Source: Candidatus Poribacteria bacterium (GTDB lineage: Bacteria; Poribacteria; WGA-4E; WGA-3G). Taken from it: a stretch of DNA of 64,000 bases. The notes beneath the pieces were generated by a model. The model worked only from the letters and a program-made list of their open reading frames with translations. It was not told where the DNA came from and made no database searches. Numbering within the stretch: the stretch's first letter is position 1; each line of letters opens with the position of its first letter. The DNA is taken from the NCBI GenBank assembly GCA_965262955.1, contig CBDHGE010000001.1, positions 3,103,637-3,167,636 on the forward strand, written 5' to 3'. The position numbers were made by a program, and so were the translations under genes. Of this stretch, positions 1 to 64,000 are shown one piece after another.

Positions 1-1288
1 GGGCATTACACATCCCTGCCATCTCATGTGCAGGAGGACCGAGTTCCGCACGCACACGCGTAATCGCGACCGAAATGGCAAAGAAAAAGGCAAAGAAAGG
101 GAGAATAATTGGAAGGGTCATTCCCGCCTTCAGGCAGAACCAGATGATATAGAGACCGGAGAGAGTGATCAACAAAATTGCTGTCCGGTAGCGGATGGGC
201 TCTTGTGAATCGTCAATAGCACCTGGCATGCCCAAGACTGTGCGCACGACGTTTGCAATATGTCTACGCGTTACAATCAAAGCAATGACAAAGATCGCCA
301 TCCAACCGCCAATCGACTGTTCGCTACCATACGGGAAAGGGGCTGGGATTGCGAGCGCGCTACCGGCAACTCGCTGGAGTTTCTCAAATATGTAGAAAAA
401 CCAAAGGGAGAACGAGAGATCAAGCGGTAAAAGGAACCCTAAACCAATTACAAACGGATAGAGTGGGACAGGAATGTTGCCGACGGCATTCCACGGTTTT
501 TCAGTAAAGGCGGCGCCCCAGTTCCGAGCGTTATGACGGACACTAAAATCTGGAAGTATTGGGAAGAAGTGTGCCAGACCGTGCCAGATATTCAATGCTG
601 CAGCGATGATGAATCCATACCAGAGGACACGGTTTCGGAAGAGTTGCGCGGCACCACCTCTTTCTGTGATTGCCATCGGAAGTTGGATGATCGGGTACGC
701 TAATTTCTCGTGCTCTGTCCACTGTTTCCGAATCAGCACATTTATGCAGATCATAATGGTGCCAAGGGCGAAAACGAGCGATGTCCACCACAAAGTCGGC
801 ATTATCCATGCCCCACCGATTTTGGCGTTATAAAAGGGCGTGTTGCCTTCGTAAAATCCACGAATAATCTCCTTGTCTGAAACAACGAGATGTTGTGGAA
901 TGTAGTTATGGAACATGTCCGCCCAGTCGTTTTCAATTGTTGCGAACCAGAATGCGTGCGGAAGTGCCGGAATCGTTAAAGCTAACGTATCGTGACCAGC
1001 CAAACCTGACGCGATAGAGAGCATCGCGTAGATCGTAATCATCTCGCCCTGCGTTAGTGCCGATCGTGGGGCGAATCGCTTTAAAACGAGATTTATCAAA
1101 ATTAAAAAGAATATATTGAGGACGACATTCCAAAATAGGGAGATGGTCGTTGGATGTCCTGAATGCCAAACACACTCAACTTCGATGACCCAAAAGACGT
1201 TAGGTGGGATTAAAAAGATCGCAATGAGTATAGCACGCCATGTAACACCAGACGCACGGCGTTGGTCTTGTTGGTCTAAATTTTCCAC
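1..1288 (-). CDS. Multi-pass membrane protein of unknown function, partial (N-terminus at 1288, C-terminus beyond position 1). Paralog of the partial CDS at 63658..64000.
   Basis: Own translation of the minus strand: GTG at 1288..1286 preceded by in-frame TAG, then an uninterrupted frame to position 1 (VENLDQQDQRRASGVTWRAILIAIFLIPPNVFWVIEVECVWHSGHPTTISLFWNVV...GEMITIYAMLSIASGLAGHDTLALTIP...). Absent from the ORF track because no stop lies in the window. Hydrophobic helices throughout. Clear similarity to the 63658+ ORF (GVTLKSILIAVILIPINCYWVIEMEVIRYSGHPVTISLFFNV...LSIASGITGHDMLE). Confidence 0.55.
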   Translation of the reverse strand, partial: MENLDQQDQRRASGVTWRAILIAIFLIPPNVFWVIEVECVWHSGHPTTISLFWNVVLNIFFLILINLVLKRFAPRSALTQGEMITIYAMLSIASGLAGHDTLALTIPALPHAFWFATIENDWADMFHNYIPQHLVVSDKEIIRGFYEGNTPFYNAKIGGAWIMPTLWWTSLVFALGTIMICINVLIRKQWTEHEKLAYPIIQLPMAITERGGAAQLFRNRVLWYGFIIAAALNIWHGLAHFFPILPDFSVRHNARNWGAAFTEKPWNAVGNIPVPLYPFVIGLGFLLPLDLSFSLWFFYIFEKLQRVAGSALAIPAPFPYGSEQSIGGWMAIFVIALIVTRRHIANVVRTVLGMPGAIDDSQEPIRYRTAILLITLSGLYIIWFCLKAGMTLPIILPFFAFFFAISVAITRVRAELGPPAHEMAGMCNA

Positions 1289-1437
1289 AGGCTATTTTTC
1301 GCTTTCTGCCGATTATCGTAAAATCCGAAAATGCTTTTAGCAGTCATAGGATTTATATTATGTATGATTCGTTTGTTGGTGTGTTTCTTCATAAAATGCG
1401 CAGCTAAAACATTGCTTTCAGAGTTATTGTCATGAAG

Positions 1438-2964
1438 TCAAAAGTGTGTAGGAGGTTCAAGTTCTTTCAACTCCCACAGGATGTGCCCGAATTCAAATGC
1501 ACCTGGTGCATTACCCCTAATCAATTCCGCGTCGATTCCCCAAGCGAGTTTGTAAGCCGCGAGAATTTGAGTCAACGAACTCTCCACGTTCCCGTGGCAG
1601 AGTAAAGCGACAGTGCCTCCTCCTCCGCCACCTGTGATTTTAGCACCATAGATGCCACCCTGTCTGCCAATTTTCCGAGCGATATTCACAAGTCCATCGA
1701 CTTCAGGTGAACCGAGTCCTGCCAAGTCGCGATAACTGGCATTGGATTCGTACATGAGGTCACCCGCCTCTCTGAGATAGTCTGATGTGTGATCTGGATC
1801 GTTATCGGCATTTTTTATAGCGGTTATGAATTGCTTGACGCGGGCATTTTCATAAATGGCATGTTCCACTCGATCCTTCACGACATACAACTTTTCGGGT
1901 TCTACTTGCGTGACGGTATCAACGGTTTCACCGTACCTTTCGAGAAACTCGTCGCCCCGCATCTGTTCAGGCAGTAAGGGTACGCACTGTTCATGGAATT
2001 CTTGCACAGAAAGATTGCACAAGTAGTTATCCGCTAATGCTTCCGACATTTTTCGATCGCGATCGTTCTCTCCAGAATCGGACTTATCTGTGGTATCGGT
2101 CCCTGATGCAAAAGCCGCTTTAAGGATAGTGAGTCCCATAAAGGCCCCAGTCCGCGTATCAATGTAGGCGGTGCTGGTTGTACTTCTGCGTACTTTCGTG
2201 TACATACCCACAAAACTTACATTCGACGGGCATGAAACAAATTCCAAGATTTTGTCTGGTTGACAAAGAATTGAAACAATTTTAGTCGACATGCCTGCGA
2301 CAGAAGTTACCTGATCCATAATCCCGCAAGGGGCACCAACAACCTGGTTTTCAACAGTTTGTGCAAGCCGCGCTATTTCTATCATGTCTAACTTTAAGTT
2401 GTAGAGTCGGTTGAGTGCTGTTAACGTCGCTACCTCAATGGCTGCAGAAGAGGAAATACCACCACCCATTGGGATATTACTGTTGATAACGATTGTGGCA
2501 CCGTGGGGGAACTGCTCAATTTTTCCTTCCTTAAGAAGCACATAAAATGCACCGAGTATGTAACCCGCCCACGCGGTACTTTGTTCTTTGTTAAAGAGTT
2601 CTCGAATCTGAGAATATGTTTTAAGAGTGCCATCGGTATAAAAATTATCAAGCGAAAGATGAAAATTAGGGCGCAATTCAGTTCCGGCATTCAGCGTGAC
2701 TGCACACAGGTGTCTGTCTTCTCTGGCTTGGCACGCGGCGATTGCGTTTCGGTTAAGGGGCATCTCAAAAACGTTCGATCCGCAGTAATCAGCGATGCCA
2801 CCCATAATGTCGAGCCTTGCCGGCGCACAGGTCACGATCACCTGTCCTCTTTTTTGTAAGCCAAAGGAAAAGAAAAGGTCAGGAGAGTCATCTTGTAAAA
2901 GGTATTCCAACTCAGAGACCTGAAATGGTTTCACGTTGGTGCCGTGGAGTTGTTCAACTTTCAT
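1438..2964 (-). CDS. GHMP-family sugar kinase (galactokinase-like)
   Basis: ARLDIMGGIADYCGS (GalK-like N motif), PMGGGISSSAAIEVA (GHMP ATP-binding motif), C-terminal KITGGGGGGTVALL. ATG at 2964. Confidence 0.75.
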   Translation of the reverse strand: MKVEQLHGTNVKPFQVSELEYLLQDDSPDLFFSFGLQKRGQVIVTCAPARLDIMGGIADYCGSNVFEMPLNRNAIAACQAREDRHLCAVTLNAGTELRPNFHLSLDNFYTDGTLKTYSQIRELFNKEQSTAWAGYILGAFYVLLKEGKIEQFPHGATIVINSNIPMGGGISSSAAIEVATLTALNRLYNLKLDMIEIARLAQTVENQVVGAPCGIMDQVTSVAGMSTKIVSILCQPDKILEFVSCPSNVSFVGMYTKVRRSTTSTAYIDTRTGAFMGLTILKAAFASGTDTTDKSDSGENDRDRKMSEALADNYLCNLSVQEFHEQCVPLLPEQMRGDEFLERYGETVDTVTQVEPEKLYVVKDRVEHAIYENARVKQFITAIKNADNDPDHTSDYLREAGDLMYESNASYRDLAGLGSPEVDGLVNIARKIGRQGGIYGAKITGGGGGGTVALLCHGNVESSLTQILAAYKLAWGIDAELIRGNAPGAFEFGHILWELKELEPPTHF

Positions 2965-3173
2965 TGGTCTTCCCGGTTAGGATGTCTTTGTAATAATGGT
3001 GGTCGACAACGCCTTGATGTAAGTGCAGAACGGAAAATCCAGTTGAACGAATATGATTTCAATTGCTCTAACTATCGCTTTAAACACGTTCCGAGTGCCA
3101 CTCAGAGAGTAAACATCTACTATATCATGTTATGCCAATTGCGTTAATTTATCAAGTCTATTTTATTGGATCA

Positions 3174-3219
3174 TTTAGTTTTCCAATAATTTACATCCGG
3201 ACGCCCGAACTTGTTCGGG
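3174..3219 (+). repeat. Interspersed repeat family A, partial copy (3' core tttagttttccaataatttacatccggacgCCCGAACttGTTCGGG with terminal palindrome)
   Basis: Near-identical to 30600..30644 and 40505..40559. The CCCGAAC/GTTCGGG arms are perfect inverted repeats. Confidence 0.6.
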
Positions 3220-3272
3220 GTAAGGCGCGTGAACCCTAACAAGGATGTAATTCAAAGAATGGATTTAGTCTA

Positions 3273-4880
3273 TTAAGGGTTAACAACCCTAACGTCCTCT
3301 CCCTCTTTTAAAGAGTGTTGTCCAGCAGTGACGACGGCATCCCCTTCCATGAGTCCGCTGATAACTTCAGCCTGACTGCCTCGTAAAAGTCCTATCTCCA
3401 CGACACGCCGTCTGCTCACATTATCTTCGATGACGAAGACGTTTTGTGTTTTTGTATTGACATTCTCAATGAGTGAAGCACGCGGAATCAGAAGTGCGTC
3501 TGTATGTACTTTGATAGGAACGGTAACTTTCGCAAACATTCCTGGCTTCAGAGTGCCTTCGGGATTGTCAATGCGAACCTCGACAGTTGCTATTCGCCGA
3601 GACGCTTGTAGCGTCGGGCTGATGAAAGTGATTGTGCCTGACATCGGTGTATCTATGCCATCAATTTCTATTGTTGCCTGTTGGTTGAGTGCCAATTGGC
3701 TCAACTGCGTCTCGATGACATCAACGGTAGCTATGACACTATCAATATTGACAATTTCAAAAAGTGGTGCTGCTGGAAGTGCCATTCCACCTAAATCTAA
3801 ATAGCGTTTGGAGATAACACCCGAAATCGGAGCGTAAATCGTAGCATCTTTCAGACGTTTTTGGGCGAGTTTGAGAGCAACCTGCGCTTGTGTACGTGCT
3901 GTTTTTGCCGATGTGATCTCTGCTTCCCAACTTTTCGCAGTTTCTAAGGCTTCGGCGGCAGTGAGTCCTGCACGTGCTGTTTCGACTTGCGAACGGGCAA
4001 GTTCAATATCTTTTTCCCATGTTTTTGTAGCCGCTTGTGTCTCTGCCAATCGTAGAGACGCTTCTGCTTGTTCGACCTGTGCTTCCATCGCTTGAATGTC
4101 CTCGACGCGAGCACCATTATCAATAAGTTGCAGTTGCTCTGTAGCGATCTTATGCTGCGCTATTGCGATGTCTAACTGCGTCTTCGCACTTTCAAGGGAT
4201 TGCTGGCTGATCGCACCGTTTTGGAAGAGTTCGGTCATTCGATCGTGATTGCTTTTAGCATTGGCGAGGTTCGCATCGGCTTGGTTTAGACCGGCTTCTG
4301 CTTGTCTCCGATCTTCAGCACGGGCACCACTTTTAATTTTCTGCAGATTTGCGACAAGCGATTCTAATGCTGCTTGTGCTTGTTCTATTTGCGTGACCGT
4401 TCGGATTTCAGAAAGGTCTACTACCTGTTGTAGTCCTATCTCTGCGGCGTGAAGTTGTGACTTCGCTTGCGCAATTTGTGTATGGACTCGGACTTCCGCA
4501 AGCTGCTTTGCCTGAGAATAGGCTGTTTCTGCTGATTCCAGGATGGCTTCTGATTGTTGCACTGCGAGTTGTAGTTCCTCATACTCCACAGTGGCAAGAG
4601 GGGCGTCTTTCTCAACACGGGCACCTTCATCTACATTTAAAGTGATAATACGTCCAGCGATCTTGGGGTAAACGCTAACTTGTGATTCTGCTTGAATGGT
4701 ACCCGATAGTTGATGTTCTAAACGGATCTCACCCCGTTTTGCCTTTGTGACTTCTACCGGTTTAAGCACAATAGCTTCAGCTTGTTGGGGCGCGGGGCTT
4801 TCACGTTTCATAAATCTTGGCACGGCTAAAATCACTGCGATTATTAATAATATACCGATGCCAATCAGTACTTTCTTCAA
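3273..4880 (-). CDS. Efflux membrane-fusion protein (HlyD/RND periplasmic adaptor family)
   Basis: N-terminal TM anchor, about 300 aa of coiled-coil (repeated AQ/LE heptads), C-terminal beta-barrel/lipoyl-like region (GMFAKVTVPI...ALLIPRASLI). Start is TTG at 4880 with AAGGAG 10 nt upstream. Confidence 0.8.
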   Translation of the reverse strand: MKKVLIGIGILLIIAVILAVPRFMKRESPAPQQAEAIVLKPVEVTKAKRGEIRLEHQLSGTIQAESQVSVYPKIAGRIITLNVDEGARVEKDAPLATVEYEELQLAVQQSEAILESAETAYSQAKQLAEVRVHTQIAQAKSQLHAAEIGLQQVVDLSEIRTVTQIEQAQAALESLVANLQKIKSGARAEDRRQAEAGLNQADANLANAKSNHDRMTELFQNGAISQQSLESAKTQLDIAIAQHKIATEQLQLIDNGARVEDIQAMEAQVEQAEASLRLAETQAATKTWEKDIELARSQVETARAGLTAAEALETAKSWEAEITSAKTARTQAQVALKLAQKRLKDATIYAPISGVISKRYLDLGGMALPAAPLFEIVNIDSVIATVDVIETQLSQLALNQQATIEIDGIDTPMSGTITFISPTLQASRRIATVEVRIDNPEGTLKPGMFAKVTVPIKVHTDALLIPRASLIENVNTKTQNVFVIEDNVSRRRVVEIGLLRGSQAEVISGLMEGDAVVTAGQHSLKEGEDVRVVNP

Positions 4881-4958
4881 TTTGTCTCTCTCCTTTTATC
4901 GACGTTATGCGGAAATTATATCTGTTTTGTCCGAGGCAAGATTCCTGTATTCTATTTT

Positions 4959-6362
4959 CTATTGTAGACTTTGTCCTATCGCTTTTTCCAGTCTTACCAA
5001 ACCGACGACGTAATCATGATGTGCTTGAAGGCGATTAACTTCTGCTTGTGCGAGGGCGAGTTGTGTGTCAGTCAACGCAACGGTGGTAATAATACCGTTT
5101 TGAAATTGTAGGTTAGCGATACGGACACTTTCTCGTGCTTGTGCGATAGCCTCGCGCTGAACATCGATAAGGGTTTGTGCGCCAAGAAGGTTGAGATAGG
5201 CGGAGCGGACCTCAAATTCGACACCTACTTTGACTTGGTCGCCACCTAACTGGATCTGTTTTAGAGCAGATTCGGTCTGTTGCACGGCTGCGCTCGTTGC
5301 GAATCCATCAAAAATCGGGATGTTAATTTGAAAACCGACACTCCAGATCCTGTTCATTTCCGTAAGTCGTTCATTCTGTGAAATCTGATAATTTGAGAAC
5401 AGACCGAGGTCGGGAAGCCGTCGCGTTTTAGCAATGTCAATCTGTTTGTAAGCCGCTTGTTCACTAAATTGTGTGCGGCGTACCTCTGGGCGATTTTCGA
5501 GTGCTTGTTGTATTAATTTATCAAGATTTAACGCCGGCATTTGATGATTTTCTGGTATTGCGAGTGTGCCTTTTACTGTTACATCCTGTGCGAGTGGGAC
5601 GTTAAGCACTGTTTTATAGGCGTTTTTAGCGGTACGAACGCCATTTTCGGAGCGAATTAGCGTTGATTTAGCGTTTGCGAGTTGAACCTTTGCACGAAGG
5701 ACATCAAAGTTAGTCGCTGCACCTGCTTCAAGCGATACCTCCGCAATTGCAAGTTGTTCTTCAACGAGGGAAACGCTCTGCTGCGCTACTCTAACGAACT
5801 CTTGTGCGACCAAAGCACCGTAGAAGGCTTCGGATACGTCTAAGCGGAGTTGATTATAGGCAGCATCGACATCGCGTTGTGTAGCCTGATAGTTGAGTTG
5901 TGCGGCTTGGTAGCCATAATAATAACGTCCCCAGGCAAAGATCGGCTGTGTTAAATTAACTGTGCCTTGGGCGTTGTGATGTGCACCAAATTCCAATTCA
6001 ATCAGGTCGGCTTCGTTATCCGCACTGGGCGGTTGCATCCCATTCATTGCTTCGCCCGGCATTGGAAATCCGAATCCGCCATCGGCTCGAATTACTGATT
6101 TTTGGATGTCCTTAAAATAGGTGTAATTGCCGCTTGCTGCAACCCGTGGTAAGAGTCCCCCGAGTGCTGCACGAACTTGTGCTTCGGCGGCTTTAAGGTT
6201 TTGTTCGGCGGTCTGAACGGTCAGATTGTTCTGTTTGGCAATTTCAATGCTCTCTTCTAACGTCAAAACCTTCGGTTCTTGCGCCATAGCAGAGAGGTGT
6301 ATTAGGAGTAATAATAAGGTTCCACCAACACAGATGAAGTGGCGGAACCGTAGTGGGTGCAT
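4959..6362 (-). CDS. Outer-membrane efflux protein (TolC-like OMF)
   Basis: Signal peptide then LTLEESIEIAKQNNLTVQTAEQNLKAAEAQV... Two tandem TolC repeats (QLRLDVSEAFY..., LGGDQVKVGVEFEVRSAYLNLL). Start moved to ATG at 6362 (GGAGG upstream). The ORF track's longer 6461 start lacks a signal peptide. Confidence 0.8.
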   Translation of the reverse strand: MHPLRFRHFICVGGTLLLLLIHLSAMAQEPKVLTLEESIEIAKQNNLTVQTAEQNLKAAEAQVRAALGGLLPRVAASGNYTYFKDIQKSVIRADGGFGFPMPGEAMNGMQPPSADNEADLIELEFGAHHNAQGTVNLTQPIFAWGRYYYGYQAAQLNYQATQRDVDAAYNQLRLDVSEAFYGALVAQEFVRVAQQSVSLVEEQLAIAEVSLEAGAATNFDVLRAKVQLANAKSTLIRSENGVRTAKNAYKTVLNVPLAQDVTVKGTLAIPENHQMPALNLDKLIQQALENRPEVRRTQFSEQAAYKQIDIAKTRRLPDLGLFSNYQISQNERLTEMNRIWSVGFQINIPIFDGFATSAAVQQTESALKQIQLGGDQVKVGVEFEVRSAYLNLLGAQTLIDVQREAIAQARESVRIANLQFQNGIITTVALTDTQLALAQAEVNRLQAHHDYVVGLVRLEKAIGQSLQ

Positions 6363-6480
6363 TGTCCTTGTGTCCTCCAAGGTTGGGTAAAGGCAGGTTT
6401 TTAGCAGGTTCACCTCTACAAATGAAATCGTGAAGGTAGGTGGGCAATGGGCTTTGCCCACCTAAGTTGGATAAGCAAGA

Positions 6481-8370
6481 TTAATAGCGAATGATAGTCG
6501 TCGAATCGCCGATTGCCCAAAGTGTGCCACTTGGTGTTTGGACAAGATCCCACAGATCACTTGCAGTCGGTGATTCCTGCATCAACCAAGTGACACCACC
6601 ATCGGTTGTGTGGAGGATTGTGCCATTTTCTCCAGCTGCCCAGCCTTCGTTGGCATCATGAAACAGAATAGCGTTGAGATTCGTTTGCGTTGGGACTGTC
6701 TGCTCGGTCCACTCTACACCACCATCCGTAGATTTCATAATGGTGCCTTGTTCTCCAGCAACCCAGACAGTCTGTGCGTCAAGAGCGAAAGCATCTTTTA
6801 AAGTTGCCCCTCTCTGCATAGGTGTCCAAGTCTGGCCCGCATCCATAGTCTTTGCGATAGTTCCAGCATCACCAACGACCCAACCGGTTTTGTCGTCTAT
6901 AAAGTGGACCCCGTAGAGGTTATTAAAACCTGCGCCTGTCATCATTGGGTCTATATCTTGTCCGATCCATGTTTGTCCTGCATCGGTGGTATGCATAACT
7001 CTTCCGGTTTCCCCGACAGCCCATGCGTGTGTCGCTGTTCCGAAACTCATGGCGTAGGATCCCATTGCACTACGCCAACTCATCATGCCTTCAAATATAA
7101 TGCGTTTGGCAGTACCGTGTCCTTCATCACCTGGGTCGCTAACCCCATGCCATGTTTTCCCGCCATCAAGTGTTTCTGCAAGTGCTGCATTGCTTCCAAC
7201 GATGTAACCTCTGTTAGCATCCACGAATCCGACGCCGAAAAGTTCAAAGACGTTTCCACTAAGTTGCGGTTTCCACGTTTCACCGCCATCATTGGTATGC
7301 AGAACGCTCCCTGACAAGCCGACCGCCCAGCCGAGTTTGTCGTCATGAAAATAGACACTCCGTAAATGGCTTGAACTGGAGACGATGTCCCAGGTGTCTC
7401 CACCGTCAGTTGTATGTATGATAGTTGCATCATTTCCGACCATCCATGCTTCGGTTGGACTGAGCATGTGGATACCTTGTAAACGAGACGCAACGGGGCG
7501 CGGATCAAGGGGTGCCCAACTTATGCCACCGTCTGTTGTACGGAGGATTACACCGAATTCGGCGGCGGCAATACCAACCTTTTCATCAGCAAAGTGAACA
7601 TCCCAAACAGGTTCAGGCATACCGTTAGAATTTGGGACTCTACTCTCTTGGACTTCCCAATTGGTACCATCAACTGTTGCAACAATAGCACCACCGGCAC
7701 CGACTGCCCATCCGACTTTTTCACTTAGCATAGAGATTGCATCGAGTGTATTAACTGTCGCACTGGTCTGGAATTCCCATGTCTCTCCACCATCTTTGGT
7801 ATGGAGAAGGGTGCCACCGCCGCCTGCTGCCCAACCGACCGTCGCACTCACAAAGTCGACCCCTTCAATTGTATTGTTGGTATCGATTTCCTGTTTTGCC
7901 CATGTCGTGCCACCATTTTTCGTGCTAATGATGAGACCCCCATCTCCACTCGCCCATCCGTGTTGTGCATCGGCGAAGGAAACACCTAAGAGGGCGGTGA
8001 GGGTGCCTGTGTTCTTTTTCATCCACGTCTGCCCGCCATCTGTGGTTTTCAGAACCATACCATCGTCCCCAACAACCCAACCGGTTTGCGGGTCTATAAA
8101 GCGGACTTTCTTTAGTACAAGGTCAAATGGCAGCGGTTGACTCGGCTGCCTGTTCCATGTTTTCCCACCATCTTTGGTATGTAGGATTGTTGAATTGCTA
8201 CCTACGATCCAGCCATGTTGTGCATCTACAAAAAAGACATCGGAGAAGTGCGCCTGCCACTCGGATTCACTGACTTTCATCCACGCTTTTTGGGCAAGCG
8301 CTAACTGCACAGTGCAGAGCAAGAGCAGGGCTACCAAAATAGATAATATATGTTTTCTCGGTTTCATCAA
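6481..8370 (-). CDS. Secreted BNR/Asp-box repeat protein (Ycf48-like / sialidase-fold beta-propeller)
   Basis: Signal peptide and at least 12 S/T-D-G-G-x-T-W Asp-box repeats (KDGGKTW, TDGGQTW, KNGGTTW, KDGGETW, TDGGISW, TDGGDTW, NDGGETW, LDGGKTW, TDAGQTW, MDAGQTW, TDGGVEW, TDGGVTW). Confidence 0.75.
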   Translation of the reverse strand: MMKPRKHILSILVALLLLCTVQLALAQKAWMKVSESEWQAHFSDVFFVDAQHGWIVGSNSTILHTKDGGKTWNRQPSQPLPFDLVLKKVRFIDPQTGWVVGDDGMVLKTTDGGQTWMKKNTGTLTALLGVSFADAQHGWASGDGGLIISTKNGGTTWAKQEIDTNNTIEGVDFVSATVGWAAGGGGTLLHTKDGGETWEFQTSATVNTLDAISMLSEKVGWAVGAGGAIVATVDGTNWEVQESRVPNSNGMPEPVWDVHFADEKVGIAAAEFGVILRTTDGGISWAPLDPRPVASRLQGIHMLSPTEAWMVGNDATIIHTTDGGDTWDIVSSSSHLRSVYFHDDKLGWAVGLSGSVLHTNDGGETWKPQLSGNVFELFGVGFVDANRGYIVGSNAALAETLDGGKTWHGVSDPGDEGHGTAKRIIFEGMMSWRSAMGSYAMSFGTATHAWAVGETGRVMHTTDAGQTWIGQDIDPMMTGAGFNNLYGVHFIDDKTGWVVGDAGTIAKTMDAGQTWTPMQRGATLKDAFALDAQTVWVAGEQGTIMKSTDGGVEWTEQTVPTQTNLNAILFHDANEGWAAGENGTILHTTDGGVTWLMQESPTASDLWDLVQTPSGTLWAIGDSTTIIRY

Positions 8371-8763
8371 GTTTCACAGCGTCAAAACACACGCCCATTA
8401 GGTGTGAAGTGAACGCTGACCTCCTTACTTCTTAGAATGGGCTTGCAAGCAACGCCCCTCGTTTTAGATAGTGCCTTTACTCCTCAAGGACTATGAACTG
8501 AAGTCTATATGCTTTGTTCTATTTTATATAATACTACTCTTGAAAGATTATGTCAACCGAAAAGTAAGGGCATTTAGATCGTTTAGCTTTCCTTTTTCCG
8601 CAGTAGGCGAGGTTTGTAACCTTGCCGATCTACCTTACCAATCCACTTCTTTCCTCTATCCTGCAAATCTTGGTTCAGACAACTCATAACCCACAACCTA
8701 CTACCTTCTTAACTAACCGCTGATAGCTGATAGCTGAGAACTGGACACCCTATAAAAATTGGG

Positions 8764-8799
8764 TTGACGCTTGCCTTAGTCTTGTGGCATAATCATAAT
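8764..8799 (+). promoter_or_regulatory. Putative sigma70 promoter for LamG-1 (TTGACG, 18-nt spacer, CATAAT; duplicated cataat)
   Basis: ttgacgcttgccttagtcttgtggcataatcataat, about 90 nt upstream of the 8888 start. The -10 is imperfect. Confidence 0.3.
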
Positions 8800-8887
8800 T
8801 GGATTAGGTTCAAAAAGATCTCGCTAATCTGTTAGATAAATTCGTTTTGTTGGGACAAAAATATCTCAACACATTTAGGAGGTTTTT

Positions 8888-9691
8888 ATGAAATTTATGA
8901 CCCAATTGATCTGTGTAGGATTTAGTCTCATTTTAAGCCTATGCCTATTTCTCACACCTGCCTTCGCCCAGCTTGGGATGGATACCTTAGTGGGGCTTTG
9001 GCTGTTTGATGAAGGTAGCGGCGACACCGCTATGGATTCTTCCGACAGTGGGCTTGATGCAACCTTGGTAGGGAATCCGAGCTGGGTAAGTGGCGTATTT
9101 GGTTCAGGACTGGAGCTTGACGGTTCAGGTGCCTACGTTGAGGTCCCCGCACACGTAAATCCGACTGATGCAATCACCGTCTCAATCTGGGTGAAAAGTA
9201 TGACGGATGATTGGAATCAGCACGGTTGGATGGTTGAAAAGCGGAATGCATATATTATCCATCCAAACCAAGGGACCAAAAACGTTTCCTGGCCCATCTG
9301 TAACAACGGTTGTTGGAACAAACCCGGTGGCTGGCGCGATGGCGAAGTCGGACCCGATGACATCACCGAATGGCATCTTTACACCGCTACTTTTGACAGC
9401 GCAAGCGGTGAGTGGAACATCTATATCGACGGTGTAGCAGAAAGCACAATGGAAATCAATACCGATCCAATTGATGCTGACGATGGTCCGGTTTTTATCG
9501 GTCGGGATACCTGTTGTGATGGCAGATTTGGCGATGCAGTCATCGATGAAGTCGCTATCTTCAACGTTGCCTTGACCGAAAGTGAAATCCAGATGATGAT
9601 GGATAAAGGGCTTTCAGCATTGCTCCTGACCCCTGTTGAACCCGAAGACAAGCTCTCTACGACTTGGGCAAATGTGAAACAACAGTATTAA
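8888..9691 (+). CDS. Secreted LamG-like (Laminin_G_3 / concanavalin-A-like jellyroll) protein, paralog 1
   Basis: Signal peptide, LVGLWLFDEGSGDTAMDSS...GNPSWVSGVFGSGLELDGSGAYVEVP (canonical Laminin_G_3 opening), C-terminal ...LSTTWANVKQQY. RBS AGGAGG 7 nt before the ATG. Confidence 0.7.
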   Translation: MKFMTQLICVGFSLILSLCLFLTPAFAQLGMDTLVGLWLFDEGSGDTAMDSSDSGLDATLVGNPSWVSGVFGSGLELDGSGAYVEVPAHVNPTDAITVSIWVKSMTDDWNQHGWMVEKRNAYIIHPNQGTKNVSWPICNNGCWNKPGGWRDGEVGPDDITEWHLYTATFDSASGEWNIYIDGVAESTMEINTDPIDADDGPVFIGRDTCCDGRFGDAVIDEVAIFNVALTESEIQMMMDKGLSALLLTPVEPEDKLSTTWANVKQQY

Positions 9692-9698
9692 TCGCATT

Positions 9699-9736
9699 CA
9701 GTAGGCGAGCAACGTTTCTTCCCTGCTCGCCTACTG
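9699..9736 (+). terminator. Strong hairpin downstream of LamG-1 (13-bp perfect stem CAGTAGGCGAGCA/TGCTCGCCTACTG, 12-nt loop). Likely a terminator or attenuator.
   Basis: Perfect inverted repeat read directly. No clear T-run follows. Confidence 0.4.
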
Positions 9737-9915
9737 CACTATCAACTTTCCTGCCCTATAGGAACCTCTCCACACATCCACAATTTCCTTGACATCAATT
9801 CACCCCTATGCCATACTGAACAACGAAGTTCGGGCTTGATATCCGATTGTTGATATCAAGCCGTAGCTTGCGCATACTGCTTAGATTTCGTCTTGAGAAA
9901 GGAACATTTATTATT

Positions 9916-10974
9916 ATGGAACCCGTAAAAGTGGGTGTGATTGGGTGTGGTGTCATCGGAAGCAGACATCTCAGTATTGCCTCGGATGCACCGCACATTG
10001 AGTTGGTCGCTGCGGCAGACCTGATTGAGGCGAACAGAACCACTGCTGCTGAACGCTTCAATCCACCCAAAATGTATACAAACGACATTGACCTGCTTGA
10101 TGACGATGAAGTTGAAGCAGTTGTCTTGGCATTTCCAACGCAGTACCGGACTGAGGTAGCCTTACGGGCGTTTGAGAGAGGTAAGCATGTTCTGATTGAA
10201 AAACCGATCGCCATGAACGCTGCTGAAGTTGAGAAACTCATCGCTGCGCGAGGTGATTTAGTCTCAGGATGCTGCTCATCCCGAAAGCGTTTTACACCAT
10301 CCGCGCAGCTCGCAACGCAACTGATTACCACTGGTGGTTTGGGCGAGCTGCGGACCGTCTACTGCCGCGCTATCATAGGAGCAAGGGAAAAACCGGATAC
10401 ACCGCGCCCTGCTTGGCGATTAATCAAGGCACTCAACGGAGGCGGCATCCTCGTTAACTGGGGATGTTACGATCTTGATTATCTACTCGGCATTACAGGC
10501 TGGAACCTCAAACCGCAAACTGTATTTGCCCAGACGTGGACCGTGCCTCAAGTCTTTAAATCGCACATCGCTCCCGGTTCCGATGCCGAAACGCACTACA
10601 CCGCACTCATCCGATGCGAAGGCGATATTGTTCTAAGCGTGGAACGAGGCGAGTTTATGACAATGCATTCGCATGCAGATTGGGAAATTATCGGCACTGA
10701 AGGCTCTCTTAAACTAAATATGCAGGATGGAAAACCGGACAGCGTCATCCACAATCGCACGACTACAGAAGGCGGCGTAGAGTCTACATCCCTCTCTGAC
10801 GCAGATGAAACGACTGAGGCACACCATAGCACGCCGTTGTCCGATTTCGCTGCCGCTATCCGAGAAAAACGACAACCCTCAACGAGTTTGGAAAAAGCCC
10901 TTGTTGTTCAGAAAATAACCGATGCTATTTACACTTCCGCAGAGACAGGAAAAGCTGTGGAGATAGGAGAATGA
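9916..10974 (+). CDS. Gfo/Idh/MocA-family NAD(P)-dependent oxidoreductase
   Basis: VKVGVIGCGVIGSRHL Rossmann motif, EKPIAMN, C-terminal alpha/beta domain. Start moved to ATG 9916 (AAAGGA RBS). The ORF track start 9847 adds 23 non-conserved residues. Confidence 0.85.
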   Translation: MEPVKVGVIGCGVIGSRHLSIASDAPHIELVAAADLIEANRTTAAERFNPPKMYTNDIDLLDDDEVEAVVLAFPTQYRTEVALRAFERGKHVLIEKPIAMNAAEVEKLIAARGDLVSGCCSSRKRFTPSAQLATQLITTGGLGELRTVYCRAIIGAREKPDTPRPAWRLIKALNGGGILVNWGCYDLDYLLGITGWNLKPQTVFAQTWTVPQVFKSHIAPGSDAETHYTALIRCEGDIVLSVERGEFMTMHSHADWEIIGTEGSLKLNMQDGKPDSVIHNRTTTEGGVESTSLSDADETTEAHHSTPLSDFAAAIREKRQPSTSLEKALVVQKITDAIYTSAETGKAVEIGE

Positions 10975-10976
10975 AC

Positions 10977-11735
10977 ATGAAATTCCGTATATTCGTAGGA
11001 TTGTGCACTATTTGCCTTAGTCTCATTATCGTCTCACTCGGCAATGCTGAAATTAATCTTGACGATTTTGCTGGTATATGGCTCTTTGATGAAGGTAAAG
11101 GTCAGGTTGTTAAAGATTTTACTGAGAATGGGAATGATGGTGAATTTGACGGACCCAAATGGATAGATGGGCAGTTCGGCAAGGCACTGGAATTCGATGG
11201 AAGCCCTAAGTATGTCATTATTGAACATAACGACCTTTTCAACTTCGAGGATGATGACTTTACTGTCGGATGTTGGATGAACTCGGAGAATAAAGATGCT
11301 TACGTCGTCATTAAACGGAACGGTGGTGCCGGTTTTTGGGCGATGAGTTCAAGCATTGATAGAGACACCGGCTTTTTCATCTTTGAGGGTGGTGGACAAC
11401 ACATTGACGATGGTAAAACCGATATTGTTGGAGGAGGTTGGCATCACACTGTCGCTGTTCGTAAAGACGGTGTTATTTCCCTATATGTAGATGGCGAGCT
11501 GGAAACCGAGCGAAACGTCGGCGCGAATATGGATAATCCCGCTATTCTGAAATTCGGTGGTTGGGGAAGTGAGAACCTCATCGGCGGATTGGATGAAGTA
11601 TTTATCACGAAAAAGGGCGTAGCGTTGGAAGAAGAGGATATCCAACTCCTTGCCGAGGAAGGTTGGGAAGTCGCCTTAGATGTTTCCGCAAAAGGAAAAA
11701 TGGCAACCACGTGGGCAAGGCTAAAAGCCCAATAA
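10977..11735 (+). CDS. Secreted LamG-like (Laminin_G_3) protein, paralog 2
   Basis: LDDFAGIWLFDEGKGQVVKDFTENGNDGEFDGPKWIDGQFGKALEFDGSPKYV..., C-terminal MATTWARLKAQ. The TGA of the upstream oxidoreductase (10972..10974) overlaps the first ATG (10971). The second ATG (10977) has better AGGAGA spacing. Translationally coupled to the oxidoreductase. Confidence 0.7.
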   Translation: MKFRIFVGLCTICLSLIIVSLGNAEINLDDFAGIWLFDEGKGQVVKDFTENGNDGEFDGPKWIDGQFGKALEFDGSPKYVIIEHNDLFNFEDDDFTVGCWMNSENKDAYVVIKRNGGAGFWAMSSSIDRDTGFFIFEGGGQHIDDGKTDIVGGGWHHTVAVRKDGVISLYVDGELETERNVGANMDNPAILKFGGWGSENLIGGLDEVFITKKGVALEEEDIQLLAEEGWEVALDVSAKGKMATTWARLKAQ

Positions 11736-11789
11736 ACGACATCTATACCTTAAGGCGCGCCTTACACACGCCTATAAAAATCGGCAAAT

Positions 11790-12776
11790 CTATACAAAAA
11801 ATTTCTCAGCAACTTGGGTTATAAAATTTTTGCCCATAACGCGATAGCCCTCCGCATCGGGGTGTAGGTCATCCGGGAGCAGGTGGACGTAGTCCTCCCC
11901 AAATACACTTAACCCGTCAACGTAATGGACCTGATTATCGCCGTGTCCCTGAAGGGCTTCGGCGGCGGCTTGTACCTCTTCACGCATTCCTTTCAGATGG
12001 AACCCTACGGCGTTTGCAGTCTCCTCCCGCGGTGGTGAACAAATAGGCGACATCAACACGAGTGGGATGTCTGGATGCTTCTCACGAACAATCTGAACTG
12101 CACCGATAATCGCTGGACGGAACGCTCGCGGTCCTAAACTCGACGCACCTTGGATATTAATACCGACACACATTGAGATGTAATCAGCAGATAGGTCACG
12201 AATCATCCGTGCTACCATGGCATCGAGATGACACTGCCCACCGTAACCAAGACAAGTTAAATTCAACCCACGTTCACGTGCAACAATCGCTGGCCACGTC
12301 TGCGTCGCCGATGCTGCTGTTCGGCACTGCGTGATGGAGCTGCCGTAAGTCACCCACCGTTTTCGTGGGTCTGTAACCGAGTCCAAAGTTGCCCCGTCAT
12401 CAATTTCTAAGCTGCGGAGTTGAAAACTTCCGAATTGCGGCAGCCACAACTCAATCAGTTTTTCCCCATCGGACAAATTGTCAAAAACAAAACTGTCTTT
12501 TTGAGTCAGGTCGAGCGATGCTACGACTTCACCATCACAACAAAGGTCAAGTATACCGCTTTCATTTTGTGGAACGATATTGCCTGAAACCTGTGTCGTA
12601 TTGCTCCGAAAACTAATGCGAACCCCTGCAGGCATTGCCGAGCGTTCAAGTAACGGCTCAGGGAATAGGACATGCATCGGGTGCGGTGTGCGCCACGGCA
12701 TCACCCAGTCTTCAGTTTTTTGTAAGGAGATGCTCCCCTGCCAAGTCAATTGGGGTGCATCCGGCTTCAATTGCAT
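11790..12776 (-). CDS. SGNH/GDSL-like hydrolase (putative carbohydrate esterase) with N-terminal beta-sandwich region
   Basis: WVTYGSSITQC (GDSx-type nucleophile block), ...YISMCVGINIQG..., PDDLHPDAEGY (catalytic D-x-x-H block). Confidence 0.55.
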   Translation of the reverse strand: MQLKPDAPQLTWQGSISLQKTEDWVMPWRTPHPMHVLFPEPLLERSAMPAGVRISFRSNTTQVSGNIVPQNESGILDLCCDGEVVASLDLTQKDSFVFDNLSDGEKLIELWLPQFGSFQLRSLEIDDGATLDSVTDPRKRWVTYGSSITQCRTAASATQTWPAIVARERGLNLTCLGYGGQCHLDAMVARMIRDLSADYISMCVGINIQGASSLGPRAFRPAIIGAVQIVREKHPDIPLVLMSPICSPPREETANAVGFHLKGMREEVQAAAEALQGHGDNQVHYVDGLSVFGEDYVHLLPDDLHPDAEGYRVMGKNFITQVAEKFFV

Positions 12777-12803
12777 TATATTCTCCTCTACGCATAGGGG
12801 TTG

Positions 12804-13616
12804 TTACATCGCATCGACTATAGCGCGCAGTTGCCGTACGCCTCTCAACATATCTTCTGGTTGTCCCCAGTGTTCGATACTCGCCGAACCCGTGAACCCG
12901 TCAGCAGCCAGAGTTTCCAGCAGCTCCTCATAGTGCAATCCTGTATCACCAATAGGATTCAGATTTTTCTCACTGTTTGGTTTTACATGCACATGCCGCA
13001 CCAATCCCTTAATATGTGCGTATCCTTCCGGTAATGGATTTTCTCCACAATGTAACCCGTTATTGACATCCCAACAGGAGGTAAGTGCTGGGCTATTTCC
13101 GAGCGCGTTGATGACAGCACGTGTCTCTTCACACGTTCCGGCAAGACATGCACTTTCGTTTTCAAAGCAGAGCGTAACATCCCCACTCTCTGCAACCGGG
13201 ACGACAAGTGAGAGTTTTTCCACGATACGTTCCATGTAGTCATTAATGTCTGGGCGCGGCGCGCCTTTAATACGGCGATTCGGATTCCAAAATGTAAATC
13301 CACGAATAACTTGGGTATCAAACGCTTGTGCCAGTGTCACCATCCGATCAAAGTACTTTCGGTGTTGATCATATTCTTCGGGATCGTCAATTGAGCATTT
13401 CCCAAAAGGGGACCCAACACTCGCAACCCGGACGTTGTAAGTGCTGAGCACATCCTGAACGCGTTTGACATCGTCATCGTCAATTTCGGTTACGTGTTTG
13501 CCCCAAACACCGCCGCGTATTTCAACAGTGTTGGCACCGGCTTCAACGCCGAGTTTAATGGCTTCCTCAAAATCGGTTTTAGAAACTTCGTCAGCAAAAT
13601 AGCAGACGTCAATCAT
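12804..13616 (-). CDS. Sugar phosphate isomerase/epimerase (xylose-isomerase-like TIM barrel)
   Basis: MIDVCYFADEVSKTDFEEAIKLGVEAGANTVEIRG..., family-typical metal-ligand His/Glu/Asp pattern. Confidence 0.8.
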   Translation of the reverse strand: MIDVCYFADEVSKTDFEEAIKLGVEAGANTVEIRGGVWGKHVTEIDDDDVKRVQDVLSTYNVRVASVGSPFGKCSIDDPEEYDQHRKYFDRMVTLAQAFDTQVIRGFTFWNPNRRIKGAPRPDINDYMERIVEKLSLVVPVAESGDVTLCFENESACLAGTCEETRAVINALGNSPALTSCWDVNNGLHCGENPLPEGYAHIKGLVRHVHVKPNSEKNLNPIGDTGLHYEELLETLAADGFTGSASIEHWGQPEDMLRGVRQLRAIVDAM

Positions 13617-13639
13617 ATCAAATAGACTCCTTTGGCAAT

Positions 13640-14281
13640 TTACAGTTCTTTTAGTTCTGCGAGAATATGATCAGGACCGGTGCGAGTTCCAAACGTATCC
13701 AGGAATTTTGATACGACACGCCCTTCCTGATTGATAATGTAGGTTGCTGGACGTGCTATATCCGTGTCGCTCGGGTCAACGACATTGTAGGCAGCGATTA
13801 CCACCATGTCTGTATCTACGAGTAAGGGGTACGTAAGTTCAAGCGTCTTTTGTGTTGAGTCAACAACCGTCAGAGGATCGGCACTCATGGCGATCAGTGC
13901 AGCACCTTCCGCTTGAATGTCTGCATAACCAGTTTGCAACTCACCGAGTTGCAGACGACAGTTGCCTCACGTGCCTGTACGGTAGAAGACAATGACCAGT
14001 TTTTGTCCCTTGTACTGCGAAAGATTGTGGGTATTTCCCTTGCTATCTGGTAGGGAAAAATCAGGTGCAAGTGCCCCAATATCTAATCCCTCGCCCGGAG
14101 GGAGTTGTTCAGCTGCCTCCTCTGGTAATGTTATGAGATCTGTTGTTCGTTCGGCGTTGTCGCAAGCAAGACATAAGAAAATGAGAGCACTTAATAGAAA
14201 TGAGAAGCCTATTAAATTAGCCTTGTGCGAAAACAGCGATTTCAAGTTTGCCAGGTAATCGTCCATCAGTTTGAGTTCCAT
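13640..14281 (-). CDS. Selenocysteine-containing AhpC/TSA-redoxin (peroxiredoxin/thiol-disulfide oxidoreductase-like) lipoprotein. In-frame UGA (13967..13969) read as Sec.
   Basis: ORF-track fragments 13967..14281 and 13640..13939 are in the same frame. Own translation across the TGA: ...APDFSLPDSKGNTHNLSQYKGQKLVIVFYRTGT-U-GNCRLQLGELQTGYADIQAEGAALIAMSADP..., i.e. a redoxin fold with U-x-x-C in place of CxxC. N-terminal lipobox FLCLAC. SECIS-like hairpin follows the UGA. An alternative start at M6 (14266) gives an ATGA overlap with the sulfatase stop. Confidence 0.7.
13935..13953 (-). promoter_or_regulatory. Candidate bacterial SECIS hairpin for the Sec-redoxin (UGCAACUC-GGU-GAGUUGCA: 8-bp stem, G-rich apical loop, 14 nt 3' of UGA)
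   Basis: Perfect inverted repeat tgcaactcaccgagttgca on the + strand. Position and loop composition match bacterial SECIS expectations. Confidence 0.5.
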
Positions 14282-15597
14282 GTTTCTGGTTCTCCTTTAT
14301 CATTTTGTGAGTCCATCCAGTCGCGGACATCAGCGCGCATCTTTTCAAGGATCAGATGCATATCCGTCCTAAAGGCTAAATTGTTGAACTCATACGGATC
14401 CGTCGTTAGGTCATATAGTTCTTCCACTGGATGGTGTTGTGTAAGATAAACGAGTTGCGCCGTTTGAGGATCCACTTCCGCTTTTTCCACCCAACTTTTC
14501 CATACTTCAGCGTGACTCTCTGGAATATCTTCAACTTCAGTAAAGTGGGTTGTCCAACTATTTTGAGGCATCAGATTCAAAATGTATTTGTAACGACTGT
14601 CGCGGACACAACGCTGCGGGAAAATATTCATATTTCCATCGCGGGTGTGCGTACCGTAGATTTTATCTCGGAAGGTTTCCTGCTCTCCAAGTAAGACTTT
14701 CTTAAAACTTCTGCCATCTAAACTGTCAGGCGGGTCGCCGCCTCCAATATCAATGAGTGTTGGTAAAAAGTCAACGTGTGAAATCATCGCATCAGAAACA
14801 GTAGCGGTTGGAATTTCGCCGTGCCATTTCGCAAGGAACGGCAGACGAGTGCCGGTATCATACAGCGTCCATTTACAGTGGGGCCACTCTGCACCGTGGT
14901 CGGTCGTGTAGATAAAGAGCGTATTATCAGAATATCCGTGTGTCTCCAGCATTTTATTAACTTCACCGATGCGGGTGTCCATTGTGGTAATGTCTTGATA
15001 GTAGTTAGCAAGTGCCTTACGAGCGATGGGCGTGTCAGCGATATATGGCGGTAAAGGCAGAGACTCTGGATCATAAATCTTGTTCGGTTCCCATGTAACA
15101 TGGGGGTTGCTATCGCCGAGGATAAGACAGATGGGCTGCCCCGAATTTTCTTGTCGGTGGCTTGAAAGAAAATCTTCGACAGGTGCTGTATCAAGTCCTT
15201 CCGCCCGATATTTCCGATTATTCTCGGCACGCTTTGGAAGGAATCCGCCAATGTATTCAAAGTCAAAGAGGGTTTCCGGTTTAACATGTGTTTTCCCAGC
15301 GATTGCTACGCGATAACCCAGTTCTCGGAGCAACTTAGGCAAAGCTTTGAGATGCGCGTGACACTCGGTATGATTTCCCATCGCTCCGTGCCGAGCCGGA
15401 TAGAGTCCAGTGTAGAGGGTAGAGCGGGACGGAGCACAAGTCGGTGTCGGCGTGAAAGCGTGTGTAAAACGAATCCCTTCTTCTGCAATACTATCCAAGT
15501 GTGGTGTTTGAATATGTTCATTCCCGTAACAACCGAGGTATTCCCAGCCGTGGTCATCGGATAGATAGACGATGATGTTAGGTTTCTTCAATGACAT
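14266..15597 (-). CDS. Arylsulfatase (formylglycine-dependent sulfatase family)
   Basis: PTCAPSRSTLYTGLYPARHG (C-x-P-S-R FGly motif), GKTHV, TTDHG metal-site blocks. Confidence 0.9.
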   Translation of the reverse strand: MSLKKPNIIVYLSDDHGWEYLGCYGNEHIQTPHLDSIAEEGIRFTHAFTPTPTCAPSRSTLYTGLYPARHGAMGNHTECHAHLKALPKLLRELGYRVAIAGKTHVKPETLFDFEYIGGFLPKRAENNRKYRAEGLDTAPVEDFLSSHRQENSGQPICLILGDSNPHVTWEPNKIYDPESLPLPPYIADTPIARKALANYYQDITTMDTRIGEVNKMLETHGYSDNTLFIYTTDHGAEWPHCKWTLYDTGTRLPFLAKWHGEIPTATVSDAMISHVDFLPTLIDIGGGDPPDSLDGRSFKKVLLGEQETFRDKIYGTHTRDGNMNIFPQRCVRDSRYKYILNLMPQNSWTTHFTEVEDIPESHAEVWKSWVEKAEVDPQTAQLVYLTQHHPVEELYDLTTDPYEFNNLAFRTDMHLILEKMRADVRDWMDSQNDKGEPETWNSN

Positions 15598-15600
15598 AGA

Positions 15601-16473
15601 TCAGTCCTTAGCGGGTGGAAACGGTTTCACAGGTTCATTAATTTGATTTCCTCTTGGGATAGGTTCCGGTGGAAATTGCGTGAAAATCTCACCATTCTTC
15701 ATCGCCCATCGGGCGTTGGGGAAGAAGCGTTTGTTCCTCCCAGCAATCTCTGGATTTGTCCAAACGCCAGCAACGGCAACACGACTCTGCTCACTTTTGT
15801 TTGGTGGACTGTAGTGCCACATATTACTGTGCCAAAAGACAACGTCTCCAGTCCCTAATTCAATATGGCGTACACCGTGCTTTTCGATCATCTCCTGAAC
15901 GGCTTTGCGTGGCAATTCACCGTGAATACTGTCTGGGTATAGGACGTGTTCGATAATCTCGGTTTTGTGACTGCTCGGTATAAACTGCATGCATCCGTTT
16001 TCGCGAGTTGCAGGTTCAAGTGCTACCCAGAAATTGAGAGGTTCAGTATCGCCATCTCGCCAGAGTCCGTTGTCTTGGTGCCACGGGGTTGCAGCACCTG
16101 TGCGCGCCGGTTTGAGGAAGCTACTATTGAATTTCACAATCACGTCGTCTCCCAAAAAATAGCGGGCAATGTTCAGCATGGCAGGACCGGTATGGATATT
16201 GTGCCATATCAGCGGAGATTGAACACAGAAATTAGCGAGTTTACGGTAGCGTGCGATGCGTCCTTGCGGTGAGTCCTCCATCGGGTTCATTGGATCGAAA
16301 TCGGCAAACTCGCCAGGGTTGGGCAGCATAAGCACGTTGCGAATGACGCCGCGGAGTTGTGCTGCCAAATCTTCTGAGATAACATTGCGCTCAATAAAAT
16401 AGCCTTCACTCTCATATCGCGCTTTTTGTGCAGCGGTTGGTTGCCAGTTTCGCATGAAAATGTTTCCAGTCAT
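15601..16473 (-). CDS. Phytanoyl-CoA dioxygenase (PhyH) family Fe(II)/2OG oxygenase, tandem copy A
   Basis: WHQDNGLWRDG...FWVALEPATRENGCMQFIPSSHK...VFWHSNMWHYSPPN (HxD...H facial triad). About 88% identical to 16511..17422. Likely true start is M7 (16455), by alignment with the paralog. Confidence 0.85.
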   Translation of the reverse strand: MTGNIFMRNWQPTAAQKARYESEGYFIERNVISEDLAAQLRGVIRNVLMLPNPGEFADFDPMNPMEDSPQGRIARYRKLANFCVQSPLIWHNIHTGPAMLNIARYFLGDDVIVKFNSSFLKPARTGAATPWHQDNGLWRDGDTEPLNFWVALEPATRENGCMQFIPSSHKTEIIEHVLYPDSIHGELPRKAVQEMIEKHGVRHIELGTGDVVFWHSNMWHYSPPNKSEQSRVAVAGVWTNPEIAGRNKRFFPNARWAMKNGEIFTQFPPEPIPRGNQINEPVKPFPPAKD

Positions 16474-16510
16474 TTAGACAACAACGTCTCTTTTCTTCGA
16501 TGATATAAGA

Positions 16511-17422
16511 TTAGTAGCCCTTAGCGGATGGGAACGGCTTCGGTGCTTTAGCAGTTTGATGTTCCATCTGGACAGCTTCCGGTGGAAATTGTGTGCACAC
16601 CTCACCGTTTTTCATCGCCCATCGGAAGTGTCCCCAGAAGCGTTTACTAATCTTGGTGATCTCTGGATTTGTCCAGACACCGGCAACGGCAACACGGCTC
16701 TTCTCACTCCGATTGGGTGGGCTATAATGCCACATATTACTGTGCCAAAAGACAACGTCTCCGGTACCTAACTCGATGTGATGTACACCGTGCTTTTCTA
16801 TCATCTTCCGAACCTCCTCACGCGGAAGTTCGCCGTGGATGCTATCTGGGTATAACACGTGTTCAATAATCTCAGTTTTATGGCTGCCGGGTATAAACTG
16901 CATGCATCCATTTTCTCGGGTTGCTGGCTCAAGCGGCGTCCAAAAATTGAAAGGTTCAGTTTCACCATCTCGCCAGAGTCCGTTGTCTTGATGCCACGGG
17001 GTCGCGGCACCAGTACGCGCTGGTTTAAGGAAGCAACTATTAAACTTCATGATGATATCGTCGCCAAGGAAATAACGGGCGATGTTGAGAAGGGCAGGAC
17101 CCGCAAAGGTGTTGTGCCATATCAATGGGGCTTGGACACAAAAGTTGTTAAGTTTACGGTAGCGTGCAATGCGTCCTTGTGGTGAGTCTTCCATTGGATC
17201 CATGGGATCGAAATCAACAAACTCACCCGGGTTGGGCAGCATAAGAACATTCCGAATGACACCACGGAGTTGTGCTGCCAAATCTTCTGAAATAACATTA
17301 CGAAGGATAAAATAACCTTCGTCCTCATATTGTGCTTTTTGTGCAGGCGTTGGTTCCCATCGTTCCATTGTTAATTTCCTTTGCTTCTTTGTGGGGCTGA
17401 TGCGCTTGCGATGCCTACCCAT
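16511..17422 (-). CDS. Phytanoyl-CoA dioxygenase (PhyH) family Fe(II)/2OG oxygenase, tandem copy B
   Basis: Same motifs as copy A. Probable start is MERWEPT at 17368 (AAGGA RBS). The ORF track's 17422 start adds a basic N-extension. Confidence 0.85.
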   Translation of the reverse strand: MGRHRKRISPTKKQRKLTMERWEPTPAQKAQYEDEGYFILRNVISEDLAAQLRGVIRNVLMLPNPGEFVDFDPMDPMEDSPQGRIARYRKLNNFCVQAPLIWHNTFAGPALLNIARYFLGDDIIMKFNSCFLKPARTGAATPWHQDNGLWRDGETEPFNFWTPLEPATRENGCMQFIPGSHKTEIIEHVLYPDSIHGELPREEVRKMIEKHGVHHIELGTGDVVFWHSNMWHYSPPNRSEKSRVAVAGVWTNPEITKISKRFWGHFRWAMKNGEVCTQFPPEAVQMEHQTAKAPKPFPSAKGY

Positions 17423-17544
17423 AAATTACGCAAAGATGCCTTGAACCTGACATTGGAACTCTTCAACAACATCACTATCATCAGAATGTTTAAGAAGTCA
17501 CAGTTTCTTATATGATAACACTTGAGAAGATGTGTGTCAAGCCA

Positions 17545-18288
17545 CTAACGATCCTTAAGTCGTCCCCACGTCGTCGTAAGTAAACCGTTTGGTGAAACAG
17601 GCAGAACCGCCTCTACACCTTCCATCAACGCTCCGATTTCTGCTTCTGTGATACCTCGATCAAAAAAGATAATCTCATCCAATCTACCAATGAATTTCTC
17701 ACCACCAAATGTACCAAACAGCAATTCCGCTGACTGGTCTACATCGCCGCCTTGTTTGGTCGTGGCTTCGAGCGTGCCGTCTACATAAAGTTGCATCTCA
17801 CTTCCATCGTAAAGTCCAACAATATGATACCACTTTTCGGGGTCAATGACGGTTTTTCCCCACACACCGCCGGTAAACCCACCACCCGACCAGATACCGA
17901 ACACATAACCTCCGGGTACTCGCTCAGTTTGTGATTGGACCTCCAATAAATAAGAGCCGTTCCGTCGAATGGCGGTATCGGAAATCCCTTTATTCATATA
18001 GACCCAAGTTGCGATGGTCATCTGATCCTTAAAGTTGAGGCTATCGGAGGGTTCAACCCTCACAACATGCGGTGGTTCAAATTCCAATGCCCCGCCGAAT
18101 TTGCCTTCTGCCCACTTTGCACCGGTAATCGCACCATCGTTCCCGTTGCCCGACGTATCCGCAGCAACTCCACCTTTACCTTCATCAAAAAGCCAAATAC
18201 CAACGGCATCGTCTAACAGTTCTGCAGAGAGTGGACTATTTACTATGCACACACCAATAACGATAGCAAACCAATATATCTGTTTCAT
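17545..18288 (-). CDS. Secreted LamG-like (Laminin_G_3) protein, paralog 3
   Basis: Signal peptide, LLDDAVGIWLFDEGKGGVAADTSGNGNDGAITGAKWAEGKFGGALEFEP..., C-terminal LTTTWGRLKDR. Confidence 0.7.
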   Translation of the reverse strand: MKQIYWFAIVIGVCIVNSPLSAELLDDAVGIWLFDEGKGGVAADTSGNGNDGAITGAKWAEGKFGGALEFEPPHVVRVEPSDSLNFKDQMTIATWVYMNKGISDTAIRRNGSYLLEVQSQTERVPGGYVFGIWSGGGFTGGVWGKTVIDPEKWYHIVGLYDGSEMQLYVDGTLEATTKQGGDVDQSAELLFGTFGGEKFIGRLDEIIFFDRGITEAEIGALMEGVEAVLPVSPNGLLTTTWGRLKDR

Positions 18289-18425
18289 ATCCCTTTCCTC
18301 CCTTAATAGTATATGAGTTTAGCATAAAGTAGGAAATATGTCAAGGATCGCGCCGCTACGGCTACGTCTTTTGCGTTGAATTATTTGGCGGAATGTGATA
18401 GATTAAAAAAAACATACATTATTCT

Positions 18426-19178
18426 GTGAATTGGAAAATGCTGACGCAAGAAATGGTAGCCGATGTTCCATCAGATCCAGGGGTTTACTTCTTTCGCGGA
18501 GTTACAGGGACAATCCTTTATATCGGCAAAGCGAAATGTTTGCGAAAACGGGTACGTTCCTATCTCCATAAGGTAAAAAAACGCCCAAGCAAAATCAAAC
18601 GACTTATTCGGTGGACGACAGGTGTTCGATATCAGGTGTGTCGCTCCGAACAGGAAGCACTCTTCTTAGAGTCGAGGTTAATCCAAGAACATCAGCCGAG
18701 TTATAATACGGCTATGAAGTATGGGCGGCAGTCGTGGTATATTCGGATAGATGTTGGGGACGCATTTCCCCAGCTTGAGCGTGTATCAGAGACACAACCC
18801 GATGACGCGCGGTATTTCGGTCCCCTGTCGAGTCGGCGATGGACGGATGAGGCAATTGATGTTTTACAGCGGATTTTTCCGGTACGCACATGTGAGGGCG
18901 AAATTACACCTACGCCAGGGTTTCGTGCCTGTTTTCAGTATGATTTGAAACGTTGTAATGCACCGTGCGCAGCACTGATTACAAGCAAACTCTATAAAGA
19001 AACGATAACGGATATTGTTAATCTGTTGGATGGCGAGTACGAAGAAGTACAGACGAGTCTGGTTGCAAGACGGGATAATGCGGCGGAGGCACTGCAATTT
19101 GAGCGTGCCGCTGCGTTTCACAAACAACTCCAACGGATTCAGAAAGTGTTTACTTTCCTTGATGTGCATCGGAGGTAA
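18426..19178 (+). CDS. GIY-YIG nuclease resembling the N-terminal half of UvrC (GIY-YIG, Cys-rich region and UvrB-interacting UVR domain). Lacks the C-terminal RNase-H-like/HhH half.
   Basis: PGVYFFRGVTGTILYIGKAKCLRKRVRSY (GIY-YIG), YFGPL...IFPVRTCE, CFQYDLKRCNAPC, UVR-like helix LQFERAAAFHKQLQRIQKV. 250 aa versus about 600 for full UvrC. GTG start as called. Confidence 0.7.
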   Translation: MNWKMLTQEMVADVPSDPGVYFFRGVTGTILYIGKAKCLRKRVRSYLHKVKKRPSKIKRLIRWTTGVRYQVCRSEQEALFLESRLIQEHQPSYNTAMKYGRQSWYIRIDVGDAFPQLERVSETQPDDARYFGPLSSRRWTDEAIDVLQRIFPVRTCEGEITPTPGFRACFQYDLKRCNAPCAALITSKLYKETITDIVNLLDGEYEEVQTSLVARRDNAAEALQFERAAAFHKQLQRIQKVFTFLDVHRR

Positions 19179-19182
19179 CCGA

Positions 19183-19539
19183 GTGACAACAGAGAAGACA
19201 ACAAAAGAGATTCTTGGTGGACCCAATGGAACTGCACGTTGTCGTTGTGGTCGACTCCGCTATCCGCGTTATTCCTTGTGTCCCAAATGTTATTACGAAC
19301 GATCTGAACCCTCTCCAAATCCCAAGAAATTGTCCCGTGCCGATCTCCTGAAGATGCAAGCTACAAAACCGATGCCGCTTTCTGATCGACAGGAGCGGAT
19401 CCAATTCTTGGAAAAACGATATGGGGCACAATTGCGGGGACAGGACATCCGTTTTATCAAAACCTCCGAGTCTAAAACCCCCGCATTGATTCGGGGGATA
19501 CAGACTCGCCCTTGTGAATTAGACCACAGTGTGATGTAA
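19183..19539 (+). CDS. Hypothetical small Cys-rich (zinc-ribbon-like) protein
   Basis: GTG at 19183 with GGAGG 7 nt upstream (overlapping the TAA of the upstream gene). CRCGRLRYPRYSLCPKCYYER motif. The ORF track's 19015 start overlaps the upstream gene. No recognisable family. Confidence 0.35.
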   Translation: MTTEKTTKEILGGPNGTARCRCGRLRYPRYSLCPKCYYERSEPSPNPKKLSRADLLKMQATKPMPLSDRQERIQFLEKRYGAQLRGQDIRFIKTSESKTPALIRGIQTRPCELDHSVM

Positions 19540-19560
19540 AAAAAGTTGTTGATTTTTTTT

Positions 19561-20960
19561 TGTAGGTTCTGCTATACTCTTTAGACCAGTTGGCAGACAT
19601 ATCGAGCGTTGTCGCAAGGCAACGTGTCTGCCTACCCACTCGATAGGGGTTAACGGCTGGTAACTGGTACATCTTGAGAACCTACACATACAAAGTTCAG
19701 CACCATAAACGCAACCGTCATTTGCGTTCGGATACGCGTATCATCTCGCAAGTGCATAATCACTTCATAGCGTTGACGCGTCGGCACTACCGGATTTACG
19801 GATGCTGCGCAGGCTATAAGCGTGCGACCTATAACCGATTGAGTCGGCACTTGACGAAGTTGAAGAAACTCGAAAGATATGCTCACTGGCGTATCCCATA
19901 TGCTTGGGCGTTGCAAGAGTGCTTGAAACGTATTGAGTTGGGGTATCTCAACTTCTTTGAGAAGCGTGCCAAGCGTCCGCCGAAGTTCAAGTCGTGGCGA
20001 AACTACCGCTCTATGACCTTCAACGGCAATCAGGTCAAGGTTGAAACCGTATTTGAGAAGGAACGCCACAAGAGACGTGTGCCCGTTGCGAAAATACGCC
20101 TTGCTGGACGGTGGTATCGGTTCTGGTATTCTCGTGAGATAAAAGGTAATATCAAACGTATAACCGCCAAACGTGACGCACTCGGTGATTGGTATATCAG
20201 TATCACAACAGATTATGAAGGACTTACCCCCGAACCCAAGACGGGTGATGCTGCAGGGTTCGACTATGGCAACAAGACCTTTCTGACCTGTTCGGATGGC
20301 ACGAAATACGAATCGCCTGAGTTCTATAAGCAGTCTGCCAAGAAGGTAAAACAAGCCAATCGGGAGTTGTCTCGTAAGGTTAGAGGTAGCAACAATCGCA
20401 AACGTGCGAACAAGCACTATGCCCGAACCCATCGCAAGATTCAGAGACAGCGCGAAGATCACCACTGGAAACTTGCTTTGGAACTTGTCGGCAAGTTTGA
20501 CCTCTGTTTCTTTGAGGACTTGAACCTTGACGGCATGAAACGACTTTGGGGACGCAAGGTCTCTGACCTCGCCTTTGGTGAGTTCCTTGAGAAAATCCGA
20601 TGGCAAGCGAAAAAACGGGGAAAGCGCGTTGAGACGATAGGACGTTGGGAGGCGACAACGCCAGTTTGCCACAACTGCGGGCAAAAGCACCTCTTCATAG
20701 ATTTGAGTGTTCGCGATTGGTTCTGCCATAGTTGTAAAATCCATCATGACCGCGACATAAATGCGGCGATAAATATCCTCAAGGTTGGGGCATCAACCTT
20801 TGGAGGAGAGGGTATCAGACTTGCGATCGCAAGCAACCCTTGTTGATACCAGAATCCACCCGAAACGGGGGACACTTAGAATCCCCCGAATTCATTCGGG
20901 GGAGTATGTCAAGAAGAATTCGCAGCTGTATGCCCTATCAGAGCAGGCGGGCTATCGGCG
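19561..20960 (+). mobile_element. IS200/IS605-family, TnpB-only (IS1341-like) insertion element: structured left end, tnpB, and 3' hairpin-rich right end (probable omega/reRNA scaffold)
   Basis: Nested inverted repeats at 19563..19685 (GTAGGTTCT...AGAACCTAC, GACCAGTTGG...AACTGGTAC, GGCAGACA...TGTCTGCC). tnpB at 19674..20846. Downstream hairpins cccgaaacggggg and cccccgaattcattcggggg at 20855..20915. Exact boundaries not determinable from one copy. Confidence 0.6.
19674..20846 (+). CDS. tnpB: TnpB (IS605 OrfB) RuvC-like RNA-guided nuclease
   Basis: N-terminus MRTYTYKVQHHKRNRHL (TnpB-typical), RuvC blocks, C-terminal zinc finger CHNCGQKHLFIDLSVRDWFCHSCKIHHDRDINAAINI. Confidence 0.9.
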   Translation: MRTYTYKVQHHKRNRHLRSDTRIISQVHNHFIALTRRHYRIYGCCAGYKRATYNRLSRHLTKLKKLERYAHWRIPYAWALQECLKRIELGYLNFFEKRAKRPPKFKSWRNYRSMTFNGNQVKVETVFEKERHKRRVPVAKIRLAGRWYRFWYSREIKGNIKRITAKRDALGDWYISITTDYEGLTPEPKTGDAAGFDYGNKTFLTCSDGTKYESPEFYKQSAKKVKQANRELSRKVRGSNNRKRANKHYARTHRKIQRQREDHHWKLALELVGKFDLCFFEDLNLDGMKRLWGRKVSDLAFGEFLEKIRWQAKKRGKRVETIGRWEATTPVCHNCGQKHLFIDLSVRDWFCHSCKIHHDRDINAAINILKVGASTFGGEGIRLAIASNPC

Positions 20961-21074
20961 TCGATGAATTTATATATCAGACGCGTAATTTGGCATTTGT
21001 GAAAAAAAATGTTGCGAAAAAAAAGCATATCCGTTAAAATATTATAGACAACTAATTATTCAAGGAGGTTACCC

Positions 21075-21470
21075 ATGCATATCGCGAGATTATCGCTCAT
21101 TTGCCTTGTTGCCCTTGTATTCATGGTAGGGTGTGGTATGCTCGGAGAGAAAGCAGAGATGTCCGAGACTGCAGCCACTTCTGATTCCGCGGGAAAAACC
21201 GTAATGGAATCTGAAGCCAAAGACATGGCGAAATCCATGGAAAAAGCCGCCGTTGAAGAGATTACACTGAATGTCACAGGCATGACATGAGGCGCGTGTA
21301 CCAGTAAAGTGCAGGATGCACTTAGCAAGGTCACAGGCGTTTCCGAAGTGGTGAGCGTCTCTTCAGATACCAATACGGCTGTTGTGAAGGTTGAGAAGGG
21401 TAAAGTTACCACTGATGCCCTTACCGAAGCAGTTTCAGGTGCTGGTTTTAGTGCCGAAGCCGCTCAATAA
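21075..21470 (+). CDS. Selenocysteine-containing heavy-metal-associated (HMA; CopZ/MerP-like) lipoprotein, copy 1. UGA at 21288..21290 read as Sec.
   Basis: ORF track stops at TGA after ...EEITLNVTGMT. Continuing in frame gives U-GACTSKVQDALSKVTGVSEVVSVSSDTNTAVVKVEKGKVTTDALTEAVSGAGFSAEAAQ* (TAA 21468..21470), i.e. the HMA G-M-T-C-x-x-C site with U as first ligand. Lipobox FMVGCG. AAGGAGG RBS. SECIS-like hairpin 16 nt 3' of the UGA. Confidence 0.7.
21307..21323 (+). promoter_or_regulatory. Candidate SECIS hairpin for HMA-Sec copy 1 (AAGUGCA-GGA-UGCACUU)
   Basis: 7-bp perfect stem with GGA apical loop, read directly. Confidence 0.5.
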
Positions 21471-21482
21471 GGCTTAATAGGA

Positions 21483-21509
21483 GGGTGGGTTTACCCACCC
21501 TTTCTTTCT
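21483..21509 (+). terminator. Rho-independent terminator after HMA-Sec copy 1 (GGGTGGG-tta-CCCACCC + TTTCTTTCT)
   Basis: GC-rich hairpin followed by a T-rich tract. Confidence 0.6.
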
Positions 21510-21584
21510 ATATAACAAGTTGCAAGCCCCAATATAAGAGTCCGCGATCTTCAGGTCGCTACTACAAATAAGAGGTATAAACGC

Positions 21585-21944
21585 ATGCGTCACTTAAACG
21601 TGAGGGTAGTATTTGTCTGCCTTGCGGCACTTCTACTTGTGATTGCGTGTGCAGACACGCAAAAGAAGACAACTGAAGCACCAAGCCAAACGGCAGAAAC
21701 ACCAAGTCAAACGGCAGAGGTCGCCGTTGAGGAAGTGACACTCGCCGTGACTGGCATGACATGAGGTGCGTGTACCAGCAAAGTGCAGGATGCACTCACA
21801 CAGGTTACCGGTGTCTCTGAGGTTGTCAGTGTTTCTATGGAAGAGAATAAGGCTGTCGTAAAGATTGAGAAGGGCAAGGTTGAAAAAGACGCGCTCGTGA
21901 AGGCGGTTACAGACGTCGGATTTAGCGCACAAGTTGCCAACTAA
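21585..21944 (+). CDS. Selenocysteine-containing HMA (CopZ/MerP-like) lipoprotein, copy 2. UGA at 21762..21764 read as Sec.
   Basis: ATG 21585 (AAGAGG RBS): MRHLNVRVVFVCLAALLLVIACADTQKK...EEVTLAVTGMT-U-GACTSKVQDALTQVTGVSEVVSVSMEENKAVVKIEKGKVEKDALVKAVTDVGFSAQVAN* (TAA 21942..21944). Not in the ORF track at all. Same UGA position and same downstream hairpin (AGUGCA-GGA-UGCACU, 21782..21796) as copy 1. Confidence 0.7.
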
Positions 21945-21957
21945 GCTTGAGTCCGCA

Positions 21958-21984
21958 GGGCGAGGTTGACTCGCCCTTTTTTCT
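21958..21984 (+). terminator. Rho-independent terminator after HMA-Sec copy 2 (GGGCGAG-gttga-CTCGCCC + TTTTTTCT)
   Basis: Canonical hairpin plus T-run. Confidence 0.7.
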
Positions 21985-22074
21985 ATTATACAAACGAATT
22001 CATAATGATAATGCGAGGTCCCTGCACCTCGCATTTTTATTGTCTACAAGAATTTAGAGATTGTGGTGTTCAAC

Positions 22075-22983
22075 CTACTGCTTCTTCGCGTAAAGCGGGT
22101 CGTCAAGCAGAGATTGCACTTCGTAGATTGAACCTTTTAGTTCTGCGTAAGGTTCCGGCATACGAACAGGTGCAGCGACCATACGTGGCTCATTCGTCGA
22201 TTCGCCACGGATGATGCAGTTGTTGAAAGTCTCCCAATCTGGAATGCCTTTTAGGGGCCAGGCATCTACCGCACAGTACTGGGCAAGCATTAATCGGCGC
22301 GGTTTGCTGGAGGTGTTCGGGGCAGAACCGTGCAACGCTCGGACATGATGGATCGTGATCCCACCCGCCTTCAACTCAACAGGGACAGCACCTTCTGGTG
22401 TGAAATTGGGATCTGTTACTGCACCAATAAACGCTCCGTTCTGATGGTGATCTAAAGTCGGTCCCTTGTGGGAGCCAGGAAGTATCATCAATGCACCGTT
22501 TTCCACGGTCATATCATCAATCACCACACCGACTGCGAGTAAATCGTCGTTAGTGTGCGGGTAGAATGCCCAGTCCTGATGCCATTCAACAGGACTCCCA
22601 AACTCCGGATACTTCATGTTCAATTTATGTCCATTATACCGAACCCCCGGTCCAATGAGCTGCTCCACAATGTCCAAGATTCTGGGATGTCGTAAAGCGT
22701 AATCGTAAACGACGTGGTGTAGTCCCGGATTTTTGATGCGTCGGACGCGTGGATTAGCAGGAGAATGCCCTGGCTCGAGATCAAAGATGTCAGTATGTTC
22801 CGTAACTTCTCTCGATTTTTCGACAAATTCATTGGTGACGCGTTGGAGATCCGCGACCTCTTCTGCTGTTAGGACTGCCTCAACGCCGAGATAACCGTTT
22901 TCACCATAAAAGTCAAGTTGTTCTTGCGTGAGCATTGGTTCGTCAACTCCTCTTAGCGAAATGATACTGTTATTATACGTCAA
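22075..22983 (-). CDS. PhyH-family Fe(II)/2OG dioxygenase
   Basis: WHQDWAFYPHTNDD...ALMILPGSHKGP...ITIHHVRALHGSAPN. Confidence 0.85.
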   Translation of the reverse strand: MTYNNSIISLRGVDEPMLTQEQLDFYGENGYLGVEAVLTAEEVADLQRVTNEFVEKSREVTEHTDIFDLEPGHSPANPRVRRIKNPGLHHVVYDYALRHPRILDIVEQLIGPGVRYNGHKLNMKYPEFGSPVEWHQDWAFYPHTNDDLLAVGVVIDDMTVENGALMILPGSHKGPTLDHHQNGAFIGAVTDPNFTPEGAVPVELKAGGITIHHVRALHGSAPNTSSKPRRLMLAQYCAVDAWPLKGIPDWETFNNCIIRGESTNEPRMVAAPVRMPEPYAELKGSIYEVQSLLDDPLYAKKQ

Positions 22984-22996
22984 TCCGTTAAAAATT

Positions 22997-24088
22997 TCAA
23001 CCTTTTAACAATTTCTTATAAATGTCCTCTACCTTTTGGACGTGTGTTTCAACACCGAACGCCTCTTCAGCACGTTTTCTCGCCCGTTGTCCCATGCGTC
23101 TGTTTTGTTTCGGATCCGAGGCAAGTTCCATAATCTTCTTTGCTATATCTTCCATACACTCTGACTGCATAATGTATCCCGTTACACCGTGAACAATCAT
23201 TTCAGCGGTACTACCGACTGGGGTACCAATAACGGGTTTACCAGCCGCCATCGCCTCCGCAATGACACTCCCCGCTGAAAGCGTTACAAGCAAGTCGAGT
23301 TCTTGCATTGCTTTGGGCATATCGGTACGGTGTCCTGTGAAGTGGACGACCTCTTGTAACCGATGTTTCGCTATCAACTGATGTACTTCCCGCGCATAGG
23401 CACGATGTTCTGCCGTATCGAGTACGCCACCGATGATGTGAAATTTGACCTTCTTGTTCTGTGTTGCGACCTTAGCGGCTATCTCAACAAACACTTTTTG
23501 GCGTTTGAAGGGTTCAATTCTGCCTACGATACCGACAACATATTCCTTCGAGTCCGTTGGTCCAGGAACGGGTTGAAAAGCCGATAAGTCAACACAGTTT
23601 AAGACAACATCAATCTTTTCAGCATCAATCCCTGCTTGAATCAAAGGAGTTTTACTCTGTTCCGAGATAACAATAGTCCTGTCCATCTGGTCAAACCTAT
23701 ATTTTCGCACTTGGGAGAGCGTGAGCAGCGTCCGCACGTGTGAAATGACAGGAATTTTCAGCTGCTCTCTAATATGCCGTAAGTACGGGTTAAACCAAGA
23801 ATCAGAAGTATGGATTAGCTGCGCGTTATGTGCCTTAGCGAGTGCAGTTAACTTTTTCGCAGCACTGTGCCTCGCTATCAACGATTTCACTTTTCGCCAC
23901 GGAGGAAGATTGAGTATCGCTGTGGGAATAGCAGCACACCTTAAATGCTCAGCGAAAACGCCATCATCAGGGCAAACGACAAGCGGTTGATAATGCTTTT
24001 GATTGATATTGGTAACGAGATATGCGAGTTGCTTTTCACCCCCGCCGATGCTCGAACCGCAATGGCTGAGGTAGAGTATCGGAACCAT
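22997..24088 (-). CDS. Glycosyltransferase family 4 (GT-B fold, group 1)
   Basis: VGRIEPFKRQKVFVEIAAKV..., GSVIAEAMAAGKPVIGTPVGSTAEMIVHGVTGY (EX7E-type C-terminal domain). Confidence 0.8.
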   Translation of the reverse strand: MVPILYLSHCGSSIGGGEKQLAYLVTNINQKHYQPLVVCPDDGVFAEHLRCAAIPTAILNLPPWRKVKSLIARHSAAKKLTALAKAHNAQLIHTSDSWFNPYLRHIREQLKIPVISHVRTLLTLSQVRKYRFDQMDRTIVISEQSKTPLIQAGIDAEKIDVVLNCVDLSAFQPVPGPTDSKEYVVGIVGRIEPFKRQKVFVEIAAKVATQNKKVKFHIIGGVLDTAEHRAYAREVHQLIAKHRLQEVVHFTGHRTDMPKAMQELDLLVTLSAGSVIAEAMAAGKPVIGTPVGSTAEMIVHGVTGYIMQSECMEDIAKKIMELASDPKQNRRMGQRARKRAEEAFGVETHVQKVEDIYKKLLKG

Positions 24089-24121
24089 CTATTTTTGTCA
24101 GTATGGGTGACTGTCCCGTAA

Positions 24122-25117
24122 TTATACTGGAAAATTGAGCTGCTGATCCCGGAAAACTTGGCTGACTGATCGGTGCTGGTGGACTCTCAATATGGCTTCG
24201 GAAAGAAGTGGCGCGATAGAAAGCACCTTAATTTTTCCATCTAACTGCTTTTCCGCTGGCACAGGGATTGTGTTGGTGGTGACCACCTCGCGAATTGCTG
24301 GATGACTGAGGCGTTCCAACGCCGGCCCAACTAATATGGGATGCGCGATACTCACGTAAGCAGGTTCTGCACCAGCCTCCGCCAACGCTATGGCTTGTTG
24401 ACGAATAGTGCCTCCTGTCTGTATTTCATCGTCAGTGATAATAGGGGTCTTACCCCTGACATCCCCAACAAGTTCGACGAATTTAATGCTCTGTCCATCA
24501 ACGCCTGTTCGCCGCTTGTGCATAATGGCTAACGGAAGTCCGAGAATATCAGCATATTTTTCTGCTAATTTGGCGCGGCCTGCATCAGGGGCAACGATTA
24601 CGCCATTTTCGACCTGCTTCTCGCGGAAGTAATTGGTCAAGGTCGTTAGGGCAGTCAAGTGATCCATAGGGATGTCGAAAAAGCCTTGTATCTGCGGAAC
24701 GTGTAAATCGATAGCCATGACGCGACTTGCACCAGCCGTGGTCAAGAGGTTGGCTACAAGTTTCGCGCTAATCGGTTCTCGCCCTGTCGTTTTATGATCT
24801 TGACGCGAATACCCAAAATACGGAATGATGGCAGTAATCTGACGGGCTGATGCACGTTTCATCGCGTCAATCGTGATCAGCAGTTCCATCAGGTTTTCGT
24901 TGGCAGGTTGACTTGTTGGCTGCACGACATAAATGTCCGTGCCTCGGATACTTTCCTCAATCTGAATCCGAGTTTCATCGTTAGGAAATGGACCGATCGT
25001 AATTTTACCGAGTTCAACGCCTAAAATCGCACCGATTTCTTTCGCCAACGCCGGATTCGCGCTCCCAGCGAATAGCCTGAAATCCCTACGCACTTGCTGA
25101 TCCATCGGTGTAGACAT
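24122..25117 (-). CDS. prs: Ribose-phosphate pyrophosphokinase (PRPP synthetase)
   Basis: LFAGSANPALAKEIGAILGVELGKITIGPFPNDETRIQIEESIRGTDIYVVQPTS, PRPP-binding loop VIVAPDAGRAKLA, DDEIQTGGT. Confidence 0.9.
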   Translation of the reverse strand: MSTPMDQQVRRDFRLFAGSANPALAKEIGAILGVELGKITIGPFPNDETRIQIEESIRGTDIYVVQPTSQPANENLMELLITIDAMKRASARQITAIIPYFGYSRQDHKTTGREPISAKLVANLLTTAGASRVMAIDLHVPQIQGFFDIPMDHLTALTTLTNYFREKQVENGVIVAPDAGRAKLAEKYADILGLPLAIMHKRRTGVDGQSIKFVELVGDVRGKTPIITDDEIQTGGTIRQQAIALAEAGAEPAYVSIAHPILVGPALERLSHPAIREVVTTNTIPVPAEKQLDGKIKVLSIAPLLSEAILRVHQHRSVSQVFRDQQLNFPV

Positions 25118-25217
25118 GCCAAATCCTCCTTATATGAAGTTAAATATATTTGTCACATACTACTTTACTAAAATAGGAAACTGTAAATCCTGCACCTGCT
25201 GCCGTACCTTATGTATT

Positions 25218-25529
25218 TTAAGAACTAAGAACCGTCCATAGGAAAATTAGAGCGAAAGCAAGTGCAAGGCCAATTACGGAATGACGTACCTGAACGCTTC
25301 GACTATGTGCTTTGTAATAATCTGTATAGAGGGCTGCATATTCCGGTGATTTCTCGAGTAACCGTGAAGCAGGCGGAGTCGGCTCATGGACAGAAGCGAT
25401 AAGGATTCCGAGTATATTTCCAAAAAAACCGATAAGAACCCAGCGGATCTTTCTGGCATCGGATCCCGCATCTTCTTCAGCCATCGCGTTGATTTCCGCT
25501 GTAACAGGATGCTGTTGATAGTCATTCAT
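25218..25529 (-). CDS. Hypothetical small two-TM membrane protein
   Basis: Two hydrophobic segments (WVLIGFFGNILGILIASV; VIGLALAFALIFLWTV). No family recognised. Confidence 0.3.
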   Translation of the reverse strand: MNDYQQHPVTAEINAMAEEDAGSDARKIRWVLIGFFGNILGILIASVHEPTPPASRLLEKSPEYAALYTDYYKAHSRSVQVRHSVIGLALAFALIFLWTVLSS

Positions 25530-25561
25530 TATAGAAATCTTTTTTCACACATTCTGATATT

Positions 25562-27184
25562 CTAAAAAATAAGCGATTCACCGGTTATCTCAGGCGGTTG
25601 TGCTAAACCGAGTAGGTGAAGTGCTGTCGGGGCAATATCGGCAAGTCTTCCGTCCGTACGGAGTTGTTGCCCTCTGAGTTGGTTATCGACAAGGATGAGA
25701 TCCACATCGTACGTGGTATGTGCAGTGTGAATCCCACCGGTTTCAGGATCGATCATCTGCTCACAGTTACCGTGGTCGGCAGTGACAATGAGCGCACCGT
25801 CCTTTCTAAGCACGGCATCAACGATTTTTCCTACACCGGCATCAACCGCCTCAACTGCTTTAATAGCCGCTGGAAGCGAACCTGTATGACCCACCATGTC
25901 ACCATTAGCATAATTGAGAACCATCAAGTCATATTTGTCGGAGCCGATCCGACGCAGCATCTCTGCTGTTACACCAGGTGCGGACATCTCCGGTTTCTGA
26001 TCGTAGGTAGTCACGTCACGTGGAGAGGCGATAATTTGTCGATCTTCGCCTTCATAGGGTTCATCTCGGTAGTCGTTGAAAAAAAAGGTTACGTGTGGAA
26101 ATTTTTCGGTCTCTGCACATCGGAATTGTGTTAAGCCTGACTGACTGACATAAGCACCAAGCGTGTTTTTCATTTTGGGAGGTTTTTTGACAGCCGCTTC
26201 AACGGGCATTCCTTGCTCGTACTCCGTCATTGTTACAAATTTAACGTCAAGTTTGCAATTCCGTTTAAAACCCATTTGTCGCACAACACCATCTTTTCCT
26301 TCTGCCTCAAACGGGAATTCATCCAAGCAAAAGGCTTTGGTAAGTTCACGCGGTCGGTCGCCTCGGAAATTATAGAAAACAACAGCATCTCCATCGGTAA
26401 TGCGAGGAAGTGGTTTGCCGTCACTCCCAACAACGACACTTGGGCGCACAAACTCGTCACCCTTGCGGTTATCGTCATCGGGATTGTCGTAATAGGCACG
26501 ATAGGCATCTGCAGCAGCGGAAACGTAGTTATCAACGCCTTCAGTTAAAAGGCGATATGCTACTTCAACGCGTTCCCAACGGTCGTCCCTGTCCATCGCA
26601 TAGTAGCGACCGATAACAGATGCGATCTGTCCGATGCCGATCTCTTTCAACTTCGCTTCAATTTGTTCACAGAATTGAATTCCGAGGTCGGGCTGGCAAT
26701 CACGTCCGTCGCTGAAATTGTGAATCAAAACTTGGTCAGGCTTTAGTCCATTCGCCTTGGCAAGTCTGAGGAGTCCATAGAGGTGCTCAAGTGAGCTATG
26801 AACACCAGCGTCACTTGCCAATCCCATGAGATGGAGATGTGTTCCATGCGTTTTAACGTGAGCAATCGCATTTAAAAGGACTTCGTTCTGGTCAAACTCG
26901 CCGGAGCGGATCATTGTGCTGATACGGAGGAGTTCTTGATTCACGATGCGCCCTGCACCGATGTTCTGATGACCGACTTCACTGTTGCCGATAACCCCAG
27001 CGGGTAAACCGACATCTTCGCCAGAGGTGTGGATTTGAACGTGTGGATAGTTCTGCAGAAGCCAATCATCTGCAGGAGTCTTTGCGAGATGAACGGCATT
27101 CGCATGCTGAAATTCGGGATACGGGTTATTGCCCCAGCCGTCTCGGATGATGAGAACGACGGGGCGTTTCTGTTCGGTTGTCAT
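25562..27184 (-). CDS. gpmI: 2,3-bisphosphoglycerate-independent phosphoglycerate mutase
   Basis: VVLIIRDGWGNNP, catalytic region, LIVTADHGNCEQM. Start taken at MTTEQKRP (27184) to avoid overlap with the LamG-4 stop. Confidence 0.85.
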   Translation of the reverse strand: MTTEQKRPVVLIIRDGWGNNPYPEFQHANAVHLAKTPADDWLLQNYPHVQIHTSGEDVGLPAGVIGNSEVGHQNIGAGRIVNQELLRISTMIRSGEFDQNEVLLNAIAHVKTHGTHLHLMGLASDAGVHSSLEHLYGLLRLAKANGLKPDQVLIHNFSDGRDCQPDLGIQFCEQIEAKLKEIGIGQIASVIGRYYAMDRDDRWERVEVAYRLLTEGVDNYVSAAADAYRAYYDNPDDDNRKGDEFVRPSVVVGSDGKPLPRITDGDAVVFYNFRGDRPRELTKAFCLDEFPFEAEGKDGVVRQMGFKRNCKLDVKFVTMTEYEQGMPVEAAVKKPPKMKNTLGAYVSQSGLTQFRCAETEKFPHVTFFFNDYRDEPYEGEDRQIIASPRDVTTYDQKPEMSAPGVTAEMLRRIGSDKYDLMVLNYANGDMVGHTGSLPAAIKAVEAVDAGVGKIVDAVLRKDGALIVTADHGNCEQMIDPETGGIHTAHTTYDVDLILVDNQLRGQQLRTDGRLADIAPTALHLLGLAQPPEITGESLIF

Positions 27185-27195
27185 GCAAAATCCTT

Positions 27196-27942
27196 TTAAC
27201 GGTCTTTTATTTTCCCCCACGTTGTGGTGAGTTTACCACCTGCTTCGACATCCTGTGGTGAGTCCATAACTATTTGAATATCCGCTTCGCTCAAGGTTTT
27301 TTCATAGAGGCGAACCTCATCAATTTTACCCGGGAAGTGGTCGGTGGCGTTGCCGAGATCATCGCCACCAATCCAGAGATCTAAGGGAGAGGGGGCGATC
27401 GGCACGTTGTTGGGGGCGTCGCCTTCGAGTTTACCGTTTATATAAACCTTCATGTCCTTTCCATCAAAGGTTCCTGCGAAGTGATACCATTCGCCGACTT
27501 TCCAATCGGTTGTTGTGGATTCAGCAAAGGTGTTGTTCGGTTTGACAAGAAAGTCGATACTGCTTGCGTTACCGAAATCAAAAATGACGAAGATGGAGTT
27601 ATTTTTACTCATTAAGCGGTGACCGGTGAGAACATCGTTTGGACTGAACCACATCATAAGGGTAATATTTTCCTCGATTGCGAAGGCAGGATCATCTGCG
27701 ACAATGACATGATCGTCCTCACCGTCGAATTCGAGTGCAGTGCCGTATTTTCCCTCAACCCACTCGGGATCATCGTTAAACTCTCCATCGTGTCCATTGC
27801 CTGTAACATCTATAGCTTCTTTACCCTTACCTTCGTCAAAGGGCCAATAAGCAACAAGTCCATCTTCCGCAACGTTGGCGATACTGAGGTTAGCGATAAT
27901 GAGGAGGGAGCACAGCAAAAATACAGAGATAACTTTGGACAT
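27196..27942 (-). CDS. Secreted LamG-like (Laminin_G_3) protein, paralog 4
   Basis: Signal peptide, VAEDGLVAYWPFDEGKGKEAIDVTGNGHDGEFNDDPEWVEGKYGTALEFDGEDDHV..., C-terminal LTTTWGKIKDR. Confidence 0.7.
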   Translation of the reverse strand: MSKVISVFLLCSLLIIANLSIANVAEDGLVAYWPFDEGKGKEAIDVTGNGHDGEFNDDPEWVEGKYGTALEFDGEDDHVIVADDPAFAIEENITLMMWFSPNDVLTGHRLMSKNNSIFVIFDFGNASSIDFLVKPNNTFAESTTTDWKVGEWYHFAGTFDGKDMKVYINGKLEGDAPNNVPIAPSPLDLWIGGDDLGNATDHFPGKIDEVRLYEKTLSEADIQIVMDSPQDVEAGGKLTTTWGKIKDR

Positions 27943-28374
27943 AGCAATTTCTCCTATGGAAGCGCAAAATCTTAGATTTTTACTTTAGAAGACTTGCAAC
28001 TATTATAACATATTTTTGCAAATAAAGTGTAAAAAAATTACGATTCGGTGGAAAAATTCAGTTAGTGGAAAACGTATTGATTGTCCGAATCGCGAATGAG
28101 GCAAATTGCGCGAATGACGCTATTTTAAGAGAGAACCTCTTCTTTTCTCCGCGAAATCTGTATAAATCCGTGATAATCCGCGATTCAGACAGCAATTATG
28201 AGTTACCCACCCCTAATTGTACCTAAGTTGCTACCTGAAAAAAGCGGTGTTGTTTTCTGGATGTATTTAGCCCCAGCGGGACGATATATGTATAGAAGGG
28301 CGATCAACCACCCTCTAAAACCCCAGCGGGGCGACAGGTGTATTGTTGTGTTGGGGATTCGCAGTGATGGTATA

Positions 28375-29028
28375 TTAAACAGCACGCTCAATCGACCAAT
28401 GACGGTCAGTGCTCTGGACGACCTCTGCTCCCGGCATATCCATCTGCGTCAGCATCTCATTAACTTCAGTAATGGTAAACGCCGCAAGGAAAGAATCATA
28501 ATACAACTTCTGTTGATAAGGAGTATCATCCGCAGCATACAGATCCACAAAGGCTTGGGCATCTGCTGGCGTTTCAGGACGGATAAGATCGCGGATAAGC
28601 ACAACACCTTCGGAACGAGCAACTCTGCCCATCTCTTTGAGTGCGCTCATCGCATCGTGGATATGGTGGACGATGCTATTAGAAATGAGTCCGTCGAAGG
28701 TATTGTCGGGGTAGGGTAAAGTTTTGGCATCAACGAGTTCAAGAGTGATCCGATCAGTAAGACCGGCGTCTGCGACGTGACGTTTCGCTATTTTTAGCAT
28801 TTCCTCGGACAGGTCGATGGCGGTAATGTGGATGTTCGGACAGCGTTGCGCGAGAAGAAGAGGGATTTGTGCGGGACCGGTGCCGACATCAAGAAAATGT
28901 CCAGTGTTCGCACCCAGTGCGACAACGCGATCGACAAAAGCGCGGTCAACCTCGCCATGCTCCATCGCATCGTAGGCTTCGGCGGCTTCCGCTGTATCCA
29001 TAACTTCGGGTTCTACAATTCGATTCAT
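28375..29028 (-). CDS. Class I SAM-dependent methyltransferase
   Basis: LDVGTGPAQIPLLLAQR (motif I), ...DGLISNSIVHH (motif II/III). Confidence 0.75.
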   Translation of the reverse strand: MNRIVEPEVMDTAEAAEAYDAMEHGEVDRAFVDRVVALGANTGHFLDVGTGPAQIPLLLAQRCPNIHITAIDLSEEMLKIAKRHVADAGLTDRITLELVDAKTLPYPDNTFDGLISNSIVHHIHDAMSALKEMGRVARSEGVVLIRDLIRPETPADAQAFVDLYAADDTPYQQKLYYDSFLAAFTITEVNEMLTQMDMPGAEVVQSTDRHWSIERAV

Positions 29029-29812
29029 GCTCTACTTTCCTAATAAGTTCAGAAACAGTTAGCGCGTTCTGACGGATCTGATCCGGTTGAAATCGTGTAT
29101 ACATGCCAACCGCCATAGCGTCCGTCGGTTTGATATTTTCAAGGGCGAGTTGAAAGGCTTCACGAGGCTCGTTTCTACCAGCCGCTAATACCTTTATAGC
29201 AATGATCGGCATCGGTATTGCTTGTATCGCTGCAAATGCTGCATAGCGATCGTTTGGCAGATACAACTCTCTATGTGTTGTGTGATTATACAACGCACAG
29301 ACATAAAAGTCAACATCGTATCCTTCGGAATAACAGTACTTGAGGATCTGAGGATCGTGCGTGCCGAGTCCAACCGCACAGCCGAGATCGCGGATGTATT
29401 TCAGACTTTCGCGCAATGAATCGAGGCGTCCTTCGGCATACAATTTATCGGTCGTACCACCGTGATGGTAAATAGCAATCGGTTTATAGCGCGCAATAAT
29501 CCCTAAATATTCATTGAGATCTGCGTATTCTGTATCTTTAGGGGTCTGCGCAATCCACTGAATTGTGCCGCCCGCGTTCCAGTATTCGTTGAGAGTTCGC
29601 ATAATATGTCTATCGGCGCGAGCGAGGACAGTGTTAATTCCATTCTTCTCTGCCTGACGGAGATCCATCATAATTTGGATCGTCGTATAGTAATCTTCCA
29701 TAGCTTTCGATGCTTCTGGAGAGCGATGCGAGATGCCACTATACGGATTACCGCCGATAATGAGTCGCGTGACACGATGTGATGCGATGGAAATTGTAGG
29801 TATTTTAATCAT
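28946..29812 (-). CDS. Conserved hypothetical protein, family X copy A (paralog of 56153..56989)
   Basis: Shares blocks with 56153..56989: LIIGGNPYSGISH / LVIGDNPIYGYSH, GINTV / GINGW, GGTIQW / GGTINW, GLGTHDPQIL / GLSVHDPKLL, DVDFYVCALYN / DIDYYMTGLYN, KVLAAGR. No family confidently recognised. The 3' end overlaps the methyltransferase start by about 80 nt. Confidence 0.5.
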   Translation of the reverse strand: MIKIPTISIASHRVTRLIIGGNPYSGISHRSPEASKAMEDYYTTIQIMMDLRQAEKNGINTVLARADRHIMRTLNEYWNAGGTIQWIAQTPKDTEYADLNEYLGIIARYKPIAIYHHGGTTDKLYAEGRLDSLRESLKYIRDLGCAVGLGTHDPQILKYCYSEGYDVDFYVCALYNHTTHRELYLPNDRYAAFAAIQAIPMPIIAIKVLAAGRNEPREAFQLALENIKPTDAMAVGMYTRFQPDQIRQNALTVSELIRKVEHESNCRTRSYGYSGSRRSLRCDGAWRG

Positions 29813-29851
29813 TTTATTTCGTGAAGTCCTGTCTTCTTAAGGCAACTCGCT

Positions 29852-30319
29852 CTACTTCCACTTGAATTCACTTGCCGAATCATAATTCTCTTTTATATCG
29901 GTTTTGTAAATTGTCCCGTTTGGACGCGCATAAAACGTGAGTTGGTAGGTGTAACCGGTTGATATGTATCTTCCACCTACTGCCCGCATGCCACCGGGAC
30001 GACGTCGGGGATGAATCTCGTGGTCTTGTCGAAGCTGGAACCCCCGCGCCCGGCTTTCTTGCTTGGCTATAAAACCATGTACAGGTATTTCCCAAATATA
30101 AGTGTGCCAACCTGTTCCATTATCGCTAATTTCATCCGGTGATCCCCACTTCTGAATCGCCTTTGAAATGTGCGTGTCCTTCCATACGGATATAGTTTGC
30201 TGCATTTTCTCATCTTGTGTAGGTTCGGATTTGTTCACCAAATGTGCAGGTGCCGTACACCCTACCAGTAAAATGCTTGCGATAAACACAAGAGGCAAAA
30301 GTAATAAAAATCTGTTCAT
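29852..30319 (-). CDS. Hypothetical lipoprotein
   Basis: MNRFLLLLPLVFIASILLVGC (signal peptide plus lipobox). Start moved to 30319. Confidence 0.4.
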   Translation of the reverse strand: MNRFLLLLPLVFIASILLVGCTAPAHLVNKSEPTQDEKMQQTISVWKDTHISKAIQKWGSPDEISDNGTGWHTYIWEIPVHGFIAKQESRARGFQLRQDHEIHPRRRPGGMRAVGGRYISTGYTYQLTFYARPNGTIYKTDIKENYDSASEFKWK

Positions 30320-30534
30320 TTTCAAATCCCTTCCTTCTCTCCTATTGTACGCAATCAACCAGATTCGCATTGCTTTTCTGTTACTAAATAAGCAATTTCC
30401 ATGCCAAATTTAAAATAGGGGACAGAACGGGAAATATAGTGGATTCAGTGGCGAAACGTAAGTTTCGACTGCACAAAATAGGGCAAATAAGGAGATAACT
30501 GCACGGATTTGGGCAGAGGCAGATAGGAAAAAAC

Positions 30535-30644
30535 GTGAGTTCGAGAAAGAAAACTTGTACCGTAAACTGTTAGTTTGCAATACTTCTGGGTAGGTTCATT
30601 CAGTTTTCTAATAATTTATATCTGGACGCCCGAACTTGTTCGGG
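30535..30644 (+). repeat. Interspersed repeat family A, full copy (about 110 bp ending in CCCGAACttGTTCGGG)
   Basis: gtgagttcgagaaagaaaacttgtaccgtaaactgttagtttgc...ttttctaataatttatatctggacgcccgaacttgttcggg. About 85-90% identical to 40439..40559. Confidence 0.6.
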
Positions 30645-30768
30645 ATAAATGAAAAAAGATGTCCCTGTCGCGGACGTCCAGATTTAGCCTGTGAATAGAC
30701 TGGATTTAGTCTGGGATTAGACTAAATTTTGCCCACACGCGGCACAATTTGTCTTTGCTTTACATTAA

Positions 30769-31725
30769 TTATCGAATGGCGATCGGATTGCCAGGAGAAC
30801 CCGTCGCACCCTTAAGGCGAAGCGGCGCAAAACTGAAAGCAAATTCGTAAACCTTCGCCGCCGCTAACTCCTCCGTGATAATGTTCTCAAGATTGTAGAT
30901 GCCGTGTTTGACAATAAACAATTGATGCACTGGAAACGCTAATGATTCGTCAGGGTTCGGAACGACTTCAATTCCCCAGTTATCGGAACATAACATCACA
31001 ATCTTCTGGTCAACGAGGTATTGTCCCGCCTCCATTCCGATGCCGGGTTCTGTGGCTCCATAGCGATCATTATCCGTCATCCAGAACTTACCCCAACCAG
31101 TGTGAATGATGACGACATCGCCGGGTGTAATTTGGACCCCTTGCTTTTTCAGAGCACCCTCCAGATCGGCGCGCGTGATTTCGTAACTATCGCTGAGATG
31201 CTCAACGCCTTTATAACCAGCGACATCAATGAGGACACCGCGCGTCACAATCGGTCCTACATTCTCAACACCGAGTTCCGTGAGACCTTCGGCTTTGGCA
31301 AAATCGCGCTGGTTCAACCCGTTGTAGTAGAGGTCACCGATACCGATGTGACCGAGTCCATCAAATTGCGTGCCAATTTGACCGATCTCGCCACTGAAGA
31401 TTTCTTCAAACCACGTTGTTTTATTTTCACCAAGCGGACCTGACATCGCCGGAATTCGCAAGCTATAATGCCGCGTTCCAAAGACGGGGATACCACTTTC
31501 ATAGACTCTGCCGAGTTGATAGACCTCACCGGTTTTAATCAAACTCGCCGCTTCCAATACTTTCTCAGGCGTTAGTCGGTTGACAGCACCCCGCCGATCA
31601 TCAGCACCCCATTCAGAAGGGAACCACGATTCTTGTGTGAGGGTAACAGTTGATGTGAGGGCAAGTATGCCAAAGACAAGCCCAAATAGAATAAAACGCT
31701 GGTGTTTTTTCGGTTTTTTGAACAT
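30769..31725 (-). CDS. Cyclase-family protein (kynurenine formamidase-like metal hydrolase)
   Basis: Signal peptide. GTQFDGLGHIG (HxGTHxDxPxH-type block). Confidence 0.8.
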   Translation of the reverse strand: MFKKPKKHQRFILFGLVFGILALTSTVTLTQESWFPSEWGADDRRGAVNRLTPEKVLEAASLIKTGEVYQLGRVYESGIPVFGTRHYSLRIPAMSGPLGENKTTWFEEIFSGEIGQIGTQFDGLGHIGIGDLYYNGLNQRDFAKAEGLTELGVENVGPIVTRGVLIDVAGYKGVEHLSDSYEITRADLEGALKKQGVQITPGDVVIIHTGWGKFWMTDNDRYGATEPGIGMEAGQYLVDQKIVMLCSDNWGIEVVPNPDESLAFPVHQLFIVKHGIYNLENIITEELAAAKVYEFAFSFAPLRLKGATGSPGNPIAIR

Positions 31726-31792
31726 AATTAACCTCCTGTGGGGTTAGAAAAAGAACGACACAAGATCGTTGGCTACAAATAACGAGGGGTAT

Positions 31793-32683
31793 ATGGCTCT
31801 TACTTCAATCGCTTTAGTTCTGCTGTCAGCATTTTGCCACGCCTTATGGAATTTCTACGGCAAATCCAGTAGAGATACACGAATTCTCTTTTTTTGGTGT
31901 GGATTTTACACGATAGCAATTGCCTGTGTGGCATTTAGTATCAAGGAACCGGGAATTCCAAAACCGGTATGGATCTATATTGCTGGCTCCGCCTTCATCC
32001 ATGTGTTATACAAGCTATCTTTAACGCACGCCTATACCGTTGGCGAGATTTCATTTGTTTATCCTATTACGCGCGCCGCTCCAGCTTTCCTGCCACTCTT
32101 TGCCTTTCTTTTCCTAAAGGAACGAATTTCCGCGCAAGGCTTGATAGGTATCGTATGTGTAATGGTCTCCATACTATTTTATCAACAACGCGAAGAGCGC
32201 ATCCAGTTCAAAGCGTTCTTTCGATTCCTTCGCGAACCCGATGCACTTTGGGCGTATGCCACACTGGCAAGCGTCATTGGATACTCATTGATAGACAAGC
32301 AAGGGATGTCTGAATTTCATCGCTATTCAACGGATGCACCCTTATGGCGAGCCGTGACCTACTATTTAATGGAGAACAGTATCTCGCAAGTTCTTTACGG
32401 ATTGTCCTGCCTCGCTCGGTTTCCACATCAGCGGATTGCAGAGATTGGACGAATAGAATGGAAACGGGCACTTGCTATCGTTGTACTCTCGTTGGTATCC
32501 TATTCGCTTATTCTCTACGTCTTGATGACAGAAAAGGTTAGCTATGTGACCGCCGTTCGGCAGTGTTCTGTCATTTTCGTTGTTTTGCTCGGTGGATACG
32601 CCTTGAAAGAAACTTATACAAAACGCCGATTTATCGCCGCTGTTGTGATGGTAATCGGTATCTTTTTGATTGCCAATCAGTAG
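31793..32683 (+). CDS. DMT-superfamily (EamA-like) membrane transporter
   Basis: About 10 TM helices, N-terminus LTSIALVLLSAFCHALWNFYGKSS. The ORF track start is TTG. First ATG is 31793, with GAGGGG RBS. Confidence 0.6.
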   Translation: MALTSIALVLLSAFCHALWNFYGKSSRDTRILFFWCGFYTIAIACVAFSIKEPGIPKPVWIYIAGSAFIHVLYKLSLTHAYTVGEISFVYPITRAAPAFLPLFAFLFLKERISAQGLIGIVCVMVSILFYQQREERIQFKAFFRFLREPDALWAYATLASVIGYSLIDKQGMSEFHRYSTDAPLWRAVTYYLMENSISQVLYGLSCLARFPHQRIAEIGRIEWKRALAIVVLSLVSYSLILYVLMTEKVSYVTAVRQCSVIFVVLLGGYALKETYTKRRFIAAVVMVIGIFLIANQ

Positions 32684-32726
32684 TCCACAGCAAACCGGCT
32701 GTTTCTGTATGACTGCCGTAGACTCT

Positions 32727-33701
32727 TCAACCAAAGGAAACACCCAATTTAACGCTCCGTTCAGGGTGATTGTCCATCTCTATATAGGCTTCAACTGAAT
32801 CCTCAAACGGCACAACTGGGTCAACGACCTCTTCGCAGTCAAATCGACCATCTGCAAGCCATTTCCAGCAGGTATCAACAATACGTTTGAAATTCCAACG
32901 CGGATGATCGCGGTTCGGATCGCTGTTGGCGCGTGCAAAGATTATGTTCGGAATGTTGACGTGTGCGACAGCACCAAGGTCAAGTCCACCTGTACATGCT
33001 TTCGCCCGTCCAGCATAGACGATTGTCCCTTCAAAAGTGACGCTGCGAAGCGCATCATCAAGTGCTTCGTAGATCGCACTCGTTTCTACAGCCACATCAA
33101 CGCCAAGCCCACCAGTCGCTTCTTTGAGCACTTCGCCAGTATTGCAGGCAAGTGGGTCGATGACAAGCTCCGCCCCGGTCTTTTCAGCGACTTTCCGCCG
33201 TCTTTCAAGCGGATCTACAGCTGCAACGAAGTCAGCCCCAGCGATCCGCGCCATCTGTACCGTCATCAATCCAATCGCACCAAGTCCAAACACAGCCACT
33301 CGTTCGCCAACACGTACCTTTCCATCACGAATAGCAGACATCGCGAAATGTGCTGGATCGTAACAGACCGCTTCCTTCCATGTCATCTGATCGTGCAGCT
33401 TAAGAAGTCGACTTGCATTCCACGTGTGTGTCTCTTTGAGATGCCCGTGACTCGTAACGCGTTCCCCAATCTCGAAACCTTCAACGTCGTCGCCGATTTC
33501 AATAATTTTCCCAACGCACATATTCCCAAGTCCCAGTGGAAAATTTGGGTTGTTGTATCCGTAGTACGCCGTCAGTTCCGTACCGCGTTTGGGGGCACCG
33601 AATTCGACTTGAACGCGGACACTGTCTGCTGGAACAGGTCCATCCTCGTATTCTCTCAAAACAGGTTGCCGAGGAGCAACCGCAACTAATTCTTTTGGCA
33701 T
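32727..33701 (-). CDS. Zinc-dependent alcohol/polyol dehydrogenase (MDR family)
   Basis: Catalytic Zn ligands (C..GH..E), GLGAIGLMTVQMARIAGA Rossmann motif. Confidence 0.85.
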   Translation of the reverse strand: MPKELVAVAPRQPVLREYEDGPVPADSVRVQVEFGAPKRGTELTAYYGYNNPNFPLGLGNMCVGKIIEIGDDVEGFEIGERVTSHGHLKETHTWNASRLLKLHDQMTWKEAVCYDPAHFAMSAIRDGKVRVGERVAVFGLGAIGLMTVQMARIAGADFVAAVDPLERRRKVAEKTGAELVIDPLACNTGEVLKEATGGLGVDVAVETSAIYEALDDALRSVTFEGTIVYAGRAKACTGGLDLGAVAHVNIPNIIFARANSDPNRDHPRWNFKRIVDTCWKWLADGRFDCEEVVDPVVPFEDSVEAYIEMDNHPERSVKLGVSFG

Positions 33702-33871
33702 GCTTGTCTCCTTTAGGATTTACGCATTCTTCTTAAAGTCCCCCTGATAAGGGGGATTTAGGGGGTTAAATAGAAGAAAATAAAGATTTCTCACAAAATA
33801 CGACTAATGTGCGTAAGTCCTTTTTTAAAGTAATAGGCACACGCCGTGTACCGTAAACCGAAAACAGGCTA

Positions 33872-36379
33872 TTAATGCGGAATCCCCAATTGGTGCATCC
33901 GACGGTGAATTGCTTCTCGTGCTTCTTGGAACGGACGAGAGAGGAATTCCAAGTGATCATCCTCACCGTGATGGTGCGTCACAGTCCCGTGTTCGTGGTG
34001 GCGTGCCGTTTGCTGGATATAGGACAGCCCACCCTCAATCAGAGTCAACATGTAGTTTGCCGTTTCTGGATCGAACATCCACCACTCACCGCCGACAGCA
34101 ATATAGACGGGTGAGGTGTGGGCAATAATGCCCCGTCCCCAGCCATCGTGATGTGGAATGGCTTCCGCATAGTTAGGTCCGCCACATCGCGCAGCAATCC
34201 AAGAGTGCTTATCCACCTTCAGGTTGGCTTTCAGGCGTAAATGCGATTTACCCTCTTTGTCCTCAGTGGAAGCAACCACCTGTCCTGCCTGAATAATCTG
34301 CAGCGTATGGATCGGGAAAATGGAATCCGCAGAGGCTTCCACCTCGACAGTGCCGCCATTACCGGGAAGGTTGATCGTGCTACCAATCGGTTGCCCGTCA
34401 ACGGTGAGACCGATCATGGGACCGCCACTCAGGAAAGTGTTACCAGCACTCATGTATTTACACCAGTTATCGTAATTGAATTCCTCATCATCGGGAATGT
34501 GGACGTATGTGCGATAAACGCCTACTGGTACATCACTACTCATCTTATCTGTCCCACCCACGAGAGGCAATTTATAGCCACAGTTAAGATAACGGTAATA
34601 CTCAATATGTCCATACATGGCATTGGTAAGATACTCAACGGCATCTACCCGTCCAGTGGCAATCAGTGTCGCTGGTTCGCAGTTCGGATTCGGAATATGC
34701 GGTAAGACAACAGTCCCACCTTGTGCATGACAGGCATCTGCCCAGTGGGAGAGTGTGACCTCCATATTTCCACCGAGTTCGGCTTCTCCAGGTCCATCAG
34801 AACACCACGGCGCGACCTGTTCCTTTAAACCGAGAAGTGTAAGATGACCGAGGAGATGCTGACGGTTCTCTTGGGTCGCATAGACGATGCTTCGTCCGTC
34901 GGCGGATGTCGTGGGTCTACCGATGAACTCCTCTGTATTCGTGAAGAGATGCCCCCACTGTGAAAGAAGAAGATTCACGACGCCGAGGTCTTCACCTTGT
35001 GCTTCAGTGTGTGCACCTTGTGTAGACAAGAAATGGACGTGCGTATCGCCGCTGAAATAACGTTCAGCGTTCATATCACACCACCGTTTTATCCGCAGCG
35101 TCAACTCGCGTTGCCCGGGTTTTATATTCACGGTCGTCCGTAGTGGTGTGTATTCAAAGCCGCGGGCAACATCAACAATAACATCCCCGCGAGGCAGCCA
35201 TCCTTGACACGTGCCGTCAATATAGGCATAACTAATCTGTCCGAGTCGTACATCACCACCGACATCTATGTGCCATGTGCCGTTGTTTGAGTTGACGTGA
35301 GCGTGATGTCCGTGTGGCGCGTACGGCACACCGTGCGGGGAACGGAAATGGATACGACACGGCACGGGTTTGCCTGTATCTTCATCAATCACTGTGGTAT
35401 GCACCCAGTTCCTGCCAGAGTCGATGACCTCCACCTTGACGCGTTCGTTGGGTTGAACACTTCCCTTTTCTTGGACTTCACCCCAGTTGACGCTGCCGAG
35501 GGTTTCACCGTGGTTCTTGACTTCAACAGTAGCCGATGGAGTAGCAGATACCTCAGTGTACGCAGGGCTACTCTTGTCGTTTTGGGATTCACCCCAGCCT
35601 TTGAAATCGTCGTTAATAAAGGCATCGGGAGCATTTTCCGGCAACGGATAAGGGTAGGTTGCTGAGCCACGGTCAACGTTGACTTCTATGTCAAAAGGTT
35701 TATCAGCATCATCAGATTGAGGAAGCGTGATTTTGACTTCCCGACGAGGACGACGCGGTATCGGACTTTCGTCGAGGTAACCAAGCGTGATTGCTGCAAC
35801 AATAAATCGTCGTTCCTGTGGTTGAATCTCAATTGATGCTATTTCAACGCCATCCCTCGGATTTTTCCACACCCACAAATAGTAGTCGCGCGGCGTCCCT
35901 TGGGTTGCCTCAGTTTGTCGGTTACCCGCTGAACCCCATGCCCCTTCATGCCGAGGTAATAAACCTTCTTGTCGGTCAGGTATGGCGAGGAATGTCTGTT
36001 GTCCCCATCCTTGCGGAACGCCGCCAATCTCAAAGCGTTCACGAATCGGCACACTGACCGTTTCACCGTCAGTGTAATGGAATACATAATTGGCGATTAA
36101 TCTGGCTATCGGTTCGCCTTCAGGTATGCGCGACTCAAGCAAGCGATGTACAAAGATAACTCGCTTTGGGTCTTCGTTGACAGAAACTTGGATGGAATCG
36201 CTATTAACCCCTTCGCCGAAGCCCAAAAAACAGGATGCACCTTCAGCGATTTCAAAAGGAAGCCCGTGGAACGTCTGTGACCCAACACTCGGCGTTGCGT
36301 CCGCACCGATAACTTCTGGACCGACATTACACAAACCAGAAAGTGAAATAGGTTGGTAGTCTCGCATAATAAACCTCAA
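33872..36379 (-). CDS. Large (835 aa) hypothetical protein with His-rich putative metal-dependent hydrolase region
   Basis: ERYFSGDTHVHFLSTQGAHTE (HxH), PHGVPYAPHGHHAHVN, C-terminal HHEHGTVTHHHGEDDH. Possibly PHP/CehA-McbA-like. No signal peptide. Function not established. Confidence 0.45.
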   Translation of the reverse strand: MRFIMRDYQPISLSGLCNVGPEVIGADATPSVGSQTFHGLPFEIAEGASCFLGFGEGVNSDSIQVSVNEDPKRVIFVHRLLESRIPEGEPIARLIANYVFHYTDGETVSVPIRERFEIGGVPQGWGQQTFLAIPDRQEGLLPRHEGAWGSAGNRQTEATQGTPRDYYLWVWKNPRDGVEIASIEIQPQERRFIVAAITLGYLDESPIPRRPRREVKITLPQSDDADKPFDIEVNVDRGSATYPYPLPENAPDAFINDDFKGWGESQNDKSSPAYTEVSATPSATVEVKNHGETLGSVNWGEVQEKGSVQPNERVKVEVIDSGRNWVHTTVIDEDTGKPVPCRIHFRSPHGVPYAPHGHHAHVNSNNGTWHIDVGGDVRLGQISYAYIDGTCQGWLPRGDVIVDVARGFEYTPLRTTVNIKPGQRELTLRIKRWCDMNAERYFSGDTHVHFLSTQGAHTEAQGEDLGVVNLLLSQWGHLFTNTEEFIGRPTTSADGRSIVYATQENRQHLLGHLTLLGLKEQVAPWCSDGPGEAELGGNMEVTLSHWADACHAQGGTVVLPHIPNPNCEPATLIATGRVDAVEYLTNAMYGHIEYYRYLNCGYKLPLVGGTDKMSSDVPVGVYRTYVHIPDDEEFNYDNWCKYMSAGNTFLSGGPMIGLTVDGQPIGSTINLPGNGGTVEVEASADSIFPIHTLQIIQAGQVVASTEDKEGKSHLRLKANLKVDKHSWIAARCGGPNYAEAIPHHDGWGRGIIAHTSPVYIAVGGEWWMFDPETANYMLTLIEGGLSYIQQTARHHEHGTVTHHHGEDDHLEFLSRPFQEAREAIHRRMHQLGIPH

Positions 36380-36500
36380 TTATTGGCTGTCAGCTGTCGG
36401 CTATCAGTTTTCAGATTTCGGTAGATTATTGTGCGGATGCCACCATTGTCTTCAAATACAACGATCTCTGGAAACCGACTGCTGACTGCTGACTGCTACT

Positions 36501-37508
36501 TTAAAGCGGAAAATCAATTGACTTTCCCTGTTCAGAGGACATATAGAACGCTTGCATCAACTCTGTGAGGTTGCGTCCATCTTGGATAGTAATCGTCATC
36601 GGTTCATCGCGAAGAATAGCGTTAATCCACTGTTGTATCGGTTCAGGTGGTGCTTCCGGGGCATTGGCGATATATTCTGCTTTTTCTTCATCAGAAAGTT
36701 TGCGGGTCTCAAAATGCATCTCACCGTGTCCCGCAGCGAATGAACCCTCAGTCCCGAAAATCTCAAGCATGTTCGGACCCGAACGATGTGTCCATGCAAC
36801 ATCAATCACGCCGAGTGCCTTATTTGCGAATTCAACAACTGATACGCTGTTATCATCAATCGGGAAATTACCAGTGAAATTGTTAATTTTAGCGATAGCA
36901 CTTTTAGGTTCACCCATCAACCACCGGATAACATCGACACGATGACATCCCAAGTCGAAAAGTGCACCGCCACCGGCGCGCTCAGGATCTGCGAACCATG
37001 CGCTTGTACCACTGAACCAACTGTCCAGCGCGGCAGAATGTGCAATCCGTCCCCTACCAAATGTAATGTCTCCAAGCAGTCCATCGTCAATCGCCTTTTT
37101 CGCAAATAGGATTTCGGGGTTAGCCCGCGAAGGCAGCGAAATCATGAACTTTACACCGGCTTTCTCAACGGCTTCGATGATTGGATCGCACTCCGCAACA
37201 GTAATGGCAAGGGCCTTCTCGGTAAAGATGTGTTTCCCAGCTTCAGCAGCGGCGATCATCACGCGCGGATGATCAGACGTGATCGCATCAACAGCGACTG
37301 CGTCTACGTCGTCACGACTAAGGACTTCATCCAGATCGGTATAAAATGGAACTTCATATTGTTCCGCTGCCTCTCTACCGCCCCCGCCATGGTCAAAGTC
37401 CTCTTCATCCCAGACAGCGACGAGTTCAGTTTCAGGGTTTTCGTTAATTTTTCGGGCGTAGCCACCAGCGTGGACGTGTGCCATGCTAATCTTTGCGACT
37501 CTAATCAT
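36501..37508 (-). CDS. Gfo/Idh/MocA-family oxidoreductase
   Basis: N-terminal Rossmann fold, EKALAIT, dimerisation domain. Confidence 0.85.
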   Translation of the reverse strand: MIRVAKISMAHVHAGGYARKINENPETELVAVWDEEDFDHGGGGREAAEQYEVPFYTDLDEVLSRDDVDAVAVDAITSDHPRVMIAAAEAGKHIFTEKALAITVAECDPIIEAVEKAGVKFMISLPSRANPEILFAKKAIDDGLLGDITFGRGRIAHSAALDSWFSGTSAWFADPERAGGGALFDLGCHRVDVIRWLMGEPKSAIAKINNFTGNFPIDDNSVSVVEFANKALGVIDVAWTHRSGPNMLEIFGTEGSFAAGHGEMHFETRKLSDEEKAEYIANAPEAPPEPIQQWINAILRDEPMTITIQDGRNLTELMQAFYMSSEQGKSIDFPL

Positions 37509-37543
37509 TTAATTCTCCTTTTTGAAGGGTGTGCTGTATAAAA

Positions 37544-38317
37544 TCATATAATCCTTCCCACAGAAGAGCGGGTTGCCAGATGATTCCAGCCACGAAGAAC
37601 CAGTTTGACGTTGGTATGGCGGTTTTCGGCTTCGATCTCATCATCACCAGCATGCATCTGAACCAGAACACTTTTTCGGGTTTTGTTGGAATGGTTCGGC
37701 ATCGAACCGTGTAGCGTGAAGTAGCTAAAGAAAAGGACATCTCCCGGTTCCGCTTCTAAAACGGTTGCCTTCTCAATCGGGTATCGCTCCGTAACCTCAG
37801 CGTTAGCACCACTTCCCATCATGCCGTCGGTGCGTCCCAGCTGCTTGTGAGAGCCGGGATAAACGCGAACACAACCCATCTCATCGGTAGCTTCTGAAAC
37901 GTAGATCATAGCCGCTATCATTGTGTCTTTGACAGAGGGAAAATACTGCCAATCTTGGTGCATTGGGAAAGGAGAGCCTGTCTCCGGCGGCTTACAGAAA
38001 AGTTTGGAATGGTGAAGCATTATATCTGGTCCGAGAATGGCTTCAGTGACATCAAGAAACCTTTCCTGCATGAACGCTTGCATCCAAACGCCAGAGAAAC
38101 TCTGAATATTATGGGTATGGATAATAACGGATTCACCACCATCAAGGGCATCCATCAATCTACCACCCCAACGGGCGTTCACGTTCTCGTCGCTTTTAAG
38201 AAGCTGATCCACCACGCGATCGAAGTCGTTTTCCATCGCCGTGATTTCTTCAACTGAATAGACACCCTTGGCGAAGTAATACCCGTTTTCGTGAAAAAAT
38301 TTTCCTATATCTGACAT
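37544..38317 (-). CDS. PhyH-family Fe(II)/2OG dioxygenase
   Basis: MHQDWQYFP...VRVYPGSHK...FFSYFTLHGSMPN. Confidence 0.85.
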   Translation of the reverse strand: MSDIGKFFHENGYYFAKGVYSVEEITAMENDFDRVVDQLLKSDENVNARWGGRLMDALDGGESVIIHTHNIQSFSGVWMQAFMQERFLDVTEAILGPDIMLHHSKLFCKPPETGSPFPMHQDWQYFPSVKDTMIAAMIYVSEATDEMGCVRVYPGSHKQLGRTDGMMGSGANAEVTERYPIEKATVLEAEPGDVLFFSYFTLHGSMPNHSNKTRKSVLVQMHAGDDEIEAENRHTNVKLVLRGWNHLATRSSVGRII

Positions 38318-39081
38318 TACGGTTTTGTAACCTCCAGAAAAAAATTATGGAACCAATCTAACGAGGATGTTTCTACGGTATCGACTTCGGTGATCTCCTC
38401 GCGCAGCTCACAAAACGTTTTGAACGCTGCGAACCGTCCATCACGCAGAATTCCAATGAATTTTCCATCTTGCGAATCTGTATTGCACAACCTATGGACA
38501 TCCTCAAGGCGGTTGGTAGCAAGTACAATGGTTTTTCCCATCGCTCGAAGTTCTTCAAGCAATGCTACCATCTCGATCTGCCCACCCGAATCAAGCGGCG
38601 TGAGCGGTTCATCAAGCAACCATAACTGCGGTTCGTGCAGGAAGGTTTTAGCGAACAATAGTCGCTGCCGTTCTCCTGTTGATAGGATACCGATTTTGGT
38701 GTCGCGTAGATTTTCAATATCCATTAACTCAAGCGCTGCGTTGATTGCAGCATCACGTTCGCGTTTGTCCAATTTATATGCAGCGGCGAAAAACTTGAGG
38801 TAATCGGTAACGGATAACTCAGAATACCCTTCAAAAGCAACGGGGATATATCCGATAGATGAACGCACCTGTCTCAGGTTCGCAAATGCATCGATCCCGT
38901 TGATAGAGACGCTACCCGATGTTGGTTCCGCTAACGTTGCTAAAATGTTGAGCAGGAGTGTCTTACCTGCCCCATTTCTGCCAAGTAGCACGAGACACTC
39001 CCCAGCTGCCACCTGAAACGTAAGTTCCGTGAGGAACGGTTTCTGGTCAAAGGATTTGGACAGGTTTTGAACATCAAGCAT
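38317..39081 (-). CDS. ABC transporter ATP-binding protein (no adjacent permease)
   Basis: Walker A GRNGAGKT, signature LSTGERQRL, Walker B LWLLDEP. The start of the downstream PhyH gene overlaps the stop by 1 nt. Confidence 0.85.
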   Translation of the reverse strand: MLDVQNLSKSFDQKPFLTELTFQVAAGECLVLLGRNGAGKTLLLNILATLAEPTSGSVSINGIDAFANLRQVRSSIGYIPVAFEGYSELSVTDYLKFFAAAYKLDKRERDAAINAALELMDIENLRDTKIGILSTGERQRLLFAKTFLHEPQLWLLDEPLTPLDSGGQIEMVALLEELRAMGKTIVLATNRLEDVHRLCNTDSQDGKFIGILRDGRFAAFKTFCELREEITEVDTVETSSLDWFHNFFLEVTKP

Positions 39082-39159
39082 TTTTAACAGTTCGCCATGT
39101 AAACCGTGGATTTTCTTGTAAGGCCTGCTTTTCGAGTCTGGAGAAGCTGTTGTATTAAT

Positions 39160-40206
39160 TTAACGCAAGTCCACTTTAACAGGTCTGCCGAGTTCTGCGG
39201 ACTGCCACGCAGCTTCAGTTAATTGAATAACACGTAATCCGTTCTCGACACCGATCGGATTATCTGTCCGTTCACCTCGGATAAGCTCAATAAAGGTGAC
39301 ATCCTTGTTACCTGATGCCGGCATTTCAGACGCGTCGACAAGTTCCGGATTACCTTCCCGTCCTTGGCGATAGAGTTGACCTGCGCGAAGATAAAGCGCG
39401 CCTTCCTCAAGCCAGATAGAAAAATCTTCTCGAACGCCTCCAAAAGCGTGTCCGACAATGCTAATATTACACAAGGCGCCCGTATCAAACTTGATTGACA
39501 TCGCCGTGAGAACATCTACTTCAATGTCCAAGTTGTCTATCATCGCGAAAACGGTGTCAGGACTCGCTTCCAATACCCAAAGGAGAATGTCAATCAGATG
39601 GCTCCCTGAGTCGTTCAATTGTCCACCGCCGCCAAGAAATGGATCTTGTCGCCACTTCCCCTGCTGATTTCGATACCAGTTCTGCGATTGATGCGCCGAC
39701 ACAAAGTTCACGCGACCCAATTCACCACTCTGGACTATATTGCGGCAGTATTGATAGGTCGGACTCAGATGGCGTTGGTAGCCGATCATCAGGTGCAAGC
39801 CGGTCTCTTCCACTTTTGCGATCACCTGTTTAGCGTGATCCACGGTGCAGACCATCGGTTTTTCCGTGTGCACATGGCATCCTGCATCAAGTGCGTCCAT
39901 GATGTGCTGGAAATGCAGACCGTGCGGTGAGCTAATGACAACAGCATCAGGCTTCGCAGCAGCCAGCATCTCAACGTGATCCGAATAGGTAGGCAGAGAT
40001 GCGTCTAAACCAACGTTTTCCTTGAAGGCATCGAGTGAACTTCCACTCGGATCCGCAAGGGCAACAATCTCTACATCTTCAACACTTGATACGCTCCGTC
40101 CGTGTCCACGGGCGTTACCACCACATCCGATGAAGGCAAAATTTAGTTTCTGTTTTGACAATTGTATATCGCTCCCGTACTTAAATCTTGGTGCATAACC
40201 TATCAC
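39160..40206 (-). CDS. Gfo/Idh/MocA-family oxidoreductase
   Basis: LNFAFIGCGGNARGH Rossmann motif, EKPM block. Confidence 0.85.
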   Translation of the reverse strand: MIGYAPRFKYGSDIQLSKQKLNFAFIGCGGNARGHGRSVSSVEDVEIVALADPSGSSLDAFKENVGLDASLPTYSDHVEMLAAAKPDAVVISSPHGLHFQHIMDALDAGCHVHTEKPMVCTVDHAKQVIAKVEETGLHLMIGYQRHLSPTYQYCRNIVQSGELGRVNFVSAHQSQNWYRNQQGKWRQDPFLGGGGQLNDSGSHLIDILLWVLEASPDTVFAMIDNLDIEVDVLTAMSIKFDTGALCNISIVGHAFGGVREDFSIWLEEGALYLRAGQLYRQGREGNPELVDASEMPASGNKDVTFIELIRGERTDNPIGVENGLRVIQLTEAAWQSAELGRPVKVDLR

Positions 40207-40359
40207 AACCTATAATAAAAGTGCAAGCGTTAATTTCTGATCCAAAATGCGAGATATATTGTGTAAAAATGCTTATTTAAACTTGAACTCGATAATAGAG
40301 ATGCAAATGGACATCCTAAAGTCAAACCCACATTAGATAAGTAACATTTTAAATTTAAC

Positions 40360-40388
40360 TTGACATAAGTTAATAAAAATAATATAAT
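40360..40388 (+). promoter_or_regulatory. Perfect-consensus sigma70 promoter (TTGACA, 17 nt, TATAAT) inside an AT-rich island
   Basis: ttgacataagttaataaaaataatataat read directly. Points toward repeat-A copy 3 and the TonB-dependent receptor about 1 kb downstream. Confidence 0.45.
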
Positions 40389-40438
40389 ATATCATGACTC
40401 TTTTCACATGTAGAAAATCGGCAATTTGATAAAGAAAT

Positions 40439-40559
40439 GTGAGTTCGAGAAAGAGCACTTGTACCGTAAACTTTTAGTTTGCGTGCCTCTGAGTAGAATA
40501 GTTCAGCTTTCTAATAATTTACATCCGGATGCCCGAATGGATGCCCGAACTTGTTCGGG
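40439..40559 (+). repeat. Interspersed repeat family A, full copy with internal duplication of the gcccgaa unit
   Basis: gtgagttcgagaaagagcacttgtaccgtaaacttttagtttgc...tttctaataatttacatccggatgcccgaatggatgcccgaacttgttcggg. Confidence 0.6.
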
Positions 40560-40647
40560 ATACCTTCATCAATCGACATCAGCATATAATTCTGCAAATC
40601 CTAAAAATCCTGTAAATCTTGGTTCAGACAAAATAAAAAATAAACAA

Positions 40648-40750
40648 GCGCACTTTCCAGACACTTTCACTGACACAGTGTGTCACTTTCAGTAGCACTT
40701 TGAGTGTCACTTTCAACAGCACTATGACAGTCATAGTGCTGTGCACTTTT
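40648..40750 (+). repeat. Cluster of CACTTT direct repeats plus two perfect palindromes (TGACACAgTGTGTCA at 40671..40685; AGCACTATGACaGTCATAGTGCT at 40718..40740). Candidate operator array.
   Basis: Read directly. Lies between the consensus promoter and the TonB-dependent receptor gene. Confidence 0.45.
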
Positions 40751-40989
40751 ACAATATACCCCACTTATAAGCACAAAAACCCCACAATTTGCGGCGTACT
40801 CGCTAAAATGCGACGTGCATTCAGCCCCTCCAGACCCAATCACCAACACCCATATTTTCAGAGTAACTTTCACAACAACTTTTCCCTAAAGCCAGAAAAA
40901 CCCAGTCAGTGTATGGGTTCGTAGTCTCTTTCCCAATTTATCATTTTCCGATTTTACTCTGAACACTCTGAAATTAGGATGGATCCTCA

Positions 40990-41045
40990 TGCCCAACTTC
41001 TTCCTGTAGGAGCGAGTGTTTTTGCTTGGGTATTTTCCCATGCTC
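40990..41045 (+). repeat. Interspersed repeat family B, copy 1 (about 56 bp, imperfect hairpin GGAGCGAG...CTCGCGAC)
   Basis: ttcttcctgtaggagcgagtgtttttgcttgggtattttcccatgctcgcgacttc. Near-identical to 50010..50066. Confidence 0.55.
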
Positions 41046-41353
41046 GCGACTTCTATATCCTCCAATTTTGATATAACATAGCAATGGTAACTGCCACACC
41101 TAACTGCTAATTACTAATCGCTAATCACCAATTACCAACTTCACATTATTTGAAAATACCTCAGTGAGTGAGCGGAAGTGTCCAATAAATGAACAGCACT
41201 GAACAAATTATGAAAAAGATAAATCGAAATTCACCTGTTTTAAGCCGAATTACAGTTGGCACGCAATTTGCTACGGTTATGATAAAGCAGGGATCAGATA
41301 TTGTAGGATGCCTACCAGACATCCAGAAAAGTGGATTTGAAGGAGAATGCGCA

Positions 41354-43675
41354 GTGCAAAAATTAAGTTATCTTTTTTTTCTCATAAGTTTAAGTCTATT
41401 AGTGGGTTGGGTGCCACAGATGGGCGCGGAAAGCGATAGAGAAAGTAGTGAGGAAGCTGTCACTCTTGAGGAAATAACGGTTACAGCCACACGTGCCGAG
41501 AAGGACCCTTTCAAAACGCCTAATACTATCACCGTCCTCAATTTAAAACAGTTGGAACAGACCAACGCGGACATCGCATCCAATCTACTGCGTGATGCAG
41601 TCGGCGTTGAGGCACAGCAGACGACGGTAGGGCAAGGTTCTCCATTACTCCGGGGCTTGACTGGCTACCAGACCGTAATACAAGTTGACTGGGTTCGCCT
41701 CAATAATTCAACATTTCGTTCAGGACCGAACCAATACGCCGCAACCCTGGCACCGGAAACCTTAGAGCGAGCAGAGGTGCTACTCGGCTCAAGTTCCATG
41801 CTATATGGAAGCGGCGCGATGGGTGGTGTTATCAGCATGTTTACCAAAGAGGTGCCGCTTGACCCATCACAAGAAACTTGGAATATCCATCCACGACTAC
41901 TTGCCCGCTACGCGACGGCTACTCAGGAACGGCTTGGTAGGTTAGAGATGACGGGGAACAAAGGACGTTTTGGATTCATTGCTGGCGGTGGCATGCGATC
42001 CTACGGTAATATAACCTCTGGAAGTGGATACGACCTCCACTACAAAAATCGGAAGTTTGAAATAGTAAACGAGAAACCAAGTGGCGTGGAACTCTTTGAT
42101 GAGATGCCAGCGACGCCGCCTGAGAGATGGCTCATTGACGAAGAAGGTCCGCTGGGTTGGAAAGCCTATGATGCCGACGCAAAAATTGCGTATCAGCTCA
42201 GCGATACGAGTACTGTCAACGTTGCCTACCAGATGTGGAGGCAACCGCAAACACCACGCTATGATAAAATCGCCCCACGGGAGTTTGACGAATTCTATTT
42301 TGAACCGCAAAATCGGGATCTCGTTTATGCCAATTATATAGTGAATCCAATAGCAAGTAGCATCGACACGGTACGCCTGACGGCGTCTTATCATCGCCAA
42401 AAAGAGGGACGAAACGAACTGAAGCTCAATTCAACATCTCGACGGCAGCGGTATGATACGGTTAACACCATCGGCTTGAGCGCGCAAGTAATCAGCACGA
42501 TTCTTCCTCGGCAACGCTTGGTCGGTGGTGGAGAATTCTACTTTGATATGCTGCAGAGTCGGACCATCAAAACAGATATCAAGACGCGCAAGGAAGATGT
42601 TGATGAAAATCTTGGGCGTTTCATTAACGGTTCTCAATTCTGGGATGCAAGTTTGTTCCTCCAAGATGAAATCATGATCCACGAGCGGGTAGAACTGACC
42701 ATCGGGGGTCGTGCAACCCTTTATCAAACAAATGCTGACCTCAGTTTGCGTGATCCCAGTTTCGATAAATTCAATGAATTCGATAGCAGTTTAACCGGTA
42801 GTGCTGGGATCGTTATCGGGCTTACAGATTCTCTAAACTTTGTCAGTAGTTTTGGAACCGCATTTCGCGCGCCCTCTCTAAATGATACAACCGCAGTAGA
42901 GGTTACCAATGAAGGCGTTACTGCGCCCAGTCCCGATTTGGGTCCTGAAACCTCATGGACGGTTGAGAGCGGACTCAGAGCGAGACATTCCTACTTCCGG
43001 GGTGCTCTAACGTTATTTCACAGTCGGGTCAACGGTTTAGTTGCACGCAGACCTGTCCAAGAAGCTTACACAGGTGAAACATTACCCCAACTCCATCAAG
43101 ATCTGATTACTGAATATAAGGATATTGATGTACTCGTATTTGACAACGTTGATGAAGTGCAATTTCAAGGCATTGAATTAGCAGGGCTAATCCCAATGCA
43201 TTCCGATTGGTCGGTCTATGGTAATGCAGCATTGATACGCGGGCAAGTCCTCAAGATTAACGGTGAGGCACCAGATCCTGCGAAGCCTTGGGAAGCACGT
43301 ACGCGTAGAGAACCTCCATTGAACGGAATCTTTGGAATCCAGTGGGAACCGAGGCACACGCAGTTTTGGGCGACGTTCTTTGTGAGAGGTGCAGCAGAAC
43401 AGAGGCGACTGAATCGGAGCGACATCCGCGACCCGCGGATACAGGGCTCAACGCGCGATCCGGCGGAAGTTAAATTTGACACCAATGGTGCCGCAATAGA
43501 TGCTGGGACGCCAGCATGGTGGACCCTCAACATTCGTGGCGGTGTTAAGCTCTTTGATTACACACGTTTGACCCTGTCACTTGATAATCTACTTAATCGG
43601 CGGTATCGTCAGCACGGTTCCGGTATAAATTCTCCAGGTTTCAATGTAGGTTTAACTCTGGACAATCGATTTTAG
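41354..43675 (+). CDS. TonB-dependent outer-membrane receptor
   Basis: Signal peptide, plug domain (ITVTATRAEKDPFKTPNTITVLN...), 22-strand barrel region, terminal ...GLTLDNRF (C-terminal Phe). Start moved to GTG 41354 (AAGGAG 8 nt upstream, directly before the signal peptide). The ORF track start 41189 adds a 55-aa non-secretory leader. Confidence 0.85.
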   Translation: MQKLSYLFFLISLSLLVGWVPQMGAESDRESSEEAVTLEEITVTATRAEKDPFKTPNTITVLNLKQLEQTNADIASNLLRDAVGVEAQQTTVGQGSPLLRGLTGYQTVIQVDWVRLNNSTFRSGPNQYAATLAPETLERAEVLLGSSSMLYGSGAMGGVISMFTKEVPLDPSQETWNIHPRLLARYATATQERLGRLEMTGNKGRFGFIAGGGMRSYGNITSGSGYDLHYKNRKFEIVNEKPSGVELFDEMPATPPERWLIDEEGPLGWKAYDADAKIAYQLSDTSTVNVAYQMWRQPQTPRYDKIAPREFDEFYFEPQNRDLVYANYIVNPIASSIDTVRLTASYHRQKEGRNELKLNSTSRRQRYDTVNTIGLSAQVISTILPRQRLVGGGEFYFDMLQSRTIKTDIKTRKEDVDENLGRFINGSQFWDASLFLQDEIMIHERVELTIGGRATLYQTNADLSLRDPSFDKFNEFDSSLTGSAGIVIGLTDSLNFVSSFGTAFRAPSLNDTTAVEVTNEGVTAPSPDLGPETSWTVESGLRARHSYFRGALTLFHSRVNGLVARRPVQEAYTGETLPQLHQDLITEYKDIDVLVFDNVDEVQFQGIELAGLIPMHSDWSVYGNAALIRGQVLKINGEAPDPAKPWEARTRREPPLNGIFGIQWEPRHTQFWATFFVRGAAEQRRLNRSDIRDPRIQGSTRDPAEVKFDTNGAAIDAGTPAWWTLNIRGGVKLFDYTRLTLSLDNLLNRRYRQHGSGINSPGFNVGLTLDNRF

Positions 43676-43742
43676 AGGTTACTTACCAATGGTAGGCGCG
43701 GTTTCTAACCGCTCCCGTAACTTTTCTAACTCCACCCACAAC

Positions 43743-44255
43743 TTACAGCACTTCAAATTTCTTCTTGATAAATTCGACCACGATTTCTGGCACCATCTCC
43801 TGTAACTTCTCCTCCTTTATCTTCCGCTGTGCCATCTGCACGACCTCCATCACCAGCGTTGAGCTAATATGTGCGTACTGAGTGTTAGCCATCATAAAGA
43901 GGGTATCAATATCCGGCGCAATCTGCTGGTTCATCCGTGCCATCTTGAATTCCCATTCAAAATCTGAGATTTCACGTAACCCGCGGATGATAGCGCACGC
44001 GCCGCGTCTCTGCGCGTAATGCACCGTTAATCCAGTGTATCCAGCAATGGACGCTTGCGGATACGGGCCAATGACAATTTCAAGCATCTCAGTACGTTCC
44101 TCAAGCGTGAAACGCGCCGGCTTAGCAGGGTTAACACCGATAGCCACTATGAGTTCGTCAAAAATACCGAGATTGCAAATTCGATCGATAAGATCAACAT
44201 GCCCGTTCGTGACGGGATCAAAACTGGCAGGAAAGATGGCAATTTTTTTCGGCAT
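43743..44255 (-). CDS. coaD: Phosphopantetheine adenylyltransferase
   Basis: IAIFPASFDPVTNGHVDLI (HxGH nucleotidyltransferase motif), ...ISSTLVME. Confidence 0.9.
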   Translation of the reverse strand: MPKKIAIFPASFDPVTNGHVDLIDRICNLGIFDELIVAIGVNPAKPARFTLEERTEMLEIVIGPYPQASIAGYTGLTVHYAQRRGACAIIRGLREISDFEWEFKMARMNQQIAPDIDTLFMMANTQYAHISSTLVMEVVQMAQRKIKEEKLQEMVPEIVVEFIKKKFEVL

Positions 44256-44430
44256 GTAGATTCCTTTCTGGTGAGAATTAAGGCTTTTTTCGTAGTTGTG
44301 CGAACCCCTGATCTAATTGCTATATCATTATACCACAAGACCCTGTGTCACACAAATTCATCAAAAAAAATTGCCCTATTTCTGCACGTGTGATATAATA
44401 GCGGGTATTACATAACAAGGAGGCTTACTA

Positions 44431-45063
44431 ATGGGAAAAATTAACACACTCGTTTTTGCAGGTGGCGCAATCCATGATTGGAAAGGATGTAGCGACGAAA
44501 TCGTGAAAGTGCTTTCACAGGGAGATGAATTTGAGATTACCAGAGTAGAGGAAGACTTAGATGCTCTTGTCTCACCAAATTTGGATCCCTATGATCTCGT
44601 TGTCTTCTACTATACGATAGGAGAAATTTCGGACGCGCAGAAGAACGGTCTACTCAACCATGTCGCTTCGGGGAAAGGCTACGTCGGTGTTCACTCGGCG
44701 GCGGATTCGTTCCGTGGATGTCCGGAGTATCGTTCAATGGTAGGTGGCTATTTTGTTACACATCCGCGCTACCGCGACTACCAAGTCAGCATCGTCGATA
44801 GCGAACACGCGATCACCGAAGGACTTGATGAGTTTGTCGTGACAGATGAACAATACATCCTTGACTACGATCCTCGGAATCATGTGCTTGCATCAGCGTT
44901 GTGGCAAGGTGCTGCAGCACCCGTTGCATGGACAAAGAATTGGGGTGAAGGCAAAGTTTTCTACCTCGCACTCGGTCATGATGCAGCAGCCTGTCAGCAC
45001 GAGATGTTTGGAACACTTCTGCAGCGCGGAGCACTCTGGGCAGGCAGGAGCAACGGTGAATAA
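44431..45063 (+). CDS. ThuA-like class I glutamine-amidotransferase-fold protein
   Basis: NTLVFAGGAIHDW...VFYYTIGEISDAQKNGLLNHVASGKGYVGVHSAADSF. Confidence 0.65.
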   Translation: MGKINTLVFAGGAIHDWKGCSDEIVKVLSQGDEFEITRVEEDLDALVSPNLDPYDLVVFYYTIGEISDAQKNGLLNHVASGKGYVGVHSAADSFRGCPEYRSMVGGYFVTHPRYRDYQVSIVDSEHAITEGLDEFVVTDEQYILDYDPRNHVLASALWQGAAAPVAWTKNWGEGKVFYLALGHDAAACQHEMFGTLLQRGALWAGRSNGE

Positions 45064-45214
45064 ATGCTATAACCTTTTGTTGTAGCGAATATACCCTCCC
45101 GTTGAAGCGCGAGGTCTTCATAATACAGACTTTCAAGCGATAACCTTTGAACCTCGCGCTCACTACCACTTCACATTCCTATGGACAGCGTTCTTCTTAT
45201 AACAGCAGAAAGAC

Positions 45215-45895
45215 ATGAGACAGCAAATTACGGATATTCAGGCAGTTCCTGAATTACCCTCACATTGCCAACTCTTTCTGGATGGTGAACCGTTTGTTGT
45301 AATTCATGCTATTTTAGTTGAAAATTTTGGGTTACGCATCGGTTTACAGATTGAACCCGTAGTTATCGAGAAGTTGATCGCTGCAGATGAGGTGATGCGC
45401 GCGAAAAACTACGCGCTGGGGTTATTACGTGAAGAAAAGGCTGACGATGCAGAGGATGAAGTAGAGGATTCTCATCCTACGGTAAAGTCAAAAACCTATA
45501 CCAAAAGTGGGATGGCGCAGCGGCTCGAACGAGAAGGTTTTTCGGAAGAAGCTGTTGAGACGGCTGTTGAGGAGTTGATTGATTCAGGACATATTCGGGA
45601 CCGGAAGTACGCAGAGAATTGGGTGGCTCGCAGGCAAAAATCAAATCCGCGAGGCAAGACCTTACTAAAACATGAACTTTTTGACAGAGGAGTTGATCGC
45701 GAAACAGCAGAGCAAGTTGTGGCGCAGGTAGAGACCGAAGACGAAGCTGTTCTCGCATTTCAGATCGCACTGAAACGAATGAAGCAGTATCGACAGTTAC
45801 CAACGCATGTCGCTAAACGTCGATTACACGGATTTCTGGCGCGGCGTGGATTTGAAGCGGAAGTTGTACGACAGGTACTTGAACAGATTTTTTAG
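45215..45895 (+). CDS. recX: RecX-family regulatory protein (divergent N-terminal region)
   Basis: Three-helix repeats: IDSGHIRDRKYAENWVARRQKSNPRGKTLLKHELFDRGVDRETAEQVV...RRLHGFLARRGFEAEVVRQVL. Confidence 0.6.
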   Translation: MRQQITDIQAVPELPSHCQLFLDGEPFVVIHAILVENFGLRIGLQIEPVVIEKLIAADEVMRAKNYALGLLREEKADDAEDEVEDSHPTVKSKTYTKSGMAQRLEREGFSEEAVETAVEELIDSGHIRDRKYAENWVARRQKSNPRGKTLLKHELFDRGVDRETAEQVVAQVETEDEAVLAFQIALKRMKQYRQLPTHVAKRRLHGFLARRGFEAEVVRQVLEQIF

Positions 45896-46001
45896 TGCAT
45901 CAGAGAAATTTAATGAAAATTGTCCAACCAGATTTTTGCCTTGACTTCTCTATTCAAGATAGACTATAATAAGGACAGAAAAAACAGGAGAAAGTCTAAA
46001 C

Positions 46002-48659
46002 ATGACATCAGATGAAATCAGAGCCAGTTTTCTTGAATACTTCCGTAAACACGGACACACAATTGTCCCGAGTGCGTCTTTGATACCCGCCGATGATCCG
46101 ACGTTATTGTTTACCAATGCCGGTATGAACCAATTCAAAGATGTGTTTCTCGGTATCGGACAACGTGAGTATACGCGCGCCGTTGATACGCAAAAATGTC
46201 TGCGTGTTAGCGGCAAACACAATGACCTTGAAGAAGTCGGTTACTCACCAAGCCATCATACCTTCTTTGAGATGCTCGGAAACTGGTCGTTCGGCGATTA
46301 TTACAAGCAGGAAGCTATCGCTTTTGCTTGGGAATTGGTGACCGAACTTTGGCAAATTCCCAAGGAACGCCTCTGGGCAACGGTATACCTTGAAGATGAC
46401 GAAGCGGAAAAATTCTGGTTGCAAGAAACCGATCTGCCACTCTCACGTATCCGTCGCTGTGATAAGGATAACTTTTGGGAAATGGGAGAGACGGGTCCCT
46501 GTGGTCCCTGTAGCGAACTCTTCGTTGACATGGGTGTGGAAGCCTTCCCCGAAACCGCAAATGACCCCGATGCTGGTCCTAACACCAGTGATCGGTTCCT
46601 AGAATTCTGGAATCTTGTATTCATTCAGTACAATCGGAACGAAAGCGGCACGCTTGAACCCCTTCCTGCAACGCATGTGGATACAGGCATGGGCTTCGAG
46701 CGGATTACCTCCATATTGCAAGGTGTCGACTCAAACTACAAGACGGATCTGTTCACGCCACTCTTAGCAACAATTGCCGATATGACAGACACCGCTTATT
46801 TTGATGATGACCGTGGATTACCGCATCGGGTTATTGCTGACCATATTAGATGTTTGACCTTCGCAATCGGGGATGGTGTAATGCCATCTAACGAGGGACG
46901 CGGCTATGTCATCCGTCGAATTTTACGACGTGCTGTGCTTTACGGCAAGAAATTGAATATGAACGAAGCCTTCATTTATCGGCTCGTTGATAATGTCGTC
47001 GAATTGCTCGGTGATGTTTTCCCTGATGTTTTGCCGCGCCATGAATTTATTACCCGAACGATTCAAGGTGAGGAGCATCGCTTCCATCAAACGATTGAAC
47101 GCGGTTTAGAACTCCTTGATTATTCATTTGATACCCTCACAGAGAAAAACGATACCCAACTCGATGGAAAGCGCGCCTTTGAGTTGTATGATACGTTCGG
47201 TTTCCCCCTTGATTTGACCCAGATGCTCGCACGTGAACGTGGATTTACTGTTGATGGTGCTGGCTTTGAGCACAGTATGGAAGAGCAACGGGCGCGTGGA
47301 CGGGCCGCGTGGGAGGCAAAAGGCGGCGCAAAAGATGAAGAAATCGCTGTTTACGCCGAAATCCTTAAAGAACATGGAGAAACTGAATTTGTCGGTTACG
47401 CACAAGACAATGTTGAGTCTGAAATTGTCGCTTTAATTGCCGATTCTGAGTCAGTAGCCAGCGCGCAAGAGGGGGACGAGGTATTTGTCCTTCTAAATCG
47501 TACACCCTTTTATGGTGAGTCTGGTGGGCAGGTCGGCGATGTCGGCACAATTGAAAACCAAAGCGCAAAGTTAAGAGTACAAGACACGCTTAAACCTTCC
47601 GCCGATTTGGTTGTCCATAGGTGTAAAGTGCTTGAAGGTGAAATTACACCATACACCGCTGTGCATGCACAGATTGATACCGGGCACCGAAGTGCTGTTG
47701 CTGTCAGCCACACCGCGACGCATATCCTGCACAGTGGACTGCGACGTGTGCTCGGAACACATGTCGGTCAAGCCGGATCCCTTGTTGAAGCCGGTAGACT
47801 CAGATTTGACTTTTCACACTACGAATCTGTTTCGTCGGAACAACTGCGCGACATTGAGGGATTTATCAACGAGAAAATTCGTGGAAATGATTCTCTCGCT
47901 ATAAGTGAAATGCCTTTAGATGAGGCAAAAGCGAAAGGGGCTTTAGCCTTCTTTGGCGACAAATACGGTGATATCGTGCGTGTTGTACAAACCGGAGAGT
48001 ATAGTGTTGAATTGTGCGGTGGCACGCATGTTGATGCAACTGGTGAACTCGGTTTCGTGAAACTGATGGGTGAGAGCAGCATTGCTGCTGGGGTCAGACG
48101 TGTTGAAGCATTGACAGGTATAGCAGCAGTAGCAGATGTCCAAGGTGATACTGCTCTGCTTGCCGATGTAGCGAATTTGCTGAAGACGCCCAAGACCGAT
48201 GTCTCTGAACGGATTCGACGGTTGTTACAAGAGCAACGGGAATTGGAACAGCAACTCCAACAACTGAAAGGACAGCAGGCACTTGCTAATGTCAGTACGT
48301 TAGTCGAAGGCGCAACGGTAATAGAAGATGTGCGGGTTGTCGCTTCTGTCGTGCCGGACACAGATAGAAATGGATTGCGGAAGCTCGTTGACGAACTCAA
48401 AAACCGCTTAGAGTCTGGCGTTGTCGCACTCGCCTCTGTTACAGGGGACGGGATAGCATTTGTAGTCGGCGTAACCTCCGACTTAGTGAAGAATCGCGGT
48501 TTGCACGCAGGTAAAATCATCTCTGAATTGACCCAATTGGCGGATGGTCGCGGTGGCGGGCGCCCTGAACTTGCACAAGGGGGCGGTAAGAATCCAAGCA
48601 AAGTGAATGCTGCGATTGACGCAGCGACTGAAATCGTCAAAAAACAAATTGAAGTTTGA
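46002..48659 (+). CDS. alaS: Alanine--tRNA ligase
   Basis: MTSDEIRASFLEYFRKHGHTIVPSASLIP...FTNAGMNQFK (class II motifs), editing-domain HxxxH/CxxxH, C-terminal DHHA1 region. 885 aa. Confidence 0.95.
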   Translation: MTSDEIRASFLEYFRKHGHTIVPSASLIPADDPTLLFTNAGMNQFKDVFLGIGQREYTRAVDTQKCLRVSGKHNDLEEVGYSPSHHTFFEMLGNWSFGDYYKQEAIAFAWELVTELWQIPKERLWATVYLEDDEAEKFWLQETDLPLSRIRRCDKDNFWEMGETGPCGPCSELFVDMGVEAFPETANDPDAGPNTSDRFLEFWNLVFIQYNRNESGTLEPLPATHVDTGMGFERITSILQGVDSNYKTDLFTPLLATIADMTDTAYFDDDRGLPHRVIADHIRCLTFAIGDGVMPSNEGRGYVIRRILRRAVLYGKKLNMNEAFIYRLVDNVVELLGDVFPDVLPRHEFITRTIQGEEHRFHQTIERGLELLDYSFDTLTEKNDTQLDGKRAFELYDTFGFPLDLTQMLARERGFTVDGAGFEHSMEEQRARGRAAWEAKGGAKDEEIAVYAEILKEHGETEFVGYAQDNVESEIVALIADSESVASAQEGDEVFVLLNRTPFYGESGGQVGDVGTIENQSAKLRVQDTLKPSADLVVHRCKVLEGEITPYTAVHAQIDTGHRSAVAVSHTATHILHSGLRRVLGTHVGQAGSLVEAGRLRFDFSHYESVSSEQLRDIEGFINEKIRGNDSLAISEMPLDEAKAKGALAFFGDKYGDIVRVVQTGEYSVELCGGTHVDATGELGFVKLMGESSIAAGVRRVEALTGIAAVADVQGDTALLADVANLLKTPKTDVSERIRRLLQEQRELEQQLQQLKGQQALANVSTLVEGATVIEDVRVVASVVPDTDRNGLRKLVDELKNRLESGVVALASVTGDGIAFVVGVTSDLVKNRGLHAGKIISELTQLADGRGGGRPELAQGGGKNPSKVNAAIDAATEIVKKQIEV

Positions 48660-48729
48660 GCTTGTAGGCACCACACCTCTTTAGCAGATATGAGAGGAAA
48701 ATGTGGTCAATATACACGAAGGAGAAATT

Positions 48730-49299
48730 ATGGATTGGAGTTTTATTGCTTCAATTTTCTGGAAATTTAGTCTTGGTATTTTGCTACTCGCACTTACGGC
48801 ACTCGCTGGTTATTTATGTGCGGCAGTTGGAAGTCTTCGCAATTCGTTGAATAGCATCCGAAACACGTTAAATTCTACCGAAAGTATCGTCAATCAGGAA
48901 CTTGGTGACTTGATAGGTGATGTGGATAAGACTGTGAAAGAGGTAAACAAAGAATTACCCGAATTGCTACAGAACCTAAACGGTTTGACGGCTTCCTTGC
49001 AGGGGATTAGCGAGGCTGAAATTCAACCCACTGTGCATAATATTCAAGAAATGAGCGGTGCCTTGAATCAAAGTATTCAAGAACTTGAGGGACTGGTTCA
49101 AAAGGTAACGAGTTTTTCTGGGCAGACGATTGAACAAGCAGCTTTTTTCCGTAATCAGTTGGCTGTTTCATTGGCGGATATTGTAAGCGTGTGGCAAGGT
49201 GTTAAGGCGGGATGGGACAGTTTTACTGCTACTCGATCGCCTGAACCAGAGGAACCGAAAGAAGAAACAGGGGCGTCTGAAGGATCAAGTGATGACTAA
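48730..49299 (+). CDS. DUF948-like membrane-anchored coiled-coil protein
   Basis: N-terminal TM (FSLGILLLALTALAGYLCAAV), then coiled-coil. AAGGAG RBS 7 nt before ATG 48730. Confidence 0.5.
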   Translation: MDWSFIASIFWKFSLGILLLALTALAGYLCAAVGSLRNSLNSIRNTLNSTESIVNQELGDLIGDVDKTVKEVNKELPELLQNLNGLTASLQGISEAEIQPTVHNIQEMSGALNQSIQELEGLVQKVTSFSGQTIEQAAFFRNQLAVSLADIVSVWQGVKAGWDSFTATRSPEPEEPKEETGASEGSSDD

Positions 49300-49504
49300 T
49301 AGAATGAAGTTCGAGGGTCGCCATATTAAATCCACATGGTGTTTGCATTGTAATAGAAGTGTTATGAGAAAATAATTGCACTGAGAGAAGAAGAAATATC
49401 AAAATTGAAACCTTTTCTGTTGATTCTCGTAAACTTTAACGCCATGTTTTAGGTTATATATGGCACCAGAACAGAATTAATTATTTAATAGAAAGGATAG
49501 AAAA

Positions 49505-49915
49505 ATGAGCAACGATGGACAGAACAACGGATTGGGAATGATTTTCGCCTTTTTCACGGGTTTTATGGCAGGCGCAGTTATCAGTCTGCTCTACGCACCG
49601 AGTTCCGGTAAGGAAACCCGACAGAAAATTCGCGATAAATCCATTGAGGCAAAAGACCGGACGGTTGAATTCGCACATCAGACCTCTGATAGCGCGCGGC
49701 GCAGTGCTCAACACCTTATGGAACAAGGTAGAGAGAGCGTCCAAGGCATCGTAGATAGTGGTAAAGGACATCTCCAAGAAGCAGGTGAACAGGTGAAGGG
49801 TGCTGTGGAAGCCGGACGTAAAGTTTCCGCAGATGTTCGCGCTAAGATCACTGGTTCCATTCCGGGTGTCGGCGACCCAGAGAGTGCCGATAATGAGGCT
49901 GCCGAAGAAGCCTAA
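49505..49915 (+). CDS. YtxH-like small membrane-anchored protein
   Basis: GMIFAFFTGFMAGAVISLLYAPSSGKETRQKIRDK (YtxH signature region). Confidence 0.5.
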   Translation: MSNDGQNNGLGMIFAFFTGFMAGAVISLLYAPSSGKETRQKIRDKSIEAKDRTVEFAHQTSDSARRSAQHLMEQGRESVQGIVDSGKGHLQEAGEQVKGAVEAGRKVSADVRAKITGSIPGVGDPESADNEAAEEA

Positions 49916-50009
49916 GCGTTTTTTACACTATAGAGTGAGCGGGCGTCAAGCCCGCTCCTCTGGTTACAGGGGCACTTAGTTTTCCAGTAGGACGATCTCT
50001 GAATCCTGA

Positions 50010-50066
50010 CTTCTTTCTGTAGGAGCGAGTGTTTTTGCTTGGGTGTTTCCCCATGCTCGCGACTTT
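50010..50066 (+). repeat. Interspersed repeat family B, copy 2
   Basis: ttctttctgtaggagcgagtgtttttgcttgggtgtttccccatgctcgcgactttt. Confidence 0.55.
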
Positions 50067-50169
50067 TGGACCAGAATAGCGAAAAAAAACGAAAACTGAA
50101 TAGCCCTACTCTGCTTACAGGCGCAGCGGATTTTGGATAGATTATAGGGAAACTTCTATTGTTAAATAA

Positions 50170-50919
50170 ATGGAAATCGAAAAATTAAAAGTCCTACTTG
50201 AACAGGTTAAAAATGGGCAGGTTGATGTAGAAGACGCCCTACAGTCTCTCCGTACGCTTCCGTTTGAAGATTTAGGGTTTTCAAAAATTGATCACCATCG
50301 TCAACTTCGCACGGGATTTCCTGAAGTCATTTTCTGTGAAGGAAAGACGGTGGCACATATGAAGCAGATTAGCGAGCGTATCCTCGCGGCAGGACATCCA
50401 CTTCTTGCAACTCGTGCTACCCCAGACATGTATGAAGCCGTAAAGGAAATTGAGCCTACTGCGCGCTATAACGCCCTTGGACGAACTATAACCGTCGCAC
50501 AGTCTGAAGATGCAGGTGTTTCAGGGATCCTCGTTGTTTCTGCAGGGACATCCGACTTGCCCGTAGCAGAGGAAGCTGCTGAAACCGCGCAGATAATGGG
50601 AAACCAACCAGAACGCCTTTATGATGTCGGCGTTGCAGGGTTACATCGCTTAATAGGCAATCATGAAAAACTTCTGACTGCCCGCGTTATTATCGTCGTT
50701 GCGGGTATGGAGGGAGCACTGCCAAGCGTAGTCGGTGGATTGGTTAATTGCCCCGTCATTGCAGTGCCAACGAGCATTGGTTATGGCGCAAGTTTTGGTG
50801 GTCTTGCTGCACTATTAGGCATGCTAAATAGTTGTGCATCTGGCGTCACTGTTGTGAACATTGACAACGGTTTCGGTGCCGGTTATAGCGCGTCGCTCAT
50901 CAATCAACTCACAACGTAA
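50170..50919 (+). CDS. larB: LarB (PurE-like pyridinium-3,5-biscarboxylic acid mononucleotide synthase, nickel-pincer cofactor pathway)
   Basis: N-terminal helical domain ([18 protein letters not shown]), PurE-like fold ([17 protein letters not shown]...[18 protein letters not shown]). Confidence 0.75.
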
Positions 50920-50941
50920 CTTGAAGTTTCCGTATCAAATC

Positions 50942-51550
50942 CTATCCCGTTTCCTCACCTCTAATTTTCAGTACAGCAGTTGCACTTGCCCCTTTTGATC
51001 CACCCTGTGAACCGAAACCTGCTTTAGAGAAATAGTGATCAGCCTTTACTTGGACGGCACTGGCGTTGATACTGAGAGTGACAACATCGTTTCCAATTTT
51101 GCATCGGATTTGGTATGGGATTGATTTAGTTTTGATTTCTCCATAGGAACGCTGTCGCCATACTACACCGGAAATTTCGGCGTAAGTTGTGAGCGCGGTT
51201 ACCACCGCTTCTTCGACATTGTTGCTGGTGTTGAGAACATGTTGAGCGGCTTGTGCAGCATTATTTGCAGCATGCTCCAAACGTTCCTGCACAGTTTTTG
51301 CTTCCATCTGTTCTGTTTTATCGTCGGTACTACTTTTTCGCAACGCAACATAGATTATTGCACCCACAACACCAACAAAAGCGATAGTGCTGAGGATAAC
51401 GGTCCGTCTGAGTTCACGCCGACGCGTCATGTTTTCAAAGTCTTCACGATGGTGTGGATAAAAAGCGTCGTGTGCGGAGATCGGTGTGCTCCAATATAGT
51501 ATACCAGTAAGTAACAGTAGTGCTGCAAAAAGGAGAAGGAATCGAAACAT
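50942..51550 (-). CDS. Hypothetical membrane-anchored protein
   Basis: MFRFLLLFAALLLLTGILYW N-terminal TM, second TM, then soluble domain. Start moved to 51550. No family recognised. Confidence 0.4.
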   Translation of the reverse strand: MFRFLLLFAALLLLTGILYWSTPISAHDAFYPHHREDFENMTRRRELRRTVILSTIAFVGVVGAIIYVALRKSSTDDKTEQMEAKTVQERLEHAANNAAQAAQHVLNTSNNVEEAVVTALTTYAEISGVVWRQRSYGEIKTKSIPYQIRCKIGNDVVTLSINASAVQVKADHYFSKAGFGSQGGSKGASATAVLKIRGEETG

Positions 51551-51779
51551 CGGTTTGTGCCTACCTTTCCAGCTATTGTAGCAGCAAGACCCTGAAGCGT
51601 CAATCCTATATAATCTGGATACAGTTCTGTGTCTAATTGAAAGATTTACGGTTGGAGTCTTCATCTCGAAAGAGGAACCTGGAAATGAGACACCTATGAG
51701 TTGCATGAATGAAAAATTTGACTTTAAATTGTAAATTTGGTACAATAGACAAGTAGATACAAATTAAGGAGGCAGAGAG

Positions 51780-52457
51780 TTGCAGCAGAGAACACCAATT
51801 GAAGAACAGATTGATCTCCCTTTTCTCGAATCGCTACGGATTAGTTTTCAAAGTTTGAAAATCCGTTTTGGACGTTCGATTATCACGACCGCTGGCATTA
51901 CACTGGGCATTGCATTTTTAGTTTCAGTATGGACGAATAACGAAATCGGGCTTGCCTTACAGGAGAGTGGACGGCAATCGACAATTAACACTTTTGAAGA
52001 GACAACAGAAAAAGGCATTTCCACGAAAGATATTTGGCTGATTGTTATGTCCTTGATTGTCTGTGTGGTAGGAATTGCAAATTCGATGTTAATGGCGGTC
52101 ACGGAACGCTTTCGCGAAATCGGTACAATGAAATGTCTCGGCGCGTTAGATGGATTCGTTGTTCGACTATTTCTCCTTGAATCTGGGTTCCAAGGGTTTT
52201 CCGGTGCCCTTATCGGCGCACTTATTGGAACATTGGGAGCAGTTCTCTTGGGGCTTAAGGACTATGGATTAGATCTGTTTTTCTATTTCCCTTTGCTACC
52301 AGCACAGCCTGAGGACGGACCTATGCAACTTGGTGTAATAGTTGTTATCTTGTTAGGATGTTTTCTCGGTATGGTTTTGGCTGTGATTGGCTCCTCGTTC
52401 CCGGCATGGCGCGCAGCAAAACTTCCACCTGCTGAGGCAATGCGGACAGAGGTATAG
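51780..52457 (+). CDS. FtsX-like ABC transporter permease (4-TM, MacB/LolC-type C-terminal domain only)
   Basis: TM1 then FtsX block MLMAVTERFREIGTMKCLGA, 3 further TMs, C-terminal WRAAKLPPAEAMR. Confidence 0.7.
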   Translation: MQQRTPIEEQIDLPFLESLRISFQSLKIRFGRSIITTAGITLGIAFLVSVWTNNEIGLALQESGRQSTINTFEETTEKGISTKDIWLIVMSLIVCVVGIANSMLMAVTERFREIGTMKCLGALDGFVVRLFLLESGFQGFSGALIGALIGTLGAVLLGLKDYGLDLFFYFPLLPAQPEDGPMQLGVIVVILLGCFLGMVLAVIGSSFPAWRAAKLPPAEAMRTEV

Positions 52458-52552
52458 GTCAATTACTCGCTTCTTGTAAGCTGCATAAAGAAGACCGGGT
52501 CTCGAATCTACAATCCCACTGGAGAAGAAAAATTGGGAAAAAGGAATAGGTT

Positions 52553-53281
52553 ATGGCTGATATCGTTGTGAAAACTGAGGATGTCGTGAAAGAATATCGG
52601 ATGGGTTCAAACGTCCTCCGTGCCTTGGATGGCATCAATATTGAGATTGAACGCGGGGAGTACATCTCGTTGATGGGACCATCCGGTTCTGGCAAATCTA
52701 CGCTCTTTAATATGATTGGCGCGCTCGATACCCCTACGGAAGGACAAGTTTATATTGACGGACAGAATATGTCTCAACTTTCCCAGAGACAGATTGCAGC
52801 GTTCCGGTGCCACCGGGTGGGTTATATTTTTCAGAGTTACAACCTATTACCTGTCCGAAGCGCACATGGAAATGTAACCCTACCGATGATTTTTGCCGGT
52901 CTCCCTGAAAAAGCACGCAATGAGAAAGCGGAACAGCTGCTGGATATGGTAGGCTTGGGGGATCGGATGTATCACCTTCCTGATGAACTGTCGGGTGGTC
53001 AACGACAACGCGTCGCTATCGCCAGAGCTCTCGCCAATGACCCAAGTATTGTCCTCGCCGATGAACCGACGGCGAATCTTGATACCGTTATAGGGCGTGA
53101 AATTATTGACTTGATTAAACAGTTAAATGAGGATCAGGGCGTTACTGTAATTTCTGCCACACACGACCTGAAGATGCTTGACGTCTCTGACAGGATTGTA
53201 GACATCCGAGATGGACTCGTTGAACGTATTAGAAGCCGAGACGAGATTGAAATCGAAGTCGGCGAAGTTGGTGGTCATTGA
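52553..53281 (+). CDS. ABC transporter ATP-binding protein (MacB/LolD-type)
   Basis: GPSGSGKST, LSGGQRQRVAIARAL, VLADEPTANLD. Confidence 0.9.
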   Translation: MADIVVKTEDVVKEYRMGSNVLRALDGINIEIERGEYISLMGPSGSGKSTLFNMIGALDTPTEGQVYIDGQNMSQLSQRQIAAFRCHRVGYIFQSYNLLPVRSAHGNVTLPMIFAGLPEKARNEKAEQLLDMVGLGDRMYHLPDELSGGQRQRVAIARALANDPSIVLADEPTANLDTVIGREIIDLIKQLNEDQGVTVISATHDLKMLDVSDRIVDIRDGLVERIRSRDEIEIEVGEVGGH

Positions 53282-53296
53282 TCGGCTCCACGATTC

Positions 53297-54322
53297 CTAA
53301 GACGAGATCTCAGATAGGCGGACTGGGCGGTTTTCACGAAGCGACTTTAGCGCAGCCAATCCCATCACAACAGGCACGCGTCCGTCCTCACCCGTAACTG
53401 ACGGTGGTGTATCCTCTTGAATGCACGCAAAAAACGCTTGTAATTCCGAAAGATATGCTGGCTTATAGCGTTCCACAAAAAAGTACGGCGGTAATCCAGC
53501 GCGAGTCTCCTTACTACCGCTGAAGGTCACAGTATCCATCAATGGATTTGCTACCGTAACCATTCCCTTTGAGCCAAATACCTCAACACGCTGATCGTAA
53601 CCGTAAATAGCCTCTCTACTGTTATCAATGGTTGCGATAACTCCATTTTTGAATCGTAAGGTGATAACGGCGGTATCAATGTCTCCTGCCTCGCCGATTT
53701 CTGGTTCTATCCGCACATCCCCGGTTGCATAAATCTCCACAACTTCATCCCCGATAAGATAGCGTGCCATATCAAAATCGTGAATAGTCATGTCAAGAAA
53801 AATGCCACCGGAGACCTTGATATATTCAATCGATGGTGGTGCTGGATCACGACTCGTAATTCGCAGGATGTGCGGTACACCAATCTCTCCAGAGGCAACT
53901 GCTTCGCGGACATGCATGAAACTGACATCAAACCTACGCTGAAAGCCTACCTGGAACTTAACCCCTGCCTTCTCCACAATAGCCAAAGTTTCATCAATCT
54001 GTTTCAAGTCTAACGCAATCGGTTTCTCACAAAAGATATGTTTACTGGCTTTCGCGGCCTCCTGGCTGATTTCCACATGCGTATCAGTAGCGGATGTAAT
54101 TAGTACGGCGTCAATTTGCGGATCGGCTAGTAGTTCAGTATAATCATCAGTGGTCTGTGGGACATTAAACTGTTTCGCGAGGCTATCCATACTTGGACGG
54201 TCCAGACTACAAAGTGCCACGAGATCGGCTGCCGGTGTCCCCTGAGCGAGATGTTCAATGTGCATTCTGCCGATACGTCCAGTTCCAATGACGCCTACCC
54301 GAATTTTAGGGGTTTTGTTCAT
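53297..54322 (-). CDS. Gfo/Idh/MocA-family oxidoreductase (inositol 2-dehydrogenase-like)
   Basis: IRVGVIGTGRIGRMH, EKPIAL. Confidence 0.85.
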   Translation of the reverse strand: MNKTPKIRVGVIGTGRIGRMHIEHLAQGTPAADLVALCSLDRPSMDSLAKQFNVPQTTDDYTELLADPQIDAVLITSATDTHVEISQEAAKASKHIFCEKPIALDLKQIDETLAIVEKAGVKFQVGFQRRFDVSFMHVREAVASGEIGVPHILRITSRDPAPPSIEYIKVSGGIFLDMTIHDFDMARYLIGDEVVEIYATGDVRIEPEIGEAGDIDTAVITLRFKNGVIATIDNSREAIYGYDQRVEVFGSKGMVTVANPLMDTVTFSGSKETRAGLPPYFFVERYKPAYLSELQAFFACIQEDTPPSVTGEDGRVPVVMGLAALKSLRENRPVRLSEISS

Positions 54323-54383
54323 TTAGGAGCTACTCCTCAGTCGCGTGTATGGTGTTGATTTCGATTTATTTCTTTTGGGAGTT

Positions 54384-54749
54384 CTATGTAGGTAGGTGTT
54401 TTTCTTTTAAGCTGAATTCAGCAGTAATCTTGCCTAAAGTGTTTCCTCTGCTCTGAGCCAGAGCCATGAGTGCTTCAATACGCTTCAGATTCCGTGCTTC
54501 CAGTTGACTCAATAATGTCTGATACTCTATCAGTTCATCTTCGCTTAAGATTTGATCTTCACACTTGCGCCACAGCTGCTGGTATCGCTGCTGTTCTTTT
54601 TTTGGCAATTGCGAATCTTCTTGGATAATCGCCAGCAGAGAGATTTCCTTATCCGTGCTGTGTTTTTGCATCCCTGCATGGTTAGGATCTTGTGAGTTAG
54701 TTTGTGCCATGAATTTTCCCCTTGAGTATACCAAGCAGATGTGAGACAA
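54384..54749 (-). CDS. Hypothetical protein
   Basis: ORF only. No family recognised. Confidence 0.3.
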   Translation of the reverse strand: MSHICLVYSRGKFMAQTNSQDPNHAGMQKHSTDKEISLLAIIQEDSQLPKKEQQRYQQLWRKCEDQILSEDELIEYQTLLSQLEARNLKRIEALMALAQSRGNTLGKITAEFSLKEKHLPT

Positions 54750-54944
54750 GAATGTTTGTTAAATACCTAATATGTGTCTGAGTGACGGATTGTGTGCTTT
54801 GGTGTCTGCAATCATTAAATTCAGTATAGCGTAGCAAGCAGCCTGATGTCAAATTAAAAAGAAACCATATTGTTAATGTTTATGCCTATTGACCCAAATA
54901 AAGAATAGGATAAATTCTATTGTCTATGACCTATAACTTAAAAT

Positions 54945-54973
54945 TTGGCACAAAACATCAACTGTGCTATGAT
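54945..54973 (+). promoter_or_regulatory. Putative sigma70 promoter for the M42 peptidase (TTGGCA, 17 nt, extended -10 TGcTATGAT)
   Basis: ttggcacaaaacatcaactgtgctatgat read directly, 40 nt upstream of ATG 55013. Confidence 0.4.
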
Positions 54974-55012
54974 GTCTCTAAATTATAGCACAATTGCCGA
55001 AGGAACGCAATA

Positions 55013-56086
55013 ATGGATGAAACATCAATTGAACTACTTGAATCACTGACACAGGCAGATGGAATCCCGGGACATGAAGCTGAGGTGCGGGAGATCTTTC
55101 GTGATAGACTCTCAGGTGTTGGTACAATAGGAACCGACAGACTCGGTAGTATTTTCTGTACGCGTACTGGCAGTGCGGAACATCCGCGGATCTTACTCGA
55201 TTCACATCTGGACGAAGTCGGTTTTATCGTGCAAAATGTGACCGATGATGGCTATGTCAAATTCCTACCTGTGGGTGGCTGGTGGGCACATACGCTGTTA
55301 GCACAACGTGTTACGATCACAACAAAGTTGGGAAAAGTTCCCGGAGTCATTGGCTCTACCCCACCGCATCTGCTTAGTGCTGGTGCCCGCGATAAAGTTG
55401 TGGACATGAAAGATCTCTTTATTGATGTAGGTGCGGAGAGTCAGGAACAAGCGATGGAAGAATTTGGTGTGCTCCCGGGGTGTCCAATCGCGCCGTATGG
55501 TCCGTTTCTGTCGTTGAAAAATAGTAAATTGTTTTCCGCGAAAGCGTTTGATAACCGTGTCGGTGTTGCGATTGTAATTGAGACACTCCTGGAGCTTAAA
55601 GAGCATCCGAATACCGTTATCAGTGCGGGCAGTGTTCAGGAAGAGGTCGGTTTGAGGGGTGCGAGAACAGTCGCAGCAAGCGTCCAACCCGACATCGCAA
55701 TTGTGCTCGAAGGACCGCCTGCAGATGATACACCCGGATTAGGCGGCGGTGCGTCCCAAGGTAAACTCGGCGGTGGCGTACAGATTCGGTTATATGATCC
55801 CTCCATGATTGTCAATCCAAAATTAGGAGAATTTGTAATTGAAACCGCGAAGCGGCATCAGGTCCCATATCAAATTGCTGTTCGTCAGTCTGGCGGGACC
55901 GATGGTGGTTCGATTCATCAAGTTAACACCGGTGTGCCCTCAATCGTGCTCGGCGTGCCAGCGCGTTATGTTCATAGCCACGTTTCGATTATCAACACTG
56001 AGGACTACACGGCAACGTTGGAATTGGTTAAGCATCTCGTACTTGAGATTGACGCGTCTGTTTTGGAAGGATTTTTGTTCGGTTAG
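55013..56086 (+). CDS. M42-family metallo-aminopeptidase (FrvX/CelM-like)
   Basis: IPGHEAEVREIF, DSHLDEVG, FDNRVGVA, EEVGLRGA metal-site blocks. Confidence 0.8.
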   Translation: MDETSIELLESLTQADGIPGHEAEVREIFRDRLSGVGTIGTDRLGSIFCTRTGSAEHPRILLDSHLDEVGFIVQNVTDDGYVKFLPVGGWWAHTLLAQRVTITTKLGKVPGVIGSTPPHLLSAGARDKVVDMKDLFIDVGAESQEQAMEEFGVLPGCPIAPYGPFLSLKNSKLFSAKAFDNRVGVAIVIETLLELKEHPNTVISAGSVQEEVGLRGARTVAASVQPDIAIVLEGPPADDTPGLGGGASQGKLGGGVQIRLYDPSMIVNPKLGEFVIETAKRHQVPYQIAVRQSGGTDGGSIHQVNTGVPSIVLGVPARYVHSHVSIINTEDYTATLELVKHLVLEIDASVLEGFLFG

Positions 56087-56152
56087 ACACACAGTTCGTT
56101 TTGCTGTAGAACGCTTTGGAGTCATGTGTTTCACTTCATTGGAGGATAGGCA

Positions 56153-56989
56153 ATGGCAACCTTATCGAAAATCTCGTTTTGTAATCATCAAATCAGTAAA
56201 TTAGTAATTGGGGATAACCCGATTTACGGCTATTCTCACTTTAATCAGCTCCTTTCCCAACATCAGAAGGCGTATCACACGCCGGAACGGGTCGTGGCAA
56301 CGCTCAAACGGGCAGAGGAGGCAGGGATTAACGGTTGGCAAAACAGTCTAACGGAGCGTTCTCTCTCTGACCTACAGCGTTACCGGAATGAGGGTGGCAC
56401 GATAAACTGGTTCTGCCTCAGTCCAGGTGGACTTTGGTATGATGAGCCGGACGCTGTCTTTGAAGCAGCGAAGCACGATCCGTTCGGCATGGCACCACAT
56501 GGTGGTGGAGTCGGACACAGGTGTTTGCGCGAAAATAGGCTCGATCACTTGCAAGACATCCTCAAACGGATTCGCGATACCGGAGTGTTGGTGGGTTTGT
56601 CTGTACATGATCCAAAGCTCCTACATATTGCTGAAGACGAGGCGTGGGATATAGATTACTACATGACTGGACTCTATAATCTCCACGGTGGTGCTGAGAA
56701 ATTCAGGGAGAAGTTCGGCTATGCAGCCTTGGGTGAGATTTACGCGCGGGAAGACCGCGATGAAATGTGCAAGGCAATACAACGCACAGATAAGCCGTGC
56801 CTCATCTTCAAAGTGCTCGCGGCAGGCAGGACAATCGGGAGTCCACAGCAAATTCGGGAAGAAATCAAATTCGCATTAGAACACGCTAAACCGATTGATC
56901 CGTTATTATTGGGCATGTATCAGCAGTTCGGTGATCAGATTGGTGAAAATGCCCAATTGATTGGGGAACTCTGCGAGGAATTGGGGTAG
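56153..56989 (+). CDS. Conserved hypothetical protein, family X copy B (paralog of 28946..29812)
   Basis: See 28946..29812 for the shared blocks. Confidence 0.5.
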   Translation: MATLSKISFCNHQISKLVIGDNPIYGYSHFNQLLSQHQKAYHTPERVVATLKRAEEAGINGWQNSLTERSLSDLQRYRNEGGTINWFCLSPGGLWYDEPDAVFEAAKHDPFGMAPHGGGVGHRCLRENRLDHLQDILKRIRDTGVLVGLSVHDPKLLHIAEDEAWDIDYYMTGLYNLHGGAEKFREKFGYAALGEIYAREDRDEMCKAIQRTDKPCLIFKVLAAGRTIGSPQQIREEIKFALEHAKPIDPLLLGMYQQFGDQIGENAQLIGELCEELG

Positions 56990-57089
56990 TTTAACAGCAA
57001 GTCTTGGCTTGCAAACTGCACCGTAATTGTATCTAACGTCCTATCGTGCGAGGTATATTGCCTCGGTTAAACATCATGGAGGCTGAAAA

Positions 57090-58073
57090 ATGGAAAGGCG
57101 TACATGTGGAAAATCTGGAATTGAGATTTCATCGATGGGAATAGGTTGCTGGTCGTACGGTGGTGGTGATTATTGGGGACCACAGGCGCAATCAGATGTC
57201 ACCGATGTTGTGAATGCCGCATTGGATGCTGGCATCAATTTCTTCGATACGGCAGAAGGATACAACTCTGGACGGAGCGAAGAAGCGCTCGCTGTCGCAC
57301 TGGAGGGCAGACGACACGAGGCAATCATCGGCACGAAGGTAAGCAGACCAGATCCTGCTACGATGCGGGAGCATTGCGAGGCAAGTCTCCAGCGATTACA
57401 GACGGATTATGTTGACATCTACATGATTCACTGGCCCCATGACGAGTTTGCTATCGAAGAGAGTATGGCTGAATTGATGCGTTTGCAGGAGGATGGACTC
57501 ATCCGCGCCATCGGTGTGAGTAACTTTGGGGTAGATCAACTCACAGCCGCTCTTAATACAGGCGCAACTATTGCTGTAAATCAGGTCTGCTATAACCTCT
57601 TGTCGCGTGCAATAGAACCCAAGGTACTGCCGCTATGTAAAGAGCAAAATGTGGGCATTTTGGGATATATGCCACTGCTACAAGGAATTTTGACTGGACA
57701 GTATAAAAGCGCAGATGAGATACCTCCGGTACATGCTCGGTTTCGCCATTTTCGGGATGAGCGGCCCGAGGCTTCGCATGGTGAAGAAGGTGCTGAGGAA
57801 GAAATGTTTGAGACACTGGAGAGTATCCGGGAAATCGCAGACGCTGAGGGAATTCCGATGAGTCGGCTTGCTATTGCATGGGCAATGGCGAGACCCGGTA
57901 TTACCTGTATGCTCGTTGGTACCCGGAATGTAGATGAATTGAAAATGAATCTGCAAGTTGTTGACTATTCTCCGTCTGCCGATGTGATTGAAAATCTCGA
58001 TAATATAACCGCACCGCTGCTGGAGGCACTCGGAGAGGATCCAGACTATTTTGCAGGTGGACGTATCCGTTAG
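57090..58073 (+). CDS. Aldo/keto reductase
   Basis: GIGCWSYGG, FFDTAEGY, IGVSNF, catalytic D/Y/K/H pattern. Confidence 0.85.
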   Translation: MERRTCGKSGIEISSMGIGCWSYGGGDYWGPQAQSDVTDVVNAALDAGINFFDTAEGYNSGRSEEALAVALEGRRHEAIIGTKVSRPDPATMREHCEASLQRLQTDYVDIYMIHWPHDEFAIEESMAELMRLQEDGLIRAIGVSNFGVDQLTAALNTGATIAVNQVCYNLLSRAIEPKVLPLCKEQNVGILGYMPLLQGILTGQYKSADEIPPVHARFRHFRDERPEASHGEEGAEEEMFETLESIREIADAEGIPMSRLAIAWAMARPGITCMLVGTRNVDELKMNLQVVDYSPSADVIENLDNITAPLLEALGEDPDYFAGGRIR

Positions 58074-58128
58074 TTCCGCGTTAGGGCGGATCCCTTTTGC
58101 CCTACGTGAACTAAAAAGGAGTGGATTC

Positions 58129-59001
58129 ATGAAATTCAACAAGGACTTAGGGCGTCCGTTGGCAACAACATCTGTTGATATTACACAGACAAACGCCGAT
58201 GGGAAACCTGTTGTCCCGCTGACGCAGGAGCAGAAATACCTCTTCGACAAAAACGGTTGGCTCTTGGTTCCCGGTGTCCTTACGGAATCGGAAATTGAGG
58301 AGATGCGCGATTTCTGCCACCGCTTAAAGCACTCGCCTGAAACAATTCCACAACATCACCGCTCCACTTACGGCGGTCCTTTAGAGCAACTAACAGATCA
58401 TCCGGTTGTGGTAGCATTTGGAAACGAATTTCTCGCATCAGCCTACCTTGCTTCGGATGTATGTTACGGCTTCCGTATGGAGATGAGTTTTTTGGCGTTG
58501 CGTTCTACCAAGGACGAGGTTCCTTTCTCGTTCCATGCACACAACGGCAACGGTATGCTGCGCATGCCCGGCGACTGCCATCAGTACTCATGTCTTCCCG
58601 GACAGGCGTATAGCGGCTTGACGCGCGTCGTTTGGGAACTTAACCCTGTGGAAAAAGGCGACGGTGGTACGATGTTCATTACAGGCAGCCACAAAGCCGC
58701 ATATACTGCACCAGAGGGTGCTCACACACAAGGATGGGAGTTCTGGGATACCTATTCTTGCCCTGCTGGATCGGTTATTATTTTTACGGAGGCGATTACA
58801 CATAGCGGACAACCGTGGCAAAATCCCGATACCGACCGCGTCGCGGTTTTCAATGCCTACAATTCTGTAGATAAACGGTGGAGTTTGTCGAAACCACCAC
58901 AGGCGTTACTTGAAACAATGCCACCCAAGCGCCAGACGCTCTTCCGCGATGCTTATGTGAAAGGCAACGTAACCGGCACAGACTTTGACATGGCAATGTA
59001 A
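58129..59001 (+). CDS. PhyH-family Fe(II)/2OG dioxygenase
   Basis: FHAHNGNG...MFITGSHKAAY...IIFTEAITHSG. Start moved to ATG 58129 (AAAGGAG RBS). Confidence 0.8.
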   Translation: MKFNKDLGRPLATTSVDITQTNADGKPVVPLTQEQKYLFDKNGWLLVPGVLTESEIEEMRDFCHRLKHSPETIPQHHRSTYGGPLEQLTDHPVVVAFGNEFLASAYLASDVCYGFRMEMSFLALRSTKDEVPFSFHAHNGNGMLRMPGDCHQYSCLPGQAYSGLTRVVWELNPVEKGDGGTMFITGSHKAAYTAPEGAHTQGWEFWDTYSCPAGSVIIFTEAITHSGQPWQNPDTDRVAVFNAYNSVDKRWSLSKPPQALLETMPPKRQTLFRDAYVKGNVTGTDFDMAM

Positions 59002-59060
59002 TGTACTGATTCGCTTGTTGTAAGAACGATCTCCAATTGTAACGAGGAAAGACCGTAAAT

Positions 59061-59885
59061 ATGACACCAAAACAACGCTATCTGTTTGATGTAACCGGAT
59101 ATCTGCACTTGGAAAACGTCATCACCGATGATGCGTTAGCGAAGGCTTCTGAGGCGGTTGATAGGTATCTCACGTGTCCGCCTGATGAATTACCACCCGG
59201 TTTTGAAATCCAGGGGCTTCATCAGCATGGATTTGCTTTTGATAAATCCCTTGAATGCTTAACATCGCACGCTGCACTATGGCCCATGATCAAGGAGTTG
59301 ACAGACGATCAACCGCGGTTTGGTAGAGGTTCACTGAAGCATGATAAACACGATTTGTGGGAAGCTGGCGAACGGGCAAAAGTGAACCCCGGGGGTCTCC
59401 ACTGCGCACGTGATGACTACGGGTGGTATAGTACCCGTTATGAGGTTGACAACGGGCGTATTTACTGCGACAATTTTGTCTGTTTTCCCTATTTTACGGA
59501 TGTCTATCCGGGTGATGGTGGACTCATCGTGATTCCGGGTTCGCATAAAAGCGAGTTTAATCGTCCGCAGGAACTGTTGACACTTGACGAAGCAGATGGC
59601 ATTGATCCTCTTGAAGATCCGATTTTTGTCAATATTACCCCAAAAGCAGGTGATGTTGTTATTATCTCGGAATTACTAACGCACGGTGTACTGCGTTGGA
59701 AACCGAAGGATCGGGATCGACGGTTCCTTGTTTTGCGATATTTCCCACAATTCTCAGGGACACACAATTTTCCACAACCTATTCTGGATCGATTGTCGCC
59801 GGAGACGTTAGAATTGGTGGCATCTGCACCGTATGGACATATCAAGGAAATTGTGAAACAAGATGAGGTTACGTTGACAGTGTAG
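59061..59885 (+). CDS. PhyH-family Fe(II)/2OG dioxygenase
   Basis: LIVIPGSHKSEF...VVIISELLTHG. Confidence 0.8.
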   Translation: MTPKQRYLFDVTGYLHLENVITDDALAKASEAVDRYLTCPPDELPPGFEIQGLHQHGFAFDKSLECLTSHAALWPMIKELTDDQPRFGRGSLKHDKHDLWEAGERAKVNPGGLHCARDDYGWYSTRYEVDNGRIYCDNFVCFPYFTDVYPGDGGLIVIPGSHKSEFNRPQELLTLDEADGIDPLEDPIFVNITPKAGDVVIISELLTHGVLRWKPKDRDRRFLVLRYFPQFSGTHNFPQPILDRLSPETLELVASAPYGHIKEIVKQDEVTLTV

Positions 59886-59954
59886 TTCCCCTCTCTTCTG
59901 ATTTATGCAGTGTCTGTGTTCATAGATGTGTTCTCTAATTGAGGAAATATAAGA

Positions 59955-60650
59955 GTGCAAGCCATCATTCTATGCGGTGGTCTCGCGACGCGGCTCGGTG
60001 AGACAGCGAAAACGCTTCCAAAAATCTTGTTAGAAATCGGTGGGAAAACCGTCTTGGAGTGGCAAATCCACTTGTTGACAGATGTGGGGGTTACAGAGGT
60101 TGTCCTCGCGTCGGGACACCTACACGATGTGCTTTATGAACGTGTTGGTGAGGTATATGATGGAATGTATATCCGCTATGCAAAAGAGGAGAAGAGACTT
60201 GGGACTGGTGGTGCAATTCAGAACGCAATGAAGCAGATTGATACGTCTCCTTTTTTTGTCCTCAATGGAGATATCCTGCTTGCAAATTTTTCACTCCGAG
60301 AGATGTTGGTTCAATTTCATGAGGGGATGGCAGGTGTGCTTCTGAGTGTACATGTCCCCGATATCCGTCCTTACGGCGAAATTGTGTCCGACAACGATGG
60401 CAAAATTCAGGCATTTCGTGAAAAACAACCTACCTGTCGCGCCGGATATGTCAACGGTGCCATATATCTTTTCGATCAGAGTATTGCTAACGCTTTTCCG
60501 AAGGGGCAAGAGGTTTTTTCTCTGGAACGAGAGGTTTTTCCGTCCGTTTCTAATCTATATGCGTTACAAACGGATGCAGATTGGATTGATATCGGTGTGC
60601 CAGAGCGGTTAGTATACGCCCGTGAACATTTCTCATTACTTGAAAATTAA
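59955..60650 (+). CDS. Sugar-1-phosphate nucleotidyltransferase (NTP_transferase family)
   Basis: AIILCGGLATRLGETAKTLPKILLEIGGKTVLEW (G-x-G-T-R-L signature). GTG start. Confidence 0.75.
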   Translation: MQAIILCGGLATRLGETAKTLPKILLEIGGKTVLEWQIHLLTDVGVTEVVLASGHLHDVLYERVGEVYDGMYIRYAKEEKRLGTGGAIQNAMKQIDTSPFFVLNGDILLANFSLREMLVQFHEGMAGVLLSVHVPDIRPYGEIVSDNDGKIQAFREKQPTCRAGYVNGAIYLFDQSIANAFPKGQEVFSLEREVFPSVSNLYALQTDADWIDIGVPERLVYAREHFSLLEN

Positions 60651-60652
60651 GA

Positions 60653-61609
60653 TCAGATTTCTGCCGTATCTTCCGTGCGCAGCACAACGTAGCTTCGATA
60701 GCGTTCAGTGTGTATCTCGCCAGATTCAACCGCATCTTGGATCGCACAATCGGGTTCAGCGATGTGGGCACAATCGTTGTATTTGCAGTTACCAAGATGA
60801 GGTTCCATCTCTGGGAAGTAGTATTCTAAATTTTCAGTGTCAACACCCCACAATCCAACCTCTCGGATACCCGGAGTATCAGCAACTTCACCGCCAAATT
60901 CTAAGGTAAAGAGTTCCACAAGCGTAGTCGTATGCCGTCCCTTTTGAGTTTTGATACCAACTTCACCTATGCGTAACCCTAAGTTCGGTTGGATCGCGTT
61001 CAGCAGGCTGGACTTTCCGACACCAGACGCCCCTATGATAACACTGAATTTATCCTGTAGTGCGTGCCGAAATGCTTCAAGGCTCTCAGGAGCGTTAATG
61101 CTGGTATAGAGGACACTGTATCCCAGTTTCTCATAATTGGCAAAAGCAGCGAAAAGTCCTTCCTGCTGTGTTGTATCTACCAAATCCATCTTATTCAGAC
61201 AGATCACAGCCTCCATATCACCTGCCTCAGCTAAAATTAGAAATCTGTCCAGCGTCCTGAAGTTGAGCGGTGGCATTAGTGTTGATGCGACGGCTACAAT
61301 TTGATGGGCATTGGCAGCAATGACTTGTTCGATATCACCGTGCTTTCCAGCGTATTGCCGCGAGAACTTCGTCTCGCGAGGCAAAATATCTTCCACTACA
61401 CCTTCCTCTTCATCGAGTTGCGTGAAGATAACCCAGTCCCCGACAGCAACCGGATCCGCGTATAATCTACGTCCAGTCTCAGAGCGGTGTTTCCGTTTGA
61501 GGGTGCCACGGAGTGTGCATCGCAGGGTTAGATCTCCATGCTGAACGTCATAAAATCCTGTTCGTGCACGGACGACTCTGCCTTGTTCGCGGGTCAAGAT
61601 GGGGTCCAC
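60653..61609 (-). CDS. rsgA: Ribosome small-subunit-dependent GTPase A
   Basis: OB-fold N-terminus, circularly permuted GTPase (VIIGASGVGKSSLLNAI; DTPGIRE), C-terminal zinc knuckle CKYNDCAHIAEPDCAI. Confidence 0.9.
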   Translation of the reverse strand: MDPILTREQGRVVRARTGFYDVQHGDLTLRCTLRGTLKRKHRSETGRRLYADPVAVGDWVIFTQLDEEEGVVEDILPRETKFSRQYAGKHGDIEQVIAANAHQIVAVASTLMPPLNFRTLDRFLILAEAGDMEAVICLNKMDLVDTTQQEGLFAAFANYEKLGYSVLYTSINAPESLEAFRHALQDKFSVIIGASGVGKSSLLNAIQPNLGLRIGEVGIKTQKGRHTTTLVELFTLEFGGEVADTPGIREVGLWGVDTENLEYYFPEMEPHLGNCKYNDCAHIAEPDCAIQDAVESGEIHTERYRSYVVLRTEDTAEI

Positions 61610-61667
61610 CTCCTAAAAGCGTCAAAATCTTCCTACTGGAAGGGGCTGATGCTATATTGAGAATCTC

Positions 61668-62435
61668 TTAGACGTAAGCCTTCATAGTTTTCAGAGCCGT
61701 TTCGACATCAGCATCAAAGTCGTCAAACTTGCACTCACACGAGACGCGACCGTCGTATCCGGCTTTTTGAAGCGCACTAAAAAAATCGGTAAAGTCGAAA
61801 TCGTCATTTCCGGGATATGAGCGTTTGACAGGTTCTGCGATATGGACGTGTGTGAGCCACTCAGCGGCATCAATGGTATTTTGCATCGGTTCTTCTTCCT
61901 GCCAAATGTGATAGAGATCCGCCAATGCTTTTATACCTTTGCGATTCACCCGTTTCGCCATAGCGACGCCATCTGCAACCGTTTGAAGGATATTCCCTTC
62001 TCGCCAGCAAATGGGTTCGATGACGATAGTCATATCATGCGCTTCGGCGTGATCTGCCGCCATATCGAGAAATTCGGCGATTTGTGATAGTGCCCGTTCG
62101 CGTGAATAGCCTTCTTCTATGCTCCGTGAACCGCTGCTTCCATAGACGATAATCTCGCCGCCAATTTCATTAGCCCTGCGACAGGCTGTTTCTACATAGT
62201 GAGATAAACGTGGGAAGTCCACGGCATCACCTACCACGCGCAGATCCCTTGGGATAAACCCAGAGTACGATTCTGGCTTTAAAGGTGCTTTCGCCACCTG
62301 CTCGCGGATTTTCTGAAATTCGGTTTCGTCCGCTTCGGGCATTAACGCCGGTTGGACACCTAATTCGATATAGTCATATCCAACTTCTGCGAGCCGATTG
62401 ACATTTTCTAAACTGGTGCAAATTCCAAATCGCAT
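61668..62435 (-). CDS. Sugar phosphate isomerase/epimerase (xylose-isomerase-like TIM barrel)
   Basis: MRFGICTSLENVNRLAEVGYDYIELGV..., family metal-ligand pattern. Confidence 0.8.
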   Translation of the reverse strand: MRFGICTSLENVNRLAEVGYDYIELGVQPALMPEADETEFQKIREQVAKAPLKPESYSGFIPRDLRVVGDAVDFPRLSHYVETACRRANEIGGEIIVYGSSGSRSIEEGYSRERALSQIAEFLDMAADHAEAHDMTIVIEPICWREGNILQTVADGVAMAKRVNRKGIKALADLYHIWQEEEPMQNTIDAAEWLTHVHIAEPVKRSYPGNDDFDFTDFFSALQKAGYDGRVSCECKFDDFDADVETALKTMKAYV

Positions 62436-62524
62436 GCATTCATTCCTTTTTATTTGTATATAGGGATGGAAATATAGAATGTAACAACTTGTGCAATTCT
62501 GGGCAGAGAAACCATAATTGCATT

Positions 62525-63328
62525 TTATTTTCCAAATCGCCGCTTACGTTGGCTATAGGCACGCAAGGCACGGAGGAAGTCGATTTTTCGAAACGACGGC
62601 CAATACGTATCGCAGAAATAGAATTCTGAGTAAACGCTCTGCCACAGTAAAAATCCTGATAACCGGACCTCTCCACTGGTGCGGATGATGAGTTCGGGGT
62701 CTGGGAGATTTGAGGTATATAAGTAAGGTGCTATCTGGTCTACAGTGAGTTCGTCGGCAATTTGGCGGATCGTTTTACCGCTTTCGCTTTCGGCTTTTAG
62801 GTGTCCTCGAAAAGCTTCTATGATTTCCTCTCTCCCTCCGTAAGCGACAGCCACATTCAAGATGAATTTATCATAGTGCTGCGTCGCTTCCTCTGCTTGA
62901 CGAATTGCCTCTTGAAGGCTGGGTGGTAGCAATTCTATTTGACCCATTGCGCGCACTTTAATCTGATTCGCATGAAGGCCCTCAATTGTAACGAGTTCGC
63001 GCATTTTTCCTTCGATAAGTCCGAGAATACCTTCTACTTCATCCGCTGCACGTTTAAAGTTATCGAGTGAAAAAATCCAGATCGAAAAAATCTCAACCCC
63101 CAGTTCGTCACACCAGTGGAGGACCTCTTCTAATTTGTTAGCACCTTCGTGATGTCCTTTGATAACATTATCAAGTCCGCTTGCTTTAGCGTAACGGCGG
63201 TTTCCATCAAGAATTACACCGATATGGCGTGGAATGTTCCACTCGCTCGCCGCAGATTCCAAACGCTTCTGATAAGCATTGTAAAAAAATCTCTCAATTC
63301 GATTTTTAATATAGCTGAATGGCTTCAT
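62525..63328 (-). CDS. uppS: Undecaprenyl-diphosphate synthase (cis-isoprenyl transferase)
   Basis: PRHIGVILDGNRRYAKASGL, ...RTSGEVRLSGFLLWQSVYSEFYF. Confidence 0.9.
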   Translation of the reverse strand: MKPFSYIKNRIERFFYNAYQKRLESAASEWNIPRHIGVILDGNRRYAKASGLDNVIKGHHEGANKLEEVLHWCDELGVEIFSIWIFSLDNFKRAADEVEGILGLIEGKMRELVTIEGLHANQIKVRAMGQIELLPPSLQEAIRQAEEATQHYDKFILNVAVAYGGREEIIEAFRGHLKAESESGKTIRQIADELTVDQIAPYLYTSNLPDPELIIRTSGEVRLSGFLLWQSVYSEFYFCDTYWPSFRKIDFLRALRAYSQRKRRFGK

Positions 63329-63657
63329 GTTCGGGTCCTGATATGTTGTGGCAAGCTGCGAATTGGGGTGTCCCTTGCCAGCTTATGTTACACATTCTAT
63401 TATAACATGGAGGCGTTATAAAAAAAAGCCTATTTTGCTGATTCGGCCTCTCCTCCAGATTGCTATTTCTTGGTGACTTCGCAGTTCGGTCTTAGCTAAT
63501 GATTTTAAAATGTTGACATGTTGTGAGGCGTATGATAAATTTATTTAAAAATGCACGGCAGTGTGCCATAAAAAGTAATTATAAACCAAGCACGCCTACC
63601 GATTCCACCCATTGAATACGTCAAAATTACCTTGTTTTTGTTGGAGCCATATTTTAT

Positions 63658-64000
63658 ATGGAAGTTGAAACTTCCCCTTCGTTAGTAGCATCTAAAGTTC
63701 CTGCCCACGGTGTCACACTCAAATCTATACTTATCGCTGTTATCCTAATACCGATTAACTGCTATTGGGTTATTGAGATGGAGGTTATCCGGTATTCGGG
63801 TCATCCTGTGACAATTTCCCTGTTTTTCAATGTGATTTTTAGTCTGTTTGTCGTGATTGGTGTGAACCAACTGTTTCGACGTTTCCTACCGATCCTGACG
63901 TTGGCGCAGAGCGAATTGGTCGTTGTTTATCTGATGCTTTCCATCGCTTCGGGTATCACTGGGCACGATATGCTTGAGATATTGGTACCAATGCTTGGGC
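63658..64000 (+). CDS. Multi-pass membrane protein of unknown function, partial (3' end beyond the window). Paralog of 1..1288(-).
   Basis: MEVETSPSLVASKVPAHGVTLKSILIAVILIPINCYWVIEMEVIRYSGHPVTISLFFNV... aligns with the N-terminus of the edge gene at 1288. Confidence 0.5.
   Translation, partial: MEVETSPSLVASKVPAHGVTLKSILIAVILIPINCYWVIEMEVIRYSGHPVTISLFFNVIFSLFVVIGVNQLFRRFLPILTLAQSELVVVYLMLSIASGITGHDMLEILVPMLG

Follow-up and report, generated by a model that had tools for sequence, protein, structure and literature searches.

Three intergenic repeats of a Poribacteria genome are probably decayed fragments of REP-bearing miniature mobile elements

The three related intergenic repeats in the window, by which we mean the whole 64,000-nucleotide stretch of Candidatus Poribacteria DNA analysed here, are likely to be decayed fragments of non-autonomous mobile DNA, as judged from their sequence and that of related loci. 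They are ordinary decayed repeats of a kind that litters the intergenic gaps of the sponge-associated Poribacteria. Most likely, the window copies are inert passengers in tolerant intergenic gaps, and any effects of their hairpins on neighbouring transcripts would be secondary.

The first-pass annotation described three + strand copies of one repeat family, termed A, in non-coding DNA. All three are present at the positions noted, and each terminates in CCCGAACTTGTTCGGG, which has exact matches in the window at 3204-3219, 30629-30644 and 40544-40559, all on the + strand (three against 0.02 expected). The copies lie, as described, inside inter-ORF gaps (2965-3272, 30371-30768 and 40207-41188), and their flanking genes have no functional class in common. 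The start of copy 1, given as 3174, is corrected to approximately 3166, and the common orientation, though real, is not significant for three copies. The proposed shared unit of about 110 nt needs a more substantial revision. Sequence is indeed shared, with 78% identity over approximately 132 nt between copies 2 and 3 and 89% over 56 nt between copies 1 and 2, but the unit is a composite of separable modules and not a single family. This composite consists of a GTAC/GTAG-tagged hairpin unit, alpha, which copy 1 lacks, the left arm of a Poribacteria miniature inverted-repeat transposable element (MITE) and a GGA-tagged repetitive extragenic palindrome (REP), here called beta. In addition, repeat-derived tracts extend to approximately 3272 in copy 1 and 30766 in copy 2, and to the right of the palindrome these two copies share a delta module, GGATTTAGTCT (3261-3271 and 30702-30712). 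The internal duplication reported for copy 3 is a 12-nt tandem, with GGATGCCCGAAT (40527-40538) followed by GGATGCCCGAAC... (from 40539). The modules are arranged as follows.

3166 to 3198, + strand: copy 1, MITE left terminus and short arm, TTGGATCATTTAGTTTTCCAATAATTTACATCC, slightly degenerate against the consensus YAGGGnCATTyAGTTTTCCAATAATTT
3199 to 3219, + strand: copy 1, beta REP, with tag GGAC, G and hairpin CCCGAAC-TT-GTTCGGG
3220 to 3272, + strand: copy 1, right tract, with a spacer, a decayed inverted second REP CCCTAACAAG (3234-3243) and, fused on, the delta remnant GATGTAATTCAAAGAATGGATTTAGTCTA
30535 to 30590, + strand: copy 2, alpha unit, with the GTAC-tagged hairpin GTACCGTAAACT-GT-TAGTTTGC (30557-30578) and conserved flanks
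30591 to 30623, + strand: copy 2, MITE left terminus and short arm, TAGGTTCATTCAGTTTTCTAATAATTTATATCT
30624 to 30644, + strand: copy 2, beta REP, GGACGCCCGAACTTGTTCGGG
30672 to 30766, + strand: copy 2, right tract, with a decayed tagged half-REP GGACGTCCA (30672-30680), delta hairpin copies and the delta end TTGCTTTACATT (30755-30766)
40360 to 40388, + strand: sigma70-type promoter TTGACA-17-TATAAT, outside the repeat; copy 3 begins 50 nt downstream
40439 to 40493, + strand: copy 3, alpha unit, hairpin core 40461-40482
40494 to 40526, + strand: copy 3, MITE left terminus and short arm, degenerate, TAGAATAGTTCAGCTTTCTAATAATTTACATCC
40527 to 40538, + strand: copy 3, additional 12-nt tandem copy of the tag and left stem half
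40539 to 40559, + strand: copy 3, beta REP, GGATGCCCGAACTTGTTCGGG

The tract of copy 1 ends at the stop codon of an HlyD-like gene, and that of copy 2 ends 2 nt short of the stop codon of a cyclase gene. A recurrent variant of the copy 1 right tract, CCCGAACAAGAATGTAA..., is present in five other loci (L016, L058, L062, L072 and L084).

The genomic context of the palindrome in relatives indicates that, together with its 5′ GGA-N-G tag, it is the cognate REP of one clade of tyrosine (Y1/HUH) transposases known as RAYTs. The beta REP unit spans 21 nt, GGAyG followed by CCCGAAC-TT-GTTCGGG, is found in all three window copies and is predicted to form a hairpin in every fold. The 21-mer of copy 1 also flanks the RAYT genes of L062, L095, L101 and L104. 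The 199-aa product of the first of these (L062:2453-3052, - strand) scores 88.3 bits against NCBIfam NF047646 ‘REP-associated tyrosine transposase’, an equivalog model with a cut-off of 80 bits, and matches both Pfam Y1_Tnp (4.5e-11) and the E. coli TnpA_REP structure 4er8 (E 6.5e-7). All 11 members of the clade that were compared have the HUH histidines and the catalytic Tyr. The RAYT gene is single-copy and occupies a conserved syntenic slot in related genomes. Inverted beta REPs stand on both sides of it, within 8-27 nt, in L062, L095, L101 and L104; in the first three, all of them Poribacteria, GGA[AC]GCCCGAACTTGTTCGGG lies 9-27 nt upstream of the gene and its inverse 8-10 nt downstream, often in tandem copies. 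L106 likewise carries an inverse beta REP downstream, and its upstream flank falls in an assembly gap. Within the window, tblastn with an E. coli YafM sequence and then with two Poribacteria RAYTs returned no RAYT.

The association extends to more distant homologues, which were retrieved by protein search and not by a DNA pattern. RAYTs of 48-58% identity (L096-L100, L102 and L103) are flanked by REPs of like design, GGA-N-G/T, a stem and AAC-NN-GTT, whose stems differ in sequence and remain self-complementary, for example GCGCGAAC..GTTCGCG, CCGCAAC..GTTGCGG and GCAAAAC..GTTTTGC. One homologue resides in an Anaerolineales MAG (CAZZEX01), where dispersed beta REPs also occur, and the identical 21-mer or a like design is found in MAGs of several phyla. 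Viral contigs, scanned for this cross-phylum REP with a phage vector in mind, gave 0 matches. The tag is one-sided and reads GGA-N, unlike GTAG, with A, C, G or T at its fourth position; a GTAC/GTAG tag is found instead on the alpha module of copies 2 and 3. An inverted partner lies 8-27 nt away for 61 of 106 exact beta REPs in relatives. The intact beta REPs of the window are singlets only, the second arm being decayed in copy 1 (CCCTAACAAG), a direct half-REP in copy 2 and absent from copy 3. REP centres fall within open frames of at least 150 codons in 29% of cases against 85% of background positions (p = 3e-38).

A perfect 7-2-7 palindrome that is identical in three of three copies, with sigma54-type promoters in two of the three host gaps, might also suggest an operator-type site for a dimeric regulator or a nucleoid protein, unrelated to transposition. 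We consider this highly improbable. GGA stands five nt upstream on one side, and one side only, in 60 of 66 independent hairpins with stems unlike the one searched for, which makes the site asymmetric and REP-like, not a symmetric operator. The two arms of the stem change together, the tag and the apical AAC-NN-GTT being constant. No other association is as tight and consistent as that with RAYT genes, and the flanking genes lack a common functional class.

The beta REP usually occurs in Poribacteria as an inverted doublet within a 143-bp element. We identified 29 full elements in related Poribacteria, with a modal length of 143 nt and the termini YAGGGnCATTyAGTTTT...AAAACTrAATGnCCCTR. Target-site duplications (TSDs) of 9-10 bp, with at most one mismatch, border 19 of them, compared with 0.67 expected from shuffled pairing. 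The 9-10 bp duplications together with the inverted termini indicate a second, DDE-type transposase. CAGGG termini combined with duplications of 8-10 bp are reminiscent of the ISAs1 family, a resemblance that is a lead only. The approximately 700 kb of loci examined for an autonomous parent IS contained no convincing pair of termini at a spacing of 0.4-4 kb with matching TSDs and no transposase-like ORF beside a solo MITE terminus. The window copies hold the left half of the MITE only, with no right end, TSD or intact REP doublet. The REP/MITE-like option raised by the first-pass annotation is therefore borne out twice: the palindrome is the REP that stands beside a RAYT gene in related genomes, and the sequence just before it comes from a MITE left arm. 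Its expectation of many copies genome-wide also agrees with our scan, which found more than 94 stretches among the matches listed and at least 12 in one 5-Mb Poribacteria chromosome, and duplication by assembly is ruled out by the same modules in at least nine other Poribacteria assemblies.

In the mechanism that we favour, the beta REP would fold as a single-stranded hairpin and, with its tag, be bound, cut and rejoined by the RAYT, by analogy with E. coli TnpA_REP. An inverted doublet of beta REPs would have been built into the 143-bp miniature element in Poribacteria, and this element would spread by means of a putative DDE-type transposase, leaving 9-10 bp TSDs. Each window copy retains only the left terminus, the short arm and the left-hand REP of the element. 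Copies 2 and 3 have the GTAC/GTAG-tagged alpha hairpin unit next to this half-MITE piece, and copies 1 and 2 additionally hold remnants of a third mini-element, delta. Because the RAYT, the full element and the TSDs are seen only in other genomes, the tie to the window copies rests on module homology.

The arrangement of the modules elsewhere is that of a mosaic. In other genomes they appear in either orientation and in other combinations, recombining independently, and delta is inserted inside beta REP stems. Copies 2 and 3 share a break point just beyond the beta REP, which makes it probable that their composite of alpha unit and half-MITE was duplicated in one piece in this genome. In L107, L108, L187 and L188, where the flanking genes are 96%, 87%, 91% and 90% identical in amino acids, respectively, the intergenic sites orthologous to those of copies 2 and 3 lack the composite. 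Homology with L107 resumes at approximately 30534, the left boundary given earlier for copy 2.

These observations also bear on whether the repeats are host-exapted, cis-acting RNA or DNA hairpins that, as parts of the mRNAs nearby, stabilise 3′ ends or modulate read-through from one gene to the next, with a mobile origin of secondary importance. Such roles have been shown for some E. coli REPs. Copy 1 lies 54-70 nt downstream of the stop codon of a - strand gene (3273-4880), and copy 2 lies about 125 nt downstream of that of another - strand gene (30769-31725), both with same-strand neighbours. Compared with shuffled controls, the copies have more stable predicted folds (z-scores of -2.9 to -3.8), a consequence of the palindromes themselves. 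When copies 2 and 3 are compared, identity is approximately 93% in the hairpin modules and only approximately 63% in the linker that joins them; conservation of the modules above the linker could mean constraint, i.e., some host function. Exaptation is nevertheless unlikely, given that the composite is missing at the same sites in relatives with flanking genes 87-96% identical, copy 3 sits in a divergent gap with no gene end upstream, and terminator-like tails are absent.

The promoter upstream of copy 3 raises a further alternative, in which the 110-nt units would be small regulatory RNAs of one family, transcribed from promoters of their own. As first reported, this sigma70 promoter is perfect (TTGACA-17-TATAAT, 12 of 12 positions), and it is unique in the window, where 0.01 is expected. 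With the promoter 50 nt upstream, copy 3 is probably transcribed, and its two stable hairpins lie on the same strand. The promoter is conserved in two other Poribacteria genomes, but as part of a separate cassette that contains no family-A sequence in L082 or L093. Scans found no promoter-like site upstream of copies 1 and 2 on the + strand and no terminator at any of the three copies. Rfam searches of the whole window at gathering thresholds and of the copy 2 and 3 gaps at E<=1 returned nothing relevant, and there are no tRNA or tmRNA genes in the window. The 5′ half of the unit is missing from copy 1, its modules occur elsewhere in either orientation and in other combinations, and the composite is missing at the orthologous sites of copies 2 and 3. 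Taken together, the Rfam, promoter and terminator, module-recombination and orthologous-site results make the small-RNA family put forward in the first-pass annotation very improbable.

Two further interpretations of the host gaps were rejected. The hairpins do not read as intrinsic terminators, as there are no T-runs and no scan matches; beyond the hairpin, the + strand reads GTAAGG, ATAAAT or ATACCT and the - strand CGTCC or CATCC. We judge the co-occurrence of the repeats with sigma54-type promoters in two of the host gaps to be coincidental because the orientations differ and the copy 1 gap has no such promoter.

The assignment of the window copies to decayed mobile DNA accounts for the long intergenic gaps that repeats fill in Poribacteria: they are mosaics of debris of the REP and MITE types and therefore need not be pursued as small-RNA or regulatory candidates. 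It also adds a REP-RAYT pair, with a GGA tag replacing the canonical GTAG, for a candidate phylum in which our literature search found no description of REPs or RAYTs. The 143-bp element is an unusually clear case of REP doublets packaged in a TSD-generating MITE. REPIN-RAYT systems are pictured as mostly vertically inherited, and a REP design common to distantly related, mostly uncultured lineages could test how strict the vertical inheritance of REPs and RAYTs is.

A broader reading, which we regard as possible but doubtful, is that Poribacteria harbour a nested community of hairpin mini-elements, in which a GGA-REP RAYT clade, REP doublets within a MITE and delta elements landing in REP stems coexist, and in which transposition systems of two unrelated kinds operate on shared DNA. 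The RAYT clade would be previously undescribed, with a conserved C-terminal extension, and would recognise GGA-tagged REPs. The REP design, sometimes as the exact 21-mer, would be common to at least four phyla, and delta would be a 44-nt element that lands specifically after the CCCG of REP stems. In the window, the alpha-to-beta unit, which has a same-strand hairpin at either end, could be no dead fragment but a palindrome-associated element mobilised by a Y1 enzyme. If this reading were true, the sharing of GGA REPs across phyla would be at odds with mostly vertical REPIN-RAYT inheritance.

Among known systems, the opposite strand of copies 1 and 2, which terminates ...GTTCGGG-CGTC-C, recalls CGTC-tagged REPs. 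The published members have stems of 8-9 bp starting with AT and loops of 4-5 nt, and no RAYT is associated with these families (Di Nocera et al. 2013, PMC3733652). Membership of the beta REP was rejected since its fourth tag position is free and its stem and loop geometry is different, and the resemblance is superficial. The likeness to MITEs lies in the elements of related Poribacteria, which measure about 143 bp, have sharp bounds, terminal inverted repeats and 9-10 bp TSDs, and are non-coding and present in many copies. They differ in that no parent IS was found in the approximately 700 kb of loci examined. In addition, their core consists of two copies of the very REP found beside RAYT genes, so that two unrelated transposition signatures occur together; the window copies have just the left half and no TSDs. 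Enterobacterial BIMEs are likewise intergenic mosaics, which combine several types of REP with linker motifs in variable order and orientation, but their module sequences are different, and in Poribacteria some modules are nested in the stems or loops of others, as with delta inside beta stems.

The closest parallels are the REP/REPIN-RAYT systems, namely E. coli REP/BIME with TnpA_REP/YafM (PDB 4ER8) and the Pseudomonas fluorescens REPINs. In common with these, the beta REP is a short extragenic hairpin with a conserved tag on one side and often forms inverted doublets (61 of 106 in relatives); a single-copy Y1/HUH gene in a syntenic slot has inverted REP flanks, and its product passes the RAYT cut-off and matches 4er8. 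The canonical REP tag is GTAG, whereas that of the beta REP is GGA-N, and the beta stem measures no more than 6-7 bp and has a constant apical AAC-NN-GTT. Unlike REPINs, the window REPs are singlets only. This RAYT clade differs from E. coli TnpA_REP in a conserved C-terminal extension of about 60 aa beyond the aligned region, and the beta REP design, sometimes as an identical 21-mer, spans MAGs of several phyla.

The three + strand copies were re-read in the sequence at the positions reported by the first-pass annotation, and their 16-nt palindrome, CCCGAACTTGTTCGGG, has three exact matches in the window, all on the + strand, compared with 0.02 expected. All three lie between ORFs, as had been proposed, and the genes that flank them have no functional relation to one another:

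Copies of the repeat and their neighbours
approximately 3166-3219 (+): copy 1, between an HlyD-like gene and a GHMP kinase gene
30535-30647 (+): copy 2, between a putative cyclase gene and a gene for a 172-aa protein of unknown family
40439-40562 (+): copy 3, between a GFO/IDH/MocA oxidoreductase gene and a TonB-dependent receptor gene

Copies 2 and 3 are 78% identical across approximately 132 nt, and copy 1 has only the 3′ 56 nt in common, at 89% identity. The internal duplication described for copy 3 is a 12-nt tandem repeat, GGATGCCCGAAT followed by GGATGCCCGAAC.

The palindrome is best understood from the genes beside it in related genomes. A tblastn search with a REP-associated tyrosine transposase (RAYT) query led to an ORF in L062, a locus from a complete Poribacteria chromosome. 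This ORF (2453-3052, - strand, 199 aa) reaches 88.3 bits with the NCBIfam equivalog NF047646, "REP-associated tyrosine transposase", for which the cut-off is 80; it also matches Pfam Y1_Tnp and aligns to E. coli TnpA_REP (4er8) with an E of 6.5e-7. The 21-mer that joins a GGA tag to the palindrome (beta) follows closely on its stop codon, and at least six copies, inverted and arranged as an array, stand shortly ahead of its start. Homologues of this RAYT were gathered by protein search, without use of the DNA pattern. In two Poribacteria orthologues with 75-76% identity (L095 and L101), direct REPs precede the gene at 9-27 nt and inverted REPs follow it at 8-10 nt, and in a third (L106, 86% identity) an inverted REP lies downstream, the upstream flank being broken by an assembly gap. 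The Poribacteria orthologues occupy one syntenic slot, with a 277/278-aa gene on one side and TPR/BatD genes on the other. Homologues at 48-58% identity (L096-L105) have REP flanks of the same design with other self-complementary stems (GCGCGAAC/GTTCGCG, CCGCAAC/GTTGCGG and GCAAAAC/GTTTTGC), and an Anaerolineales MAG with dispersed beta REPs also has one such gene. The clade is small, 1.8 billion proteins yielding 9 representatives at 50% identity with E<=1e-30; its members have invariant HUH histidines, an invariant catalytic Tyr and a conserved C-terminal extension of approximately 60 aa. Among hairpins whose stems were free of search constraint, GGA stands 5 nt upstream on exactly one side in 60 of 66 and on both sides in none. 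Like canonical REPs, the site thus lacks symmetry and bears a tag, which contradicts a symmetric operator; the beta palindrome is a REP.

Scanning one genome per species with the pattern GGANGCCCGAACTTGTTCGGG returned matches in at least 94 stretches. Among the matches listed, the majority come from at least nine Candidatus Poribacteria assemblies and the others from MAGs labelled Anaerolineae/Chloroflexi, Armatimonadetes and Nitrospira, as well as from unclassified MAGs; viral contigs scanned for the beta REP gave 0 matches. The 33 nt 5′ of the window REP (GGnTCATTyAGTTTTCyAATAATTTAyATCy) occur only in Poribacteria among the matches listed, the best match of this region being 93% identical across 58 nt, which points to a Poribacteria origin for the window. 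The REPs are strongly extragenic, with 29% of their centres in long open frames versus 85% of background positions (p = 3e-38), and 61 of 106 exact copies are followed at 8-27 nt by an inverted partner. When the conserved outer sequences were paired, 29 complete elements emerged; their modal length is 143 nt and their termini read YAGGGnCATTyAGTTTT...AAAACTrAATGnCCCTR. Flanking direct repeats of 9-10 bp with at most one mismatch, such as TATCGCATGC, TATCATATCC and GCCAGGGTAT, bound 19 of these elements, compared with 0.67 for shuffled pairing. Such target-site duplications mark DDE-type transposition, whereas Y1 transposases (IS200/IS605 family) are not known to produce them, and thus the 143-nt element of Poribacteria is a MITE with the REP doublet as its core. 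A parent IS was looked for among the loci examined and none was found.

Alignment of the window copies against full MITE elements places the MITE left terminus at 3166, 30591 and 40494, from which each copy runs through a short arm and ends at the left REP. Beyond this REP, copy 1 goes on through a spacer to an inverted, decayed REP and the remains of a third mini-element, delta (3244-3272), and copy 2 is followed by a second, decayed tagged half-REP and then delta copies (30681-30766) as far as the stop codon of the cyclase. Copies 2 and 3 have their 5′ half in common; it falls outside the MITE terminus and is a separate hairpin repeat, alpha (TGTAsCryAAACTGTTAGTTTGy), which is tagged GTAC/GTAG. 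Among the loci examined there are 22 additional copies of alpha, including one five-copy tandem array and variants in which one half of the stem changes along with the other (CACAAACT..AGTTTGTG versus CGCAAACT..AGTTTGCG). The 110-nt unit, which the first-pass annotation had treated as a single family, is instead a composite, because alpha lies outside the MITE terminus and adjoins other element types in other genomes. Given that copies 2 and 3 have the identical breakpoint (GGGATA), we infer from the sequence that the alpha-plus-half-MITE composite was duplicated as one unit in the source genome. Delta itself is approximately 44 nt with its own hairpin (GATTTAGTCT-loop-AGACTAAATCC...TTGTATTACATT), and in six REPs, independent of one another and spread over several genomes (L016, L046, L050, L072, L084 and L093), it sits within a beta-type stem directly after CCCG, in place of AA, which looks like site-specific insertion into the REP hairpin.

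Other repeats were observed in the window and its relatives. A palindromic element of approximately 190 nt (L009, L051, L055, L082 and L088; outer arms TGTAGCGCAAACTGTATGAAG...CTTCATACAGTTTGCGCTACA) has the two halves of an alpha REP hairpin as its arms and a beta-type REP doublet at its centre, and looks as if a doublet cassette had been put into an alpha REP loop.

Further repeats in the window
40975-41052 and 49988-50065: third family, gamma, 83% identical; a long GTAG-tagged hairpin (CTGTAGGAGCGAG...CTCGCGAC) related to repeats flanking a second, unrelated RAYT gene (L055:6700-7182; NF047646, 126 bits)
49964-49989: MITE-terminus-like sequence abutting the second gamma copy
8658-8682 and 40607-40631: 25-nt repeat ATCCTGyAAATCTTGGTTCAGACAA, 96% identical; in L046, L079, L082 and L090 similar sequences come after alpha units or are intergenic
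6481-8370 (-): gene with seven internal 51-nt repeats (61-75% identity), as is usual for a repeat-domain protein
15601-16473 and 16511-17422 (-): paralogous neighbours (region 15601-17422) with 300 nt in common at 77%

Relatives differ from the window at the orthologous sites. In L107, whose cyclase is 96% identical, the gap downstream of the cyclase is free of any alpha, beta or delta module, and its homology to the window picks up again at approximately 30534, the left boundary first assigned to copy 2; L108 (cyclase 87% identical) has just a short terminator-like hairpin at this site. For copy 3, L187 and L188 (oxidoreductases 90-91% identical, same gene order) are conserved only in the segments beside the two genes and have wholly different gap content, which in L188 includes four alpha-like GTAG hairpins with a different stem. 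That copies 2 and 3 are not kept at orthologous sites contradicts an sRNA family or transcription terminators, as it does an operator, and so do the one-sided tag of the beta REP and its place beside RAYT genes in related genomes, the lack of any promoter or terminator at copies 1 and 2, and an Rfam search that gave no relevant match. Copies 1 and 2 do sit 54-125 nt past stop codons, and the hairpins of these REPs could have a secondary part in mRNA 3′-end stability.

The host gaps also hold putative regulatory sites, including the perfect sigma70 promoter that the first reading had placed near copy 3:

Putative sites in the gaps
30391-30406 (-): sigma54-type promoter, conserved in L107/L108, with conserved TGCACAAATCCGTGCA-like sites upstream
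40360-40388 (+): TTGACA-17-TATAAT, sole occurrence in the window
approximately 40648-40754: CACTTTC-type boxes at approximately 12-nt spacing, with three overlapping 24-nt repeat units at 40680-40727, followed by the palindrome ACAGCACTATGACAGTCATAGTGCTGT
41182-41198: palindrome TGTCCAATAAATGAACA, perfect as TGTTCATTTATTGAACA in L187 and L188
41257-41272 (+): sigma54-type promoter, conserved in L187/L188

The sigma70 promoter is also conserved in two further genomes of Poribacteria, with approximately 85% identity across 42-53 nt, at L082 4994-5046 (-) and L093 2419-2460 (-). There it is followed by approximately 290 nt of non-coding sequence that is conserved between the two and has no Rfam match, and the downstream genes differ. 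This stretch is a candidate for an uncharacterised ncRNA or a promoter cassette; the window has its alpha-beta composite approximately 50 nt past the predicted start site. The neighbouring oxidoreductase ORF (39160-40206, - strand) has 348 aa and its closest homologues, covering 95%, have 333, so the gene probably starts approximately 15 codons further in than the GTG at 40206. The two sigma54-type sites are the only matches to TGGCAY-N5-TTGCW in the window, against 0.23 expected. Since 41257-41272 falls within the ORF called from ATG 41189, the start of the TonB-dependent receptor is probably further on, near 41353. The conserved palindrome upstream of this promoter may be an activator binding site, and the CACTTTC-type boxes in the same gap look like an array of putative protein-binding sites.

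The three-copy finding is thus real and explained. Its REP/MITE-like option, among those originally offered, was the apt one. REP/REPIN-RAYT systems and MITEs are the closest known systems. The beta REP agrees with the former save in its tag, which is GGA-N whereas the canonical tag is GTAG, and in the place of its RAYT association, which is seen only in related genomes. The elements of relatives, unlike the truncated window copies, have the properties of MITEs. The likeness of beta, on the opposite strand, to "CGTC-tagged" REPs is superficial. Our literature search found no account of REPs or RAYTs in Poribacteria, and some novelty lies only in the packaging of REPs inside a MITE, the nesting of delta within them and a REP design that spans phyla.

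Follow-up and report, generated by a model that had tools for sequence, protein, structure and literature searches.

A conserved C-terminal tag on LamG and other exported proteins of Candidatus Poribacteria, probably a sorting or anchoring signal

A 64-kb stretch of DNA from a Candidatus Poribacteria bacterium, here called the window, carries four genes for small LamG proteins that end in nearly the same residues and lie beside genes for oxidoreductases, dioxygenases and other enzymes. This raises two questions: whether the shared ending is simply part of the LamG fold or a signal in its own right, and whether the LamG proteins work together with the enzymes encoded next to them.

Four LamG proteins with a tail outside their fold

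ORF calls and Laminin_G_3 matches confirm four secreted LamG proteins where the original prediction had placed them. LamG1 LTPVEPEDKLSTTWANVKQQY (8888..9691, + strand), LamG2 ALDVSAKGKMATTWARLKAQ (10977, or 10971, to 11735, + strand), LamG3 VLPVSPNGLLTTTWGRLKDR (17545..18288, − strand) and LamG4 PQDVEAGGKLTTTWGKIKDR (27196..27942, − strand) are ORFs of 247–267 aa. Each starts with a signal peptide, continues with a Laminin_G_3 domain and ends in the tail ...K-L-x-T-T-W-[GA]-x-[ILV]-K; in LamG1, the jellyroll carries a Cys-rich insertion. All four belong to the Pfam Laminin_G_3 family (PF13385), with scores of 51–100 bits against a gathering cut-off of 27.6 and E values from 2e-13 to 2e-28 (3.8e-24 for LamG1, over residues 78–235), and their pairwise identity is 29–40%. 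By inspection, their N-termini are of the Sec type, and N-terminal residues 2–19 or 2–26 form a helix in the AlphaFold2 models. The models of LamG4 (mfe19c60f1529; mean pLDDT 84, pTM 0.81) and LamG3 (m7491bc0fe4db; mean pLDDT 80, pTM 0.80) show the two-sheet jellyroll fold, and the Foldseek matches of LamG4 in the PDB are lectin-type jellyrolls (E about 5e-11, TM up to 0.73). Comparable Laminin_G_3 lectin modules, such as AbnA domain 4 (PDB 5hon) and the Hc-N domain of clostridial neurotoxins, are likewise PF13385 jellyrolls with a binding rather than a catalytic role, but they lack the tail and mostly belong to larger proteins. As part of the explanation favored below, LamG1–4 are probably Sec-exported, single-domain binding proteins of the lectin-type (concanavalin-like) LamG class.

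A six-frame translation of the whole window contains exactly four matches to the pattern TW[AGS]x[ILVM]K, all of them at the ends of the LamG1–4 ORFs, 2–3 residues ahead of the stop (three in LamG1). It occupies positions 9638..9688 (+) in LamG1 (V-E-P-E-D-K-L-S-T-T-W-A-N-V-K-Q-Q-Y) and 11685..11732 (+) in LamG2, both delimited by motif and consensus, and positions 17548..17598 (−) in LamG3 and 27199..27249 (−) in LamG4, delimited by orthologs, AlphaFold2 and conservation. The tail is also conserved beyond this genome, both in the other carriers described below and in orthologs, being kept by every one of the 120 listed LamG4 orthologs and, with few exceptions, by the 120 listed LamG3 matches, which are 66–100% identical. 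Among these orthologs, the conservation of the tail versus the folded domain is 0.79 versus 0.79 for LamG4 and 0.93 versus 0.90 for LamG3; the last two residues are variable in both tails.

The original prediction had left open that the tail is the last beta-strand of the jellyroll. A T-rich tail is beta-prone, the N- and C-terminal strands of concanavalin-like folds are adjacent, and roughly half of the tail carriers are LamG-like, all of which would suit a strand or another structural element of the Laminin_G_3 domain. Against this, the Pfam matches stop short of the tail in LamG1–4, and the motif is absent from the best 150 multi-LamG_3 proteins, giant proteins whose LamG_3 units add up to well over a thousand. 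In the AlphaFold2 models the confident jellyroll extends to residue 231 in LamG4 and residue 229 in LamG3, its last confident elements in both being the IDEV...strand and then a helix. The tails (residues 232–248 in LamG4 and 230–247 in LamG3) are unpacked in these two independent models, with a pLDDT of about 40 and thus below 50, a low confidence that does not amount to proof of disorder. The same tail is moreover found on beta-propellers, ankyrin repeats, discoidin, HmuY and CBM folds. Structure prediction for LamG3 and LamG4 places the tail outside the jellyroll, and its being a structural element of the LamG fold is highly improbable.

A portable tag under selection at the protein level

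Using a DNA motif scan of genome contigs from 185,579 species genomes, we found at least 119 stretches that encode the motif. Nearly all of the matches listed are titled Candidatus Poribacteria. Three matches from other phyla are attributed to chance because they sit in tiny ORFs, and the whole of IMG/VR yielded only two matches, both due to chance. Two loci are labeled as belonging elsewhere (L020 as Pseudomonadota and L036 as Planctomycetota), and several as 'uncultured bacterium'. Among the matches listed, the tag is restricted almost exclusively to the candidate phylum Poribacteria, which leaves some room for occurrences elsewhere.

The extended consensus comprises about 17 residues, L-[AP]-V-[ES]-[PA]-x-[GD]-K-L-[TA]-T-T-W-[GA]-x-[LI]-K, followed by a short run of variable residues (1–6, rarely up to 10, mostly 2) and the stop. 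Positions outside the search pattern are conserved as well, namely V at −6 (94 of 107), P/A at −4, G/D at −2 and K/R at −1, though P is not invariant (61 of 107); most carriers end in R, D, Q or E. The motif is strictly C-terminal: across 1.0 Mb it lies 1–6 aa from the stop in 150 of 155 occurrences and 6–10 aa from it in four more, the remaining one being due to chance in a locus outside Poribacteria, and in none of the 155 is it followed by a longer domain.

The carriers are mostly ORFs of 190–350 aa, with one of 622 aa. Among the matches listed, 55 of 108 carriers are LamG-like, and the non-LamG carriers form at least 20 clusters without BLAST links between them. Pfam searches with the cluster representatives identified PD40, Kelch, Ldl_recept_b (YWTD), ankyrin together with an HExxH region, F5_F8_type_C (discoidin), HmuY, CBM_4_9, NPCBM, 3keto-disac_hyd (DUF1080, the family of the carrier in locus L113) and DUF3108_like, while some representatives gave no match. 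A K/R plus hydrophobic N-terminus is present in 90% of 117 carriers versus 33% of control ORFs, indicating that the carriers leave the cytoplasm. The tag is thus portable among unrelated exported proteins, mostly those with ligand-binding or 'eukaryote-like' domains.

Recurrence at the ends of so many genes might also be the by-product of a repeated DNA element, i.e. a MITE, a terminator or an RNA motif at gene 3' ends. However, all synonymous codons are used in the motif (four for Thr, six for Leu and both for Lys), the 40 nt past the stop show no conservation (information content of 0.00–0.13 bits), the motif-bearing loci range from 36% to 68% GC, and the 64-kb window contains no Rfam match. 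Since the wobble positions vary freely, selection acts on the tag as protein, and an origin from a DNA element is rejected as having next to no chance of being correct.

The tag contains neither a transmembrane segment nor a folded domain. Its hydrophobic moment, calculated as helix or as strand, does not differ from that of shuffled sequences, so the sequence offers no structural clue to the mode of binding. The linker between the folded domain and the tag is almost nil, which is unusual in a surface tether. The tag fits none of the known models of sorting signals, and neither Pfam and NCBIfam nor the PDB chains and the literature searched contain it; it apparently has not been described before.

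Candidate roles of the tag

Lying outside the LamG fold and ending many unrelated exported proteins, the tail probably serves as a sorting or anchoring signal. This was one of the options raised by the original prediction and is the best reading of an ending found on at least 20 unrelated signal-peptide families almost only in Poribacteria. The explanation that we favor, and consider reasonably probable, is a separate, portable and phylum-specific C-terminal module of about 17 residues recognized by a common component of the envelope. The protein would be exported by Sec and its signal peptide cleaved; the flexible tag would then be recognized by the envelope component, be it a receptor, scaffold, translocon or processing enzyme, which may sort, anchor or display the binding modules at one place, with the outer membrane or the cell surface as the probable site. 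The window itself shows signs of a diderm envelope (a TolC-like OEP, HlyD and a TonB-dependent receptor), and other proteins of Poribacteria carry C-terminal targeting modules, namely T9SS-type CTDs and dockerins. It is possible, though we would not put it at even odds, that the tag defines an unrecognized envelope sorting or surface-display system confined to Poribacteria, with a dedicated receptor, translocon or processing enzyme and with dozens of binding proteins per genome. If so, the tag would mark the surface proteome through which the symbiont interacts with its host and with glycans, including LamG, PD40, Kelch, YWTD, ankyrin, discoidin and CBM proteins.

T9SS CTDs, dockerins and sortase or exosortase signals may be regarded as functional analogs of the proposed role, but the tag is different, much shorter and non-hydrophobic. 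Sortase, exosortase and rhombosortase signals (LPXTG, PEP-CTERM and GlyGly-CTERM) are also short, C-terminal, present on unrelated exported proteins and each found in one lineage; yet they depend on a transmembrane helix some 20 residues long, whereas the tag has about eight mildly hydrophobic residues between its lysines. The partly conserved V-E-P and the basic end of the tag superficially resemble PEP...RRR, but there is no hydrophobic stretch of 12 or more residues and no match to the NCBIfam -CTERM models, and the tail has neither an LPXTG motif nor a transmembrane helix. An outer-membrane-protein beta-signal was rejected because the last residue is mostly polar or charged rather than aromatic (usually Phe in such signals) and because the carriers adopt soluble folds such as jellyrolls and propellers, not beta-barrels. 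Dockerins, whose repeats occur on other poribacterial proteins, are C-terminal add-ons by which various small modules are gathered on one scaffold; they are, however, duplicated Ca-binding folds of about 60–70 aa with sequences unrelated to the tag, and the tail lacks their duplicated F-hand repeat (DxNxDGxxxxxD). Cargo-loading peptides of encapsulins or microcompartments were rejected as well, since their cargo is cytoplasmic and 90% of the carriers have signal-peptide-like N-termini.

Anchoring might take a more specific form, in which a surface filament or scaffold offers an acceptor domain and the tag enters it as donor strand or docking peptide. In favor of this, each carrier is a single small binding module, as are the units borne by dockerins, which are present in the same genomes, and the beta-branched T-T-T run suits a strand. 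LamG modules are also known from the tips of strand-donation fimbriae, such as TafC, the tip adhesin with a LamG lectin module in haloarchaeal Tat-fimbriae (PMC11821415, PMC12337348), and LamG4 aligns with the LamG part of the TafC model (NF052521). This match, however, covers only profile positions 143–369, without the pilin-like domain, and its 62 bits, the best score of the four proteins, compare with a cut-off of 410 for the full-length equivalog, so that LamG1–4 are not members of the family; TafC combines a Tat signal with an N-terminal pilin-like domain that contains a donor strand (PMC11821415), whereas LamG1–4 have Sec signals and no pilin domain. Given also that no acceptor or scaffold was identified and that the amphipathicity of the tag as a strand is no higher than in shuffles, we consider strand donation unlikely, if worth keeping in mind. 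Another possibility starts from the many TIGR04183-like CTD proteins of Poribacteria, in whose single-cell genomes no T9SS structural genes were recognized (Kamke 2014, PMC3909097): the tag might be a minimal or alternative signal for whatever outer-membrane export route these proteins use. T9SS-type CTDs are seen in loci L011, L090, L091 and L123, and the T9SS type A CTD (TIGR04183/PF18962, Por_Secre_tail) shares with the tag its strictly C-terminal position on Sec-exported proteins of diderms, an ending in a Lys-containing basic stretch, its restriction to certain lineages, its presence in the same genomes and its portability over many cargo families, often with binding or eukaryote-like domains. 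The CTD is nevertheless a folded Ig-like beta-sandwich that has conserved motifs and measures about 80 aa, while the tag, of about 17 aa and unstructured in AlphaFold2 (pLDDT <50), bears no similarity to TIGR04183 and has no Pfam or NCBIfam HMM match even at E ≤ 10; CTD and tag carriers also differ in size class. A common route is accordingly quite unlikely. A periplasmic tail-specific protease could finally use a strictly C-terminal, flexible ending that is highly conserved across cargo families as its degron or processing site, so that the tag would govern turnover rather than location. Prc/Tsp-type proteases prefer non-polar C-termini, however, unlike the variable and mostly polar or charged end residues of the tag, and a constitutive degron common to dozens of binding proteins would be hard to explain, which makes this role improbable.

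Neighboring enzymes

The neighbors of LamG1–4 are those named originally, encoding Gfo/Idh/MocA, two PhyH proteins, a sulfatase, AhpC/TSA, a xylose-isomerase-like TIM barrel, SGNH and GpmI. The Gfo/Idh/MocA oxidoreductase gene (9916..10974, +) and gpmI (2,3-bisphosphoglycerate-independent phosphoglycerate mutase; 25562..27184, −), directly downstream of LamG4, are given as context, the former standing outside the tag system. The proposed tight linkage stood for only two of the four pairs. Gfo and LamG2 are translationally coupled through an ATGA overlap, with the LamG2 start overlapping or abutting the Gfo stop, and LamG4 is separated from gpmI by an 11-nt gap with AAGGA; in contrast, the gaps from LamG1 to Gfo (about 224 bp) and from LamG3 to PhyH (122–176 bp) each contain a strong sigma-70-like match. 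Gene order around LamG2, LamG3 and LamG4 is conserved in orthologous loci: Gfo is still upstream of the LamG2 ortholog in L094, the LamG3-PhyH-sulfatase order is kept in a 76%-identical ortholog, and LamG4 remains adjacent to gpmI, with prs and a GT4 glycosyltransferase coming next. Co-transcription of Gfo-LamG2 and of LamG4-gpmI is therefore probably real.

The coupling of Gfo and LamG2 and the conserved order at LamG3 would fit the original proposal that the LamG proteins are substrate-binding or escort partners of periplasmic catabolic enzymes, i.e. of the adjacent oxidoreductases, dioxygenases or sulfatase. Elsewhere in bacteria, 3-keto-glycoside pathways pair DUF1080-type jellyrolls with enzymes of the Gfo/Idh/MocA and TIM-barrel types. 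The similarity of LamG4 to this family (3keto-disac_hyd, PF06439) is faint, however, at E 0.029 and 14.9 bits versus a cut-off of 26.8, and LamG4 is not counted as a 3-keto-disaccharide hydrolase. By inspection, no signal peptide is visible in the Gfo, PhyH, sulfatase and GpmI neighbors, which puts these enzymes and the exported LamG proteins in different compartments. The conserved partner of LamG4 is, moreover, a glycolytic enzyme, and the promoter-like sites in the two long gaps also speak against a functional pairing there. The partnership is thus very doubtful. Four Gfo and four PhyH paralogs, i.e. a background of eight such genes, lie within the 64-kb window. Since these families are dense in poribacterial genomes, the adjacency of LamG genes to oxidoreductase and dioxygenase genes is mostly a coincidence of family density; across 106 poribacterial loci, LamG-tail genes are not enriched near such enzymes, with 16 of 54 having one nearby versus 12 of 52 non-LamG tail genes (Fisher p = 0.51).

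The four LamG proteins and their shared tail

The four Laminin_G_3 proteins at 8888-9691(+), 10977-11735(+), 17545-18288(-) and 27196-27942(-), referred to as LamG1 to LamG4, are all present as open reading frames with a Sec-type N-terminus, and their family identity was confirmed by Pfam matches far over threshold (E 2e-13 to 2e-28). Their pairwise identity is only 29-40%, which marks them as old paralogs. Foldseek placed the LamG domain among lectin-type jellyrolls (AbnA domain 4, neurotoxin Hc-N, the trans-sialidase lectin domain and pentraxin), which are binding modules, and there is nothing unusual about the paralogs as such, which belong to a huge family. The original observation holds up and deserves more interest than its framing suggested, though because of the tail, not the LamG paralogs. 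Using six-frame translation of the 64-kb window, we found TW[AGS]x[ILVM]K exactly four times, always at the ends of LamG1-4 and 2-3 residues from the stop, in agreement with the common C-terminal tail of the original prediction. LamG3 and LamG4 each belong to a tight ortholog family (66-100% identity), in which the tail is kept in 120/120 LamG4 orthologs and in nearly all of the 120 LamG3 matches listed. Conservation of the tail core (V...K) against that of the folded domain is 0.79 versus 0.79 in the LamG4 set and 0.93 versus 0.90 in the LamG3 set; values are far lower for the signal peptide (~0.55) and for the final two residues (0.18-0.48).

The tail had also been considered as simply the last strand of the jellyroll, a reading that is refuted. 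A profile of the four paralogs was searched against 1.84 billion representatives and matched 336,294 LamG_3 representatives, a search usable only as a negative control for the motif. The best 150 of these are giant multi-LamG proteins; most of their alignments stop at profile position ~226-238 of 257, and none of the 150 carries the tail motif. Pfam Laminin_G_3 matches in LamG1-4 likewise end at residues 222-235, ahead of the tail. The originally proposed structure prediction of LamG alone was carried out for LamG3 and LamG4 by AlphaFold2 with ortholog and paralog alignments, and it places the tail outside the predicted fold: mean pLDDT is 79.7 (pTM 0.80) for LamG3 and 84.4 (pTM 0.81) for LamG4, yet only ~40 at residues 230-247 and 232-248, respectively. 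The last confident elements in both models are an 'IDEV...' strand and then a short helix.

Occurrence of the tag across families and genomes

We scanned one genome per species (185,579 species) with the back-translated pattern [LIM][TA]TTW[GA]x[LIM]K-x-x-stop. At least 119 stretches matched, and nearly all matches listed are titled Candidatus Poribacteria. Matches in Woesearchaeota, Aliidongia and Clostridia are three ORFs of only 12-24 codons and are thus attributed to chance; the same pattern in all of the IMG/VR viral contigs gave just two matches, both by chance. Among the matches listed, the carriers are mostly proteins of 190-350 aa with signal peptides and of many kinds. Stripped of signal peptide and tail, 55 of 108 group with LamG proteins, and the others form at least 20 clusters without a BLAST link between them. 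Pfam assigned to carrier representatives beta-propellers (PD40, Kelch, YWTD), ankyrin repeats with an HExxH region, discoidin, HmuY, CBM_4_9, NPCBM, DUF1080 and DUF3108-like domains, and several had no Pfam match. Of 117 carriers, 90% have a signal-peptide-like N-terminus, versus 33% of control long ORFs.

Positions left free by the search pattern are also conserved, namely V at -6 (94/107), E/S at -5, P/A at -4, G/D at -2 and K/R at -1, which extends the module to L-[AP]-V-[ES]-[PA]-x-[GD]-K-L-[TA]-T-T-W-[GA]-x-[LI]-K-x-x-stop, a consensus fitted by all four window proteins. All synonymous codons are used in the tag, the 40 nt 3' of the stop hold no information, and GC of the carrier loci ranges over 36-68%. 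The tag is selected at the protein level, not the DNA level, and the wobble and downstream-sequence analysis refutes a repeated DNA element. In 1.0 Mb of six-frame translation, 150 of the 155 motif occurrences lie within 1-6 residues of a stop and another four within 6-10; the last one, in a non-poribacterial locus, matches by chance. A longer domain never follows the motif. The tag is a lineage-specific, portable C-terminal module on exported proteins, under protein-level selection and outside the fold. A tail-only profile against a 5.8-billion protein set returned 31 short ORFs (33-74 aa), from a collection seemingly length-matched, so that domain diversity is unreadable there.

Additional tagged genes adjoin one another: their density is 5.2 per 100 kb up to 1.5 kb from the index gene and ~0.5 per 100 kb beyond 3 kb. 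The latter value comes from two genes only; as a very rough extrapolation, a genome would contain a few dozen tagged genes. LamG1-4 are a local cluster of such genes. Among the comparison loci (L-numbers, taken around homologs or tag matches and mostly poribacterial), L037, L042, L088 and also L051 hold 3-5 PD40 (TolB-like) beta-propeller paralogs in tandem. Almost all of these end in the tag, one in L037 being degenerate, and the high-GC lineage contig L051 carries a diverged variant, '...MWGWLKQLxxGxRxx'. L020 (labelled Pseudomonadota) and L036 (labelled Planctomycetota), on contigs binned outside Poribacteria, each encode a full-length tagged protein. That of L036 is 71% identical to a protein of poribacterial L040, making mis-binning or mislabelling of L036 likely.

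Neighbouring enzymes and operonic linkage

The recurrent placement of LamG genes beside oxidoreductase genes had suggested that the LamG proteins escort the neighbouring enzymes. The neighbours were annotated correctly, and some co-transcription with cytoplasmic enzymes is probably real, as two of the proposed operonic junctions are tight and conserved: Gfo (the Gfo/Idh/MocA oxidoreductase gene at 9916-10974(+)) overlaps LamG2 by ATGA, an arrangement kept in L094, and LamG4 is followed by gpmI (25562-27184(-)) after an 11-nt gap with AAGGA, kept in L001-L005, L096 and L101. The other two are loose, with gaps of ~224 bp from LamG1 to Gfo and 122-176 bp from LamG3 to PhyH (346 bp in one ortholog). 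A promoter and terminator scan found a high-scoring sigma-70-like site in each of these gaps; as the scan totals are not above shuffles, the individual sites are merely suggestive. The LamG4-gpmI order (window 27196-22075(-)) is conserved across Poribacteria at 66-89% identity, so that the gene of a secreted lectin-like protein probably shares a transcript with core metabolic genes; in L001, L002 and L004 the pair is followed by prs, a GT4 glycosyltransferase gene, an unknown gene and PhyH.

This co-transcription is not LamG-specific and gives no support for physical escort. By inspection, Gfo, both PhyH proteins, the sulfatase and GpmI show no signal peptide and hence lie in another compartment than the exported LamG proteins. 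A Gfo, PhyH, sulfatase or TIM gene occurs within the 8-kb locus of 16/54 LamG-tail genes versus 12/52 non-LamG tail genes (Fisher p=0.51). The apparent pairing is explained by paralog number, as the 64 kb contain four PhyH genes (15601-17422, 22075-22983 and 37544-38317, all (-)) and four Gfo/Idh/MocA genes (9916-10974(+); 36501-37508, 39160-40206 and 53297-54322, all (-)), and both families are a known poribacterial expansion. Among the PhyH genes is one tandem pair of near-identical copies. An escort role for the LamG proteins is therefore unlikely, and their genes are re-read as members of a tag-defined secretome.

Possible roles of the tag, and other genes in the window

The original suggestion of a sorting or anchoring signal is the best explanation of a portable, strictly C-terminal, export-linked module. 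We propose that, after Sec export, a shared partner in the envelope would recognise the tag as a signal for sorting, anchoring or display, with mainly small binding modules as the tag's cargo. The names of homologs mark the window as DNA of a Candidatus Poribacteria bacterium, and a TolC-like OEP, HlyD and a TonB-dependent receptor encoded in it indicate a diderm envelope. Recurrent untagged neighbours in the scan loci offered no convincing partner, comprising abundant families only (WD40/FGE-sulfatase-like, sulfatases, Gfo, and a cluster with ankyrin-repeat or ASPIC/UnbV-like ends). The tag is apparently undescribed, is found across Poribacteria and would mark out exported binding proteins that are sorted together; in the literature library searched, no paper has the motif strings, a poribacterial sorting signal or a Poribacteria LamG expansion.

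The more specific readings are special cases of, or alternatives to, recognition by a shared partner. The least improbable of them, though still improbable, is a donor strand or docking peptide. Among NCBIfam models, the window LamG proteins match only TafC, and there only its LamG part. TafC is the adhesin at the tip of haloarchaeal Tat-fimbriae, whose assembly is by strand donation (PMC11821415, PMC12337348); it offers a helpful parallel to displayed LamG modules, but a score of 62 bits, with the cut-off at 410, rules out membership. An amphipathic helix or strand was rejected, since hydrophobic moments at 100 and 170 degrees do not differ from shuffles, and the sequence thus gives no clue to the binding mode. 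PDB chains gave only internal, insignificant matches to the tail profile. We consider it rather doubtful that the tag is a minimal signal for the export route of proteins with a T9SS-type C-terminal domain (CTD). T9SS-like CTDs were noted in Poribacteria with T9SS genes apparently absent (Kamke 2014, PMC3909097), and Pfam and NCBIfam models, TIGR04183 and -CTERM included, gave no match to the tail even at E<=10, which rejects a T9SS CTD, PEP-CTERM or other NCBIfam identity. Classic T9SS-type/FlgD-Ig-like CTDs (NYPNPFNPETWIPY...ATRKMLIIK) and dockerin repeats (DVNGDGVVNILDL) were observed on further poribacterial proteins (C-termini in L011, L090, L091, L123; L012, L052, L063, L072, L088, L112), making the short tag a third, distinct module, so that Poribacteria would use at least three C-terminal targeting modules. 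A degron seems the most remote reading: the tag mostly ends on a charged or polar residue and is thus neither a typical Prc degron nor an outer-membrane-protein beta-signal.

The tag contains neither a transmembrane segment nor a folded domain. If it is a true sorting signal, it would be a new type (short, non-hydrophobic, unfolded) among bacterial C-terminal sorting signals. Poribacteria are dominant, uncultivated sponge symbionts, and the tag bears on the route by which their many lectin-like and eukaryote-like proteins get to the cell surface or to the host. A short, sequence-defined tag on unrelated exported proteins is a direct bioinformatic handle on a putative co-sorted proteome, and a synthetic tag peptide an experimentally tractable bait for the machinery.

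Several other genes of the window were noted. The secreted 629-aa BNR/Ycf48-like beta-propeller (PSII_BNR, Sortilin-Vps10) at 6481-8370(-), just upstream of LamG1, has no tag. An IS200/IS605-type TnpB gene (OrfB_IS605 with a Cas12f-like TNB domain; 19674-20846(+)) lies between the LamG3 and LamG4 regions and is overlapped by a long antisense ORF (19650-20747). ORFs at 33872-36379 (835 aa), 28946-29812 (288 aa) and 29852-30370 (172 aa), all (-), are without Pfam match. No SECIS or other RNA in the window matched Rfam at the gathering threshold. The AhpC/TSA (peroxiredoxin-like) gene at 13620-14281(-), with an N-terminal hydrophobic anchor, has an in-frame TGA within the redox motif T-U-G-N-C; the frame stays open for ~105 aa beyond the TGA, a stretch that completes the domain. 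Its product is probably a selenocysteine protein, and in L125 the ortholog is called in two pieces.

Follow-up and report, generated by a model that had tools for sequence, protein, structure and literature searches.

Gene content of the locus

The window analyzed here is a 64,000-nt stretch of DNA from the genome of a Candidatus Poribacteria bacterium, a sponge symbiont. The original prediction had placed seven genes in one region of its minus strand; all seven ORFs exist, and Pfam supports every domain call. From the upstream end, they encode an exported LamG (Laminin_G_3) protein with a signal peptide (17545..18288; Pfam, 7.5e-19), two PhyH-family Fe(II)/2-oxoglutarate dioxygenases (copy 1, 16511..17422; PhyH, 3.8e-34; copy 2, 15601..16473; 1.2e-33), a formylglycine sulfatase of the Cys type that lacks a signal peptide (14266..15597; Sulfatase, 5.8e-46; SGSH_C, 8.9e-21), an exported thioredoxin-fold lipoprotein of the AhpC/TSA, ResA/TlpA-like kind that is a selenoprotein (the redoxin, 13640..14281; AhpC-TSA, 1.9e-29, obtained with its in-frame TGA read as Cys), a cytoplasmic xylose-isomerase-like TIM barrel (12804..13616; AP_endonuc_2, 1.6e-25), and a cytoplasmic SsfX3-like SGNH/GDSL esterase or acyltransferase (11790..12776; SsfX3_N, 3.5e-19; GDSL, 1.6e-14). 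The genes are co-directional and as closely spaced as had been described, with ORF-to-ORF distances, in this order, of 122, 37, 3, −16 (an overlap), 23, and 27 nt, and the last four genes (sulfatase, redoxin, TIM barrel, and SGNH) are each preceded by a Shine-Dalgarno-like motif. The two PhyH ORFs probably start internally, copy 1 at M19 (17368, with AAGGAAA upstream) and copy 2 at M7 (16455); a database protein identical to copy 2 (98% query coverage) is annotated with 284 aa, against 290 for the ORF, a difference of six residues.

These gene families recur throughout the window, which holds 6 PhyH, 4 LamG3, 4 GFO/IDH/MocA, and 2 AP_endonuc_2 genes, and a passage in Kamke et al. (2014; PMC3909097) puts PhyH at more than 1.9% of poribacterial genes. 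Because the families are so common in the genome, their co-occurrence with a sulfatase is by itself weak evidence, and with PhyH this abundant, adjacency to it is cheap evidence. Within the cluster there is no glycoside hydrolase, lyase, or transporter gene; thus, it is not a polysaccharide-utilization locus. Passages of Slaby et al. (2017; PMC5649159) describe sponge-symbiont sulfatases clustered with ABC transporters and dehydrogenases and propose that these draw on the sulfated polysaccharides in the sponge matrix, while those of PMC3909097 describe a poribacterial PhyH expansion for which function is mostly unassigned. The organisms and enzyme families are the same as ours, but these passages are silent on an operon of PhyH, sulfatase, and selenoprotein genes, on this selenoprotein, and on the lost signal peptide, and literature searches gave no description of them.

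Conserved gene order in Poribacteria

Genes of the cluster were mapped by tblastn in 60 poribacterial species genomes, which yielded 58 informative loci. PhyH, sulfatase, and redoxin genes were found together at these loci, with PhyH directly upstream of the sulfatase everywhere except at L035, where the sulfatase and redoxin genes have no adjacent PhyH. Orthologous sulfatases, with 77 to 90% identity, occur in more than 50 of the species genomes. The TIM barrel gene, wherever it occurs, is followed by the SGNH gene, and this pair is present at 33 of the 58 informative loci and absent from 25, being restricted to a single clade (clade A). Two PhyH copies were seen only in the window and at L011 among the poribacterial loci compared; the two are tandem paralogues with 81% identity, and the second is evidently a recent, local duplicate.

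Judged by this synteny, the conserved unit is PhyH–sulfatase–redoxin, and the seven-gene operon of the original prediction was not upheld as such. What stood is a genuine, tightly packed cluster whose PhyH-sulfatase-redoxin order is kept in relatives; the full set is not, as the core comprises three genes, the LamG gene is variable, the TIM barrel–SGNH pair is limited to part of the loci, and the second PhyH is a local duplicate. The cluster is a real, lineage-specific module, of ordinary kinds of genes.

The unrelated flanking genes (GIY-YIG on one side and GFO/LamG on the other) are likewise conserved, so part of the synteny reflects shared descent and not selection for linkage. At the core junctions, however, the PhyH stop lies 3 to 9 nt from the sulfatase start across relatives (3 nt after PhyH copy 2 here), and the sulfatase and redoxin genes overlap, through ATGA in 11 relatives and with the redoxin start 16 nt within the sulfatase gene here. 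That the short PhyH-sulfatase distance and the ATGA overlap persist while the surroundings change points to selection that keeps the genes linked, at the least PhyH and the sulfatase. Together with the consensus scans described below, spacing and conservation suggest that the core is an operon.

Transcription units and the LamG gene

A sigma-70-like promoter candidate (17512..17540, minus strand; TTGACA-17-TATCAT, with TG ahead of the −10 hexamer) lies directly after the LamG stop codon, upstream of the first PhyH gene. It matches the consensus at 11 of 12 positions and was the best site in an 8-kb scan. Similar elements, of the form TTGACA/TTAACA/TTGATA-N17(..AAGTGT or ..AAGTGG)-TAT[CG]AT, recur upstream of PhyH at L006, L013, L017, L020, L023, L024, and L042, and clade B has a different conserved element, TTTACA-N17-TAAAAT, about 52 nt ahead of the PhyH ATG. 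The 8-kb scan gave no terminator-like site between genes on the minus strand, where the sole such site is a 5-bp stem within the coding sequence of PhyH copy 1; on both strands, 4 sites were observed versus 8.6 expected by chance. The lack of terminator-like sites between the genes favors their coupling, and the promoter-like site sets the LamG gene apart.

With the start of PhyH copy 1 reassigned, the gap between the LamG and PhyH genes widens to about 176 nt. LamG is absent upstream of PhyH at about nine clade-A loci and at nearly all clade-B loci, and a Uma2-like ORF of about 200 aa is inserted between the two in eight species (8 loci). The C-terminal TTWGxLK motif of the LamG protein is common to three other LamG genes of the window. 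These data suggested that the LamG gene is probably a separate transcription unit outside the conserved core, and that the operon would begin at PhyH. At L001, L014, L016, and L021, where LamG ends 16 to 40 nt ahead of PhyH, the two could be co-transcribed.

A sulfatase without the export signal of its homologues

The formylglycine motif of the sulfatase, C-A-P-S-R, is intact. Of 57 poribacterial orthologues inspected, 55 have CAPSR, one has CVPSR, and in one the motif was not detected. The best solved-structure matches were S1_8A (6e-49, full length), S1_8B, and human SGSH, and steroid/aryl sulfatase structures scored far lower (7e-20 for 1p49). S1_8A, S1_8B, and S1_8C belong to the lambda-carrageenan PUL of Pseudoalteromonas distincta (PDB 9bb9, 9bbd, and 9bba). 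With the S1_8 enzymes and the human sulfamidase SGSH (4mhx), the poribacterial protein shares a full-length alignment, the two-domain S1 architecture including SGSH_C, and a catalytic Cys in a C-x-x-x-R context, but sequence identity is visibly low, and S1_8 is its closest assignment by nearest solved structure only.

None of the poribacterial sulfatase orthologues has a signal peptide. At most loci a stop codon lies 0 to 4 codons upstream of the start; at eight loci the frame stays open further upstream, and the residues so encoded do not resemble a signal. In contrast, homologues with 52 to 60% identity from Pirellulales, Phycisphaerae, and Verrucomicrobiota carry Tat (RRxFLK) or Sec signals, and the characterized S1_8 enzymes were expressed without the signal peptides that they naturally carry. 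The poribacterial sulfatase has thus lost its export signal and would work in the cytoplasm. S1_8A has a free monosaccharide as its substrate, and this is in line with a late step, after uptake, for the poribacterial enzyme. Among the seven products, N-terminal hydrophobic signals were found only in the LamG protein and the redoxin; in the two PhyH proteins, the sulfatase, and the SGNH protein, the catalytic domain begins directly at the N terminus. The earlier claim of export signals or periplasmic chemistry for every enzyme but the TIM barrel was not borne out.

These observations bear on the scheme first proposed for the locus, in which a single LamG-to-SGNH operon encodes mostly exported enzymes for periplasmic desulfation, de-esterification, and oxidative trimming of a sulfated glycan. 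It would account for the direction and spacing of the genes, the proximity of LamG to PhyH at four loci, the carbohydrate-type sulfatase, and the CE2-like N-terminal domain of the SGNH protein. However, five of the seven products lack an export signal, including a sulfatase whose homologues in other phyla have one; LamG is absent or separated in many relatives and is followed by a strong promoter-like site; the TIM barrel and SGNH genes are missing at 25 loci; and GH, PL, and transporter genes are absent from the cluster. We consider this scheme very unlikely and, as to localization, largely refuted. Its sulfated-glycan element retains support from the S1_8-like sulfatase and from the carbohydrate loci that harbor PhyH homologues, with the chemistry moved from the periplasm to the cytoplasm.

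The PhyH oxygenases

In PhyH copy 2, the residues H126, D128, H214, and R225 are invariant among 26 homologues, forming an intact HxD...H facial triad plus Arg. Its AlphaFold2 model (mean pLDDT, 83.7) matches PhyH-type small-molecule oxygenases, and the structure search returned generic small-molecule hydroxylases only, the closest solved relatives being proline and leucine hydroxylases, PtlH, SnoN, EctD, and EvdO2. PhyH homologues with 57 to 60% identity in Chloroflexi, Gemmatimonadetes, and Armatimonadetes sit in carbohydrate loci, next to GH43, to heparinase II/III and UxuA, or to LacI and GH116.

The tight coupling of PhyH directly upstream of the sulfatase at nearly all loci raised the idea of a dedicated maturase, which would convert the sulfatase Cys to formylglycine by C-beta hydroxylation, in place of FGE or anSME, for a sulfatase retained in the cytoplasm. 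The chemistry is plausible on inference, and neither FGE nor anSME was seen within the 64-kb window, although the window says nothing of FGE elsewhere in the genome. Against it, the PhyH homologues of other phyla have no sulfatase neighbor, L035 has a sulfatase without adjacent PhyH, two loci (L075 and L076) keep PhyH without a functional sulfatase gene, and the structural neighbors hydroxylate small molecules, not proteins. A maturase role thus appears hardly credible.

The clade-A accessory genes

The TIM barrel protein gave only weak NCBIfam matches, to sugar 3-epimerases, all of them under cut-off. The SGNH protein, which has an N-terminal, CE2-like beta-sandwich domain and visible GSS and DxxH motifs, aligned over its full length with SsfX3 (PDB 3skv; 1.2e-56), an enzyme of the pathway that makes the tetracycline SF2575.

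The kinship with SsfX3, and the tailoring or catabolic small-molecule hydroxylases that are closest to PhyH among solved structures, would suit a substrate other than a carbohydrate, namely a sulfated small molecule of the sponge (a sterol, terpenoid, or aromatic compound) that PhyH hydroxylates, the sulfatase desulfates, and the SsfX3-like enzyme acts on by removing or transferring an acyl group. The cytoplasmic location of all the enzymes and the restriction of the module to sponge-associated Poribacteria are also in keeping with such a substrate. The sulfatase nevertheless matches carbohydrate S1_8 enzymes far better than steroid/aryl sulfatases, the PhyH homologues of other phyla lie in glycan-degradation contexts, and the TIM barrel and GFO/IDH/MocA neighbors are typical of sugar metabolism. 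On balance, we judged a noncarbohydrate substrate to be quite unlikely.

The redoxin is a selenoprotein

An in-frame UGA codon (13967..13969, minus strand) interrupts the redoxin gene in the context FYRTGT-U-GNC, giving the active-site motif T-U-G-N-C. TGA occupies the aligned codon in all 58 redoxin orthologues, with the frame open beyond it and the U-x-x-C motif present; database homologues are either truncated at the TGA or carry W there, from miscalling under genetic code 4. Fourteen nucleotides after the UGA begins a 17-nt SECIS-like hairpin (13936..13952, minus strand), GCAACUC-GGU-GAGUUGC, and RNAalifold predicted exactly this helix from 55 sequences. Compensatory changes occur in two of its seven pairs (GC/UA/CG and AU/GU/GC), and its synonymous sites are frozen (Leu CTC in 59/59, Glu GAG in 58/58, and Leu TTG in 57/59), compared with a codon entropy of 1 to 2.3 bits at other conserved Leu codons. 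A lipobox, [GAS]-C closing an N-terminal hydrophobic stretch, is found in 58/58 orthologues. The comparative evidence for a real selenoprotein, as originally called, is solid. Passages in two reports note Sec use by sponge symbionts and Poribacteria (PMC5649159 and PMC13582414), the former with an enrichment of SelA and SelB in the symbionts.

Like other UxxC thioredoxin-fold selenoproteins of bacteria, the redoxin has Sec in place of the N-terminal Cys of a CxxC-type motif, an AhpC/TSA-Redoxin fold, and a SECIS hairpin just downstream of the UGA. The Sargasso Sea selenoproteome reportedly includes a class of this type, the "Prx-like thiol:disulfide oxidoreductase." The redoxin differs from the known members in its motif, F-Y-x-[TF]-G-T-U-x-x-C, its lipoprotein signal, and its fixed position immediately after a sulfatase gene, and it scored only 34, 28, and 25 bits against the NCBIfam families SelL_rel_redox, WAxxUGC_long, and peroxi_PrxU, whose cut-offs are 120, 300, and 270. 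No close Cys-form orthologue was found among database homologues, the nearest being 33% identical. In its sequence features, the protein resembles ResA/TlpA/CcmG proteins and not peroxiredoxins. It shares with Bacillus subtilis ResA (PDB 1st9) a membrane- or lipid-anchored thioredoxin fold, its U-x-x-C aligns with C-x-x-C and its R-P-A-T with the cis-Pro loop, and ResA is its best NCBIfam match, yet with 61 bits against a family cut-off of 170. It departs from ResA in the Sec-for-Cys replacement and one extra residue ahead of the motif, and from ResA-type systems in that no cytochrome-maturation or CcdA/DsbD genes lie near it.

In three genomes the sulfatase gene is destroyed (at L075 a TnpB gene occupies its middle, and at L077 PhyH is interrupted too), while the redoxin retains its TGA, SECIS element, and open frame at all three (L075, L076, and L077). 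The redoxin outlives the sulfatase and is thus not functionally tied to it; the view of an oxidoreductase integrated into the sulfatase locus is not supported. One may go further and suppose that the genes share no pathway at all, being neighbors by descent in a slowly rearranging region. The Sec-redoxin would then be a periplasmic housekeeping enzyme in its own right, a reductase that takes part, for example, in methionine-sulfoxide repair or in the maturation of cytochromes or copper proteins and merely shares a promoter with the other genes. The separate compartment of the redoxin, the equal conservation of unrelated flanking genes, and the density of PhyH, LamG, GFO, and TIM barrel families in the genome (see the passage cited in PMC3909097) all point this way. 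However, the short PhyH-sulfatase distance and the ATGA overlap persist across clades at 77 to 90% protein identity, and the linkage holds amid gain or loss of the TIM barrel–SGNH pair and insertions of LamG and Uma2 genes. We therefore regard the absence of any shared pathway as unlikely.

Proposed function of the module

The explanation that we favor, with our confidence about evenly divided for and against it, combines a three-gene core operon, an imported sulfated sugar that is desulfated and oxidized in the cytoplasm, and a separable periplasmic selenoprotein reductase. The phylum-wide core consists of the PhyH oxygenase, the cytoplasmic formylglycine sulfatase, and the translationally coupled, exported U-x-x-C lipoprotein, to which clade A, this genome included, has added the sugar-isomerase-like TIM barrel and the SsfX3/CE2-like SGNH esterase. 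A sulfated sugar or small oligosaccharide, in clade A also O-acylated, would be imported from sulfated glycans of the host or of algae. The S1_8-like sulfatase would remove sulfate, most plausibly from a 2-O or N position, and the PhyH oxygenase would oxidize the sugar; in clade A, the SGNH enzyme would take off the acyl substituent and the TIM barrel would convert the product into an isomer able to enter central metabolism. The selenoprotein may act as a ResA/TlpA-like periplasmic thiol-disulfide reductase, made from the same transcript for a separable function.

A comparable trio of a sulfatase, an Fe/2OG dioxygenase, and an AhpC/TSA-fold thiol protein occurs in the sulfate-starvation regulon of Pseudomonas, in which AtsA, the 2OG dioxygenases AtsK and TauD, and the AhpC/TSA-type LsfA serve the use of organosulfur compounds. 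AtsK and TauD, however, are of the TauD family and not PhyH, and LsfA is a cytoplasmic 1-Cys peroxiredoxin, whereas the poribacterial redoxin is an exported UxxC lipoprotein. A role in sulfur scavenging is also implausible in sulfate-rich seawater.

Conserved core and extent of the gene cluster

All seven minus-strand ORFs of the cluster at 11790-18288 were present as originally predicted, and Pfam backed each of the domain calls: LamG (17545-18288; Laminin_G_3), PhyH1 and PhyH2 (16511-17422 and 15601-16473; both PhyH), the sulfatase (Sulfatase plus SGSH_C), a redoxin with an in-frame TGA read through (AhpC/TSA plus Redoxin), a TIM barrel (AP_endonuc_2), and an SGNH protein (SsfX3_N plus GDSL). 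NCBIfam gave an equivalog-level name to none of the seven proteins. The ORF-to-ORF gaps, from LamG to SGNH, were 122, 37, 3, -16, 23, and 27 nt, and a Shine-Dalgarno-like motif preceded each of the sulfatase, redoxin, TIM barrel, and SGNH genes. The true start of PhyH1 is likely M19, with AAGGAAA lying 7 nt upstream, and that of PhyH2 is likely M7; the identical database protein for PhyH2 is annotated with 284 aa, six residues fewer than the ORF.

Poribacteria are dominant, uncultivated sponge symbionts known for many sulfatases and for an unexplained PhyH family of unmatched size. The 64-kb window contains six PhyH, four LamG3, four GFO/IDH/MocA, and two AP_endonuc_2 genes, and since these families are extremely common in the genome, their co-occurrence alone means little and a conservation test was needed. 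Kamke et al. (PMC3909097) put PhyH at >1.9% of all poribacterial genes versus <0.049% in all other genomes, and the six PhyH-family genes in 64 kb (16511-17422, 15601-16473, 22075-22983, and 37544-38317 on the minus strand; 58051-59001 and 59061-59885 on the plus strand) agree with the share given there. Two tandem pairs are found among them.

A sulfatase search with one genome per species retrieved >50 Candidatus Poribacteria MAGs at 77 to 90% identity, while matches from Pirellulales, Phycisphaerae, and Verrucomicrobiota in the same scan reached only 52 to 60%. Window proteins were mapped by tblastn onto 77 loci. The 33 poribacterial loci carrying both TIM and SGNH genes (clade A) had the order GIY-YIG(-)/[LamG]/PhyH/sulfatase/redoxin/TIM/SGNH, followed on the other strand by [LamG]/GFO/LamG/LamG, whereas the 25 loci with neither (clade B) had GIY-YIG(-)/PhyH/sulfatase/redoxin only and then convergent unrelated genes. 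LamG upstream of PhyH was missing in about nine clade A loci and almost all clade B loci, two PhyH copies (81% identical in the window) occurred only in the window and one relative (L011), and a single locus (L035) had the sulfatase and redoxin with the adjacent PhyH missing. These results indicated that PhyH-sulfatase-redoxin is the conserved unit, that TIM plus SGNH is a clade-specific extension, and that LamG is a variable neighbor; the second PhyH dioxygenase is a recent duplicate. Thus, the PhyH-sulfatase-redoxin part of the original gene order was conserved in relatives, while LamG, the second PhyH, and TIM/SGNH were not universal.

The sigma-70-like site with the strongest consensus match in the region (TTGACA-17-TATCAT, with a TG before the -10 hexamer; 17540-17512) lay directly past the LamG stop codon. 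Seven relatives had a similar promoter-like element ahead of PhyH, and a different one, TTTACA-N17-TAAAAT, was conserved in clade B at some 52 nt from the start of PhyH. A scan of the region revealed no terminator-like site between genes on the minus strand, where the sole such site was a 5-bp stem inside PhyH1, and both strands together had 4 terminator-like sites versus 8.6 expected by chance. The distance from the PhyH stop to the sulfatase start was 3 to 9 nt throughout the loci, and in 11 relatives the sulfatase TGA overlapped the redoxin ATG (ATGA), an overlap stretched to 16 nt in the window by a TGA-to-TGG change. These consensus and spacing arguments suggest an operon that extends from PhyH. 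Within the single unit proposed for 18288 to 11790, short junctions and a conserved order run from PhyH to the redoxin and, in clade A, on through TIM and SGNH; the promoter-like site and variable gene content split LamG off from PhyH.

Two further candidates were rejected. In 11 sulfatase orthologues, what had looked like internal stops proved to be the normal TGA stop codon, lying three codons before the point where the window gene ends, which ruled out a second Sec site or pseudogenes. A GC-rich hairpin between the convergent genes after SGNH had no U-tract and no significant fold and was dismissed as a terminator.

The arrangement could also reflect a neighborhood kept by descent and no more. 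Non-poribacterial loci had the sulfatase alone or amid other sulfatases, without PhyH or redoxin. Three loci had lost most of the sulfatase: residues 1 to 62 and 385 to 443 were left in L075, with a TnpB gene between them, residues 39 to 376 were deleted in L076, and 41 residues were left in L077, in which the PhyH gene was interrupted as well. The redoxin frame, TGA, and hairpin were retained in all three, so the redoxin is apparently not obligatorily tied to the sulfatase. Set against descent alone are the tight PhyH-sulfatase junction and the sulfatase-redoxin overlap, which persist across clades.

A sulfatase without an export signal

The sulfatase belongs to the S1 formylglycine-dependent sulfatases (PF00884, 157.6 bits versus a cut-off of 25) and carries the C/S-x-P-x-R formylglycine motif as CAPSR near its N terminus. 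CAPSR was present in 55 of the 57 poribacterial orthologues examined, with CVPSR in one and no motif detected in the other. Its best solved-structure matches, as single full-length alignments, were the carbohydrate sulfatase S1_8A (6e-49), S1_8B, human sulfamidase (SGSH), and S1_8C, while steroid and aryl sulfatases scored far lower. With the nearest solved structure taken as a proxy for subfamily, the enzyme appears closest to SulfAtlas S1_8. A non-carbohydrate sponge metabolite is a rival substrate, although the S1_8 affinity favors a sugar. The cluster at 11790-18288 contains no GH, PL, or transporter gene. This absence, together with enzymes lacking export signals, spoke against a polysaccharide utilization or sulfated-glycan degradation locus.

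The N terminus of all poribacterial sulfatase orthologues read M-x-x-K-K-P-N-I-V-V-Y-L-S-D-D-H-G, a stop codon lay 0 to 4 codons upstream of the start in most poribacterial loci, and the longer open stretch, where present, was not signal-like. In contrast, the homologues of other phyla all had twin-arginine (T-R-R-x-F-L-K) or Sec signals. This comparison shows that the poribacterial lineage has lost the export signal, and the sulfatase is predicted to be cytoplasmic. Signal peptides were not seen in the translations of PhyH, TIM, or SGNH either. A periplasmic seven-gene system, with most enzymes exported, was the original prediction; only LamG and the redoxin have export signals, and this model is now an unlikely rival. 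The loss of the Tat/Sec signal would place part of the symbiont desulfation inside the cell, where it would act on imported small substrates, not matrix polymers.

The PhyH oxygenase

PhyH-type Fe(II)/2-oxoglutarate dioxygenases are defined by an H-x-D...H iron triad, a 2-oxoglutarate-binding Arg, and a double-stranded beta-helix fold. H126, D128, H214, and R225 were invariant among 26 sequences, and the AlphaFold2 model (mean pLDDT, 83.7) matched PhyH-family structures in Foldseek at E values of about 1e-16. The structural neighbors were generic PhyH-family small-molecule hydroxylases, with no specific functional neighbor among them. KanJ-like aminosugar deaminases were absent from these matches, leaving a sulfamidase step followed by oxidative deamination unsupported, and that idea was dropped.

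PhyH homologues with 57 to 60% identity were found in Chloroflexi, Gemmatimonadetes, and Armatimonadetes, next to GH43 and beta-helix proteins, heparinase II/III and UxuA, or LacI and GH116. These neighborhoods link the PhyH subfamily to carbohydrate catabolism, not to sulfatases.

Pfam found no FGE or anSME maturation enzyme within the 64-kb window, and PhyH lies immediately upstream of a signal-less sulfatase with a cysteine-type motif. PhyH might then be a formylglycine-generating enzyme for the cytoplasmic sulfatase, independent of FGE/anSME, which would require Fe/2OG-dependent C-beta hydroxylation of the active-site cysteine. Given the small-molecule hydroxylases among its structural neighbors and the sulfatase-free neighborhoods of its homologues, we consider this maturase role highly improbable. 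In a milder variant of it, PhyH and the sulfatase would be two successive steps devoted to a sulfated metabolite peculiar to sponges; if true, this would explain one of the genes in the so far unexplained PhyH expansion, which makes up about 2% of the poribacterial genome.

The SGNH and TIM barrel proteins

The SGNH protein has an SsfX3/CE2-like architecture, with an N-terminal beta-sandwich (SsfX3_N) and Lipase_GDSL_2 in Pfam, and is a full-length homologue of SsfX3 (PDB 3skv; 1.2e-56). Its translation contains the catalytic motifs YGSSIT (Ser) and DDLHP (D-x-x-H). The TIM barrel gave weak NCBIfam matches to sugar 3-epimerases and nothing stronger. In clade A, the two would add de-acylation (SGNH) and isomerization (TIM).

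An always-Sec lipoprotein redoxin

The predicted Sec-redoxin was borne out: a TGA at 13967-13969 splits the ORF within the motif FYRTGT-U-GNC. All 58 orthologues had TGA at the aligned codon, in each case as part of U-x-x-C, and the in-frame C-terminal half past it was 37 to 81% identical across orthologues. Cys homologues aligned a Cys with the UGA, both in P0014 (FYRGFWCTRC) and in ResA, where it is the first Cys of CxxC; the nearest Cys form, with FYRGFWCTRC, was 33% identical.

RNAalifold with 55 sequences yielded one helix, GCAACUC-GGU-GAGUUGC, starting 14 nt after the UGA. This SECIS-like hairpin has a 7-bp stem and a GGU apical loop, with compensatory changes at two of the seven pairs. 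Synonymous sites in the helix were frozen (Leu CTC, 59/59; Glu GAG, 58/58; Leu TTG, 57/59, with the two CTG exceptions at the covarying stem position), while other conserved Leu codons of the gene had 1 to 2.3 bits of codon entropy. Folding a single sequence around the UGA gave no significant result (z = -1.44) and a different MFE structure; only comparative analysis revealed the hairpin. An Rfam scan of the whole window gave no match, with no curated SECIS or riboswitch, and ARAGORN found no tRNA, including tRNA-Sec, in the window. Sec use is documented in two reports, which describe an enrichment of SelA and SelB among sponge symbionts and the presence of Sec hydrogenases in Poribacteria (PMC5649159, PMC13582414).

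All 58 redoxin N termini had a hydrophobic stretch closing in [G/A/S]-C, a predicted lipoprotein signal, so the redoxin would be exported. In alignment with ResA, U-G-N-C fell on C-E-P-C and R-P-A-T on the L-P-T-T cis-Pro loop. ResA/TlpA extracytoplasmic oxidoreductases have C-x-x-C at a helix N terminus, whereas the redoxin has U-x-x-C, and it scored below the ResA subfamily cut-off in NCBIfam. A peroxiredoxin (Prx/BCP) was rejected: peroxiredoxins need P-x-x-x-T-x-x-C plus a distal Arg, but against Prx 2ywn the redoxin had Arg/Sec/Pro in place of Pro/Thr/Arg, and it also fell below the NCBIfam Prx cut-offs. The ResA alignment and the failed Prx motif point to a ResA/TlpA-like reductase, a relative of ResA and not an orthologue. 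Scores against existing NCBIfam selenoprotein models were far below their cut-offs.

Among the database homologues P0001-P0009, public gene calls on short contigs had the Sec codon read as Trp (GTWGFC), showing that gene calling there used a genetic code with TGA=Trp, and other homologues ended at FYRTGT. Both are systematic gene-calling artifacts, and correcting callers that truncate the redoxin or mistranslate its Sec codon as Trp is a useful annotation fix.

A proposed role for the operon

In the best-supported reading, to which we give an even chance, the PhyH-led operon completes the processing of an imported sulfated sugar in the cytoplasm, together with a separable periplasmic selenoprotein reductase that would be cotranscribed with, and accompany, the operon enzymes. 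Earlier work had already described sponge symbionts rich in sulfatases, the expansion of PhyH in Poribacteria, and selenoproteins of the UxxC type; in the literature searched, we found no prior description of the operon, the lineage-wide signal-peptide loss, or the always-Sec lipoprotein subfamily. A PhyH locked to a specific sulfatase in >50 species offers a clonable pair for testing one such oxygenase, and the sponge-symbiont selenoproteome gains, with the redoxin, a well-supported lipoprotein that always has Sec. The current view of these enzyme families is unchanged, and the interest lies mainly with specialists in sponge symbionts and selenoproteomes.

Neighboring genes

Four ORFs had no Pfam match at E ≤ 0.001: 33872-36379 (-; 835 aa), 28946-29812 (-; 288 aa), 50942-51745 (-; 267 aa), and 56153-56989 (+; 278 aa).

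Four paralogous exported LamG proteins (8888-9691 and 10971-11735 on the plus strand; 17545-18288 and 27196-27942 on the minus strand) all have a signal peptide and two common motifs, W[L/P]FDEGxG at the N terminus and V-x-P-x-x-K-L-[T/S]-T-T-W-G-x-[L/I]-K at the C terminus. The latter ends 2 to 3 residues before the stop and resembles a signal for sorting or anchoring, of unassigned type. A signal-less GFO/IDH/MocA dehydrogenase (9847-10974, plus strand), whose best NCBIfam match was inositol 2-dehydrogenase, below its cut-off, overlaps the start of the LamG gene at 10971-11735 by 4 nt, and this pairing is kept in clade A relatives. Cytoplasmic enzymes coupled to exported LamG seem to recur in the genome.

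In eight loci (L003, L008, L010, L015, L019, L022, L026, and L047; about 8400-9140 in each), an ORF of about 200 aa lies between LamG and PhyH. Judged by eye from its motifs (YELVKGVL...PDLAVEVISPGDT), it resembles the putative endonucleases of the Uma2/DUF820 family. This Uma2-like insertion marks the LamG-PhyH junction as a rearrangement hotspot.

The divergent neighbor of the operon, conserved in nearly all Poribacteria loci, is a 250-aa GIY-YIG plus UVR-motif protein (18426-19178, plus strand) that resembles the UvrC N terminus and lacks the UvrC C-terminal half. About 500 nt past this GIY-YIG gene, which borders the cluster on its LamG side, lies an IS605-type TnpB (OrfB_IS605 plus Cas12f1-like TNB; 19674-20846, plus strand), with a 365-aa antisense ORF over it (19650-20747). 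The L075 TnpB (10375-11475), which takes up the middle of the sulfatase orthologue there, is 40% identical to that of the window.
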